A stretch of 64,000 nt of DNA from Balanoglossus misakiensis. Its lineage: Eukaryota > Animalia > Hemichordata. Shown piece after piece: positions 1 through 64,000 of the stretch; within the stretch, counting starts at the first letter, position 1; each line of letters begins with the position of its first letter. The DNA is taken from assembly GCA_040954595.2 (NCBI GenBank), contig CM082577.2, positions 12,495,654 through 12,559,653 on the forward strand, written 5' to 3'. A model generated the notes under the pieces. The model made no database searches, was not told where the DNA came from, and saw only the letters and a list, made by a program, of their open reading frames with translations. The position numbers were made by a program, and so were the translations under genes.

Positions 1-1
1 T

Positions 2-124
2 GCACAAGCCAGAATTCCAGGCCGTGGTTTTGCAGGTCAGTGTCACCGTTGTCAACAGCTGGGTCATCGTGCAGCTGAGTGTACAGCCCCAAGTCCTGTT
101 TCTACAATTCCGGGAAACTTCTAG
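2..124 (+). CDS. gag: Gypsy gag C-terminus with CCHC zinc knuckle (partial)
   Basis: Frame 2 reads AQARIPGRGFAGQCHRCQQLGHRAAECTAPSPVSTIPGNF*, containing Cx2Cx4Hx4C. Confidence 0.85.
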   Translation, partial: AQARIPGRGFAGQCHRCQQLGHRAAECTAPSPVSTIPGNF

Positions 125-156
125 TGGCTGGGGGAGAGGGTCAGTCTTCCCCAGCT
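112..156 (+). promoter_or_regulatory. -1 programmed ribosomal frameshift signal (gag-pol)
   Basis: Slippery heptamer G GGA AAC (112-118) in the gag frame, 7-nt spacer, 12-bp stem 126-137/145-156. pol lies in the -1 frame. Confidence 0.8.
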
Positions 157-3100
157 CATCCTGAAATGACCAAACCCATCGTATCTGTTGCTGGACTTGC
201 ACAACCACTGCCAAATGGGATTGAAATACAAGGACAGATCGGGGGAAAGAAATGTACCTGGTTACTTGATACAGGGGCACAAATCAGTGTAGTTGTCGAT
301 TCCTTGGTCAAAGGAGCAAATGGAACATTTGCACCAGCACTCTATGCACCACAGGGAGCCAATGGGTCAGACCTAGGGACAGTATGTGACATCATCACTG
401 ATTGTGAAATTGGTAACCATGCAGTAAAGCAACATAGATTCACTGTTGTCAGGCAGTCAACTTACCCAGCAATAATTGGGATGGACCTCTTCCCATCACT
501 ACCAGTGCATCTTTCAATAGGAAAAGATGTTTACTATGACTCTACACAGTCTACAAATAGAAATTTCACAAGAGGTGTTGCCCAAGCTCCATATCATGAA
601 CAACGTTCTGCCCGTCCCATGGTATGTCGTATTCATGCAGCAAATACAGTCAATATTGAACCAAGAAGTATGTGTGTAGTTCAAGGTAAACTGGTGGATG
701 ATATAAAGCGTGGAACTCAAGGAATTGTAGAGTCAGCAGGAGAAGAAGGATCAGAACGCATGGGAGTCGGATGTGGCCAAGTTCTTGATGCGGTGCGAGA
801 CAATGGAACAGTATTGATGCAAATGACGAATCCTTCAAATTCGACTTGCAAAATTGCTGCTGGCTCTATCATAGGCATGTTTACTGCAGGTGCAGAAGAT
901 GTGCAGACAAAACAGATTGCAACAATGACCAAACAGATGGGCAAGGATGACTTTACCCAGAAGCGCAGAGAAACGGCAAGAGATGAAATGTCCCGTGCTT
1001 TTGCGAATGAGTCTGATGTGGCCCCGAACGAGAAACATCGATTGTATAAGGTGATACATTCGTATGCTGACATATTTTCATTAGATGGGGAAATGGGTCT
1101 CACAGACTGCATTGAACATTATATACCAACAGGTTCAGCAGCACCTGTTTCACAACAACCACGACGGATACCGTTCCACCGAATGGCAGAAGTGGAGCAG
1201 TTCGTGAATGACAGTCTACAGGATGGGGTGATCAGACCAAGCAGTAGTCCGTGGTCAAGCCCCCTGGTGCTAGTAAAGAAAGCAGACGGAAATACAAGAT
1301 TTTGTGTTGACTTTCGCCGACTTAATGACTTAACAGTTGGGGATTCATTTCCAATCCCGAGAGTGGACGACAGCCTAGCAGCCCTATCAGGAAGTCGTAT
1401 CTATACAACCATCGACCTTTCGCGGGGATTTTGGCAGGTACCAGTGAATGAGGCAGACTGACCGAAAACTGCGTTTACCTGTCACAAAGGCCTCTTTGAA
1501 TTTAACACTATGCCATTTGGTCTTAAGGGAGCGCCAGCGACGTTCCAGAGACTAATGACATCACTTCTCAGTGACCTCAACTGGGAATTTGTACTCATCT
1601 ATTTAGATGATATTCTGGTCTATTCTCGCAGCTTTGATGAACACCTCGAACACCTCAAGATTGTGTTCGAGAAACTCCGTGCTGCTGGTTTGAAATTGAA
1701 CATTAAGAAGTGTAAATTTGCTCGCAGACAAGTCAAATATTTGGGGTATAGGATCACAGAAGCAGGTGCCCACCCAGATCCAGACAAAGTAAGTGCAATT
1801 GTTGACTACCCTCGGCCAGCAACAGTACCCGAGCTTCGGCGTTTCATAGGTATGGCATCCTATTATCGGAGATTTATTGAGAAGTTTTCAAGCATTGCAC
1901 ATCCTTTGAATGAGCTCACCCAAAAGAATACAACTTTTCAATGGAATGATGCTTGCCAACATGCTTTTGAGACACTCAAGACAAAGCTTGCTACAGCCCC
2001 AGTGCTAGCACATCCATATTTTCAAGAGGAATTTACTGTTGAAACAGATGCCAGTGACATTGGTATTGGGGCAGTTCTTGCTCAAAATGGACATGTCATT
2101 GAATATGCTTCCAGATCACTCAATCAAGCTGAGAAAAATTACTCCGCCACTGAGAAGGAATGCCTCGCGATCGTCTGGGCACTGGACAAATTTGGAATGT
2201 ACTTGCAGGGACGGCGTTTCACAGTGATCACAGACCACAAGCCACTTACCTACTTGCTACAACTCAGAGAACCTAGAGGTAAATTAGCACGGTGGCGTAT
2301 TGCACTAGAGAACTTTGATTTCACAATATCACATCGCCCCGGCGCAAAAATGGTCGTGGCAGACGCTCTTTCCCGATCTCCACAAGTAAATGCAGTCACA
2401 CTTACAGGTTTGTGGTCTGTTCAGGAGCTAGCCAGTCTGCAACAATGTGATCAGGACATTCAGATTATGCGCACATGGGTGACAACACACCGCAAACCCC
2501 CTAACATACCGGGACATGTCAACAGTTTCCTGAAGACAAAGGGAGGCTGTCTACGCATACAGGATGGACTTCTTGTACTCACAAGTGAATTAGACGGTAG
2601 AATAGTTCAGCAAACTGTGATTCCTCGCAAGGAAGCTGAACGCGTCCTGTGTGCACTTCATGATGATCAGGGACACTTTGGGCCGGAGAAGACACGAGCT
2701 GCTATCAGGTCACGATATTTCTGGTTTAATTGGCAAAAAGATGTTCGATCATGGTGCCGCTCCTGCGAAGTTTGCTTGAAACGGATAACCCCAACTGTGC
2801 CAGACCACCCACCGATTGGTGAGTTGCCAGTACCACAGGAGCCATTGAAGTGGTGGCACATGGACTTTGCCGGCCCTTTGCCAAAGACTGCCAGGGGAAA
2901 TCGTTACATTTTCTCTCTGACAGATCCTTTGAGCAAATGGGTTGAAGCCTTTGCGGTGCCAGATGAAACAGCCTTGACCACAGCAGAAATTGTGTATGAT
3001 GAAATAGTGTGTCGCTTTGGGGTTCCAGAAGGACTACATTCCGATCAAGGTCGAAACTTTGAGGCCCACATCATGCAGGAATTGTCACATCGCCTGGGTA

Positions 3101-3591
3101 TCAAACGCTCGCGTACTTCGCCGTTTAACCCGTGTTGTAACGGACAGATTGAACGAATGAATAAAACAATGGCTGAACGTCTAGCAATGTTAATTGATGC
3201 AGAAGACCAAACCGACTGGGATGAAAAGCTCCCCACAGCCCTGTTTGCTATCCGTTCCATGCAGAATGCCACAACAAAGGAATCTCCCTTCAAAGTTTTA
3301 TTCGGCTGTGAACCTCGCAACAAAGTTGACTTTCTCTCGACTATGCCCCCAACCAGCAGGGGAGGGAGAGGTGTAGAGCAGTTCGCAAAGAGACTCGACA
3401 ATCTCCAAAGAGTCCATGAATCGGTCAGAAGCAAGATACTGACAGAGCATGAGATGCGTCAACAAAGACAACATGCAAAGACTCGGTTTTCTCCGTTCTC
3501 AGAGGGAGACAAGGTTTGGGTCTATTATCCTCGACGACAAAGGGGTGCTTCCAAGAAACTGACGTCAGAACGATGGAGAGGCCCATATCTT
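112..3591 (+). pseudogene. pol: Gypsy pol (protease-RT-RNase H-integrase), 5' part
   Basis: ORFs 79-1461 and 1510-3663 share a frame, separated by one TGA at 1459 (EAD*PKTAF). Motifs WSSP, DFRRLN, YLDD, TDAS, HHCC, DFAGP, SDQG. Confidence 0.92.
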
Positions 3592-3939
3592 TATCATAAA
3601 GTTTGGGAAAAGGAAATATCTTTGATGATTTACATGTTGTTTTCTCGTGTTTGTAGTGCTTGAGCTTGATGCAAAAACCGGATTTGGTTGAGCTTTAATT
3701 TATGCATTACCGGTGAAACTGACGTCAAATGTAGCAAAATCCTACAGTTTGAGCCAATTGGTGCTCATGGGTTTCCCGCGTCCGGTGGACTATTTTTGGA
3801 GCTGACATTCTGGAAATTTCGAGTTCAGTGTTGTTTTGGAAAACTGTGAGTCGCACGCATCGCAGTACTGTTCTGTACCAGTTCGTGTTTTCACGGAAGT
3901 CCGATATAAAGAGCTTTGCTCAATAAATTCACCCCCACA
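3592..3939 (+). repeat. BEL/Pao 5' LTR
   Basis: Direct repeat of 8558-8905 with three differences seen by eye. TA...CA ends, AATAAA near the 3' end. Confidence 0.95.
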
Positions 3940-3976
3940 TTATTTTGGTGCAGAGACCAGGATATCGGATTCCGTG

Positions 3977-6900
3977 ATGTCTATCAACGCCGAACAACCA
4001 GCGGTTCAAAACCCTCTTCCCGATCTCAAGAAACGAAGAACAGTGTGCCGATCGCAACTTACGAAGGCTTTCAACAAAGCAGAAGGAGAAATCGCGCAAT
4101 ACAACGATTCAAACGATGAGGCCGACAAGTCACAAGTCTACGCTACAATCAAAGCAACCTACGCTCTCGTCATGACGAGATATTCGCGACTCGCAGCCAT
4201 CGACGAACAGATTTTCAACAACACTCCAGATCCCGAAACCGATAGAGATGTCGAAGAAACTGGCGACTACGAAGTTACAATTTCAGAGAGAAAAGAACTC
4301 ATCGGACAGTTTATCGAAACTCATCAACATGATTTCACTACAATTCGAAACGCAGCTGTTTCTACGGCCGAATCTACGCGGCCAGTCGTCGCCCAACGAA
4401 AAACGGTTCAATTACCCAAACTCGAGCTCCAAACTTTCGCAGGGAACACAGGGTAAGCTTCATGGATACATTCAATGCATCTGTTCATCAGGACAGTTCA
4501 CTTTCTAACGTTCAAAAGTTCACGTACCTACGAAGTCTCGTAACGGACGAGGCAGCACGCTCCATTGAAGGACTCGAACTTACCGAGGCAAATTATGCCA
4601 ACGCTATAGCAATTTTGAAGGAAAGATACGGTCAAACGCAAACGATCATCAGCGCTCACATGAAAGCTCTGTGGGAACTGCCCACCCCGACTGCTGATGT
4701 AACAAGTCTACGTCAATTCTACGATACACTCGAATCCCACGTACGCGGTCTAGACGCTCTGGGAGAGAAAGAAACTTCATATGGTAAACTACTGATACCC
4801 ATGATACTGGAAAAACTACCCACAGAGGTACAACAAATACTGGCTCGTTCTCGCGGAGAAGTTCCCTGGGACTTGCCCGATCTCCGCAAAGCCGTCCTAT
4901 GTGAAATAAGGGCCAGATCTGTTGGCAACGACAGTGATGTCCATCACCACCCGGCAACCATCGCCACCTTTCATTCCAATTCTACGACTCGAGGGCAGAG
5001 ATTTTCTCGGTCACCAAATCAGCAACGTCCCTGCGTCTACTGCAAGGGAACTCATTCACCAAACGATTGCACAGTTGTATCTGATGCTAAGTCACGTATG
5101 GAGATTGTACGCCGAGACAAACTTTGCTATAACTGTCTGGGAACATGTAGTCGGAAAATGCATTTCCAAATACTCGTGCAGACACTGTCAACGCAAACAT
5201 CATACTTCGCTACATCAAACTGACTTTGTTCGCAACAATAAAGCCGGAAGCCAAACCAAGTCCCGCAGTGAAAACGGCCGTCAAACTGAACGAAACAAGG
5301 GACACAAAGTGAACAATTCCGCACATGACAGCGAACAACGTTCATCAACGTCTGAGAATACACAGGTACACTTCTCATCCGGGAGTAGTGCACTGACCGG
5401 TCCGGTACTACTGAAAACTGCTAAAATCCCAGTCTCCACAAACAACGGAACTGTCGTCGCCGCTACAGTACTTTTCGATGAAGGGGCGAACCGTACATTC
5501 GTAACAGAAAGTTTCGCTGATCGCGTTCGCGCCAATATTTCACGCTCAGAATCGCTCAATCTCGCCGCCTTCGGAAATAAACACACACGCATGCGTTCCA
5601 TGAAGAAAGGGACTTTCGACCTCCAATAAACTAAATCCGTCACCGCGTGTAAATACTCTCGGAATGCAATGGAACACAGAAAATGATACGCTCACGTACA
5701 AAGATATCGCTGATAAATCCCCAAACGTGCTACCCACTAAACGTGACGTGGTCAGTCATACAGCGTCACTGTATGACCCGCTGGGTCTACTTTCACCCGT
5801 GCATGTCAAAGCAAAACTACTCATCCAAGAAATATGGAAAGCCGATGTACATTGGGATGAGCCCCTCGAGGAAACCATATCAAACGCATGGTGTACAATC
5901 GCTGATAATTTGAATCAAAGCGCCAATATTACATTGAACCGGCAATATTTTCCTGAGACTGCCAAGCCAGTCAATACCGACTGCGAACTACACGTTTTCG
6001 CTGACGCTTCAATGAAAGCATACGGTGCTGTTGTTTACCTAAAGAAAGATAACGAAACCGCACTTGTCATGGCCAAAAACCGCGTGGCTCCAATCAACAA
6101 CAAGACACTGACTTTGCCCAGATTGGAACTGATGGCCGCTGTTATCGCCACTCGACTGAGTAAATTCGTGTGCGACGCGCTGTCTTCAAAATACAACTTC
6201 ACAAAACGCATTCTTTGGTCAGATTCGCAGATCGTACTACATTGGATAAATAGCGATAAAAAGCTGCCTATCTTCACAGCAAACAGAGTGAAGGAAATAA
6301 AAGATTTCCCACACGACTACAAATACTGTCCAACCGTCTACAATCCCGCTGATCTTCTTACACGCGGAATTTCTGCTGAAGAGCTGAACAAGTCTGAACT
6401 CTGGTGGAAAGGACCAGAGTGGTTGCCAACGAAAGATAGTTGGCCTATCTGCCATCTGTTTGACTCCCCATTGTTCGAGGAACAAACTGATACAACCGCG
6501 AACTTTGGTGAGGTCACGACTGAGGAAAACGACACTTCAGTCCACCACATAGCTAGTCTACCCTCCGAAGGGGTACGTTCTGTATTGCCTGCTGTCAATG
6601 ATGACTACGCCGTTCATCGCGACTTGCCGCACAATGAACCGTACACATGCGAGTCTCCACAATAAATTCGCCGTCAGAAATTGTCGCACCGAACGAGATT
6701 CCCGTTGGAATTCAACATGCTATTGACGCATCAAACTACAGTTCTCTAAACAAACTCCTTCGAGTTACTGCATATGTTCGCCGCTTTGTGTCTATACTGA
6801 AACACAGAAGCGATGTACCGCGTGGACCGATCACAGCTGACGAGATCAATGAGTCAGAAATCATATGGATCAAAGAAATCCAGAGCGACACATACCGCGA

Positions 6901-8370
6901 TACCATAAATTCGCTACGTGGTCAAAACAAGAAATACGGTCCGTTAGTAAGACAGCTGATGACGAAATTCTACGCTGCGGGGGACGCATACATAACGCAC
7001 CAGTAAATTTCGCCACCAAGTTCCCCATCCTACTGCCCAATGGTCATCATTTTACCGATCTGATTATTCGACATGATCACATCCGACTCAAACACGGTGG
7101 AACTCAATCCGTGATCACGTCACTACGACAACGCTACTGGATACCGCAGATTCGACGCGCAGTGAAGTCTATCGCGCGCACATGTGTAATTTGTCGACGG
7201 GTTGATGGCAAACCGTATCAAAAGCCATTAACTGCACCATTACCGGACTATCGTGTAAACATGGTGCCACCGTTCACGGTAACGGGAGTTGATTTCACAG
7301 GAGCTTTATTCGTCAAAACAACAGACAAGAAAGAAATGAAATGTTACGTGTGCTTGTTTACATGCGCAGTAACACGTGCAGTCCATCTTGAACTTGTGCC
7401 AGACCTGAGCACTCACTCCTTTATGATGGCATTTCGACGTTTCGCAGCACGGCGATCTCTACCTACGAAAATGTTATCGGACAATGCTTCAACATATCTT
7501 TCTGCTGCTGACGAACTCCGTGATTTACTCGAGTCAGCTGAAGTCAGGAAAGAACTTTCTGAACATCGCGTCACTTGGACCTTCATACCAAAACGCGCAC
7601 CCTGGTATGGTGGGTTTTGGGAACGTTTAATTGGCCTGACGAAGACCGCGATCAAAAAAGTACTAGGTCGCTCGTTTATCACGTTCGAAGAACTACGCAC
7701 ACTTCTCGCGCAGATTGAAGCGACACTCAATGATCGACCTTTGACCTATGTGTCTACAACTGAGGATGACCCGGTTGCCTTGACTCCGTCACATCTACTG
7801 AACGGTCGACCATTAACGCCTCTACCGAACTTACCTGTGGACCTTGATGAATATAATGATCCATCATATGGAAACCACAACGCACTCAATGAGCGACACC
7901 GTCATTTGTGTCATCTTCTGTCTGATTTCTGGAGGAGATGGTCTACCGAATACCTCACCGCCCTCAGAGAGCGACATCAACTGACTGCCACTGGTACTAA
8001 AACCAATTCTATTCAGTTTGGTGACATAGTACTTGTACACAGTGATGTGGACAAACGAATGAAATGGAGAATGGCCAAAGTTCTCAAACTTTATTACGGG
8101 AACGATGGTCTGGTATGATCTGCAGAAATCAAGACATCATCGGGTAAAACCAATCGACCAATCCAGAAACTTTACCCGCTGGAGGTGCAGTCACCCAACT
8201 GTGTGGAAACTACGGACGATCGTCCTGAACACGACGTTCCTGCGTTCACTCAAGGAGGAGTGGATCGCGAAGACACAATGCAACCAGACGACCATCGAAG
8301 TGTTCGTCCAAAACGGAAAACAGCCATCGCTGCCCGACAACTGATCCAGAATTGTATCAAGGACTTATGA
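3977..8370 (+). pseudogene. BEL/Pao gag-pol, frameshifted, RT core missing
   Basis: Gag LPKLEL and KFTYLRS motifs, three zinc knuckles, protease LFDEGA, RNase H-like HVFADAS and LPRLEL, integrase GVDFTG/SDNA/WERL. No YVDD region between 5629 and 5650. Confidence 0.9.
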
Positions 8371-8557
8371 ACAATCTGGACGATTCTATGACATTGAACA
8401 TTAGTGTCAGAACTTTTCGCACATTTTTTGCTGTGTTTGTTTCAGTGTTAGATTTCGACAACTTTTCCCATCTATATTCATTCGACGATTTCGTACATTG
8501 ACTCTTGCCTTTTAAAATGACTTTCAGTCGGATTTTCACTTTGGGCCCGCCGGAGAA

Positions 8558-8905
8558 TATCGTAAAGTTTGGGAAAAGGAAATATCTTTGATGATTTACA
8601 TGTTGTTTTCTCGTGTTTGTAGTGCTTGAGCTTGATGCAAAAACCAGATTTGGTTGAGCTTTAATTTATGCATTACCGGTGAAACTGACGTCAAATGTAG
8701 CAAAATCCTACGGTTTGAGCCAATTGGTGCTCATGGGTTTCCCGCGTCCGGTGGACTATTTTTGGAGCTGACATTCTGGAAATTTCGAGTTCAGTGTTGT
8801 TTTGGAAAACTGTGAGTCGCACGCATCGCAGTACTGTTCTGTACCAGTTCGTGTTTTCACGGAAGTCCGATATAAAGAGCTTTGCTCAATAAATTCACCC
8901 CCACA
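8558..8905 (+). repeat. BEL/Pao 3' LTR
   Basis: Direct repeat of 3592-3939, followed by TSD ATCTT. Confidence 0.95.
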
Positions 8906-8910
8906 ATCTT

Positions 8911-9300
8911 ATCAGTGAGAGGATTGGCGAGACCACTTACAAATTTCAGCCAGTGGGCGGTCACCGTCATAGAGGGAGCAAGATTGTAAACCACAGACGT
9001 CTGAAGAGACATTGGGAAAGGCCAGCACATCTTTCGGTGTGCTATACTGACAGTCAGTCTGATGAAGAAGTCCAAAACGAGTCCGAGGAAGTTCAAAACT
9101 TGAATGCCGAACTCATGAATAACTTGAGTCCTGTGGATTCAGAGGATGACACCAGTATCCATGACCCTGTCACTGAGGAAAATAATACAGGATTTAATCA
9201 GGAAATTGTGCGTCGATCACAGCGGACACGAGTTCAGCCACATTGGCATGATGACTATGACATGAGCAATGACTGTGACTCATCAGGAAGCGAGGAATAA
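8911..9300 (+). pseudogene. pol: Gypsy pol 3' remainder (integrase GPY/F region and acidic tail)
   Basis: Removing the BEL element and one TSD gives WRGPYL-ISERIGETTYKF...VNHRRLK in one continuous frame. Confidence 0.88.
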
Positions 9301-9504
9301 CGGACTGCCACTCAAAATGTTGAGCTGTATTGTATTTACTGTATTTTGGCATTGATTGGTGTTAACGTTCTTTATAGTGCATGAAGTTGCATATTTTATT
9401 GTTCTTCGTTTTGAAGGTTCTTACAAACTTCGGGATTTGCTGTTTCTGCAGGTTGTGGCAATGACATTTTGTCGGGTGACATTTGGGGTTCTGGAGGGGA
9501 GGAG

Positions 9505-9730
9505 TGATAGAGTGTGGGACTGGGCCTCGACATGTGTTTGACTCTCGCTTGGGATTCTCCCTGTATTGAGGGTTGAGGGCGCCAGACAGGGGTCGGGGGT
9601 CAACAGTAGATCTGGGGTTCCACGAGGCAAGGGTTTCTTGTGTGTATGTACGTGAGGCAGCGAGATAAACAATACAACCTCTTGTTCGTGAGACGTCGTC
9701 CCCGTGTGCTTATATTAATCAACATTAACA
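9505..9730 (+). repeat. Gypsy 3' LTR (probable)
   Basis: Starts TG directly after the polypurine tract GGAGGGGAGGAG and ends TTAACA. The partner LTR is not in the window. Confidence 0.65.
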
Positions 9731-9824
9731 CGTTTCTGTGTATGTATGTGTGTATGTATATAGAGAGTGTAAAATGTAAAATATGCTCGACCGCAGTTCC
9801 TGTCTTCTGAATGATCTTTATTTA

Positions 9825-9867
9825 AAACCAACGTTTCGGCAGTACACAGACTGCCTTCTTCAGGGTA
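9825..9867 (-). ncRNA. Minimal type I hammerhead ribozyme (inverted copy)
   Basis: Reverse complement of 10622-10664. Confidence 0.78.
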
Positions 9868-10621
9868 TACTAATGGAAACAAATAAAACACGATAGGAAT
9901 CGGTTAAAATAGGTATGTGGTAAAAAGCAGTAAATATCAGAAAATTAACAAAATTGGCATTACAATAAAAGGCGTCTCTGTGTGACTGGAGGTTAAAAAA
10001 TGAATGGTAATGACAAAAGTTGTACATTTCATGGGAATAAAATCACTATATATGTGTACAGTGAAGAGAGAAACCAACCTTGATACGAAGTTGCAGCGTA
10101 TCGAGAAGTACAGTGATTTTTACCAACCTGGTCACAACCTCAGTCACTTTCATGCCAGTGGCCTCTGCAAAATGTTCAGCCCCAACACACAAACCCGAGG
10201 TCAAAAAGAACTCTTCTTCATTAATGAGTTTGGTACCCTATCGCCAAATGGTATCAACCGTAAGGAGGGATGATGCCTCCATACCATGTTCCCTCCATTA
10301 GATTCTCATCTCACCTGGGGGGTCTACATTTGATCTTTCTGCCCCATACTAGGGAGTCAGTTTCCAACACCATCACTGTACTTCTCGATACGCTGCAACT
10401 TCGTATCAAGGTTGGTTTCTCTCTTCACTCTACACATATATAGTGATTTTACTCCCATAAAATGTACAACTTTTGTCATTACCATTCATTTTTTAACCTC
10501 CAGTCACACAGAGACGCCTTTTATTGTAATGCCAATTTTGTTAATTTTCTGATATTTACTGCTTTTTACCACATACCTATTTTAACCGATTCCTATCGTG
10601 TTTTATTTGTTTCCATTAGTA

Positions 10622-10664
10622 TACCCTGAAGAAGGCAGTCTGTGTACTGCCGAAACGTTGGTTT
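10622..10664 (+). ncRNA. Minimal type I hammerhead ribozyme in pLTR
   Basis: CTGAAGA core, stem II GGCAGT/ACTGCC, GAAA, palindromic AACGTT, short helix I ACC/GGT. Confidence 0.8.
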
Positions 10665-10802
10665 TAAATAAAGATCATTCAGAAGACAGGAACTGCGGTC
10701 GAGCATATTTTACATTTTACACTCTGTTCTACGTCCGATATGCTCCCACCTTCCGCTGAAAACTTCGATAGTTGTAGTTGGACTGACTTTCCTACCTATC
10801 CT

Positions 10803-10870
10803 TATGTACGTATGTATGTATGTATGTATGTATGTATGTATGTACTGGTATGTACATATGTAGGTATATA
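10803..10870. repeat. (TATG)n microsatellite
   Basis: Tandem TATG units. A similar tract lies at about 9737-9762. Confidence 0.9.
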
Positions 10871-11184
10871 AGTATGTACATACATACGTAGGTTTGTGAA
10901 CATTGTCCATCATGAATATATCAACAATTTTCTTTTTCTCTGAAACTATTCATGTGATAGCTTTTAACTTTGGTAGTGGGGTTCCTATGGATGACCTAAG
11001 TCAGATTCTTAAAGTTGTTGTGAAATTGTGCACAGTTTTTGTTGGAGAAAGCAAATTATTACTATTTTGTGTGAAGGATAGTAGAAAAAACCTCCATTTT
11101 TTCAACCTGTGAAATTTGTATTAGTTTACTTCAGACAATAGCCGCTTCATGAATAAATGCAAAAAGTTCCACAGCGGGATTTAA

Positions 11185-11915
11185 GGTGGTATTGCATGAA
11201 AAATTGTGATTTTTACCATTTCCACTGTTTTCTTTTCTACATAAATCGGTGGGTCTAATACTGACCCACATTCTGACAAATGTGTCTTATCGGGAATGGT
11301 GCATAATCACCCAAAAATAACACTTTTCTGAATGAGTCCACAGCTGAAGAAATAGGTGTCAACAATGCATTATGTACGACCAATCCAACAATTCGACAAA
11401 AATTGCAGTTGATAAAAGTGTCCCTGGTGGGAATAAACTTTGATTCAATACAACTCATTGTGAATTTCATCACATTTTCTAAAAATCTAACTTGAAAACA
11501 AGTTTGCATTTTCGCTGCTTTTGACAACTTCAGAAGAATTTAGCTTCGCTCTGCGTTGGCCAAAATTGCTCAAATTTTAACATGGGATTGTGTATGACCC
11601 ATCTAACAATGCGATTTTTTTCGTCGATAAAGTGTCCCTGGCGGGAATAAATTCTGATTCAATACAACTCATCGTGAATGTGATCAAATTTTCTAAAAAT
11701 CTAACTTGAAAACGCTGTTACTCCTCAATGGAAGCAGATAACGCAAAACAAAATTTTGCACGTGTACTCTAGTTTCGAATGACATATTAAGATGCATGAT
11801 GCATGGTCAACTTTTTTACCTACCGTAGTTTGCCGGGTAAGAGCCCCTGCTCGGACAAACGCCCCCCCCTGGTTTTAGGGCCCATTTGTAGATCGAGGCC
11901 ATATCCGGTCTAAAG

Positions 11916-11949
<34 letters not shown>

Positions 11950-12656
11950 CCGAATATCCATTAAATTCTTGGAAATTTAATAAAGTGCAATGCAAAAAAG
12001 GCGGATTTTCATCCCCAAAGTCACTAAAAGTGAAAAAAAAAAATGTATGATGATTTACTTTCGCGCTGATTATCGTACCCACCGCGGCCGACTGGCCACG
12101 CTGAGTTATATATAGCCGCTCTAGAAAACATGACCTCAGACAGGTCCCTCGGGACCGTGCCTCGAATTCAACGATCACGTAGATGGACGCGCTGCCGCGT
12201 GTGAGGTCACCGGGGAGCTTTCCAAAGCGGCCGCGTGGAGCTGCTTCAGTCCGTCCTCGACGCGAAACACCCAACATTGGAAGATCCCGACTTGGACTCG
12301 GAGAATGAACCACTCAAAAATTTGCATAAAAGTCGAGGTGGCCATCCCTCATTTGCATAAATCTCGAGGCCATATCCGGGCTAAAGCCCCCCCCCTGTTT
12401 TTTCGCTAATCTGTTGGCCCAGCACCCGGGGCTCTTACCCGGCAAACTACGGTAATTTCAATTGAATGACATAATATCAAAAAATGTTTTTTTAACCAAA
12501 AAACGCCACCATTTCCGGGGGTCAATAAAATGTGCAACTCAAACAAAAGTTCAAAAACTCAGCTTCCAGAATATATATGGTTTATCAGGGTTTTAACGTT
12601 GTCTTTGATGAGAAATAGGCCTCTGAAAAAGTCTTGATGGTTTCATGCAATACCCC
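11185..12656. mobile_element. Non-autonomous Kolobok-type DNA transposon, copy 1 (with nested MITE)
   Basis: TTAA on both sides, TIR GGTGGTATTGCATGAAA / TTTCATGCAATACCCC (GG...CC ends). Homologous to 19715-20446 and 44161-44893. Confidence 0.85.
11823..12452. mobile_element. Tc1/mariner-superfamily (Tc2/pogo-like) MITE nested in Kolobok copy 1
   Basis: TA TSD, 25-bp perfect TIR CCGTAGTTTGCCGGGTAAGAGCCCC. The other two Kolobok copies lack it at this site. Confidence 0.88.
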
Positions 12657-12745
12657 TTAAAAGAAATTTATATTGACGTTATTCTTATTTTAAGGACTTG
12701 CATTACACATTTCTAACAATTTCAGTGTGTATTTTGCATTTCTAG

Positions 12746-12874
12746 GAAGACCGTTCTCCTCTGGATCTGCTTATTGACAAGTGGAAGGATAGTTATAAAA
12801 GTCGTCGAATTGAGAGTGTTCTCTGTTTAAGACTATTACTAGAAGCAGGTGGATATTTAACAGCAAAGTATAAG
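12746..12874 (+). CDS. ROCO gene internal exon, ankyrin-like
   Basis: AG/GT-bounded, 129 bp, phase 0-0: EDRSPLDLLIDKW...LCLRLLLEAGGYLTAKYK. Splices in frame to 14355. Confidence 0.7.
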
Positions 12875-13780
12875 GTAATTTTCTGATGAAATTATGGCCA
12901 CTGATTATATTGATTTTTGCATGTCCATAGCCATTATTTAAACAAGCATAACTAATTTCAGTGTACTTAGTTGACAGTATACAGTACTTAGATGAACATA
13001 TGCACATTAATATGTTACATGGCTTCAACTTGGCCAATTTTTTTTTTTTTTTTTTTTTTTTTTTGCTTTTAGGTCCCATTTGGTATATTAATAATAACAA
13101 TATAATGAGACCTAATGTGATATTGGTTGCATTTATATGTATGGATGTGTGTATAGAATCATGTTGTGGGTACATTGTTTATGTCTGTCCACACAAAATA
13201 CTTAAAACCGCTAAGCATATAACAACCATTGTTTGGTGTGTAGATGCAAGCCGGGCTGTAGATTGGGTTTTGTTCAAATTAAGTTTTAATTTAGTCGTTT
13301 TGCCCAAAATATGCAATTGAGCTGGAAAAATAACTTAGGCCAAATGTCGAAAGACCAGCTGTTTTATTTGGTGTATATGTACAGTACACAGGCCATTGGC
13401 AGCCTATGGGTCAGTCAGTGTTTGCCTGTTGATCTGGCTCTATGTATGTCTATCTGCCTGCCTGTATGTGTGTGTACCAGTATATATCAGTATCAACTTT
13501 TTCCTGTGTAATCCCTAAATGGGACTACACTGATTTATTTGTTCTACTGATCTGTTGGTCAGTGGGTACTAGATCATTGGCAATTATGTATTTCATATAG
13601 GGAGAACAGTATGAAAGATACTAGTTGTAATGTAATACAGGGGCAATTTTAATGACAAGTCATTGCATATTTGCATATTTTCGGTCTTTAACATCAAACC
13701 AGGCAAGCAAATTCAGTTCTTATTTGGTTGTGACTTTCACATATATTTTCGTCAGAAACTGGCAAATTGTTCTTTACCAT

Positions 13781-14008
13781 GAAGCGGTCGTCGCGCCGCG
13801 TTCGTTTGTTTATTAACATCACAACTCATCCACAAATCCCTGAAATTAGATAATTCTTAGAATGAATGAAGCAGCCAGCTGTAGCATAGACTGGGCATGA
13901 CAGCAACTGAAGATCCTAGTAGGTCCTAGCGACTGCAGTGGGGTTTGCGCTGGAATTGGAGGACATATTCTCATCAGGGGGACACCCATGCGGCGCGACG
14001 ATTGCTTC
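13781..14008. mobile_element. About 228-bp MITE, copy 1
   Basis: Imperfect 21-bp TIR GAAGCGGTCGTCGCGCCGCGT. Homologous to 63139-63363. TSD not resolved. Confidence 0.75.
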
Positions 14009-14354
14009 CCTTTAAGTCTTCTCAGTACCAAACATATTGTGGAGAACTTTGAAATGTAGTTATACAGCCACCAAGTAAATGGTTGATATTTTCTTAACTT
14101 CTTATGTGAATATATTAAGCCAGAAGTAGGAACATAAAAAATATGTGCCAGCAAATTAAATTCTATGTTTCTTTTTAGGAAACTGATTCCAAAGATACAG
14201 AAACAGCATCATTACTTTCATATTTTTTCTCAGTAAGAACTTGGCAGTGTTACAAGCTCATAACGCTATATATTTTACAAAAGCAAACATACAACCTTAT
14301 TAATATTTATTTTCCATTGTAAACTAAACATATTTTTTCCTTTCCTGTCTGCAG

Positions 14355-17300
14355 GAGAGTCTGGGGGATCTTGCTCACATCGGATATATCTTCATCGATG
14401 CAGAAAATGGTACTGAAGTGGTTGAAGCATCCAACCCTAAAGCTAGACATGATATTACACTGTCATGTAAATATGGTGAAGTGTCTGCAATGATTATTGG
14501 CTCTACACCACTAAATATTGTAGAATTAATCAAAACCTACAACTTAAAGTCATTGATTGTAGGAAACATCGAGATGGGGGAATTGAAGAGTATCATTGAT
14601 GCAAGGCAGGGTGATAACTGTGTCCAAGATAAATTAATTATCTTCAATGTACCAGCATTCGAGAAAGAACCTGTAATGAATTGGGTCAGTGGGAAGAGTA
14701 TCTCAGTTCTTTGTCTGATTGATGTAACTTCAACACTGCCACTGATCATAAGTGTTGGGTCTACTGAATCTAAAGTGATCAATGTCAGCCATTGTAAACT
14801 TGTAAAGCCTTCCAAAGGAAGCAAACGAAAACAAAAGTCAGATAGAAAAGAAAGCATGCGGTCAGTGGCAAGTATTGACATCAAATGCCAAGAACTAACA
14901 GCTTTGTACATACATAACAATCATGGCCTAACTTCTTTGCAAGACGATATTGGCTCCAAGACAGGTTTGTCTATTTTTGTTGCTCATGACAACCAATTGC
15001 AAAAGATTCCCATTTCCTTGGGAATAAGAGACACTTACATGATCGAGTTCATGATTGATGGCAACCCAATCATTAATGTGCCCATTGATATTCTAAGTGA
15101 GGGGAAAGACGCAGTTCTTGCCTTTTTGAAAGAGTTTATAACAAAACAAGCAGTACCAAATGAATATGTGAAAATGGTAATTGTGGGTCATGAGGAAGTT
15201 GGTAAGACAACTCTGGTTAATGCAATGCGCAATGCGACTAGAAAGGAGGGAAAAACTGATGGAATTGAAATTTCAGAGATTTCATTTCCTGACAAAGCCA
15301 AAGGGAAACTGTTTCGAAGATTTGTATCGGTACAAGACGAATCACAGCGTCATGTAAAAGTTAAGTGTTTTGACTTTGCTGGTGATGTTGACTTCTTGGA
15401 GACACATTCATTGTACTTGACAGATAATACACTGTTCCTGTTGGTGTTTGATCTCAGCAAATTTATGATTACCAAAGCTTACAGCAAAGCAAGCCTCATC
15501 CATCAGTTGGGTAGAATTTGTCTGTGGCTGCAAACAATAAGTGGTCAAGCCCCAAATTCACGTGTCATACTCATTGGAACACATGCCGATGAAGTAAAGG
15601 ATGGTGGAGCAGAGATCATCTGGGAACAGTTTCAAACTCTCCTATTCAGTGCTGTCACAATGCACACGACAATACATAATGGGAAGTTGGTTGACAATTG
15701 TCTAATATGTCACCCGAGGCAAATTAAACGGACGCCCCATCAGAGAGTTCCAGGTTTTTCAATGGTTGACCTAAGTTTAGAAGAAAATGAAGAACCATTT
15801 GAAGAAGAAAGTGATATCCGTTTCCCACATATTGTGGGATATTATGAAGTGGGCATTAAGTCAAAGTTACCCAGACAGATGGGCTCAAAGAATCAAAGTG
15901 TTGAGCAAGTCAAGGTAGCCATTCAAGGAGAGGCTAAAAGATTTCTCTCTTTACAGCCTGATATTCCTTCTTTGTGGGCAACATTTCGTGGTACCCTGAA
16001 AAATATTGTTCGTCAGAAAGTAGGGGAAGGGAAACCACCGATTCTAAAATTTGACGAATATTTTGAAAGGGCAAAAGAACACCGTATATGTTCAAAGAAG
16101 GATGACAAGTCTTTTAAGAATGTTACCAGCTATTTGAATTGCCAAGGTGATCTTCTTTATTACAGTAAATGTCGATCTCCCGATCTGAAAGCAATGGTTA
16201 TCCTAGACCCCCAGTGGCTTGCACAAATGCTACGCAGTGTGATTAGTTATCAGGCCAGCTACACAGACAGTCGTGGCATTGTAAAAGTAGAATGTCTTCC
16301 TGAAGCATGGACAAAGTTTGGTTCTGATCACCGTAAGGCTCTGATTAGCTTGTTCATTGAGATGAAAATATGTCTACCAGTTGATTCCGTAAATGATCAC
16401 TCAGATTGTAGTGAGCAAGAATACAGTAGCCTGCTTTTCCCATGTCAGTTACCTGCTCTCAAGCCATCGGAGTCAGTTTGGCCACCCTACCCCGATGAAA
16501 ATGAACTGCAGTTGACAAAACAGTACAAACTGTCATTTATTCCACCAACCTTGTTCAGTGAAATTATCGCAGACATCGACGCAAGGAAAAATGACATGTG
16601 CAGTGAATCCTCACAATACTTCAAAAACTATATTGTCGTAGAAGGTAAGGTTATAAGAGCATGTCACAAATGTGTGTCTAAAGCAAAAGGCAATTTGTCA
16701 ACATCAGTTGAAACACAACTTCCAGATTCAGCTCATTCGGCTCTTGTGGAGTGCAATTATGCTAGTAATCGGATAATTCTCACTGCGAGGGGTGACAAAC
16801 CATGTTGCTTTTTGTCAGGCTTTGAGTATCTTGTTCACAGGATTTTAGACAATGGAAATTACTCTGGTTTGGTGGTAGAAAGTCGTATTCTTTGTGGTTT
16901 TTGTGTTCTGAATAGGGAATTTAAACCAGGCGAATTTGACATTGACAATACAGACATCAAGAAGGTATGCCCCAAAGACAGAAGTCACAGATTTCAACAG
17001 GTTGAGCAAATATTTGAAGGCCTTCGCTCACCCAGTTACATATTAGAAACCCGTAACGTTGTGAAGAATATCAGAAGCAGCATTCAGTTAATTGGCAAAA
17101 CAGAATGTCCCAAACTTTTCACCATCCTTCCAGTAAACACAGGAAACTTACTGTCTCTAGCACAGACAACAACAAGTGTCCGCGATGGATTTGTTGTTCA
17201 TTTCGTTTGTGAAAATCCAGGCGAATGGCACTTTGTTGATGGCCCGGGACACAGAGTTGACAAGGTGAATGAGTTCATTGATGATTATGGACCTCGCGTT

Positions 17301-17663
17301 TGCCAGGTTTTAAAGGTCATGTCATCGATTGACCCTCCAGAAAATGTAAATTATGAAGTGCCTGCTGAGCATAGAATTTGCGCATATATTGCTAACAAGC
17401 ATGTGGAAACCCGTAAAAAAGGCTTGGCAAAGTTACTTCAAGATTTCCTTGAAGAGTATGGTGAGTTAGAGAGACACCAACGTGCAGGCACTCCTAAACT
17501 AATAGAGGAGTTAATGGAATCGCACAGATTAGACCGTAATAAACTTGGAAAGTTTCTTAATATACCAGACGAGATACAACCATTTGGTTTGCTGTATGCT
17601 GTTGAGAAAGGGGGTAAATGGCTGTGGCTTTGTGAGAAATGCGCCAAACAGGAAACTGCATGA
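14355..17663 (+). CDS. ROCO protein terminal exon (LRR-Roc GTPase-COR-Cys-rich C-terminus)
   Basis: Acceptor at 14353-14354 in frame with the 1081-aa ORF. Short LRRs, then P-loop GHEEVGKTT, TDGI, FDFAG, GTHAD, COR ILDPQWL. No kinase domain. Confidence 0.92.
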   Translation, partial: ESLGDLAHIGYIFIDAENGTEVVEASNPKARHDITLSCKYGEVSAMIIGSTPLNIVELIKTYNLKSLIVGNIEMGELKSIIDARQGDNCVQDKLIIFNVPAFEKEPVMNWVSGKSISVLCLIDVTSTLPLIISVGSTESKVINVSHCKLVKPSKGSKRKQKSDRKESMRSVASIDIKCQELTALYIHNNHGLTSLQDDIGSKTGLSIFVAHDNQLQKIPISLGIRDTYMIEFMIDGNPIINVPIDILSEGKDAVLAFLKEFITKQAVPNEYVKMVIVGHEEVGKTTLVNAMRNATRKEGKTDGIEISEISFPDKAKGKLFRRFVSVQDESQRHVKVKCFDFAGDVDFLETHSLYLTDNTLFLLVFDLSKFMITKAYSKASLIHQLGRICLWLQTISGQAPNSRVILIGTHADEVKDGGAEIIWEQFQTLLFSAVTMHTTIHNGKLVDNCLICHPRQIKRTPHQRVPGFSMVDLSLEENEEPFEEESDIRFPHIVGYYEVGIKSKLPRQMGSKNQSVEQVKVAIQGEAKRFLSLQPDIPSLWATFRGTLKNIVRQKVGEGKPPILKFDEYFERAKEHRICSKKDDKSFKNVTSYLNCQGDLLYYSKCRSPDLKAMVILDPQWLAQMLRSVISYQASYTDSRGIVKVECLPEAWTKFGSDHRKALISLFIEMKICLPVDSVNDHSDCSEQEYSSLLFPCQLPALKPSESVWPPYPDENELQLTKQYKLSFIPPTLFSEIIADIDARKNDMCSESSQYFKNYIVVEGKVIRACHKCVSKAKGNLSTSVETQLPDSAHSALVECNYASNRIILTARGDKPCCFLSGFEYLVHRILDNGNYSGLVVESRILCGFCVLNREFKPGEFDIDNTDIKKVCPKDRSHRFQQVEQIFEGLRSPSYILETRNVVKNIRSSIQLIGKTECPKLFTILPVNTGNLLSLAQTTTSVRDGFVVHFVCENPGEWHFVDGPGHRVDKVNEFIDDYGPRVCQVLKVMSSIDPPENVNYEVPAEHRICAYIANKHVETRKKGLAKLLQDFLEEYGELERHQRAGTPKLIEELMESHRLDRNKLGKFLNIPDEIQPFGLLYAVEKGGKWLWLCEKCAKQETA

Positions 17664-19320
17664 GGGAAACCTACTCAGTGACAGGTAGCAATACAAGAAA
17701 CAGGCAACTTGTTTGGAGACAATAACAAAACATTTTACTGCATGCCTGATGCAATGCTAGTATGACTATAAAGCCAATGTCCAAACTGAAGGCTTAAAAC
17801 AACAATACTTTCTTTTGACCGCAATAATGCATGTTAAGCATTCCCCTGACCCAGCACCCTTTGTCCACTGCACTTATCAAAGTTGTTGGTTCATTCATTT
17901 GGATGCTCCGTATTGTGATTATTAGCAGATGTTTTTGCTTTTTATGTTGAAACATTCAGGATTTGTTATAAAGTTTGCAGTAAAAACTTTTGCAGTAAAG
18001 AACAATGACAATCTTATAACTGCAATGGGAATGTGGAAAATTATTTTTGTTGCAGACTTATAAACCGGATAGTTTTGGGGATTCTGTGAACTTAACAGGC
18101 TACATGAAGATACTTTTCATATCTGTATTATTGATTATAATGGTTTATATATATACATAATGCACAGATATCCATTCAACTAATGTAGGTGATTTGTTTT
18201 GTACTAAATGCAGCTCTGTTAATTACAACAGTGGATGTGAGAAGTCGATATAATGTTAATGTTTATAAATGATTTTTTTTAATGTTTAGGATTCATATTG
18301 TATAAGTATACTGATTCTCAACATTTTGTATAGCCATGTGTGTGTGAAATGCGTTGTATCATTTTAAATTGTATTCAATGGTGTGTTTGTGTATGGTAAT
18401 CATTAAGCTATCTTTTTTGTTGACTTATCATCAATAACATATGATGAGAGATTGAAGTTTTCAGGGTTTTCTTTTATAGTGGAGTTGACTATTTTGAAAT
18501 ATATCTAGCTAGAGTGTATATTGTACATTTACTAGAAGTGGCTGGCTGGAATGTAGTTCCGCAGAAGATCCACATATATAGTCTGTGTGCTGAAATGGTT
18601 TCCTTAATAACTTATATATATATAATCCACATTTCAAAAGTGATGCATGAACCATGGTTGCAAATCGTGGCAAATGCTTGACAAAATTTGTTGAAGTGGT
18701 TTGTTCTATTTTGTGTAGCATTTTCTACATTATTTGACAAGTATGACTATGCTCAAGGAGCTCTTATACTATTTTATTAACCATGAATTTCTTTGTTGTC
18801 CTATCATTTGGAAGGTCAATATACCGTGTCCTGAAAAGTCTATGTAATATGTTTGCTGTACCTTCGTTAGGAATAGTTGATTATATTTCCATATTTGTTT
18901 CTTACTTTATGTTTAGAACATTCACTGTTGTCACTTGTAGAGTATCTGCCAATCTATTGAAGAGAACACATTAAAGTTTTGACAAATTTCAATTTTAAAG
19001 GCACCATGTAACATCATGTTCTGTATTATTTCAGACCCAAAATTTTGCTTCTGAGATGTGTCAGTTCAATATGTATAGTTTGTTCATTGGAGAAATGTTA
19101 ATATGTACAATAGTTCTTACTGCCATGGAAATTAAAATTACATTACAATTTTTTGTATATTGGTGTATCCTGTGCAGTTATCAATGAAAGAAATGTGAAC
19201 AACTCTTTATCTTTGATAATAAATTGATTATAGACATGATAAATCTGCATTGCATGTGATTTTTTCCCAGTCAGAACATCCTATCTCTCATCTTCAATGA
19301 CATTACAGAATCTATCTTTA

Positions 19321-19714
19321 TTCAAATCTGCCAGAGGAGAAAACATCTACACCAGATTCAGCAGAACTCTCTTCTGTAAAATAGAGTAAGCCAAAAATTG
19401 GAGCACCGGCACATTTTGTATCATACTTCAGCTTATAACTTTTACAACAACCAGATTTTGACTTGTATTGAGAAGTTGGAAACAGATCTCGTTGTCTTTT
19501 AGCCTAAGACTTCTTTTCATGTCCAAATTCAGACATGGAAGAGGTATGCGACTCACGTCGTCTTTCAAATTTTCTAGATAAGAAAACATGTACATGTACA
19601 TCAGATTCAGCAGATCTCTCCTCTGATAATTGGGGTAAGTCAAACATTGGAACACCTGTAGATTTGGTATCATATTCTTTTTTTAGCGAAACGAATGTCT
19701 AATTTCTGACTTAA
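19321..19714 (-). pseudogene. Inverted fragment of the LRR gene C-terminal tail / 3' region
   Basis: Reverse complement of about 25385-25815 and of the tail at 45700-46350. Confidence 0.85.
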
Positions 19715-20446
19715 GGTGGCATTGCATGAAAAGTTGTGATTTTTGCCAAATTTTACTTTTTTACATAAATCGGTAGATCAAATACTGATCCACATTCTGA
19801 CAAATGCGTCTTGGCGGAAATGATGCATAATCACCCAAAAATAGCACTTTTCTGAATGAGTCCACAGCTTAAGAAATAGGTGTCAACAATGCAAATGGCT
19901 GTTTTTCTCAGTTTGCATTTTCGCTGCTTTTGACAACTTCAGAAGAATTTAGCTTTGCTCTGCGTTGGCCGAAATTGCTCAAATTGTAACATGGGATTGT
20001 GTATGACCCATCTAACAATACGGAATTTTTTTAGTCGTTAAAGTGTCCCTGGCGGGAATAAACTCTGATTCAATACAACTCATCGTGAATTTAATCAAAT
20101 TTTCTAAAAATCTAACTTTCAAACCTTGTTACTCCTCAATGGAAGCAGATAACGCAAAACAAAATTTTCTTTTTTTTTGCACGTGTACTCTAGTTTCAAA
20201 TGACATATTAAGATGCATGATGCATGGTCAACTTTTTACCCAATTTCAATTGAATGACATAATATCAAAAAATGTGTTTTTAACCCCAACAACGCCACCA
20301 TTTCCGGGGGTCAATAAAATGTGCAACTCAAACAAAATTCAAAAACTCAGCTTCCAGAATATATATGGTTTTATAGGGGTTTTAATGTTGTCTTTGATGA
20401 GAAATAGGCCTTTGAAAAAGTCTTGACGGTTTCATGCAATGCCACC
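19715..20446. mobile_element. Non-autonomous Kolobok-type transposon, copy 2
   Basis: TTAA flanks, perfect TIR GGTGGCATTGCATGAAA, 732 bp. Confidence 0.88.
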
Positions 20447-20450
20447 TTAA

Positions 20451-22977
20451 GAGTATCATTGAGAGCAGAGGTATTGCAGCAGCTGAAAGAATGTACTATT
20501 TTTCTACAGCAGTTCTGAAGAATCATTCACAGCGGCATGGAACTTGCTGGTAGAGAGATATGGGCACACTTTCAAAGTTCAAAAGGCCTTCAGAGATAAA
20601 CTTTCCAAATTGCCGAAAATTGGTCCCAAAGATTCAGCCGGTCTCAGATAGTTTGCAGATTACCTCAGAGATTGCAAAGATGCAATCCCACATGTACCAG
20701 GACTGAAGATTTTGAATGACTGTGAAGAAAATTGCGATTGTTGATGAAACTGCCAGATTGGGTTGCTTCACGTTGGAATCGCAAGGTGACACAAATGTTG
20801 GACAGCACAGCAGAGTATCCAGGCTTTGAAAGCTTCGTCGAGTTTGTGGCGAAGGAAGCACGTACCGCCTGCAATCCAATTTCATCATTGTATGTCATGA
20901 AGGAATCAAGTTTCGCTGACAACACAAGAGAACCTAATGACAAGGGAAGAAAGGTCAGTAGAAACAAAGGCACCACATTCACAACAGAGTCCAAAGAAGT
21001 CAAGAAAGAGAATTCTGATGTCAAACAAACATTCGACTCCAAGACATACGTACCGAAACCATGCACGTTTTTTCATCAACTCAGCTCCTGTTCTGAATTC
21101 AAGAAAGGATCGCTAGAAGAAAAGAGGAAGTACATACAGGAAAACAGAATTTGTTTCAGTTGTCTCAAGAGAGGATATAATGCCGACGGAAATCAACATG
21201 CGAAAGGTGTAAAGGGAAACACCCAACCACACTTCATGATGACTCGAAAGACAGAAAACCTCCCAACGAAACAAATGACACTACAGAGGTTTCAGCAGTA
21301 GCGCACAAGACTCAGTTGGGAGATGGTAAAGGTACTTCAAGATAGTTCCAGTGTGGTTGTCTTCAAAAGAGTCTCCGTTAAAGGAAGTCCTCACATATGC
21401 ACTGTTGGACACACAAAGTGACTCAACATTCATCCTAGAAGATATAGCAAAGACAGTCTCTGATCAATGTCGGCTGAAACTCTCAACGATGTCTTCAGCA
21501 TCATCCATCGTAGATTGCAAAGTTGTCTCAAACCTGCGTGTCAGAGGAATGTCTTCACACACCTACATGTACGTAGACATTCGACAAGCATATACCAGAG
21601 ACTTCATTCCAATCGATAGATCACACATCCCTACATCAGACACAGCAAAGAGATGGTCTCATCTACAGAGTATAGTTCATGAGCTCGCCCCCCTGCAAGG
21701 TTGCGAAGTAGGTTTGCTCGTTGGCTACAATTACCCACAAGCACTGGCACCAAGAGAGACTATAATTGGAGGAAGTAATGAACCTTATGCTGTCAAAGCA
21801 GACCTGGGATCATGGGATGGAGTATTGTTGGATATGAAGTTCCAGTTCTACACAACAATACACACGTCTGCAATCGCGTCTCTGTAAAGGAGATTTCCTT
21901 CATATCTGCCAAGCAAGTCATAGATGCATTAGAGTCCGACCTCTCAGAAAAGAGTCATCGAGAGAAATCAATTTGACAGGAGGACATCCAATTCCTCAAC
22001 ATTCTAGAGACTGGCATACAACAAACAGAGGATGGTCACTACAGTATGCCACTTCCGTTCAAATCAAGAAAACCATCACTGCCAAACAACCGAAGAGCAG
22101 CAGAGATACGCCTGCAACATTTGAAGAAGAGATTCAACAGTGATCCAAAATATTATTCCGACTATAAGAGATTCATGGAAGAAGTCCTAGAGAGAGGAGA
22201 CGCAGAGAGAGCAGACGTACACCCAAGACAGAGATGAAACAGTCTGGTACATACCGCACCATGGTGTGTATCATCCCCACAAACCAGAGAAAATCAAGTG
22301 GTTTTTGATTGCTCCGCGGGCCATGGTGGAACTTCCCTGAATGATCATCTACTCACTGGACCGGACTTGATAAACAGTTTGGTTGGTGTATTATGCAGGT
22401 TCAGGAAACACCCTATAGCAGTAGCATGCGACATAGAGAAGATGTTTCATCAGTTCCTCGTACACGAAGCAGATAGAGATTACCTAAGGTTTCTATGGTG
22501 GGAGAATGGTGATATCAACATAGAACCCCAGGAATATATCGCATGAAAGTACACCTGTTCGGAGCCGCATCATCTCCCGGATGTGCAAATTACGGTCTGA
22601 AGCATCTTGCAAATGAAAAAAAGATAGAGTTTCCCCTAGCAGCGAGTTTCCTACAAGAGAACGTCTATGTAGACGATGGTCTCACCAGTACTGACTCTAC
22701 AGATGAAGCAATAAGAGTGATAGAAGAAGCACAGAGTGTGTGCGCCAGAGGAGGATTACATATCCACAAGTTTATTTCGAACAGCAATGGACGCCATCCC
22801 TGTTGGTGAAAGAGCCAGTGATGTAAAGGATGTATATTTGAGTCTTGACAGTCTACCAGTAGAGAGAGTACTTGGGATCCAGTGGTGCGTAGAAACAGAC
22901 ATGTTCAAATTCAACATAGAGGCCAAGGATGACCCCCCCCACACGTCGTGGAATCCTGTCTACAGTAGCCTCAATCA
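20451..22977 (+). mobile_element. Degenerate BEL/Pao retrotransposon fragment (second family; gag-protease-RT)
   Basis: [56 protein letters not shown]. Many frameshifts, no LTRs. Confidence 0.88.
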
Positions 22978-25275
22978 AGAGTTTAAGTAGAGGGTTGGGA
23001 ATATGACTGGGCTGAGATACCTGAATCTTAGTCATAATAACATTGGAGATGTTGGTGCTGAGAGTTTAAGTAAAGGGATGGGGAATATGACTGGGATGGA
23101 ATACCTGAATCTTAGTCATAATAACATTGGAGATGTTGGTGCTGAGAGTTTAAGTAAAGGGATGGGGAATATGACTGGGATGGAATACCTGAATCTTAGT
23201 CATAATAACATTGGAGATGTTGGTGCTGAGAGTTTAAGTAAAGGGATGGGGAATATGACTGGGCTGAGACACCTGGATCTTGGTCATAATAACATTGGAG
23301 ATGTTGGTGCAGAGAGTTTAAGTAAAGGGATGGGGAATATGACTGGGCTGAGATGCCTGAATCTTAGTCATAATAACATTGGAGATGTTGGTGCTGAGAG
23401 TTTAAGTAAAGGGATGGGGAATATGACTGGGATGGAATACCTGAATCTTAGTCATAATAACATTGGAGATGTTGGTGCTGAGAGTTTAAGTAAAGGGATG
23501 GGGAATATGACTGGGCTGAGACACCTGGATCTTGGTCATAATAACATTGGGCATATTGGTGCAGAGAGGTTAAGTAAAGAGATGGGGAATATGACTGGGC
23601 TGAGATGCCTGAATCTTAGTCATAATAACATTGGAGATGTTGGTGCTGAGAGTTTAAGTAAAGGGATGGGGAATATGACTGGGCTGAGATGCCTGAATCT
23701 TAGTCATAATAACATTGGAGATGTTGGTGCAGAGAGGTTTAGTAAAGAGATGGGGAATATGACTGGGCTGAGATGCCTGAATCTTAGTCATAATAACATT
23801 GGAGATGTTGGTGCTGAGAGTTTAAGTAAAGGGATGGGGAATATGACTGGGATGGAATACCTGAATCTTAGTCATAATAACATTGGAGATGTTGGTGCTG
23901 AGAGTTTAAGTAAAGGGATGGGGAATATGACTGGGCTGAGACACCTGGATCTTGGTCATAATAACATTGGGCATATTGGTGCAGAGAGGTTAAGTAAAGA
24001 GATGGGGAATATGACTGGGCTGAGATGCCTGAATCTTAGTCATAATAACATTGGAGATGTTGGTGCTGAGAGTTTAAGTAAAGGGATGGGGAATATGACT
24101 GGGATGGAATACCTGAATCTTAGTCATAATAACATTGGAGATGTTGGTGCAGAGAGTTTAAGTAAAGGGATGGGGAATATGACTGGGCTGAGACAGCTGG
24201 ATCTTAGTCATAATAACATTGGAGATGTTGGTGCAGAGAGGTTAAGTAAAGAGATGGGGAATATGACTGGGCTGAGATGCCTGAATCTTAGTCATAATAA
24301 CATTGGAGATGTTGGTGCAGAGAGTTTAAGTAAAGAGATGGGGAATATGACTGGGCTGAGACAGCTGGATCTTAGTCATAATAACATTGGAGATGTTGGT
24401 GCAGAGAGTTTAAGTAGAGGGATGGGGAATATGACTGGGCTGAGACAGCTGGATCTTAGTCATAATAACATTGGAGATGTTGATGCAGAGAGTTTAAGTA
24501 AAGAGATGGGGAATATGACTGGGCTGAGATGCCTGAATCTTAGTCATAATAACATTGGAGATGTTGGTGCAGAGAGTTTAAGTAAAGAGATGGGGAATAT
24601 GACTGGGCTGAGACAGCTGGATCTTAGTCATAATAACATTGGAGATGTTGGTGCAGAGAGTTTAAGTAGAGGGATGGGGAATATGACTGGGCTGAGACAG
24701 CTGGATCTTAGTCATAATAACATTGGAGATGTTGATGCAGAGAGTTTAAGTAGAGGGATGGAGAATATGACTGGGCTAGGACACCTGAATCTTAGTCATA
24801 ATAACATTGGAGATGTTGGTGCAGAGAGTTTAAGTAAAGAGATGGGGAATATGACTGGGCTGAGACAGCTGGATCTTAGTCATAATAACATTGGAGATGT
24901 TGGTGCAGAGAGTTTAAGTAAAGAGATGGGGAATATGACTGGGCTGAGACAGCTGGATCTTAGTCATAATAACATTGGAGATGTTGGTTCAGAGAGTTTA
25001 AGTAAAGAGATGGGGAATATGACTGGGCTGAGACAGCTGAATCTTAGTTATAATAACATTGGAGATGTTGGTGCAGAGAGTTTTAAGTAAAGAGATGGGG
25101 AATATGACTGGGCTGAGATGCCTGAATCTTAGTCATAATAACATTGGAGATGTTGGTGCAGAGAGTTTAAGTAAAGAGATGGGGAATATGACTGGGCTGA
25201 GACAGCTGGATCTTAGTCATAATAACATTGGAGATGTTGGTGCAGAGAGTTTAAGTAGAGGGATTGAAAATATGA
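22978..25275 (+). repeat. 84-bp coding tandem repeat array 1 (27 units)
   Basis: Near-identical 84-bp units seen directly. Confidence 0.97.
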
Positions 25276-25634
25276 CTTGGTCAAACCATCTCCTTGGCAC
25301 AAGGACTTTTATGGAGTCTGATATAGAAGCTGGTGCAGGTGTCTCATCTGGTAAATCTAAAATGTTGGGTGAGCCATATACCACTTTAAAGTCAGAAATT
25401 GGACATAAAAGAAGTCATTCACTAAAAAAAGAATCTGGTCGTCGTGAAAGTCACAAGCTGAAGTATGGCACCAAATCTACAGGTGTTCCAATGTTTGACA
25501 TACCCCGTTTATTAGAGGAGAGATCTCCTGAATCTGATGTAGATGTTGATGTTCTCTTATCTAGGAAATTTAAAAGACAAAGTGAGTCACATACCTCTTC
25601 TATGTCTGAATTTGGACATGAAAAGAAGTCTTAG
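22978..25634 (+). pseudogene. Orphan NLR-type (RI-like) LRR array with Ser/Lys-rich tail; 5' part of gene absent
   Basis: 27 tandem 28-aa units MTGLRxLxLSHNNIGDVGAESLSKxMGN. +1 frameshift at about 25081. Fused directly to the BEL fragment. Confidence 0.85.
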
Positions 25635-28437
25635 GCTAAAAGACAATAAGATCTGTTTCCAACTTCTCAAGACAAGTCAAAATCTGGTTGTTGTAAAAGT
25701 CATCAGCTGAAGTATGATACAAAATGTGCCGTTGTTCCAATGTTTGGCTTACTCTATTTTACAGAAGAGAGTTCTGCTGAATCTGGTGTAGATGTTTTCT
25801 TCTCTGGCGAATTTGAAAGACTGGGTGAGCAGCATACCTCTTTTAGGTATGAATTTGGAGATTGAAAAGAAGTCGTTGGGGGAAAAAGACAGGAAGATCT
25901 ATTTGCTACTTGTCAATGCAAGTCAAAAACTGGTTCTTATGAAAGTCACAAACCAATAAAGATTGGATGATCCATTGCCAATGTCTAATGTCAGAATCTG
26001 GTGGCCATGAAAGTTACAAAGCAAAATGATTGTATGATCCATTTCCCATCTCTAATTAAAGCCATGAAGTCTCCACATTGGATTCAGTAAAGATAACATC
26101 ATTTGAAGTCACAGTTTTTCTATGAGTAAATACATGATGAGTTTTGGAGCATTGTCCATGAATAATTAGTAATTCTGGTCTGTTGTGGGTATTTCTGACT
26201 TGAATGTGTTTTTCCAGGTCATATCTGAAAGTCAATGTTGTAGGATTTCTATATTCAAGTTGGTTTTTGTCGTTTCAGTCAGCTGTGACTCTCAATTGTG
26301 CATTTTCCCATAGTCCAACTGCTGACCATGTTTCCAACCAATAAGTCACTGTTTTTTTGCTGAGGTTTGGGAAAGTTGGTGGTAAATGGTTTCAGATCAG
26401 TAACACTTCTGTTCCACATCAATATGACTGCATTGACATACCAAGGGGGAACCTATTGAAATGACTGGGGAAGATCATGCAGTAATTATTGATCCAGATG
26501 CTGTCCATAACAAAAACAGTGTAGGTGAAACCACGGCAGTTTAAACACATGACTTACCCAGTAAGTTGTACATACCAATCATCAATGTGCATTGTTTATA
26601 TCATCTTCATACATGTATGACATATTCTGTCTCCTTTTTTCCTGGAAACACTGCAGTAGTCTTCACATGGCATTTTTATTCCCAAGTATGGGTCTAATTA
26701 TTCTGGTGGTGCCTTATGGATTTTTGTTCACTTGCTCTCACAGCCTAAGTTTAAAATGGTTGTATTAGTGTTTTGGTATTGTTTTGAGTTGTTGTTTTAT
26801 GGCCAAAGTTTCTGTTGGATTTCTGTTCTGGTAGTTGTCATTTCAGTGAGCTATGATCCTGTTGTAGATTTTCCTGAAGCTTTCTGTCAACTGCTGAACA
26901 TGTTTCCAAGTAACAGATAAAACCAGGAATTGGAAGGCACATACAAACTTTACTTAGTGACCATATAGGCAGCCATACACATACACATATTCCATTGTAG
27001 TACGTTGCTCGTCCACACATATTAATTTCGTTAGTACAGTATCCTTTTCACATATGACTTTATTCTGCAACACTGCAGTAATATGTGTGCACAATTTTTT
27101 TAAATTCCAGAGTAGATCTTATTAAAGTGGGCCTTATAGATATTTGTTCACATGCCCTGACAGTCTGAACTGTAAATGGCCTGTAACTTTGGGTATTTGT
27201 TTGAGGTTTTGTTTGATGACAAAACTTACTATAGTACTTACCATACAAGCTGAGATAGAGAACTAATGAATATTAAACAATAAATAATAATTTCTCTCCA
27301 TTAGTTTGTCGATTTGCCAGACGGACTGTGATGATCATGAAATCAACAGAAATCAATCATTCATAAAAACACATTTCATTGTCATATGTGCAAAGATCAG
27401 TTACAAAGTCAGGTTGTGTGTGAACCAGAAAATAGAACTTCTTCAACTCATTACGAAATGTCATAAGCTCCCAATTATGTAATGTTATGTAATGTATATC
27501 AGTTGGAGCTTTTGAGATCTGTTGGCATTGATTGTCTATATGAAGCATACATTATAGTCTTATTTTTATTTTTTTTAATCATGACTTGAAATTGGCAGTA
27601 CTTTTTAACCAGACATTTCAAGTGTATGAATGGTTGAGTTTTAAACTATTATCTGTATATATTGTAAATATTACATTTTCATTCCATTATCTTGTCAAAA
27701 TTTGTTTTCAGACTGCATTTTTTATCAATCAGAATTTTTTAGTAGGCAATTTTATTGAAGTTGAATTTTCATTTCTACAGTGGTGAGTACATCGTTTATA
27801 ATGACTTGTTTATAATTGTTTTATTGTTTTGAGTGGTACAGTAGAATTGAATCCACCATTGCACTTTTATGAACTTTAATATTTTTGAATTTCTTTTAAC
27901 ATTCAATATTATTTACAATGATGTACATTGTAGCAGTTACAACTTTGTGTCTACTTGGACTTGCTAGCAACTGTGTTGTATGGGACCCGTACCTTCAGCT
28001 GTAGATGAGATTACCTTTACCCTTTAATCTGTTCTGTTTATTTTATTTTTTATGTTTATTTTTGTTAAGTTTAATACATTTTTGTTTAGTATTACAAATG
28101 GTTTTTATAATTATCACATTCTAAATATACATTCTAAATATAAATTCAGCAATCATGTTTTAATTTGTGTTGTTTACTTTTATTTAGGTTTATCATTTAA
28201 AATTTATTTTTTATTAGTATTACATATACCGTAGTAGTCAAATTATGATCATTATTTAATTTTTTTATGTCTTGGTTCAAAGCATGTTATGAATTGTGCA
28301 CGCAAGTTTTACATTGTGTTTATTTTTTTTCAAGTTTATTCATTTATTAATGATAGAAACTTGTTTGTTTATTATTGCATAAAGCATTAAATGTTCATCA
28401 TTATTACATTATTTGTCTAGTTTATTTTATTTGAGGA

Positions 28438-31400
28438 TTTGGTTAAAAGGTAAAAATTGATAACTTTTGAAATTATCAGTTATTTTTCTTTCATTTGATG
28501 GGCTATTGATGTTTGTCTACTCTATGAAACATGTTCAATGGCTAGTTGTTACAATTCAACTCACACCCTGTACTTGAATATAACCTGCAATATAATTTTT
28601 GGTACAGACCAAATATTAAATGATGGAAGAATTTATGTGTAATATCCATGTATGGGGTTTGTAGTGAGTTGTGAAAATTGGTCAATGAGCATGTTTCAGG
28701 GAGTAGAACATAAAAAGCCTATCTAAATAATCTAAAATAAGCAAAATAATGTCAAAAGTTAGTGACTTTGTTCCTTTATGTGTGAAATAATTGTTTGAAT
28801 GGAATCGAACAGTACACTGGAGTTTGAGCAGAATATCCACTAACCGCAGAGAATTTACCAACTCTCTACAAGCAAGCTCACTCTATATTCACCCCCACAC
28901 AAACAGTTCCACATAAACACATCATGCATGAGATGATGCCAAAGTCAACAAAAACCACTGACTTGGTCAGGTTTTACACATAATCACAACCAGTCCTTCA
29001 AATCTGAAATACTTGCCATAAGACCAAATTTTAATGACTGCAAATTAACCTGTCTCAAAACTATAATGTTTTCAATTTTATCTGAAAAAAAAAATATTTT
29101 GGATTTAGTACATCCAATCAAATCACTATAATCCCCAAAATTGAATCCAGGTTCAGTTGTGATTAGCGCCCTCATGTGGTCATATTATCACTGAAGTAAT
29201 CTTTCGTATGACATTTACATACACATCAATTGATTGAGCAAAAACATGACTTAGAATGTTTTTCTTTTAAAACTTTCACTTATCTACAGTCCACAGAAAC
29301 AAGTTTAATGAACAGATAGGGTTGGAGCATCTGTCTATAGGCTCGATCAAACTGATCCCAAGGGTAATACAGCCACTAGATGACCATGAAGAAGAGAAAT
29401 GTCAGAAGATCCTATAGAGGGCGTCTGTTGGTTAATGTTTAACAGACTGCTGTTACTGGAAGCAAGATGTGATAGGGTGCAAGCTGGAGGCTGGATTTTG
29501 AAGAGATCTACCAGAACTAAAAGTAAGTGTTTTCTTGCTACTGCGATCTATAATTCTTGATAAATCTGGAAAATAAGTGCATGAGGAATTATTAGAATTT
29601 CAATAATAGTTTAAACGGTAAATCTACTTGTGTTCAGGGGTCACCTGGGGACACTTTTACTAAAAGTTTTATTACCTATTTCCTTGTACTAAATTTGGGA
29701 TCAGGAAAACATACGTAGCGATAGAAGACAAATAGAATCATTTTTAGTAATTTGAATTGTTCTGCTAAATTCATAGTCTGGACTGGAATCATTATGAGAT
29801 CTGAAAGTAGTTGAAATTTGTGATTGAATTCATTACAGTGACGTAACTTCTCAGCCCATAGCCTTACCACTAGCGAGTAACAGGTAGTCATAAGGGACCG
29901 TTCAGTTTATAATAAAAAAGTAAACAAAAAAACAGGAAAACATTTTAAAAATACAAATAAAATTATGAAACTAAATTATCTAGATTTGGTGATTTGATTG
30001 GATGTACTAAATCCAAAATGTAGATTTGGTTTAAAGGTAAAAATTGATAACTTTTGAAATTATCAGTTATTTTTCTTTCATTTGATGGGCTATTGATGTT
30101 TGTCTACTCTATGAAACATGTTCAATGGCTAGTTGTTACAATTCAACTCACACCCTGTACTTGAATATAACCTGCAATATAATTTTTGGTACAGACCAAA
30201 TATTAAATGATTGAAGAATTTATGTGTAATATCCATGTATGGGGTTTGTAGTGAGTTGTGAAAATTGGTCAATGAGCATGTTTCAGGGAGTAGAACATAA
30301 AAAGCCTATCTAAATAATCTAAAATAAGCAAAATAATGTCAAAAGTTAGTGACTTTGTTCCTTTATGTGTGAAATAATTGTTTGAATGGAATCGAACAGT
30401 ACACTGGAGTTTGAGCAGAATATCCACTAACCGCAGAGAATTTACCAACTCTCTACAAGCAAGCTCACTCTATATTCACCCCCACACAAACAGTTCCACA
30501 TAAACACATCATGCATGAGATGATGCCAAAGTCAACAAAAACCACTGACTTGGTCAGGTTTTACACATAATCACAACCAGTCCTTCAAATCTGAAATACT
30601 TGCCATAAGACCAAATTTTAATGACTGCAAATTAACCTGTCTCAAAACTATAATGTTTTCAATTTTATCTGAAAAAAAAATATTTTGGATTTAGTACATC
30701 CAATCAAATCACTATAATCCCCAAAATTGAATCCAGGTTCAGTTGTGATTAGCGCCCTCATGTGGTCATAATATCACTGAAGTAATCTTTCGTATGACAT
30801 TTACATACACATCAATTGATTGAGCAAAAACATGACTTAGAATGTTTTTCTTTTAAAACTTTCACTTATCTACAGTCCACAGAAACAAGTTTAATGAACA
30901 GATAGGGTTGGAGCATCTGTCTATAGGCTCGATCAAACTGATCCCAAGGGTAATACAGCCACTAGATGACCATGAAGAAGAGAAATGTCAGAAGATCCTA
31001 TAGAGGGCGTCTGTTGGTTAATGTTTAACAGACTGCTGTTACTGGAAGCAAGATGTGATAGGGTGCAAGCTGGAGGCTGGATTTTGAAGAGATCTACCAG
31101 AACTAAAAGTAAGTGTTTTCTTGCTACTGCGATCTATAATTCTTGATAAATCTGGAAAATAAGTGCATGAGGAATTATTAGAATTTCAATAATAGTTTAA
31201 ACGGTAAATCTACTTGTGTTCAGGGGTCACCTGGGGACACTTTTACTAAAAGTTTTATTACCTATTTCCTTGTACTAAATTTGGGATCAGGAAAACATAC
31301 GTAGCGATAGAAGACAAATAGTATCATTTTTAGTAATTTGAATTGTTCTGCTAAATTCATAGTCTGGACTGGAATCATTATGAGATCTGAAAGTAGTTGA

Positions 31401-31497
31401 AATTTGTGATTGAATTCATTACAGTGACGTAACTTCTCAGCCCATAGCCTTACCACTAGCGAGTAACAGGTAGTCATAAGGGACCGTTCAGTTTATA
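28438..31497 (+). repeat. Near-identical tandem duplication, period 1586 bp (28438-29910 / 30024-31497)
   Basis: Two nearly identical copies. ORFs at 29676 and 31262 translate identically. Confidence 0.93.
30850..31114 (+). promoter_or_regulatory. Putative promoter and non-coding first exon of gene A (copies at about 29265-29528 and 49825-50089)
   Basis: Conserved block ending in donor AA|GTAAGT (31109; also 29523 and 50084), upstream of the ATG-containing exon that begins at an acceptor. Confidence 0.45.
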
Positions 31498-32215
31498 CGG
31501 CCGGGGGGGGGGCAAGTTTGTGTCATCGGTTTTCAAAATCAGGCCGACCCAGCCCCGCACCCCTTCACCCAGGAGCAAAAAATGATGACCCCCCCTTTGA
31601 CAGACCCAAAAATATGATGACCCCACCAGACCTCAATTATAAATTTCTTAAAGTAATTGAAGTATATAATAGTATATCGTTGCAATAAAGAAATCTATGA
31701 ACAAATGAAAATGACAAGTCATTACAATAGTTGCTAGAATTGGTAAAGAAAAGTGGTGGGGGTTGGTGTGGGAGGGGGTGTCCCCCTCCCCCTCCCACAT
31801 AAGACAATTTTGTAAAATACGGTGCTCAAAGTTGCATTTTAATGAACTCAAAAGCAAATTAACTCAATGTTAAGGAGGACAAATTTTAATTTTGCCACTC
31901 CACTCAAAGTAAGCATCTGGGGTGGGGTGGCAAGAAGTCTGCCCTGGTACACTAGACAAACCAGTGAATATATCCAATGTGGCGAAGAATGGAGGGGATG
32001 GGTGTGGGATGGGGTGTCCCCCTCCCACATAAGAAAATTTTGTAAAATTAAGGGTGCGAAACTGCAATTTTGTGGACTCAAAAGCAAAAGTTCCCCCCTA
32101 AACGTTTAAAAAACCCAGATGACCCCCCCCCTTTTGGACTTCAAAATTTACGTGACCCCCCCCCCTGGATTTTGTCCCCCCCTCCTCCCCCCGGCCATAA
32201 AAACTGAACCGTCCC
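31480..32215. mobile_element. PIF/Harbinger-type MITE
   Basis: TAA TSD, TIR GGGACCGTTCAGTTT / AAACTGAACCGTCCC. Absent from the paralogous site near 50495. Confidence 0.85.
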
Positions 32216-33603
32216 TAATGATATTCAGCCAGTCCCTCGGCTGGGTGTTTTGTGTACACCACACAGCTAGCCGAGGGGAGTGGACTATGGACCTCAGCTC
32301 AGGTGTCGATCAATTTTCAAGTAGTGGACTAGCTGTATTTTCCCAACGGCCACAGGAGTAGAAGTCTGAGGCCTGACAAATTCTTTTGTTTATAGTCACA
32401 TGGGAACAGGTCGTTTCGGCCCCAAAGTTTTACGGCCCAAGTCGTTTCGGCATTTACCAGCGTAGCCCCTCTACTGTAAGTTGTTACTAATAACCCAACA
32501 AAAACACTGCATTTAAAGCTGAACGTTATACGATTTTTTTTCCTTCCTTAAGAATGCGTTATGTGTATGTGGAACAGAAGTTTACAGAACCCATGTACCG
32601 GTATATTTTACATAATGAATGATATCAGATGGTTGCCATCGATTGTGTTTATCGCTGGTATGAATTTGCACTTTCCCAATCCCGTCTGCTTGATTTTTAC
32701 TTTGCAAGCGTTAACACTATTACATGTACTTTTATAACAGTCTAAGGAAAAATACATACATTTTACTAAATGTAACTCAATGCTGCCGATAAGTGTGTAG
32801 CATGGTCTAAAATGAGGTATGTGTTTTGGAGGAAATGGTCTAAAATGGGGTATGGTTTTTTGGAGGAAATTGTCTAAGATGGGATCTGATTTTTGCAGTG
32901 CCGGCCTCACACCCATATAATTTCTTTAGGCAAGTACCCCCACCATCCCCCAACACCCCCACCCACCCCTGGGGCTGATTAACCTCACGGAATTTATCAT
33001 CTACATGCAGTGTGTCCTCTAACAAACTTAATTTTAAAAGCTTTGAGTCAATTTGAGAATTTCTGAAAATTTCTCTGAGTCAGCCCTATACCTTTACATG
33101 TATTCTTGAGTCACCAGTGAGTTTGTTGAGTTAGTGGCGCGTCATTTTTTTTCTTAAAGGGCACACTGTCTACATGTACAAGTATATGCATGGGATTATC
33201 TGCAACACAAGTCGACATCTTCGTTCCATACACTTTTTTCGTAATTACTTTTATTTACTTCCACATTTATTAATTTTAAAATGGTTGGTGTCAGTAGGCA
33301 AACTTTTGGGTAAAACTGATTCAATTCGGACTTGGTACAAAGATAACATATGTGATATTTATGTCACTTTTAGTAATCCAAAATTATGTCTATCTAGCGA
33401 CTAATTTTAACAATTTTTGTCATTGAAGTGACTTAAATTATTCATCCAAAATTGAGCTTTTTATTTTACCCCAGCCCTTCAGCACAGGTATAACATTACC
33501 AAATGTACAGCCATACTCAATTTACCAAATATTCTTTTAACAGGTACATAGCAGCTGATGTTACTTGAGCAGTGGTATGTTATTCTGATGAATCCATATT
33601 GAC

Positions 33604-34703
33604 ATGGCATCTTTGCAAGCAGAAGACTGTCCAAAAACACCTACAATGTCAAATCTAGATCTGTTCAAGGTGTATCTTCTTGAACTGGCAAAGGAAATAA
33701 GCCAAGGTGGGTAGATCTGTGTGTACAGTTGTTTTCAGAACTCAGACTGTACAGAAATAAGGTCAATTTGTCATTCCTACATGTAACGACTAGGATATGA
33801 TTCCAATTTTTCAGAGCGAGACCCATTACTCAGAGAAATTGCACCCAAAATTAACTACTGCACAAGAGTGTAGATTTTATTTCACATAACAGTTTATACA
33901 TTGTACCAATCATTTTTTGCTGACAACTATAATTGTTTCATGTCCAGAGCAGTTACTCTGAGACATAAAATTCTTGAACTGTCAAGTGTCAGTGTGAATT
34001 TATGCCATATGTGTTTTATAATATGATCATGGCATCCATTATGGCTGACAGACTATGTTTGATGATGACATCCCCATTGTTAATGTACAATTTAACTTTT
34101 AAACCTGATTCAGAAACGTTTGAATTTAGCCAATAAGACATCAGTACAGTAGGTCATAGTGCAATGAGGAAAAAGATTGTTTAATTCTCTTTTTTTTCTT
34201 CCTCAAAGATGACCTGTGTAGCTTGGTAGAAGCACTGGATGCTGTTGAGAATCCATCAATCCCTGAAAGTGTATCAGACGAAATTTTGAAATATGATCGT
34301 CCGTACGGTTTGTTTAAAAAATTATGTGACTATGGACATTTATCAAGGGACAATCCTGAAACTCTTATTTATCTGTTGAAAACTGCCAAACTTTACATGT
34401 TGGCGAAGCATGTAGAAGTTCGATATGAGAAAAGCTTTGACAAAGACTGTCCATATGAGGAAGTGACAAGAGAAGTAGAGTCTAGGATGAAAGCTGATAG
34501 CCAGAAACAGATAAGTGACAGAAGTGGAGAGAGTTTGCCAACATTTCCATCTGAGAGGACCTCACCAGGAAAACAGTTACCATCTCCCTCACAGCATCCA
34601 AGTCCCTCTGGAGAAGTACAGTCAATGCCATCAACTCGTCCCAAGATTCCAGCACTGACAGCCACTCATTCCAAGACTCAAATATCCACCACAGAATCTC
34701 ATG
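33604..34703 (+). CDS. Gene A exons 33604-33706 and 34209-34703: N-terminal death effector domain (DED) plus Pro/Ser linker
   Basis: ATG at 33604, phase-1 GT-AG join gives LFKVYLLELAKEISQDDLCSL...LFKKLCDYGHLSRDNPETLIYLL, a DED-like pattern. Confidence 0.8.
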
Positions 34704-35509
34704 GTAAGCTCTTGGCAAGTTAGGTAGCGGTAACATTTTTTTGAGTGGGTATTTTTGACACATTCATAAAAAAATTGCGTCAAACTCCTTTCAGCCTACA
34801 TCGTACACCTGTCTAGTTCAATATTTATTAAACAAAATCAGCAACATTTCGAGTACAAAGTTCACGCGCCCTGGAGGTTGTTTTGATCCCAGACCCACTG
34901 AGCTATTTTTAGACATATAGTCAGCCGGTAAGTGTACAGTTTATGTTGACCATTGTGCAAATAGATCGGCTGTTTCCTATGTGTCAATATTGACGCACTG
35001 ATGATTAATATTTTTGTGTCAAGTGAGTATTTTGTGTGTCAAATACATTATAATTTTGCACAACAAGACCTCTGACTACATGTAGTAGCATTTTACAAGT
35101 ACCATATATTTTATATACATTTTTCAAAAATTAAACATAAATTAAATAATTTTGATTTTGAAAGATATGAAAAGATGGAAACAAATTAGTCTATCTTATT
35201 TTTCAGCTGGTCAAAGTGATTGAAACACAGGTTATCAGACCTTTTGAAAAAGTGCCAATTGTGCAGTTCAAATGTCATCGCCGGTTAGATGCTCTTCTCA
35301 TTAATCACAGAAAGTGTTTTATTACCATTCTACGTAATGACTATAAGCATATAAAGTAAAATGAAAATTTAATTTTGAATAGAAAAATAGGTAGTCGAAC
35401 ATTAGGAGCAGTCAAACACTTAGAGTGCTTGTGGTAATTGAAATATATTTTGAAGAGAATTCAACAGACACAAATTAATTCACACATGTTTACTTTTCAA
35501 ATACTTCAG

Positions 35510-35737
35510 GTATGTCATATGTCGGTGATGTTGCTGCTAGCAGTGCAGTTAGTTCAGCTGAAACACAGAAAGAGATGACAACAATGATGAAAGATCCAGA
35601 AGGTGAAACCACAAGTGTACAACACCACATAGACATACATGATTTACGTCGTGCACTGTATCCCTTGATGGCAAGACTGCATTCATCATCACCTCTGCAA
35701 CAAACTGATTCAGTAGTTATGGACACTAATGAGAAAG
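35510..35737 (+). CDS. Gene A linker exon (phase 1-1)
   Basis: AG/GT boundaries, open frame, paralogue at 53512-53739. Confidence 0.8.
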
Positions 35738-36073
35738 GTAAGGTTCTTTACAAAAATATACTGGAGCACTTTAACCAATCAGTGATACCCAGGTGCAAGT
35801 ATTGACAGCTACACATGTACATGTACCAGCACCATTATATTCATACTCATCAATCATAAGTAATATGGAGAATTATCTTGCATTACCAGTGTGGGATAGG
35901 AATTTGTGGACATGAAATTCTCACAACCAAATCTATGCAGCATGATTAAAAAAAATAGAAAACAAAATCTGCTTCTGTCATATGGCTGTGTAAGTTTGCA
36001 CTTTCTTCACAAATTCATAATCATCACAAATAGGTTTGCATTGCAAATCAATAAACACATCTTCCTTTTTCAG

Positions 36074-37291
36074 ATATGGACCTCAAACCGACCATTATAT
36101 TCCTGGCTGAAAAGTGGAATCGTGTGAAGGACACTGTATCTGCCCTCAACTGTCAACTTGCCAGCAGTGTAGCCGAAGACAGACAACGTAAAACATGTTG
36201 TGTTGTTTTGGAGGCAAGTGACGAAGAAAGGAAAGATGCAGCTGATTGTGGAGTTGAGTTGATACTTCCAAGTTTGAGAAAAGATGTGATTAAGAGATAT
36301 AAGAATGACACACCGAAGCCAGATTGGTTTCTTTCTCCAGAGACATTCTTCACAAATCTCACACAGTTACAGAATGTGAAGTACATTGTGGAACATGTCC
36401 AGTCTTCAACTTCATTGCTGGTGGCAAATGTCTTCAGAGATCGATATCATCATTTCAAAGCTGCCAATGTTGTACTAATAAATCATGCCATCACAGGATC
36501 GGATGAGATAAACAAAGACCACTTGAAATTTGCTGAGGAGGCATCTGCAATTTTCTCAATTGGACCTACTGTCTTTGAACATTACAAGAAACTCTACCAA
36601 ACAACCCAAATTCCAGTAAGACACGAATTGTATCTTCCAAGACCAGAGAAAGAATTCTTTGATCTTAATGTGGATCAGATACAAAAAACAAGTGACTTGA
36701 AACAAATCCTGACTGTGATAACTGATGAAGATTTGGAATCCACACGATATAAAACACTGGCAGCTGAAGTTGGAAAAACAGCCGGTACATTCAACCAGAT
36801 GCAAATGACGGTTCCATTGTGGTGTGTACGTACTCCCTCGGAAGCTGATGTTGCTGACACAAAGACTTTTCTTACAGACAACTTAAATTGCCCACTCATA
36901 GAACCAAACACTTATCCCTCATACGGCTCTCAAGATGATATTTACAGAGATTTACGTCAGAGTAATGTCTGTATTATACCACCTGATGAGCCATTTAGGA
37001 TGGAGGGATTACGATCCATTGCTGCAGGACTACCTGTGTTGGTTCCAGAAAGAACTGCCTTAGCAGCATTTATGAACACGTGCTTTGACCATGAAGCAAA
37101 GTATTTCCTGTATGACCCTTCTGTTGATGGGGAATTGTCAATACAGATCAATACGATGTTGAACACAACACATGCAATACCCATGGCGACACGTTTGAAG
37201 AATATGTATCTCAGTCACACAGAGATTACCGACAGTCATGAAAAGTTCAGAGCTTGTTTCAAAGAAGTTCAGAGTACACAGTCTGCACAAA
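36074..37291 (+). CDS. Gene A exon: GT-B fold, GT4 (Glycos_transf_1)-like domain
   Basis: FLAEKW...VSALNCQLA N-terminus, INH, FSIGP, and C-terminal EPFRMEGLRSIAAGLPVLV resembling EGFGLxxLEAxAxGLPV. Phase 1-1. Confidence 0.85.
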
Positions 37292-37574
37292 GTAAGTATT
37301 TTTCTTTTTTGCACACATAATCCAAAAACAAAAGTGAAATTTCACTTCAGATGATTTTAACAAGCAACACCTCATCCTGTTCCAGCAAAATGAAAGTGAA
37401 CTTGAAAAATGATGATGGTGTGACTTTTCTGTAACTCTTTTTTTGGAACAAATATTTTATAAAAAACAGTGAATGATTACATTGTGACAGGGAAGCATTT
37501 TAACAACTTGTAAATACAGGTAAAAGGTTGGAATACTTTTAGTTATTGTATTTTTGTTTCTTTTTTTCTACCAG

Positions 37575-38463
37575 TTCCAACACCTCAATCACAATTGCAG
37601 AATGGAAAGACTCCTTCAACTCATGAAGCTTTAGGAACTTTTGAAGATGGCCAGCCTCCCCAGTCGCTCTCACCAAAGCCAGAAAACCTGGGTAAGTACA
37701 CTTTATTTGATAAGTTGTAGGCTCCTGAAGATTAAAAAAACATGATTACAGAAACAAATGTTCATGAAATAAAGAAATAAAAAACTGGCCTTTTCCCCCT
37801 GCAATATGTAATTTGTAAATCTTCATATTTTTATTACAAGTAATCAGTCATTAAACTTTATTTTTCTGTTTTCTAGTGATAACGGTAAGTTCCAAATCAC
37901 CAGTCCACAGTGTAAAGAGTCCTTTAACTGATGAAGGTGTAGGAAGTTTTGAAAATGCCTATTCTTCCCAATCACTCTCACCCCAGCCACAGAACCCTGG
38001 TAAGTAGAGTTTGATTGCTTACTTTGATCGGACCCAGTAGTTTAAAAACTAATTACTTTGACAATTTTTAATAAATTTTTATCATTAAATGGGAAATAAC
38101 ATTGGCTTTTTTACATTTTCAGTTTAAGTTTCGTGTATTGAATGTTTTTTAATCAACTCTCTGTGTCGAACCAACCAATTTGTAACTTTCGGACAAATGT
38201 GGAAGTTAAGATACTCAAGATTGTCATAACTTTATGAAACTCATAATTACTGGTATATGCAACAATATATAATTTCCAGCTTTACCTGCTTGCCCATGTT
38301 ACTTGTGAAAAATGTGAAGGGTACTGCACTTTTCTGAACTAACTTTTGTTTTTAAACTTTATCCTTACAGGAAGTCCAGTATCTGCTGTTGTTTCAGATG
38401 ATAAACCAACAAGTGAAACTCACAAATCAAAACTGATACAACGGAAAAGGCCATTGATGCCAA
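37575..38463 (+). CDS. Gene A small linker exons 37575-37691, 37877-37999, 38371-38463
   Basis: Each is AG/GT-bounded, a multiple of 3 in length, phase 1-1 and open. Confidence 0.7.
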
Positions 38464-38956
38464 GTATGTTGTTTCCTGCCTTGTACTGTTTCATGATTTC
38501 ACAGATTATTCCCTTTTCCCATTACATCATCTATCAATCACTTATCCAGAACACCCAAGTTTCTAGGACAGTCACCCCCTGGACATTCACCCAGCAGACA
38601 CTTTATCTTATCCTGCCCCTAAATATCAAAACTGACTGGTGGCTTAGAGGAATGGTCATTTGCATGTTTTGATATCACATACACCACATTGGCAGTTGAT
38701 ATCACCTACTCAAAACACACATGAGCTCTGGAGCTCTGGAACTTAACATCATCAGACGCTGTACAATTCCTCTATTGAAAACGCATGGCTATTTTCAGTA
38801 GGGTTAAATTATATTACTCGTTTGGGAGATAAAATACAATTTGATCAGTAAGTTTATATCTGGATCATTTCATTTGTAGCATAATTAAAAGTCTGTCAGC
38901 AAATATAGTCACCCAGCTGGCAATTATTTCTGTTTCATTGTTTTTTCCACCCATAG

Positions 38957-39493
38957 CTGTTCAATTTGAAGTAAATCTGAAGTTTGAAGAAAAGAAGATG
39001 AAGATGGAGATGGAGATGGAAAAGATGAAAGTGCCGCAGAGAGAGAAAGAAATAGAGCTACAAAAGGTGAAGATGGAGAGAGTAAAGATGGAGCATGAAC
39101 TGAAACAGAAAGACAAGGAAACAGATATTAAGATCAAAGAGAAGAAAATCTTATTAAAACAAATAACAGCACTTTATGAACTTCAGATAAAAAGAATCAC
39201 AGATAGAGATGACCCAGATATGATAGAACAGTTGGATGAAGCCTTTGAGAAATACAAAGCAAGACTTGATGGAGTTGTGCAAAGCTCTTTGTGGTTCTTA
39301 CTAAGTTTCCTTTCAGAGGACGACATTGATTATTTCTGGCAGAAATACAAAGCTGGAGAAGTTGGTGAAATGCTGAGTGGTATCCTAATAACATCCGAGA
39401 TGAGATCCCTAGCAGAGAAAGCTGGATGTGTTGTCAGAATCAGAATGAAGATAGATGAAAAATAGTATGAGACTGTCAAACACATACTTCATT
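38957..39493 (+). pseudogene. Gene A exon: coiled coil plus TRADD-N-like domain, in-frame TAG at 39463
   Basis: LDGVVQSSLWFLL...FWQKYKAGEVGEMLSGILIT...IRMKIDEK*YE pattern. Donor GTGAGT at 39494. Confidence 0.65.
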
Positions 39494-41096
39494 GTGAGTA
39501 TTTAAGTCTTCACAAGATTAATAAATGCATCACTCATACTTTTCACAAATTCCTATTCTAACACATCATAGTGTATATCTACCTATCTGCCCAGATAACA
39601 TCAATGTATCTGAGCTACACTCAGGGCAGATAGACATTTCCTATACTTAGAGACGTTCATTTTCATTAGCTTACTCCTGAATTGGATAAAAATTAACAAG
39701 ATTTAACTCAGTACTTGCACTGTTGATATAATCTGAAATAGTTGTATCACTAAAATAAAACTTTGATTTGAAAGAAATGTGTTCCTAAATGACTTTTTGA
39801 GAAAGGGCAGCCAAACAATATGTTTTAGCGTAATTTGTGTTTTATTACATATAGTGTAAATAGACTAGAGGGAATACATATTTTATTTTTATTACATACG
39901 TCTGCTGTCTACACCATCCCTGAGAAGACCTGGGTGAGAACTGTTGCATACGATGAACGGGAGAGATATGTTTTAGATCATGTTGAAGAGAACAGCCAAG
40001 CTAAGTATTTGATACAGCAGTCCAGATTTCATCCAATTGTGGGTGAATTGAGATCGGAAGAATTTTTCTTTCCTTCTCTTGTGTCTTACTGGTATGAGAA
40101 TTGTTATACTTTACCATCAACTTTGACAGAAGCAACTGAATACGCAATTAAACATCATGTAGAGATGTATTGTAGGGAACATCAACTTGAGATAGAGAAT
40201 GTTTGGGATGTAGTGCAGGACAGGCTTTGTGAAATTGGAGAGAAAGTATTTCAAGACTTTGAGAAAAACAAGACTGTGTGCCTACAGTTTGATGCCTCTT
40301 ATGAAGAGAATTATTTATTTGGTTTGTTGATGACCCATCCATGTTATTCTGACAGTGAATCAGAGAAATCTATCTTTGTTAATGTTGTAACACGTGACAA
40401 TTATGAGAGTGACGATTATGATAGCGACGGTTATGATAGCAGTGTGGTTCAAATGTCATCTAAATGTCTTTTTCTGAATCAGTATATACACTTTTATGCA
40501 GTTGCTTTATATATCAGTAAAACCAAAGACATATTTCTGAAGCAACAAACAGTTGAGATGTTGGTAGAGTTCATGCCAGTGACTCTACATTATGTAGCTG
40601 GTATCCTTCACGAGAATGCAATATTCTTCTTCGAAATACTCACAAATTATATTATGAAGAAATATCCAGTGACCTATGACTGTTTTGCACTACTTGGGTC
40701 TTGTCTTCTTGAATCAAAATATCCAGAAAAGTTTACAAGCATGATTCAACAGTTATTAAAACCTCAAACATTAGAACTGTCAGAATATGATTTTATAAAT
40801 AGAGTCTCTCAGCAAAGTTTGCAAGCTGCATCCCTTATTATAGGGAACACTTCTGTTGTTCAGAATATCAATTTGACAAGCGATAAAGAAAGGGCATACA
40901 TATCAGAGGAGTTCAACCAACATCTGAATGTAATGATTGAAAATCCATCATCAACTGTCAAATTTCAAGTGAAAAACTCAACTGAATTGACTGTGGTCAC
41001 TAGATATATCACATTCCACAGGCTTCTAATGACTCACATACATAAATCTGTCAGAGGTCACAGTGAGGTCAGTCTGAGGGGTGTGACTATTCATTA

Positions 41097-41791
41097 AACA
41101 CGTTCCGAACTAATTTCGGAATTTCCAGACAATTTTCGGAATTCCTTTTAAATTTTAGAAATTTTTCATCAGATATAAGTGTTACTATTTATTGGACATG
41201 TTTTTATCATTGTTTGCTTTTTAAGGTCATTCTCATCCCCAAAAAAGCCGCTTTAGGCCTCATGTTCAGTAAAAAATTCAGCTGAATTTTCCAGGGATCA
41301 CACAAATCAGTAAAAAATTCAGCTGAATTTTTTGATGAACAAAGTCTTTCAGTAAAAAGTCAGCTGAATTTTTCTCTGATTTGTGTGATCCCTGGAAAGT
41401 TCAGCTGAATTTTACACTGATCACACATTTTTGGGAAGGTCTGGCGCAAAATAAAGGATGACAAAGTCTTTCAGTAAAAAGTCAGCTGAATTTTTCACTG
41501 ATCACACATGTTTGGTAAAATTTTCAGCTGATTTTTCATTCACTGACATTATCTGTGAAAAAATCAGCTGAATTTTTCACTGATTTGTGTGATCCCTGGA
41601 AAGTTCAGCTGAATTTTACACTGATCACACATTTTTGGGAAGGTCTGGCGCAAAATAAAGGATGACAAATGTAAATCCAATGTCACATTTGTAAACCTCT
41701 AAGTATTGTACACTCATTCTATTAAGTATATGCAAATAGAACAGATAATTTTTTCGGAATGTGGAATTCCGAAATTAGTTCGGAATGTGTT
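41097..41791. mobile_element. TIR-bounded insertion containing a palindrome array
   Basis: TIR AACACGTTCCGAACTAATTTCGGAATT / AATTCCGAAATTAGTTCGGAATGTGTT. No TSD visible. Confidence 0.8.
41265..41668. repeat. Array of about 8 TCAGCTGA-centred palindromes (about 41-bp spacing) with a 90-bp direct repeat
   Basis: Repeated AAAAATTCAGCTGAATTTTT variants. 41376-41465 recurs at about 41579-41668. Confidence 0.85.
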
Positions 41792-42874
41792 CCAAGCAAT
41801 TGATGACAAATTTCAGGATGTTGCTAATGAAACGATTCAGGCACTTGTCAAAGCATTGGGATCACTGCCTCTGTTGAAATCACTCCATTTCACTGGATTT
41901 AATGAAGCATTTATCACAAAGGTTTTCGAAATAATGGGAAATGAAAATGTGTCATTAAAAGTAAGGAAGTTGGAGTTGCCACATAATGATATAGAATACA
42001 CTTTTATTGGTGTACTTCTGAGAGCTGTCAAATGTTTTCCATTTCTGAAGGATATAGATGTCTCGAACAACAAGTTAGGTTCCCTTGGGTGTGTAGCATT
42101 GTTACCATTGGCTGGTGAAATCAATGTTCTGTTGGAGAATAATGGTGTGGAAGAAAGTCTTGAAAGGTTGTTAGAGTGTGAACAGATCGCAAACCAGGTT
42201 GGAGATTTCAAATCACATGTGACACACTTCAAAACTGTGGATGAAATTTTCAATTTGCACAAACAACTAAACTCTGTAGAACAAATATGTGTTTCAAGTT
42301 TATCTTCTGACATTACCAACTTCCTATGTTTAAATTTGGCTTTCTTCAAGAACTTAAAACATTTAGTTATTATTGAGTGTGATTTCACTACTGACAATGC
42401 TAAAGTTGTTGCTGACAGTTTTAAGCTTCTGTTGTCTCTGAGACAATTAGACGTCAGTTCAAATAACATAGGAGATTATGGCATTGAGTATATTGGTAGA
42501 AAACTGCATGTACTGGAACATCTTACTGATGTTAATTTTAGTAACACTGGTATCAGTTTGAGAGGAATAGTTGGTTTGTTGAACACTGTGCGACAGAATC
42601 AACAACAAATTGTCAATGTTGCAAACAATGACATCAGGGACCTTAAGTACATCCTACTACTTGTTCCACGGGAACTGCAGACATGTTTCCATAATGTCAA
42701 TTTTGATGAAGACAGTCTAACGCTAGATAAATTAGTATTCATCAAGGAAATTGTCAAAGCATGTACAAATGTGGAGGTGAGCGAGCAGTGGAGTCAGGCT
42801 GAATTTGAAGACTTCTGTGATGGGTTAAGTATTCTTTCATGTGTACGCACTCTGAAACTTAGTGGTTGTCATTT

Positions 42875-45590
42875 TGGAGATGTCGGTGCAGAGAGTTTAA
42901 GTAAAGGGATGAAGAATATGACTGGGCTGACACATCTGGATCTTAGTCGTAATAACATTGGAGATGTTGGTGCAGAGAGTTTAAGTAGAGGGATGGGGAA
43001 TATGACTGTGATGGAATACCTGGATCTTAGTCATAATAACATTGGAGATGTTGGTGCAGTCGAGAGTTTAACTGTGATGAAGAATATGACTGGGCTGAGA
43101 CACATAGATCTTAGTCATAATAACATTGGAGATGTTGGTGCAGAGAGGTTAAGTAAAGGGATGGAGAATATGTCTGGGCTGGGACACCTGGATCTTAGTT
43201 ATAATAACATTGGACATATTGGAGCAGAGAGTTTAAGTACAAAGGTGGGGAATATGACTGGGCTGTGGCACCTGGATCTTAGTCATAATAACATTGGAGA
43301 TGTCGCTGCAGAGAGGTTAAGTAAAGGGATGGAGAATATGTCTGGGCTGGGACACCTGGATCTTAGTTATAATAACATTGGACATATTGGAGCAGAGAGT
43401 TTAAGTACAAAGGTGGGGAATATGACTGGGTTGTGGCACCTGGATCTTAGTCATAATAACATTGGAGATGTCGCTGCAGAGAGGTTAAGTAAAGGGATGG
43501 AGAATATGTCTGGGCTGGGACACCTGGATCTTAGTTATAATAACATTGGACATATTGGAGCAGAGAGTTTAAGTACAAAGGTGGGGAATATGACTGGGCT
43601 GTGGCACCTGGATCTTAGTCATAATAACATTGGGCATATTGGTGCAGAGAGTTTAAGTACAAAGGTGGGGAATATGACTGGGCTGTGGCACCTGGATCTT
43701 AGTTATAATAACATTGGGCATATTGGTGCAGAGAGTTTAAGTAGAGGGATGGGGAATATGACTGGGCTGAGACACCTGGATCTTAGTCATAATAACATTG
43801 GGCAAATTGGTTCAGAGAGTTTAAGTACGAAGGTGGGGAATATGACTTGGCTGAGGCACCTGGATCTTAGTCATAATAACATTGGGCATATTGGTGCAGA
43901 GAGTTTAAGTAGAGGGATGGGGAATATGACTGGGCTGAGACACCTGGATCTTAGTCATAATAACATTGGGCATATTGGTGCAGAGAGTTTAAGTAGAGGG
44001 ATGGGGAATATGACTGGGCTGAGACACCTGGATCTTAGTCATAATAACATTGGGCATATTGGTGCAGAGAGTTTAAGTACAAAGGTGGGGAATATGACTG
44101 GGCTGAGACACTTGGATCTTAGTTATAATAACATTGGAGATGTCGGTGCAGAGAGTTTAAGGTGGCATTGCATGAAAAGTTGTGATTTTTGCCAAATTTT
44201 ACTTTTTTACATAAATCGGTAGGCCTAATACTGACCCACAACCTGACTAATACGTCTTGGCGGAAATGGTGCATAATCACCCCAAAATAGCACTTTTCTG
44301 AATGAGTTCACAGCTTAACAAATAGGTGTCAACAATGCAAATAGCCGTTTTTCTCAGTTTGCATTTTCGCTGCTCTTGACAACTTCGGACTAAAATAGCT
44401 TCGCCCTGCGTTGGCCGAATTTGCTCAAATTTTGACAGGGAATTGTGTATGACCCATCCAACAAAACGCTCGTTTTGTTTGTCGATAAAGTGTCCCTGGC
44501 GGGAATAAACTCTGATTCAATACAACTCACCGTGAATTTGATCAAATTTTCTGAAAATCTAACTTTTAAACGCTGTTACTCCTCAATGGAAGCAGATAAC
44601 GCAAAACAAAATTAGCGTTTTTTTGCACGTGTACTCTAGTTTTGAATGACATATTAAGATGCATGATGCATGGTCAACTTTTTTACCTATTTTAAATTTC
44701 ATGACATAATATCAAAAAATGGTTTTTTTCACCCAAAATCGCCACCATTTCCGGGGATCAATAATATTTGCAACTCAAACAAAAGTTCAAAATCTCAGCT
44801 TCCAGAATATATATGGTTTATGGGGGTTTTAACTTTTTCTTTGATGAGAAATAGGCCTCTGAAAAAGTCTTGACGGTTTCATGCAGTGCCACCTTAAGTA
44901 AAGAGATGGGGAATATGACTGGGCTGAGACAACTGGATCTTAGTCATAATAACATTGGATATTTTGGTGCAGAGAGTTTAAGTAGAGGGATTGGGAATAT
45001 GACTGGGCTGGCACACCTGGATCTTAGTTATAATAACATTGGAGATGTTGGTGCAGAGAGTTTAAGTAAAGGGATGGGGAATATGACAGGGCTGAGACAA
45101 CTGGATCTTAGTCATAATAACATTGGGGATGTTGGTGCAGAGAGTTTAAGTAAAGGGATGGGGAATATGACTGGGCTGAGACAACTGGATCTTAGTCATA
45201 ATAACATTGGGGATGTTGGTGCAGAGAGTTTAAGTAGAGGGATTGGGAATATGGCTGGGCTGGGACACCTGGATCTTAGTTATAATAACATTGGGGATGT
45301 TGGTGCAGAGCGTTTAAGTAAAGGGATGGGGAATATGACTGGGCTGAGACAACTGGATCTTAGTCATAATAACATTGGGGATGTTGGTGCAGAGAGTTTA
45401 AGTAAAGGGATGGGGAATATGACTGGGCTGGGACACCTGGATCTTAGTTATAATAACATTGGAGATGTTGGTGCAGAGAGTTTAAGTAAAGGGATGGGGA
45501 ATATGACTGGGCTGAGACAACTGGATCTTAGTCATAATAACATTGGAAATGTTGGTGCAGAGGGGTTAAGAAAGTTGAAGAATATGACTT
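42875..45590 (+). repeat. 84-bp coding LRR array 2 (23 units; 15 before and 8 after the Kolobok insertion)
   Basis: Same unit as array 1 with different variant residues. Confidence 0.95.
44161..44893. mobile_element. Non-autonomous Kolobok-type transposon, copy 3, inserted in an LRR unit
   Basis: TTAA TSD (44157-44160 / 44894-44897) within GAGAGTTTAAGTAAA, TIR GGTGGCATTGCATGAAA. Confidence 0.92.
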
Positions 45591-45764
45591 GGTCAGAGGA
45601 TCTTGTTGGCAAAAGGACTTATTTTGGGTATTCTACATTAGCTGGTGCAGGTGTCTCATCTGGTAAATCTAAAATGTTGGTTGAGCCATATACCACGTTT
45701 AAGTCAGAAATTAGACATAAAAAAAGTCATTCACTAGAAAAAGAATCTGGTCGCAGTGAAAGTC

Positions 45765-46480
45765 ACAAGTTGAAGTATGACACAAAAACTGCTGCAATGT
45801 CTGACATTAATGTATTAAGTGAATCTGATGTAGATGTTGATGTTCTCTTATCTAGGAAATTTAAAAGACGAGGTGAGTCACATACCTCTTCTATGTCTGA
45901 ATTTGGACATGAAAAGAAGTCTTAGGCTAAAAGACAATAAGATCTGTTTCCAACTTCTCAATACAAGTCAAAAACTGGTTGTTGTAAAAGTTATAAGCTG
46001 AAGTATGATACCAAATCTACAGGTGTTCCAATGTCTGAAGTTAATGTAAGTGAATCCGATGTACCGGTAGATGTTCTTTTATCTAGAAAATATAATAGAC
46101 AAAGTGTGTCACATACCTCTTCCATGTCTGAATTTGGACATGAAAAGAAGTCTTAGGCTAAAAGACAATAAGATCTGTTTCCAACTTCTCAATACAAGTC
46201 AAAAACTGGTTGTTGTAAAAGTTATAAGCTGAAGTATGATACAAAATGTGCCGGTGTTTCAATTTGGTTTCCAGTTTGGCTTACTCTATTGTACAGAGGA
46301 GGGTTCTGCTGAATCTGGTGTAGATGTTTTCTTCTCTCGCGAATTTGAAAGATTGGGTGAGCAGCACACCTCTTTTTAGGTATGAATTGGGAGATGAAAA
46401 AAAGCCCTTGGGGGAAAAAGACAGGAAGATCTATTTGTCACTTGTCAATGCAAGTTGAAAACTGGTTCTTATGATAGCCA
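45765..46480 (+). repeat. About 231-bp tandem units spanning the stop codon and 3' UTR
   Basis: GAAAAGAAGTCTTAG ends at 45925 and 46156, followed by a third degenerate unit. Two units are present at 25455-25950. Confidence 0.8.
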
Positions 46481-49400
46481 CAAACCAATAAAGATTGGAT
46501 GATCCATTGGCAATGTCTAATGTCAGAATCTGGTCGCCATGAAAGTTACAAACCAAAATGATTGTATGATCCATTTCCCATCTGTAATTAAAGCCATGAA
46601 GTCTCCACATTGGATTCAGTAAAGATAACATCATTTGAAGTCACAGTTTTTGTATGAGTAAGTACATGATGAGTTTTGGAGTATTGTCCATGAATATTGA
46701 GTAATTCTGGTCTGTTGCGGGTATTTCTGACTTGAATGTGTTTTTCCAGATCATATCTGAAAGTCAATGTTGTAGGATTTCTATATTCAAGTTGGTTTTT
46801 GTCGTTTCAGTCAGCTATGACTCTCAATTGTTCATTTCCCCCCAGTTTAACTACTGACCATGTTTCCAACCAATAAGTCACTGATTTTGGTAAGGATGGG
46901 GAAGGTTAGTGGTAAATGATTTCAGATCAGTAACACTTCTGTTCCACATCAATATGACTGCATTGACATACCAAGGGGGAACTTGTTGAAATGACTGGGG
47001 AAGACCATGCAGTAATTATTGATTCAGATGCCGTCCATAACAAAAATAGTGTAGGTGAAACCACGGCAGTTCAAACACATGACATTACAATACGCCCCTT
47101 AAGTTATACATAATCATCGATGTGCATTGTTTGTATCATTTTCATAATGACGTATTGTCTTCTATTTTCCTGGGAACACTTCAGTAGTCTTAACTTGCCA
47201 TGTTTTTATTCCCGAGTGTCTAATTACTCTGGTGAAGCCTTATGGACATTTGTTCACTTGCTCTCACAGTCTGACCTTTAAGTTTAAAATGGTTGTCAGT
47301 TTTGATATTGTTTTGAGTTGTTGTTTTATGGCCAAAGTTTCTGTACAATTTCTGTTCTGGTAGTCGTCATTTCAGTGAGCTATGACCCTGTTGTAGATTT
47401 TCCTGTAGCCTTCTGGCAACTGCTGAACATGTTTCCAAGTAACAGACAAAACCAGGAATTGGAAGGCACATACAAACTTTACTTAGTGACCATAAAGGCA
47501 GCCATACCAATGAACATATTTCATTGTAGTACGTTGCTCATCCACACATATTAATTTTGTTAGTACGGTATCCTTTTAACGTATGACTTTATTCTGCAAC
47601 ACTGCAGTAATATGTGTGCACAATTTTTTAAAATTCCAGAGTAGATCTTATTAAAGTGGGCCTTATCGATATTTGTTCACATGCCCTGACAGTCTGAACT
47701 GTAAATGGCCTGTAACTTTGGGTATTTGTTTGAGGTTTTGTTTGATGACAAAGGTTACCATAGTACTTACCATACAAGGTGAGATAGAGAACTAATGAAT
47801 ATTAAACAATAAATAATAATTTCCCTCCATTAGTTTGTCAAATTGCCAGACGTTGCCAGTGATGATCATGAAATCAACAGAAATCAATCATTCATGAAAA
47901 CACATTTCATTGTCATATGTGCCAAGATCAGTTACAAAGGCAGGTTGTGTGTGAACCAGAAAATATAACTTCTCCAACTCATTACAAAGATCATAGAATT
48001 GTCATCAGCTCCCAATTGGAATAATTATGTAATGTATATCGGAAGGAGATTTTCAGATCTTTAGGCATTGATTGTCCATATGTAACATACATTATAGTCC
48101 TATTATTATTTTTTTAATCAAGACTTGAAATTGGCAGTACTTTTTAACCAGACATTTCAAGTGTATGAATGGTTGAGTTTTAAACTTATTCTTGTATATA
48201 TTGATTGTAAATATTACATTTCCTTTTCATTATCTTGTCAAAATTTGTTTTCACACTGGATATTTTATCAATCAGAATATTTTATTTGGCCATTTTATTG
48301 AAGCTGAATTTTCATTTCTACAGCAGTGAGTACATCATTTATATTATAATGATGTGTTTATAATTGTTTTATTGTTCTGAGTGGTACAGAAGAATTGAAT
48401 CCACCATTGCACTTTTATGAACTTTAATATTTTGGAATGTCTTTCAACATTCAATATTATTTGCAATGATGTACATTGTAGCAGTTCCACTTCGCATCTA
48501 CTTGGACTTGCTAGCAACTGTGTTTTATGGGACCTGTACCCACAGCTGCAGATGAGATGACCTCTACCCTTTAAATGTTCTGTTCATTTTATTGTTTATG
48601 TTTATTGTTGTTAAGTTTAATACATTCTGTTTAGTATTACAAACGGTTTTCATAATTATTACATTCTAAATATACATTCTGAATATAAATTTAGCAATTA
48701 TGTTTGAATTTGTGTTGTTTACTTTTGTTTAGGTTTATCATTGAAAATTTATTTTTTATTAGTATTACATTATATAGTAGTCAATTTATGATCATTATTT
48801 AATTTTTTATGACTAGGTTCAAAGCATGTTATGAATTGTGCACGCAAGTTTTATATTGTGTTTATTTTTGTTCTAGTTTATTCATTTAGAAACTTTTTTG
48901 TTTATTATTGCATGAAGCATTAAATGTTCATCATTATTACATTATTTGTCTAGTTTATTTTATATGAGAATTTGGTTTAAAGGGAAAAATTGATAACTTT
49001 TGAAATGTTCAGTTATTTTCATTTCATTTGATGGGCTATTAATATTTGTCTACTCTCTGAAACATGTTCAATGGCTAGTTGTTACAATTCAACTTACACC
49101 CTATATATACAACTTACACATGAATATAACCATCATGTCAGCAATATAATTTTTGGTGCAGACCAAAAATTAAATGATGGAATTATTCATGTGTAATATC
49201 CATATAAGGGTTGTGAAGTGAGTTGTGACAATCGGTCAATGAGCATGTTTCGGTTAGTAGAACAACATAAAAAGTCCATCGAAAGAATCTAAAATAACCT
49301 AAATAATGTCAAAAGTTAGTGACTTTGTTCCTTTATGTGTGAAATAATTGTTTGAATGAAAGTGAACACAGTACACTAGAGTTTGAGCAGAATATCCACT

Positions 49401-50612
49401 AACTGCAGAGAATTTACCAACTCTCTACAAGCAAGCTCACTCTATATTCACCCCCACACAAACAGTTCTTCATAAACACATCATGTATGAGATGATGCCA
49501 AAGTCAACAGAAACCACTGACTTGGTCAGGTTTTACACATAATCACAACCAGTCCTTCAAATCTGAAAAACTTGCCATAAGACCAAATTTTAATGACCAC
49601 AAATTAACCTGTCTCAAATCTATAATGTTTTCAATTTTATCTGAAAAAAAAATATTTTGGATTTAGTACATCCAATCAAATCACTATAATCCCCAAAATT
49701 GAATCCAGGTTCAGATGTGATTACCGCCCTCATGTGGTCATAATACCACAGAAGTAATCTTTCGTACAACATTGACATACACATCAATTGATTGAGCAAA
49801 AACATGACTTAGAATTTTTTTCTTTTAAAACTTTCACTTATCTACAGTCCACACAAACAGGTTTTATGCACAGATAGGGTTGGAGCATCTGTCTATAGGC
49901 TAGATCAAGCGGATCCCAAGGGTTAATAAAGTCACTAGATGACCATGAAGAACAGAAACATAAGAAGATCCCATAGAGGGGCCGTCTGTTGGTTAATGTT
50001 TAACAGACTCACGTGACTGGAAGTAGGATGTGATAGGGTGCAAGCTGGAGGCTGGATTTTGAAGAGTTCTACCAGAGCCGAAAGTAAGTGTTTTCTTGCT
50101 AATGCGATCTATAATTCTTGATAAATCTTGAAAATAAGTGCATGAGGAATTATTTGAATTGGATTTTTGAACAGATTTGCTGCAATACAGTGGTTAAAAC
50201 CTTAAATCTACTTGTGTTCAGAGGTCACCTGAGGTCACTTTAAGTGGCATTTTTCAGTAGCTATTTCCTTGTACTAAATTTGGGATCAGGCAAACTTACG
50301 TAGCGATAGAAGACAAATAGTATCATTTTTAGTATTTCGGGTTGTTCAGCTAAATTTACAGACTAGACTGGAAGATTTATGACATCCAAAAGTACCTGAA
50401 ATTTGTGATTGAATTCATTACAGTCGCTCTCAGACCACTGCTGTACTAGTTTTGTACATAGCACTAACACTTGTGAATAATACGGGTATAGTCATATTTT
50501 GCCAGTATCTCGGCTGCATCTTTTAGAGTCCACATAGCTAGCCGAGGGAGTGATTGGACTATGGACCTGTGCATATTCAGTGGACAGGTTGTGTTTTCCC
50601 AACAGCCAAGGT

Positions 50613-51186
50613 CAGGGGTACGTAAGAAAGCGGCGTGGCCAACTGCAACGACGTATTTGCGAACCGAAAAGCGCGCTAGACCTTGAAAATGAATTACTTC
50701 CCGCCACGGAGAACTTGAAACGCTGCAGTTGACCCCTAAAAATACCTAGAAAATACAAGTTGAGGGCGCAATCAACATGGCGGAAGTTGTTTGCAGCGGA
50801 CATCCCAGCATCTGTAAAGTTTAATTTTCGTGGAAAAATTGACATTTGGGAAATCATGTATGCATGGAAAGGGGTAGGAAGGGGTATTGTCGTATTTCAG
50901 ATGTACACTCCCACCCTGTAGAGCTTGTAGGTTTTTTCGTATCTTCTTCAAAAGTAGCGAGGGTTCAGCAAAATCGTTTGGCACAACTATATTGAAACCC
51001 ATTAGTCCCAGAACGCGCTAACTTTTATTCCGAAACTTTGCTTTCAAACATATTAAAATATCAATAAATATTTAAAATATGCGCCCTCAACTTGTATTTT
51101 TTAGGTATTTTTAGGGGTCAACTACAGCGTTTCGGTTCGCAAATATGTCGTTGCAGTTCGCCACGCCGCTTTCTTACGTACCCCTG
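50613..51186. mobile_element. MITE with long TIRs and 5-bp TSD (superfamily unclear)
   Basis: TSD AAGGT, about 55-bp TIR starting CAGGGGTACGTAAGAAAGCGGCGTGG, extra subterminal inverted repeats. Absent from the paralogue near 32355. Confidence 0.85.
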
Positions 51187-51218
51187 AAGGTATAAGCTGA
51201 GGCCTGCCAAAGAAGTTT

Positions 51219-51628
51219 TAGCCCGGAGACCAGGGCGTCGATCTAGAATACAACGCCCGGGGACAGTCGAGCAATGTTCTGCTGAGCTGAAAGATAGTAG
51301 CCCTGGCAGCGTTGAGGGTCGCTTAGTAACGAATGGATAACGAGTGATCTATCAACTGTTGACGGGCGCCAGTGGTTGGATGATATAATTAACAAAGCTT
51401 GGTTATGAATATTCATACACCTTCAAAACCACTCCCACATCCCGTCGCGGGAATTTCACACCTCTATTTCCTTATTTAGAATGCGATGATGTCATTTGGT
51501 TTACATTGAGTGACAAATATTAGCTTACACGCAAGATTTACCACCCGTGTCGTTCTGCGCACAGAATTCTGTGCGTAAATAGAGACTGTCACCGGGCATT
51601 TCTTTTCGACGCCCTGGTCTCCGGGCTA
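51219..51628. mobile_element. MITE with TAG...CTA ends and 9-bp TSD (AcademH-like or MuDR-like)
   Basis: TSD AAGAAGTTT, perfect TIR TAGCCCGGAGACCAGGGCGTCGA. Confidence 0.85.
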
Positions 51629-52001
51629 AAGAAGTTTGGTCCACGGTTGGGTCAACAAATATAAATAATGAGAAAATTATACTACCTGATAATGTTAAGT
51701 AGAGCTACCATGATTAGGAAAGTTTAACTCTGCATTGAAACAATTTGGTTTGATATTAATGACAAAATATTTAATTAGCCCTCAGTCGCATTATGGTCAG
51801 GTAACAGTTAGAAAAGTTAATCAATGATGTGCTCCATGTCTGTATCATTGATAAAATCGTTTGACATTTTCATCCAAATTTGAACTCTCAGTTTTGCACC
51901 AATAATACTTCCAAATGTACTAGCCATACTGATTTGAATTTTTTAACAGGTGTGGTTGATGTTATTGGAGCTGTAGTATTTTCTGGTGAATCCATATTGA
52001 A

Positions 52002-52970
52002 ATGGCATCTTTGCAAGCAGACGACTGTCAAAGAACACATACGGGTACAAAGTCGTATTTTGATCCCTTCAACTTGTATCTTATTGAACTGGCAGAAGAC
52101 ATAATTGAAGGTGTGTAGAACTCTGTTCCTTTGCTTTCAGAATTCAGGGTGTTCAGAAATGTTGCACTGTGCATGTATTCTCTTCCCTACATCAGTGTAT
52201 GACTGCAATTTCTCAATGGCTAGATCCATAACTAACAGATGTCTCAATTAAATTCACTCAATATTTCGTGCTGCACAAGATTGTAAATTTGATCCCACAT
52301 TTCAATGCATTATATGCATGGTACGTACCATCAGTGTGTTACACTGTACATTTTGAAATTGTTATAGCGGAATTACCAACTGTGACAACTTCAAAAAGTC
52401 TCATTTGACCTTTTGAATAAGACTCAGAACAGAGCTATTATAGCAAGTTTATTCTCTCTTCTCTTTTTCTTACAGATGGCCTGAGAAGATTGGTAGAAGC
52501 AGTAGCTGCTTTAATGAACCCTCCAATACCTAAAAGTGTAAGGGAAGACATTTTGAAAAGCAATCGTCCATACAGTTTGTTCGAAGCATTATGTGACCAT
52601 GGACATTTATCAAGAGAAAAACCTGAAACTCTTATTCAGCTGTTGGAAATTGCCAAACTTTATGTGTTAGCGAAGCATGTAGAAGTTCGATATGAGAAAA
52701 GCTTTGACAAAGACTATCCATATGAGGAAGTGACAAGAGAAGTAGAGTCTAGGATGAAAGCTGATAGCCAGAAACAGATAAGTGACAGAAGTGGAGAGAG
52801 TTTGCCAACATTTCCAACTGAGAGGACCTCAGCAGGAATACAGTTACCATCTCCCTCACAGCATCCAAGTCCCTCTGGAGAAGTACAGTCAATGACATCA
52901 ACTCGTCCTAAGATTCCAGCGGTGACAGCCACTCATTCCAAGACTCAAATATCCACCACAGAATCTCATG
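52002..52970 (+). CDS. Gene B exons 52002-52110 and 52476-52970: N-terminal DED plus linker
   Basis: Paralogue of gene A: MASLQADDC...FNLYLIELAEDIIEDGLRRL...LFEALCDHGHLSREKPETLIQLL. Confidence 0.8.
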
Positions 52971-53511
52971 GTAAGCACTTGCAGCATTAACAAATATACA
53001 TTTGTACATTCATATTATACAAATACTGTAATCACCCTAAATGTTCAACCACAATAAAATAATTATGATTTTGAAAGAGATGAAATAATACTATAGGAAA
53101 AAAATGTTTCTCTTAGATGGTCAAAGTGGCTGAAACATGGCATTCTGAGGTCATCCGACCCTTGAAAAAGTGCCATGCACAATATATTCCAAAGGTCATG
53201 GTTAGAGGCTGTTGTCATGACCATATATCCTACATTAGGTTTTGAATGCTCTCGATTTTTTTTCCTTTGTCTTGTCTTTCTTTCCAGAAATGCTCAATAA
53301 AAAATATTTAAAAAAAGAATTGAATGCTCTCATTTGTAACCTAGTGCCAAATGTATTTGGAGGTAGTGGTAGTCTGGTAGTTGTGTATTTTATATATCAA
53401 ACACTTAGAGTGATTATCAGAGTATTTAATTATTAAATAATAATTTTAAAAGAATACCACACATACGCAATGAATTCATCCATCCATATGTTTATCTTTA
53501 ATATACTTCAG

Positions 53512-53739
53512 GTATGTCATATGTCGGTGATGTTGCTGCTAGCAGTGCAGTTAGTTCAGCTGAAACACAGAAAGAGATGACGACAATGATGAAAGATCCA
53601 GAAGGTGAAACCACAAGTGTACAACACCACATAGACACACATGATTTACATCGTGCACGGTATCCCTTGACAACAAGACTGCAGTCACCATCACCTAGGC
53701 AACAAACTGATTCAGTAGAGATGGTCACTAAAGAGAAAA
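53512..53739 (+). CDS. Gene B linker exon (phase 1-1)
   Basis: AG/GT boundaries, paralogue of 35510-35737. Confidence 0.8.
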
Positions 53740-55130
53740 GTAAGATATTTTTACAAAAATAAACTGGAGCAGTTAAGATACACATAAATACCGATCAATG
53801 ATAGCCATTTAAAGATTCCAAGTTGCAAGTTTTGACAGCTACCATTACCCATCCCCAACTTCAAATGTTGACTAAAATGCTTCTCATGTCAAGTCTCCAA
53901 GTCGAAAACAGTTGTTGACAGGTCAGCCTTGGAACTTTGACCTACATGTACCTACTAGCAGATCATCTCAGTCAAACTCTATATAACATTATAATGGAGA
54001 CAATGATGTTGGTTACAAGTAAAAACAGTACTAAAATGTTTTTTGGGAACATACATTTTATATGATTGTGTAAAAATTTGGTTGACTTAATTTTATTTAG
54101 AAAACAAAGTAAGGACTGCAGCTGTGTCACAATGACAATTGAGAAAATGCTAAATTTCCATTATGCTCCCCTGACGGTGAGTTGTCACCTCTTCAGAACA
54201 GAATCATGGAAAGAGGAATAGTCTGTATGTAAAGAGGAATTTTGAATGAAGTAACCAAGCAGACCTCACTACCTATGAAATGTTTGCACACATGTAAATA
54301 CATTTGCAGAGTTTTATCTTTGGAACTGATATCATTGACCTTTTGGACTGTGCTCTTTCAATGCAACCATAAGGTAAACAAACTATGCCAGGCCTGTCTT
54401 TCGTGTATTGTCTGTTTTGAAACGGTGACTTGTTTGCATAAAATTCTATCAGAGATAATACGAACTATCCATGTTACATGTACCGTATGTGGGGACATGG
54501 CCAATGTGAAATTGGATAGAGGTATGTTTAATGCAAAATTTAATGTCATAATCCCTGGCAAAAAAAAATATTGGCAGAAGTTCATTCTGTGGCTTGATCA
54601 ACATACTATATTTTAAATCATTTGTGCAATTGTATAATGCTGATGATCTTGAGTTTTGCTTTATCGTAGTGTATTTCCTTCTGTGTGTTATCCACAAAAT
54701 GAGGTTTTGTGTGTGATGTACTTTGTACCCCCCACCCCCAGTATTCTTGGCGCCGTATTCTTCATTCTGGTTCTGGCTATATAAAAATTGTGAGAATAAA
54801 TCTTAGAGAAGTCGTAATTCTAGGATATTCACTTTCATAGGTGGAGGAGGGAATTTTGCATATCACTGTTGGACTAAATTTGTCCTTCCTGGACTGATAC
54901 ACTAAAAGGGAAAAATGGGCATAAAGGATTATTGATATTTAGTGTCAGTGTCATGAATTTGTTGCCAAAATTCACTTTTAGACAAATTTACTGTGTCAGA
55001 GTGGATTTTGAGGTGCTCATAAATAAGTCCTATTCTCGAAGTACAGTGTAACTACAACGCTGATACAAGAAACAAATATCACAAAATATGTCTTATGTTA
55101 TTTGACAATTATATTCTGATCTGTTTTCAG

Positions 55131-56339
55131 ATAATGACCTCAAAATGACTACTGTGTTCCTGGCTGAAAAGTGGAATCGTGTGAAGGACACTGTATCTGC
55201 CCTCAACTGTCAACTTGCCAGCAGTGTAGCCGAAGACAGACAACGTAAAACATGCTGTGTTGTTTTGGAGGCAAGTGACGAGGAAAGGAAAGATGCAGCT
55301 GATTCTGGAGTTGAGTTGATACTTCCAAGTTTGAGAGACGACCTTGAGGATGCCTTTGGAAAAGATGAGCCAGTTCCAAAATGGATTCTTGTACCAGAGG
55401 CTTACTTTACAACCCTCACAGAGTTACAAAATGTGGAATACATTGTGGAACATGTCAAGCCTTCAGCAAAACTCCCGGTTGCAAGTGTTTTGAGGAAACG
55501 ATATTTCAAAGATGCTAAGATTATTCTCATCAATCACACCATCCCATCAGCTGAAGTACAAGGCAAACACATCAGTTTTGCTGAAAGGGCATCTGCAGTT
55601 TTCTCTGTTGGACCTACTGTCTTTGAACATTACAAGAAACTCTACCAAACAACCGAAGTTCCTGTAAGACATGAATTGTATCTTCCGAGACCCGAGAAAG
55701 AATTCTTTGATGTTAATGTGGATCAAATACAAAAAACAAGTGACTTGAAACAAATCCTGACTGTGATAACTGATACAGCTGTGGAATCCCCACGATATAA
55801 AACACTGGCAGCTGAAGTTGGAAAAACAGCCGGTACATTCAACCAGATGCAAATGAAGGTTCCATTGTGGTGTGTACGAACTCCCTCAGAAGCTGATGTT
55901 GCTGACACAAAGACTTTTCTTACAGGCAACTTAAATTGCCCGCACATAGAACCAAACACTTATCCCTCACACGGCTCTCAAGATGATATTTACAGAGATT
56001 TACGTCAGAGTAATGTCTGTATTATACCACCTGATGAGCCATTCAGGATGGAGGGATTACGATCCATTGCTGCAGGACTACCTGTGTTAGTTCCGGAAAG
56101 AACTGCCTTAGCAGCATTTATAAACACATGCTTTGACCATGAAGCAAAGTATTTCCTGTATGACCCTTCTGTTGATGGGGATTTATCAATAAAGATCAAT
56201 AAGATGTTGTTAGCAACACATGCAATACCCATGGCGACACGTTTGAAGAATATGTATCTCAGTCACACAGAGATTACTGACAGTCATGAAAAGTTCAGAG
56301 CTTGTTTCAAAGAAGTTCAGAGTACACAGCCTGCACAAA
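55131..56339 (+). CDS. Gene B exon: GT4-like glycosyltransferase domain
   Basis: Paralogue of 36074-37291, open frame, phase 1-1. Confidence 0.85.
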
Positions 56340-56733
56340 GTAAGTATCTTTCCTTTTCCACACACAATCCCAAAACAAAAGGTGCAGTCTCAGACACAGG
56401 ATAGACTGAAAGGGCAGTAACCTGATGAAATGTTTACTTTTGAATTGAAAATTTAGCTTCAGATGATTTGAACAAGCAACACATCATCAAAATGAGAGTG
56501 AAATTGAACAATGATGATGAAGCGAATTTTCTGTAGCTCTTGTTTGGAACAAATATTCTATTAAGAACAATATATGATTTAAGTATGGTTTCTTGATAAA
56601 ATCTTTGTGGAAACAACCAATTTTTAAGTTATAAACAAATCTTGTACAGCCATAGGAAATACTTGTAGATATATGAATTATAGCGCACATATTGATTCAA
56701 TGATTAACAAACTTTTGTATTTGAACACTACAG

Positions 56734-58982
56734 GCAGTCCAGAATATGCTGTTGTTTCAGATGATACACCAAGTGAAACTCATAAATCAAAATTGATACG
56801 ACGGAAAAGGCCTTTGATGCCAAGTAAGTTATGTTTCCGTCAGTGATGCAGTATGCTTTGTCATGATTTCACTACAAAGTCTAGTTTCACAAAATTACTC
56901 AGTGGTTCTAAACGCCATAGGTTCTAGGGTCATAAATTTTACTGTATCTTTTACTGGTTATCGTATGAGTTACTTACCGATTTGGAGTGTATTTAATGGA
57001 TTATTTACATAAAAAAGAGAGACTTTGCTTGCCCCCCCCCACAAAAATGCTGCCAGTACCTCTTCCTCGCCTGCGGCTCGGGCATCATCAATATTTTGTA
57101 ACACACCATGCAGCGAACCCTCGATCGTGATTCGTCAATACGCCGCCACGTGACCATAGTCATTTCGAACTGTTCCCTAGGGCATCATTTCGATCGGTTT
57201 CTGCCCGGTACTGTTGCCCCGTCTTGATATAATTCCGTGTTTGGTGTGTTATAAAACACATGATGACTGACATATTCAGGCAACAGTGTATTTTTGATGA
57301 CCTCGGGACTGTTAGTCACACCAAAACAGTCTGTTTTCCCTTGGGCTATGCCCTCGGGAAAACAAGACTGTTTTAGTTGTGACTAGCAGCGCCCTCGGTC
57401 ATCAAAATACACTGTTGCCCTCATTGTCAGTCATCATGTGTATAATGGTCAGAGATCACCATCCCTCTTGCAGGCTTCAAATCGTGATGTTGCCCTCGCT
57501 ATCATGTGTTTAGAGGTTATAAACGGCTAGCGAGGGTATTTGGTTGCGGTGAAAATTAGCATATTTGGCAGGAAATAATCACCGAGTGAAGCGAGGTGAT
57601 TATTTCAATCAAATATGCTAATTTGCAGGTCTTATATCCGTACCAAATACCCGAGCGCACCGTTTATAACCTCATTTTAATATGATTTTGCTTGATAAAG
57701 ATAAACAATTTCATTTTTTCAAATCTGTTGTTTGGTTGGGAATAAATCATGCTAGTTCAAGGGCCTCATTGGGCACTGTTCCAGAACATGCAAGCTGAGC
57801 TCCTGCAAACGTGTTCTAGAATTTCTTAAGTTACGTGATTTTATGCCACCACCAATAGAATTCATAATGTGTGTTCTATTCAGGCGCGTTCTCTTCTACA
57901 TGTTCTATTTCGGTTACTTTTTTTAAACTACGGGTATTCACTGTTCAGGGTCCAGGTACAGGGTCTTCTTGTTGAGAATATAATCTCCGGCTCCAGCCAA
58001 TCAGCGACCAGGATTCACAACAAGCATATTATAACATTATTTAAATAACCACATTACAACCATGTACATACATGTATGCTAGTGTTTTGTTGAAAGGACT
58101 CTTCAAATGACTAATAAAATCAGAACTTGAGCAGCAACCATGCATGGTTTAACTGCTGATTCTGGCTCTGTGAGCACAGGTTAGGCAATCAAACACAATT
58201 TTATGTGATTCCTCAGGGTGATCAACTCACTTTGACAATGTATATGACTATCCAGTCTCCACCTTTGATTTGGTAGTAGAATAATCTCACTACAATGTAC
58301 TTGCATCTCTCTTACCATAGGTAGAGACGATGCAACACAAGTAACCGAAGAGAGCAGCCCTGAAAAAAAATTAAGAGAAGATAAACCCAGTCGAACTAAG
58401 CTGTCTGGGAGGGATCTGGAAGAAATGAAAGTGCTGCAAGAAAGGCTGAGAGAAAAAGAGTATGAAAAGGAACATTTGGAGAAAACACTCAAAGAAGTCA
58501 GAAATGAAAACAAAGTACTATTAAAGAACTTAACTGGCAAACTTTCCCAAGTAAAAAAAAGTGAAACTGAGATAGAAAGTTTGAAGAAAGAGATTGACCA
58601 ACTTGAAGAACGGAATATGCTAAAACAGAAGGCAATCAATAAACTAATTGAATTAGACGAGAGTACAAGAACCCAAGGACCGCATCATCAAGGTGTGTTT
58701 TGAGCACTTAATGTCATAGGTTTGCCTGTCAACCACACTTAGTTTATCAGCAATATAAAAGGTCCAGTGCATATCAAATGAAAAACAGACTTGGAAGGCT
58801 CATATTGTTAGTTGAAACCTAAGAAATGTACATTTTCAAGCTTGACTTATAATTGTTACAATATATGCTGGTGTATTAATTTATTGTCAACATTACTCTC
58901 AGAAAAATAACTCCCCTAAAATATCTGCATTTCAGAGGATATCAAAGACCAACGATCCCTTCTGCTCATCGCTGCTAATGAG
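56734..58982 (+). CDS. Gene B exons 56734-56823, 58321-58692 (coiled coil), 58936-58982
   Basis: Phases chain 1-1, 1-1, 1-0. E/K/L-rich heptads in the middle exon. Confidence 0.72.
57249..57445. repeat. Fold-back palindrome of about 195 bp (hairpin-type non-autonomous element)
   Basis: ACACATGATGACTGACA...TGTCAGTCATCATGTGT arms with a small central loop. Confidence 0.8.
57514..57673. repeat. Fold-back hairpin of about 160 bp with GAGTGAAGCGAG apex
   Basis: GAGGTTATAAACGG / CCGTTTATAACCTC and inner pairing arms. Confidence 0.75.
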
Positions 58983-58988
58983 GTAGGC

Positions 58989-59097
58989 CAATCTGATTAA
59001 AATCAGATGTAGTGAACGGCGACGTGTTTTTTTTATGCTGTACACTAGCATGTTTAAACCACGTCACTGTTCCCTACATCTGATTTTAATCAGATTG
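58989..59097. mobile_element. 109-bp MITE inserted at a splice donor
   Basis: TIR CAATCTGATTAAAATCAGATGTAG, direct repeat GAGGTAGGC on both sides. Confidence 0.85.
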
Positions 59098-59294
59098 GAG
59101 GTAGGCATGACGATTGAAGTAAAATCATTTTATGAAGGCCTTGAAATTACATACAATAGCCCTGGAACTTTTCTCTCGCTTGCAAATGCTTTTTAGTGTT
59201 AGGACAGAATTTAGTTTACAATTTAACCTTCAAAAGTGAAGATTTCCAGACCCGTTTCTTTTTTATAATGATTGCTTTTTTCCCCTTTATAAAG

Positions 59295-61989
59295 GAAAAA
59301 TGTTCCTACAAATTACCATGTGGATTTTCACTCGAGGTCCCACCAGAATGTGTTGAAGAAGACACAACATTGTTGGTCACATATAACAAGAACATCACCA
59401 AGGTCCCTCTTGCAGACTTTGAATGGTATCAGTCAGATGTCCTTGATTTTGCGGCAGATCACATTACACTGAAGAAACCAGTCTACCTTGTGCGGAAATG
59501 TCTGAATGTTCAGCCCTTTGAGAGAGAACAGATCATCCTGACAAGCAAAAATGGTAAAACATGGGAAGAGTTAAACACTGTTGAAGTAAGTACATCTGCA
59601 CAGTGAAATTTTACTACACTTATCAATGCCATTCTTTAGTGCTATTATTTCAGTACACACATATGTATGAGTATGTAGATGTCTCCATATTTTATCAAGA
59701 AAAAGTGGTGAAAATTGGAATGTACCACACATCCTCCCTCCAAGATTGCTGACAGTATAACAATATGACCAGGCTCGTCATAGCAGCCCCAGTCATGACA
59801 TTGGTCCAATCATCCGCTATATAATAGTAAACAGGTGAGATTTTCACGATGTTGGTCGGCCAACCTACATACCCTCCAGCACAATATAACACCCAAACAA
59901 GTATAAGTGTACTTCTTGTTGCAGTTGTACATAAAAGTCCTTGCTAAAATTCATAAAATCTGTTTGTGAACATTGTATAAAATTGTTGACATACAAGCAT
60001 ACACATGATCGCATGACATTTTGTATCCTGTTTTCTATCCATTTTTACAAAGCATTTACATGGATACGTAATTACATTATCAGTTATTGCAGCCACTTGC
60101 CATTTGGCAAAACAAAATGCAGTTTCTCAATAGACCAGTATGTTTCACTAGATTCTGTCCATACACTTATAAAAGTAAAATGGTATTAATTGTTAAATGT
60201 TTATTCATATACAGGAAGACAATCATATCAAAGTAGAAGTTCGCCATTTATCACATTTCATGGCAATTTCAAGACCTTACAAAGACATGTTTGATATCAG
60301 CAGAGAAGGTGGAAAATTTTCCTCAAAAAAAGATGAACGGATTAGCATTGTAGTTCCGGAAGATGCCATAGAAGATGAGAAGTCTCTGATATTAGAGGTA
60401 AATATATCATCATCATCATCATCATCATCATCATCTACCCATGCCTTTTATTACCCCATTAGAGATTAACATGACACAAAATTAAAGTGGAGCTGATCAG
60501 TGCCAGATTGCTTGTTTGATTGATTTTGCTACAATCTTTGACAGGCTACAGCCAACAGCAATGAAACCCTTAGGTTTGTCATTTTTTCACAGATACATGC
60601 AATTCAGCATATTATCAGTAAAAATGCACTTTCAGGTTTCAAGTCCAAAAAACGAGATTGGACTCCCAGCCAGTTTACCAAAAGTGCAGTCAGCTGACTC
60701 AGGATCAGAGATTGATCCATAATTGCAGAAAATGCAGGCGTGGGCCAGTGATGGACAATATGCAATATGGAAATATTTTCTGAGTCTATGTAAAGATCAC
60801 AGACTCGCAAATAAAAATGCAATTTATAAAAAAGGCTGGTGCCTGCAACTACATGTAGTACAAATGTATACCGGTGTATCTGCTACTCATTGATGATCAT
60901 TGCTGTTGCAGTTAGATCTAGGTCTGTGTCCTAACTTTTACTGTTTGTATTGAAGGTCCATGACTGTAGCTATAACACAGTTGATAGTGTCTTCCCAACT
61001 GGTGGAGAATCTCTCGATGTGTCCTTTGCATCCATAGTGTGCATCAATCGAGGCCAGAGGGAAAGCATAAAGTTCAAGAAGCCTGTAAAACTAACCATCC
61101 CACTCCCACCAGACATTCCGGGTGTTTCCTCTGATGATACAGAACTGTGCATACTGAAAGATGAAGCTGATAATTGTGAATGGAAAGATGTAAGCGAGGA
61201 TTGTCCTTTTACTGTACAACATGATGTTGTGGAATTTCACACTCAGACACTCTGTGGGTAAGTTGAAATCATTTCTTCCAAGTACAACATCATATTGACT
61301 TAGACTTGGAACGTTATGACTGCAGAGTTATGTTCACTATAATTCCTTGGATGCATCAGGCCTAATATAATATATTGTATCTGCAGGTGATAGTAAGGTT
61401 TATGTACTGTACCGTATGTAAAATGTATGTTGAACAGTTTGCACCATGGGGAGATCATTCAATCCATATTTCGCCATTTTCATCGCTTGAAAGTGTCTGG
61501 ATTTTTTTTTTCAGGTATGCATTGGTAAGATTCTTCAAAGGCATAATGCAAGGAATTTCTGATATGCTTTCAACAATCACAAACTTCAAGAAGGCTGGAA
61601 GTCAGCTTGTAAAGATACTCCTTCTTCAGCACAAGGATAATGCAAGACGCTTAAGATGTGACCTGGTAGAGACCAAGGGACCATCCATGTCAGATCCATT
61701 GCCAGAGAAGTATAAACAATATGATCATGAAAAAAGAGCCGAGAGTCCTGATATTCAGATGAACAGTGAAGACGTTGTCAGAAATTCTGTACCCACAGAG
61801 GGGGCTTTTGTTCTGGAGTCTGTGCTGAACATGAGTCAACCATACTACCCTTATACTGATAACCACTGGGATGTCACTGTTGCTGTGAAACCCGAGCATA
61901 AGAGTTCCAGTGATCTGGTTGGACATATGCTGTTCCTGAAAAATGATGAGCTGCAACCAAAAGTCGAGCTCCAATTCGCAATGCCAAAT
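59295..61989 (+). CDS. Gene B exons 59295-59585, 60215-60397, 60956-61257, 61515-61989: ZU5-ZU5-UPA-like module
   Basis: Phases chain 0-0-0-2-0 with no stops. Motifs GFSLEVPP, SDVL, KKPV, GKTWEEL, EGGKF, IVVPEDAI, FKKPVKLTIPLP, WKDVS, as in PIDD/ankyrin ZU5 tandems. Confidence 0.8.
60405..60435. repeat. (TCA)n microsatellite
   Basis: About 10 tandem TCA units just inside the intron. Confidence 0.9.
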
Positions 61990-62848
61990 GTAAGAACCTA
62001 ACTAAAGTTGTTAGCATGTAAATAACTGAAATGAAAATGAGTTGTCACTGTTGTATCACAAAAAGATGAATGGGAAGTATGAAATGTGATAAAGCCTCTA
62101 TAGCTGCCATATTTCACACATTTTTTTCCGTAACAAAATACTTCAAATACATTCCCCATCCTTTAGAATTCTAACCATTAAGCCATATTACTCGTATTTG
62201 CATCAGTTTGTCATCTCTCGGCGACATATACCGTGATAGCTGTGTACTGTTTGTATGGAGGCTGATTAAATCAGTGCAGCACCTGTTTAATACTTAGCGT
62301 GTTCAAATTGCCACATACAGCCACAATTGGGCATCAATAAGATGTTCATGTATACCTTTCAGAAAGCTCATTTCGATGTGTGAATCTAAGTTGGAAAATT
62401 AAATCATGAAAATAATGCAAAATTTGGCAGCTCTAGAGGCTTGAATTGCAGATTGCAATTACATGTAATTTTGTTTGTACAAGTCAAATTTCCGGTACTA
62501 CATTGTTCAATTTAGGGGGGTTGGGTTCAATGTATCATTTTCAATTAATGTGTTGATTGAAAAGAAGAAACTTATGAGTGCCACCAGTAGAGAGAGTGCC
62601 AGATCAAATGTCCTGAGTTTCACCTGAAACTGAATTTGTCTAGGCAACTACTCAACAAATTCGCATGGTATACCGGTACAAGTTAAAGTGGTCAAAAAAG
62701 GGGGTCACTATAATGAGTAACTCAAAGTTTTTAACCACAAAATTATAAAGAAGAATGAAACAGTATTATGTTCCCTTTTATGGTGGTGGGGTGTTTCCAT
62801 TTTAGGTAATATACTGGGGTAAATGAGATGTCTCTTTTTCTCATGTAG

Positions 62849-62870
62849 GAGAGTCAAGTGCAGCAAATTG
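62849..62870 (+). CDS. Gene B putative 22-nt micro-exon (ESQVQQI)
   Basis: Pyrimidine tract plus AG, donor GTAACA. Converts phase 0 to phase 1 as the flanking exons require. Confidence 0.5.
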
Positions 62871-63138
62871 GTAACAGTTTTTCAATTAGAGGTACTGGTA
62901 AGTTTCAAAAATAATGCTATGTCATATTGGTAACACTTCTAAATCGAACATCTCCTATTACTGAGGTTGATTTAATTGACATTTGTATTGAAACATTGCA
63001 GATTTCTTGATTTAATTTAGGCTTTGTGTTGATTTTTCCAACACAGTTGTTCATTTCACCTACCGTGCATAACAATAAATATTCAGGTGGCTAGCTTAAA
63101 GTAGCTATAGGATGACCTGAGTCAGTTATGCTTAAAGT

Positions 63139-63363
63139 GAAGGGGTCGTCGCATCGCGTTTGTTTGTTTATAAACATTACAATTTATCCACAAATCCCTA
63201 AAATTAGATAATTCTTTGAATGATGCAGCCAACCGTAGCGTAGACTGGGCATGACAGCAACTGAAGATTATAGTAGGTCGTGGCGACTGCGGTGAGGTTT
63301 GTGCTGGTATGGGAGGACATATTCTCATCAAGGGGGTTACCCACGCGGCACGACGACCCATTC
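63139..63363. mobile_element. About 225-bp MITE, copy 2
   Basis: Homologous to 13781-14008. TIR GGGTCGTCG / CGACGACCC. Confidence 0.75.
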
Positions 63364-63744
63364 TCTATAAGTTGTAAAATGTGAAGCTTGTCTATTTTGA
63401 AGAAAAGTTTTCCTTTTTTCTGGCAAAACATAGCTTTCAAATGTAGGTTTGACCAATATTTCACTGTGGTTACTATATACAGATCTAACCATTGTGAAAT
63501 TGTGGTGAAAGCTACAATGTACAACAATTTGTAACTGTAATTTTGCATCATGAAATTTTAAATCCTAATCTCATAATATACTAAAACTCTAAGGAAAATA
63601 AATAGAAACAATTGTTCATACAAGTATCTTGTCAGAATATATCCAAATGGTCTATAACATCAGATTTGGGAAAGTCTGTAATTTGTGTGTTATCGTTACT
63701 TACCTTTGTATGATAACACTGACACAGTAACATTATCATTACAG

Positions 63745-64000
63745 CTTCACAGGGTTCTGAAGCAACAGAACTTCATCCGCTGAATATCCTTTTCATTGAA
63801 CTTGAGAAGCATTTAAATGAAGATGAAGAACGTACACTCATAGGCCTGTTACGTGGTCGTCAAATATTCAAACGAGATTTACAGAAGTTGAAATCTGCTG
63901 CAGAGGTATTTGCATATTTGCAAGAAAGGGGCCATATCAAAGATTACAATTTAAAACTTCTGAAGGAATTGTTCTTGAAAATGCAACGACCACATTTATT
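63745..64000 (+). CDS. Gene B exon encoding a second DED (runs off window; not in ORF track)
   Basis: LNILFIELEKHLNEDEERTLIGLL...LKSAAEVFAYLQERGHIKDYNLKLLKELFLKMQRPHL, a DED pattern with an RxDL-like RPHL end. Confidence 0.8.

What the first reader, a model, noticed from the sequence alone, without database searches (positions are those of the whole stretch)
33604..64000. One DED-glycosyltransferase head joined to two unrelated tails: a modular immune-receptor pair built by phase-1 exon shuffling
Seen: tandem genes A and B share a putative promoter and five coding exons (DED, linker, GT4-like domain, RKRPLMP exon), and every intron in this head is phase 1. After the RKRPLMP exon (38463 / 56823) similarity stops. 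A continues into a TRADD-N-like domain, an NLR helical region and 23 LRR units. B continues into coiled coil-ZU5-ZU5-UPA-DED. Known: glycosyltransferase-NLR fusions have been reported in corals, and ZU5-ZU5-UPA plus a death-fold domain is the PIDD/ankyrin module. Inference: DED-GT is a mobile cassette, and the pair could act as a linked sensor/adaptor system signalling through DED contacts. I do not recognise DED-GT-ZU5-ZU5-UPA-DED as a described protein.
Basis: partly seen in the sequence, partly recalled or inferred. Interest (0 to 1): 0.85.

Follow-up and report, generated by a model that had tools for sequence, protein, structure and literature searches.

The report
Tail-swapped dead-enzyme immune sensor genes
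Two neighbouring genes, likely from an acorn worm, share a front half built on a sugar-transferase domain that lacks its usual catalytic residues; one is a broken copy of an already described immune gene family, and the other is an unbroken hybrid predicted to splice that front half to a likely self-cleaving cell-death signalling tail found behind many other front halves in the genome, so it likely works as one mix-and-match intracellular sensor rather than as half of a linked pair.

Summary
The anatomy is real: five shared head exons, all head introns phase 1, then different tails. Three corrections. (1) Gene A is broken: a stop at 39463, a lost splice acceptor and two transposon insertions. 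Its type (GT4, TRADD-N, NLR helical region without a nucleotide-binding domain, LRR) is the family's ancestral form, seen in 13 of 17 other close copies, and was described in hemichordates in 2021. (2) A and B are not sister copies, so a linked pair is unlikely. (3) Shuffling is two-sided. The head also sits before ankyrin (2) and NACHT (1) tails. B's ZU5-ZU5-UPA-DED tail has 11 close copies behind at least five other kinds of head. B is an open 1,376-1,385 aa chimera; I did not find its exact domain order in the papers searched. Its GT4 lacks the donor-binding motifs yet is under purifying selection, and its first ZU5 keeps a PIDD-type H-L/F-S site. Best reading: a pseudo-enzyme sensor wired to a self-cleaving DED output; no RNA or function is shown. 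The scan noted dead-GT4 tail swapping earlier on other DNA of this genome. Verdict: new variant of a known kind.

The parts
33604..34703 (+). Gene A exons 1-2 (33604-33706, 34209-34703): divergent DED split by a phase-1 intron, then a Ser/Pro-rich linker
35510..35737 (+). Gene A exon 3, linker (phase 1-1); copies also occur after TRADD-N in a paralog
36074..37291 (+). Gene A GT4-conflict domain in one phase 1-1 exon; donor-binding motifs degenerate
37575..37999 (+). Two A-only phase 1-1 linker exons (37575-37691, 37877-37999), present in variable number in LRR-type paralogs and absent from B
38371..38463 (+). Gene A RKRPLMP exon, last exon shared with B
38957..39493 (+). Gene A coiled coil + TRADD-N-like exon with premature TAG at 39463-39465 (ORF ends at residue 961)
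39894..45925 (+). Gene A terminal exon remnant: NLR-type HD1-WHD-HD2 and LRRs (23 regular units); acceptor reads AC; a single 1,298-2,561 aa open frame in 9 of 13 LRR-type paralogs
41092..41792 (.). Insertion with 27-nt terminal inverted arms (41097-41123 / 41765-41791) inside the coding exon; absent at this site in 3 of 3 paralogs shown
44157..44898 (.). 742-bp TTAA-flanked non-autonomous element with 21-nt inverted ends inside the LRR exon; 97% copy elsewhere in the genome, another at 19711-20451
52002..53739 (+). Gene B exons 1-3 (52002-52110, 52476-52970, 53512-53739): DED and linkers, all phase 1
55131..56339 (+). Gene B GT4-conflict exon (phase 1-1), predicted pseudo-enzyme
56734..56823 (+). 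Gene B RKRPLMP exon
56824..58320 (+). Junction intron (phase 1): head-family homology ends near 56896, coiled-coil-donor homology starts near 58045-58077, repeat fragments between
58321..58692 (+). Coiled-coil exon (phase 1-1), itself mobile (also lies before a NACHT exon in a paralog)
58936..61989 (+). ZU5-ZU5-UPA cassette: entry exon 58936-58982 (phase 1 to 0), 59295-59585, 60215-60397 (H-L-S motif near 60245), 60956-61257, 61515-61989
62849..62897 (+). Short linker exon (acceptor conserved in paralogs; donor at 62897 or 62870, both phase 1 and open)
63745..64000 (+). Terminal DED exon of gene B; ends with a stop 49 nt beyond the window

Best explanation
Gene B is an unbroken hybrid whose front half comes from a GT4-TRADD-N-LRR gene family and whose back half is a ZU5-ZU5-UPA-DED block shared with 11 other loci; it likely encodes a cytosolic sensor in which a predicted catalytically dead glycosyltransferase would act as ligand-binder or bait and a predicted self-cleaving tail would pass the signal to DED proteins, while gene A is a broken copy of the parent family. 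Shown: exon chain, open frame, phases, copy census, motif loss, purifying selection, A's lesions. Inferred: recombination inside the phase-1 intron 56824-58320 joined the halves. The protein cuts itself once at H-L/S in the first ZU5, as PIDD does at S446, and the two halves stay associated. Binding to, or attack on, the GT4 half frees or clusters ZU5-UPA-DED, which recruits FADD- or caspase-8-like DED proteins. Intact A-type paralogs are NLR-derived proteins in which GT4+TRADD-N replaces the nucleotide-binding domain.
For:: B's 13 exons have canonical sites and are open for 1,376-1,385 aa. B's GT is nested among LRR-tailed copies, and all 5 non-self homologs (P. flava, Glandiceps) have the TRADD-N-helical-LRR tail, so LRR is ancestral; 11 other cassette copies (82-95% aa in the first ZU5 exon) lie behind distant GT4+TRADD-N (6), another GT4 (1), PARP14-like RRM/KH (1), a CARD-like ORF (1, by eye; no Pfam hit), DED without GT (1) and a TRADD-N fragment (1); entry exons are phase 1. 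A, B and their close copies, and 5 of 5 other-species homologs, lack the Gly-Gly loop and the GR...KG motif, and the EPFG...E motif is changed. All three are kept, with small variations, in 9 more distant GT4 copies of the same genome, and EPFG...E aligns to a solved GT4 (2R60); dN/dS is 0.22-0.66 for the GT exon (7 pairs; 6 intervals below 1) and 0.30-0.45 for ZU5-ZU5 (4 of 4 pairs below 1). H-[LF]-S ends the first ZU5 in B and 11 of 11 close copies; the second ZU5 has no His in any. PIDD cleavage positions.
Against: There is no transcript or protein evidence, so splicing of 56823 to 58321 is predicted only. Pairwise dN/dS includes history before the fusion and does not show selection on the chimera itself. 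UPA and terminal DED dN/dS are 0.56-1.48, with intervals spanning 1 in 8 of 8 comparisons. The cleavage motif is not family-wide: P. flava P0010 has H-F-C, while P0006 and P0012 lack the His, and ankyrins carry the same fold without known cleavage (recalled). In human PIDD the single-cut fragment did not kill cells (PMC11637483, passage), so the output need not be death. Many copies are decaying: 5 of 14 LRR-type genes, and the C10, C15 and C1 cassette loci carry breaks, so B could be a transient product. Head-tail linkage at the other loci rests on order, strand and phase; only the C2 locus was modelled exon by exon. An immune role is inferred from domain content.
Confidence: 0.55

Rival explanations
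1. A and B are a genetically linked sensor/adaptor pair signalling through DED-DED contacts.
For: They are adjacent, co-oriented and share a DED head.
Against: A has four lesions. A and B are not sister copies. None of the 13 other LRR-type copies has a ZU5 exon within 16-20 kb downstream. The arrangement is head-to-tail inside a local cluster with further GT copies on the same contig.
Confidence: 0.07
2. B is a neutral or short-lived recombination product of a birth-and-death gene family, with little or no expression.
For: Broken relatives are frequent; the junction intron holds repeat fragments; this head-tail join occurs once among 19 close GT copies.
Against: All 13 exons and 24 splice sites are intact over about 12 kb. 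B's terminal DED is only 48-56% identical to its nearest copies yet open, which implies a long coding history for the tail.
Confidence: 0.22
3. The GT4 domain is an active effector with altered chemistry that glycosylates invader or host proteins and is released by ZU5 cleavage (the effector model of Kaur et al.).
For: The His of the N-terminal lobe and the first Glu of EPF are kept; the domain is under purifying selection; GT4 sits in effector positions in bacterial systems (PMC8195603, passages).
Against: Three separate donor-binding elements are lost together, and the GT4s in front of other ZU5 cassettes are degenerate in different ways (6 of 6 examined).
Confidence: 0.12
4. Gene A is not dead but makes a shortened DED-GT4-TRADD-N protein of 961 aa that may act as a decoy or dominant-negative regulator (compatible with the main reading for B).
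For: All four lesions lie at or after codon 962, and none in the 2.9-kb head. GT dN/dS against the nearest copy is 0.22. GT4+TRADD-N-only proteins are listed for amphioxus.
Against: The stop removes the last 10 residues of the exon. Tail dN/dS (0.41-0.52) is not clearly higher than in the head, so the lesions may simply be recent. Four lesions missing the head by chance is not rare (roughly 1 in 7 by length; my estimate).
Confidence: 0.25

Closest known systems
GT4-TRADD-N(DEDD2 clade)-LRR proteins of hemichordates, cephalochordates and cnidarians (Kaur et al. 2021, PMC8195603; main-text passages and searches of supplements 4 and 6)
   Same: Gene A's order of domains. The supplement lists CARD+GT4+Death+TRADDN+Death+helical-region+LRRs, GT4+TRADDN+Ankyrin, GT4+TRADDN+P-loop NTPase, DED+GT4, GT4+ZU5 and ZU5+ZU5+GT4.
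   Different: None of the 66 ZU5 mentions in supplement 6 shows GT4 followed by ZU5+ZU5 and a DED. The main text has no occurrence of exon, intron or decoy, and the 12 of 22 passages shown do not call GT4 inactive. Supplement 4 is cut when stored and I saw 10 of 96 ZU5 and 26 of 1,690 GT4 places, so B's order may be listed there.
PIDD1 and the ankyrin/UNC5 ZU5-UPA-death-fold supramodule (PMC11637483, passages; PDB 4D8O)
   Same: ZU5-ZU5-UPA plus a death-fold domain; a cleavage-type motif at the first site. Most full-length relatives of the UPA exon are LRR-ZU5-UPA-Death proteins.
   Different: The terminal domain is a DED rather than a Death domain, there is no LRR, the second cleavage motif is absent, and there is a DED-GT4-coiled-coil head. 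P. flava already has ZU5-UPA-DED (XP_070536463.1) and CARD-ZU5-UPA-DED (XP_070531668.1).
Animal NLRs (NLRP3, NOD2, NLRC4) and coral glycosyltransferase-NLR fusions (the latter recalled, not read)
   Same: HD1-WHD-HD2 followed by ribonuclease-inhibitor-type LRRs in the A-type tail.
   Different: No nucleotide-binding domain; a phase-1 intron and the GT4+TRADD-N exons stand in its place.
NLRP1/CARD8 FIIND (ZU5-UPA) sensors and plant NLR integrated decoys (both recalled)
   Same: A variable N-terminal part joined to an autoprocessed ZU5-UPA and a death-fold output; a dead enzyme used as bait.
   Different: Two ZU5 domains and a DED; neither functional degradation nor bait function is tested here.
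Phase 1-1 exon shuffling in lancelets (Huang et al. 2014, PMC4284660, passages)
   Same: Promiscuous domains spread on 1-1 exons (51% of shuffled domain exons against about 28% background).
   Different: Here both a multi-exon head and a seven-exon tail with internal phases 0,0,0,2,0,1 move as blocks within one family.

Membership tests
GT4-TRADD-N-LRR family (gene A) | GT4-conflict domain | tested here: met
   PF20706 E 1e-23, 84 bits against a cut-off of 26
GT4-TRADD-N-LRR family (gene A) | TRADD-N after the GT4 | tested here: inconclusive
   Atlas cosine 0.91 to PF20694-bearing clusters; no Pfam hit on the exon; 42-53% identical to the same region in 5 hemichordate proteins
GT4-TRADD-N-LRR family (gene A) | Helical region and LRRs after TRADD-N | tested here: met
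GT4-TRADD-N-LRR family (gene A) | Intact reading frame through the LRRs | tested here: not met
   Stop, lost acceptor and two insertions
NLR (gene A) | NACHT/NB-ARC nucleotide-binding domain with Walker A | tested here: not met
   No Walker A in three + frames of 38900-46000; no NACHT hit in A or in 5 homologs; the fold match starts at NLRP3 residue 375
NLR (gene A) | HD1-WHD-HD2 then LRR | tested here: met
   Intact paralog model, Z 16.2 to NLRP3 and 13.2 to NOD2; unrelated rows at 5.6 or below
PIDD-like proteins (gene B) | ZU5-ZU5-UPA fold | tested here: met
   Through homolog P0006: collinear exon matches and model to 4D8O at E 2e-32; direct Pfam ZU5 hits on single exons are weak, E 0.04-0.16
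PIDD-like proteins (gene B) | N-terminal LRR and C-terminal Death domain | tested here: not met
   DED-GT4-coiled-coil head and C-terminal DED
PIDD-like proteins (gene B) | Two H-F-S autoproteolysis sites (motif letters recalled; positions from PMC11637483) | tested here: not met
   First site present as H-L-S; second lacks the His in B and 11 of 11 close copies
PIDD-like proteins (gene B) | Actual self-cleavage and platform assembly | not testable with these tools
   Needs protein work
Active GT4 glycosyltransferase | Gly-rich loop, donor-binding Arg/Lys, EPFG-x-x-x-x-E motif (roles recalled; the last aligned to 2R60) | tested here: not met
Linked sensor/helper receptor pair | Two intact, co-inherited genes whose pairing recurs | tested here: not met
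   A broken; 0 of 13 other LRR-type copies followed by a ZU5 exon within 16-20 kb

The most novel reading that the evidence does not exclude
Acorn worms run a two-sided, germline plug-and-play receptor system: dead glycosyltransferases, PARP14-like RNA-binding arrays and other baits are swapped by phase-1 recombination onto one standard self-cleaving ZU5-ZU5-UPA-DED trigger or onto an NLR chassis that has lost its ATPase, giving invertebrate tripwire sensors that fire through caspase-8-type DED filaments, a convergent counterpart of NLRP1/CARD8 and of plant integrated decoys.
Probability: 0.25. Interest if true: 0.8.

Novelty: new variant of a known kind. Interest (0 to 1): 0.5.

Why it matters
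The expanded GT4 'conflict' domains of marine invertebrates have been proposed as effector enzymes, and I found no functional test of them in the papers searched. Here the receptor-fused copies lack the donor-binding motifs while motif-intact copies sit in the same genome. That gives matched pairs for a direct enzyme-versus-bait test. The shuffling is recent enough (heads 89-97% and tails up to 95% identical) that a breakpoint can be placed inside one intron, so domain shuffling can be studied in progress. An NLR chassis without its ATPase and a PIDD-type tail ending in a DED are both simple to test for how they switch on.

Tried and rejected
RNA support: no RNA holder was listed for 55131-62000, so no reads were laid; this is no evidence either way. 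A profile search of PDB sequences with the ZU5 family alignment was swamped by LRR matches and was uninformative; the fold search was used instead. Pfam on single ZU5, UPA and TRADD-N exons was weak or empty. The Atlas search of the helical exon gave only NACHT-associated leads with low family agreement. Rescue of gene A by cryptic splicing around the two insertions is possible on paper (in-frame GT/AG pairs exist), but it does not bypass the upstream stop. A shared origin of B's junction with the DED-CC-ZU5 gene on C15 was considered; the two keep different lengths of donor intron and the C15 RKRPLMP-like exon is degraded, so separate events are more likely. Positive selection on the variable GT segment (codons 65-165) was tested and not seen: dN/dS 0.27-0.64 with dS raised as well, which points to gene conversion between old alleles. 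Six literature searches listed no paper on DED-GT4-ZU5-ZU5-UPA-DED or on inactive GT4 receptors. Apart from three papers read in passages I saw listings only, and subscription journals are mostly missing. The 27 DED mentions in supplement 6 were not displayed.


Full report
Setting. The window is G000:C2:12495654-12559653 in a 319.5-Mb, 72-contig animal genome. The five longer homologs found for the GT exon are Ptychodera flava (54-61% identity) and Glandiceps talaboti (44%) proteins, so the source is likely an acorn worm.

Observation. Both exon chains were rebuilt from splice sites. A and B share five coding exons, and every head intron is phase 1 (7 of 7 in A, which has two extra linker exons; 5 of 5 in B). 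DNA similarity ends 39-49 nt into the intron after the RKRPLMP exon. The GT exons match PF20706 GT4-conflict at E 1e-23 and 2e-25. The N-terminal DED is split by intron 1 and divergent; spliced exons 1+2 score 14-16 bits on a profile of validated DEDs against at most 5.4 in 200 shuffles. The stretch just upstream of both ATGs contains a splice acceptor, so it is not a promoter. A 78-bp block further up, also found at 3 other family loci, may be the first exon or promoter.

Gene A is broken. It has a TAG at 39463 where 16 of 16 aligned paralogs have a sense codon, and AC where 13 of 13 have a CAG acceptor. A ~700-bp inverted-repeat element sits at a site that is continuous coding sequence in paralogs, and a 742-bp TTAA-flanked element with a 97% copy elsewhere interrupts the LRRs. 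In 9 of 13 LRR-type paralogs the same tail is one open frame of 1,298-2,561 aa; 4 are broken. A model of an intact paralog's helical region (pLDDT 84) aligns to NLRP3 375-744 (Z 16.2) and NOD2 429-826 (Z 13.2). That is the part after the nucleotide-binding domain (boundaries recalled). There is no Walker A motif. The family is thus an NLR chassis with GT4+TRADD-N in place of the ATPase. Kaur et al. 2021 (PMC8195603; passages) describe GT4 before TRADD-N with LRRs after it in hemichordates, cephalochordates and cnidarians.

Gene B is intact. Thirteen exons give 1,376-1,385 aa, ending 49 nt past the window. Its tail exons match P. flava P0006 in order, whose model matches ankyrin-B ZU5-ZU5-UPA-DD at E 2e-32. 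The last exon is a DED (E 8e-12).

Census of heads. The GT exon has 104 matches in the genome (a lower bound), 19 of them at 63% identity or more, A and B included. I fetched 16-20 kb downstream of the other 17 and of two more distant copies. Of the 17, 13 continue to TRADD-N, helical region and LRRs, 2 to ankyrin exons, 1 to a coiled-coil exon and a NACHT exon (E 2.5e-24), and 1 breaks off in TRADD-N. DED exons lie upstream in 10 of 17. On the GT tree B is nested among LRR-tailed copies and A is sister to a copy about 230 kb away; holding A and B together is rejected (p-AU 3e-132). The exon is a mosaic (64-69% against 90-96% identity in one 200-nt block), so the tree is approximate. The LRR tail is ancestral and B is derived.

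Census of tails. The first ZU5 exon has 19 matches, 11 of them other copies at 82-95% aa identity, each followed by the same ZU5, UPA and DED exons. Upstream on the same strand lie GT4 domains only 21-26% identical to B's, with TRADD-N-like exons (6 loci), another GT4 (1), PARP14-like RRM/KH (1), a CARD-like ORF (1, by eye), a DED head without GT (1) and a TRADD-N fragment (1). The cassette entry exon and the coiled-coil exon start in phase 1, and the C2 locus models as a chain of 1-1 exons. Three of the 11 loci carry breaks. In B's junction intron, head homology ends near 56896 and donor homology begins near 58045-58077, with repeat fragments between. Outside this genome, 32 proteins match the UPA profile. 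Of the 29 scanned, most are LRR-ZU5-UPA-Death; 2 end in a DED (both P. flava), 2 carry a GT4 after the UPA, and none has GT4 before it. That library keeps one protein per 50% cluster, so this is not proof of absence.

Mechanistic clues. In an alignment of 43 GT4 domains, the A/B clade and its five homologs from other species lack the Gly-Gly loop and GR...KG, and have a changed EPFG...E motif (EPFRMEGLR in A and B). Nine more distant copies in the same genome keep these motifs with small variations, and the six GT4s examined in front of other ZU5 cassettes are degenerate too. EPFG...E aligns to a solved GT4; the roles of the motifs are recalled. GT dN/dS is 0.22-0.66, so the domain is maintained for something other than canonical catalysis. 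The first ZU5 ends in H-L-S or H-F-S in B and 11 of 11 close copies, and the second has no His. PIDD is cut between the ZU5 domains and again before UPA, and only the twice-cut fragment killed cells (PMC11637483, passage). B would therefore make a once-cut, PIDD-C-like fragment ending in a DED. The ZU5 pair is under purifying selection (0.30-0.45); UPA and DED are not distinguishable from neutral.

Reading. B most likely encodes a cytosolic sensor-adaptor: a dead GT4 as ligand-binder or bait, joined by recombination in a phase-1 intron to a self-cleaving tail that recruits DED proteins (0.55). Splicing, cleavage, ligand and output are inferred. Rivals are a transient chimera (0.22), an active GT4 effector (0.12) and a linked A/B pair (0.07); A may survive as a truncated protein (0.25, not exclusive).

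Novelty. Gene A's family and the promiscuity of GT4 are in print, and phase-1 shuffling is known from lancelets (PMC4284660, passages). I did not find B's exact order, the loss of GT4 motifs or the exon-level mechanism in six searches or in the parts of Kaur et al. that I saw; supplement 4 was seen only in part. Two earlier unreviewed notes of this scan report dead-GT4 tail swapping with the same ZU5 tail on other DNA of this genome. I had reached those points before the look-up, and they are not independent support. Verdict: new variant of a known kind, interest 0.5.

Noticed in passing
window 14328-17663 (+): A single 1,111-aa open frame with Roc and COR-A domains (E 2e-13, 2e-17): a ROCO gene exon upstream of the pair.
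   Followed up: partly
window 19321-29839: Remnant of a third LRR-type gene: LRR array 22978-25634 and a 4.5-kb 3' region 89% identical to that of gene A, with no head exons in 1-33000; preceded by a copy of the TTAA element (19711-20451) and retroelement fragments.
   Followed up: partly
window 79-8905: Retrotransposon-like ORFs (protease/RT/integrase-like by eye), apparently two nested LTR elements, with a 348-bp direct repeat at 3592 and 8558.
   Followed up: no
GT exon, alignment columns 200-400 (about window 55330-55530 and 36270-36470): A mosaic block with about three allele types (64-69%, 76-84% and 90-96% identity) distributed across paralogs regardless of tail, suggesting gene conversion in the N-terminal lobe.
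   Followed up: partly
L153, L155, L156 (upstream of L010, L013, L014): Exon 2 of three paralogs carries long arrays of a 57-bp in-frame unit in the linker after the DED.
   Followed up: no
LRR-type paralogs (L033-L064): Regular LRR units range from 10 to 56 per gene and the short linker exon after the GT is repeated a variable number of times.
   Followed up: no
L039-L040 and L047 (after L005 and L009): The swapped-in tail is a run of 99-nt, phase 0-0 single-ankyrin exons.
   Followed up: partly
G000:C15:9010439-9031100 (L116, L117, L059): Two adjacent chimeras: DED-linker-coiled coil-ZU5-ZU5-UPA-DED without a GT (degraded), then GT-TRADD-N-linker-coiled coil-linker-NACHT.
   Followed up: partly
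G000:C9:4218800-4235700 (L118-L120): Duplicated PARP14-like RRM/KH exons lie upstream of a coiled coil-ZU5-ZU5-UPA-DED cassette, a possible RNA-binding head on the same output.
   Followed up: partly
G000:C19 and C16: Large arrays of distant GT4 copies (dozens on C19, many in open frames of 600-1,000 aa) that were not examined.
   Followed up: no
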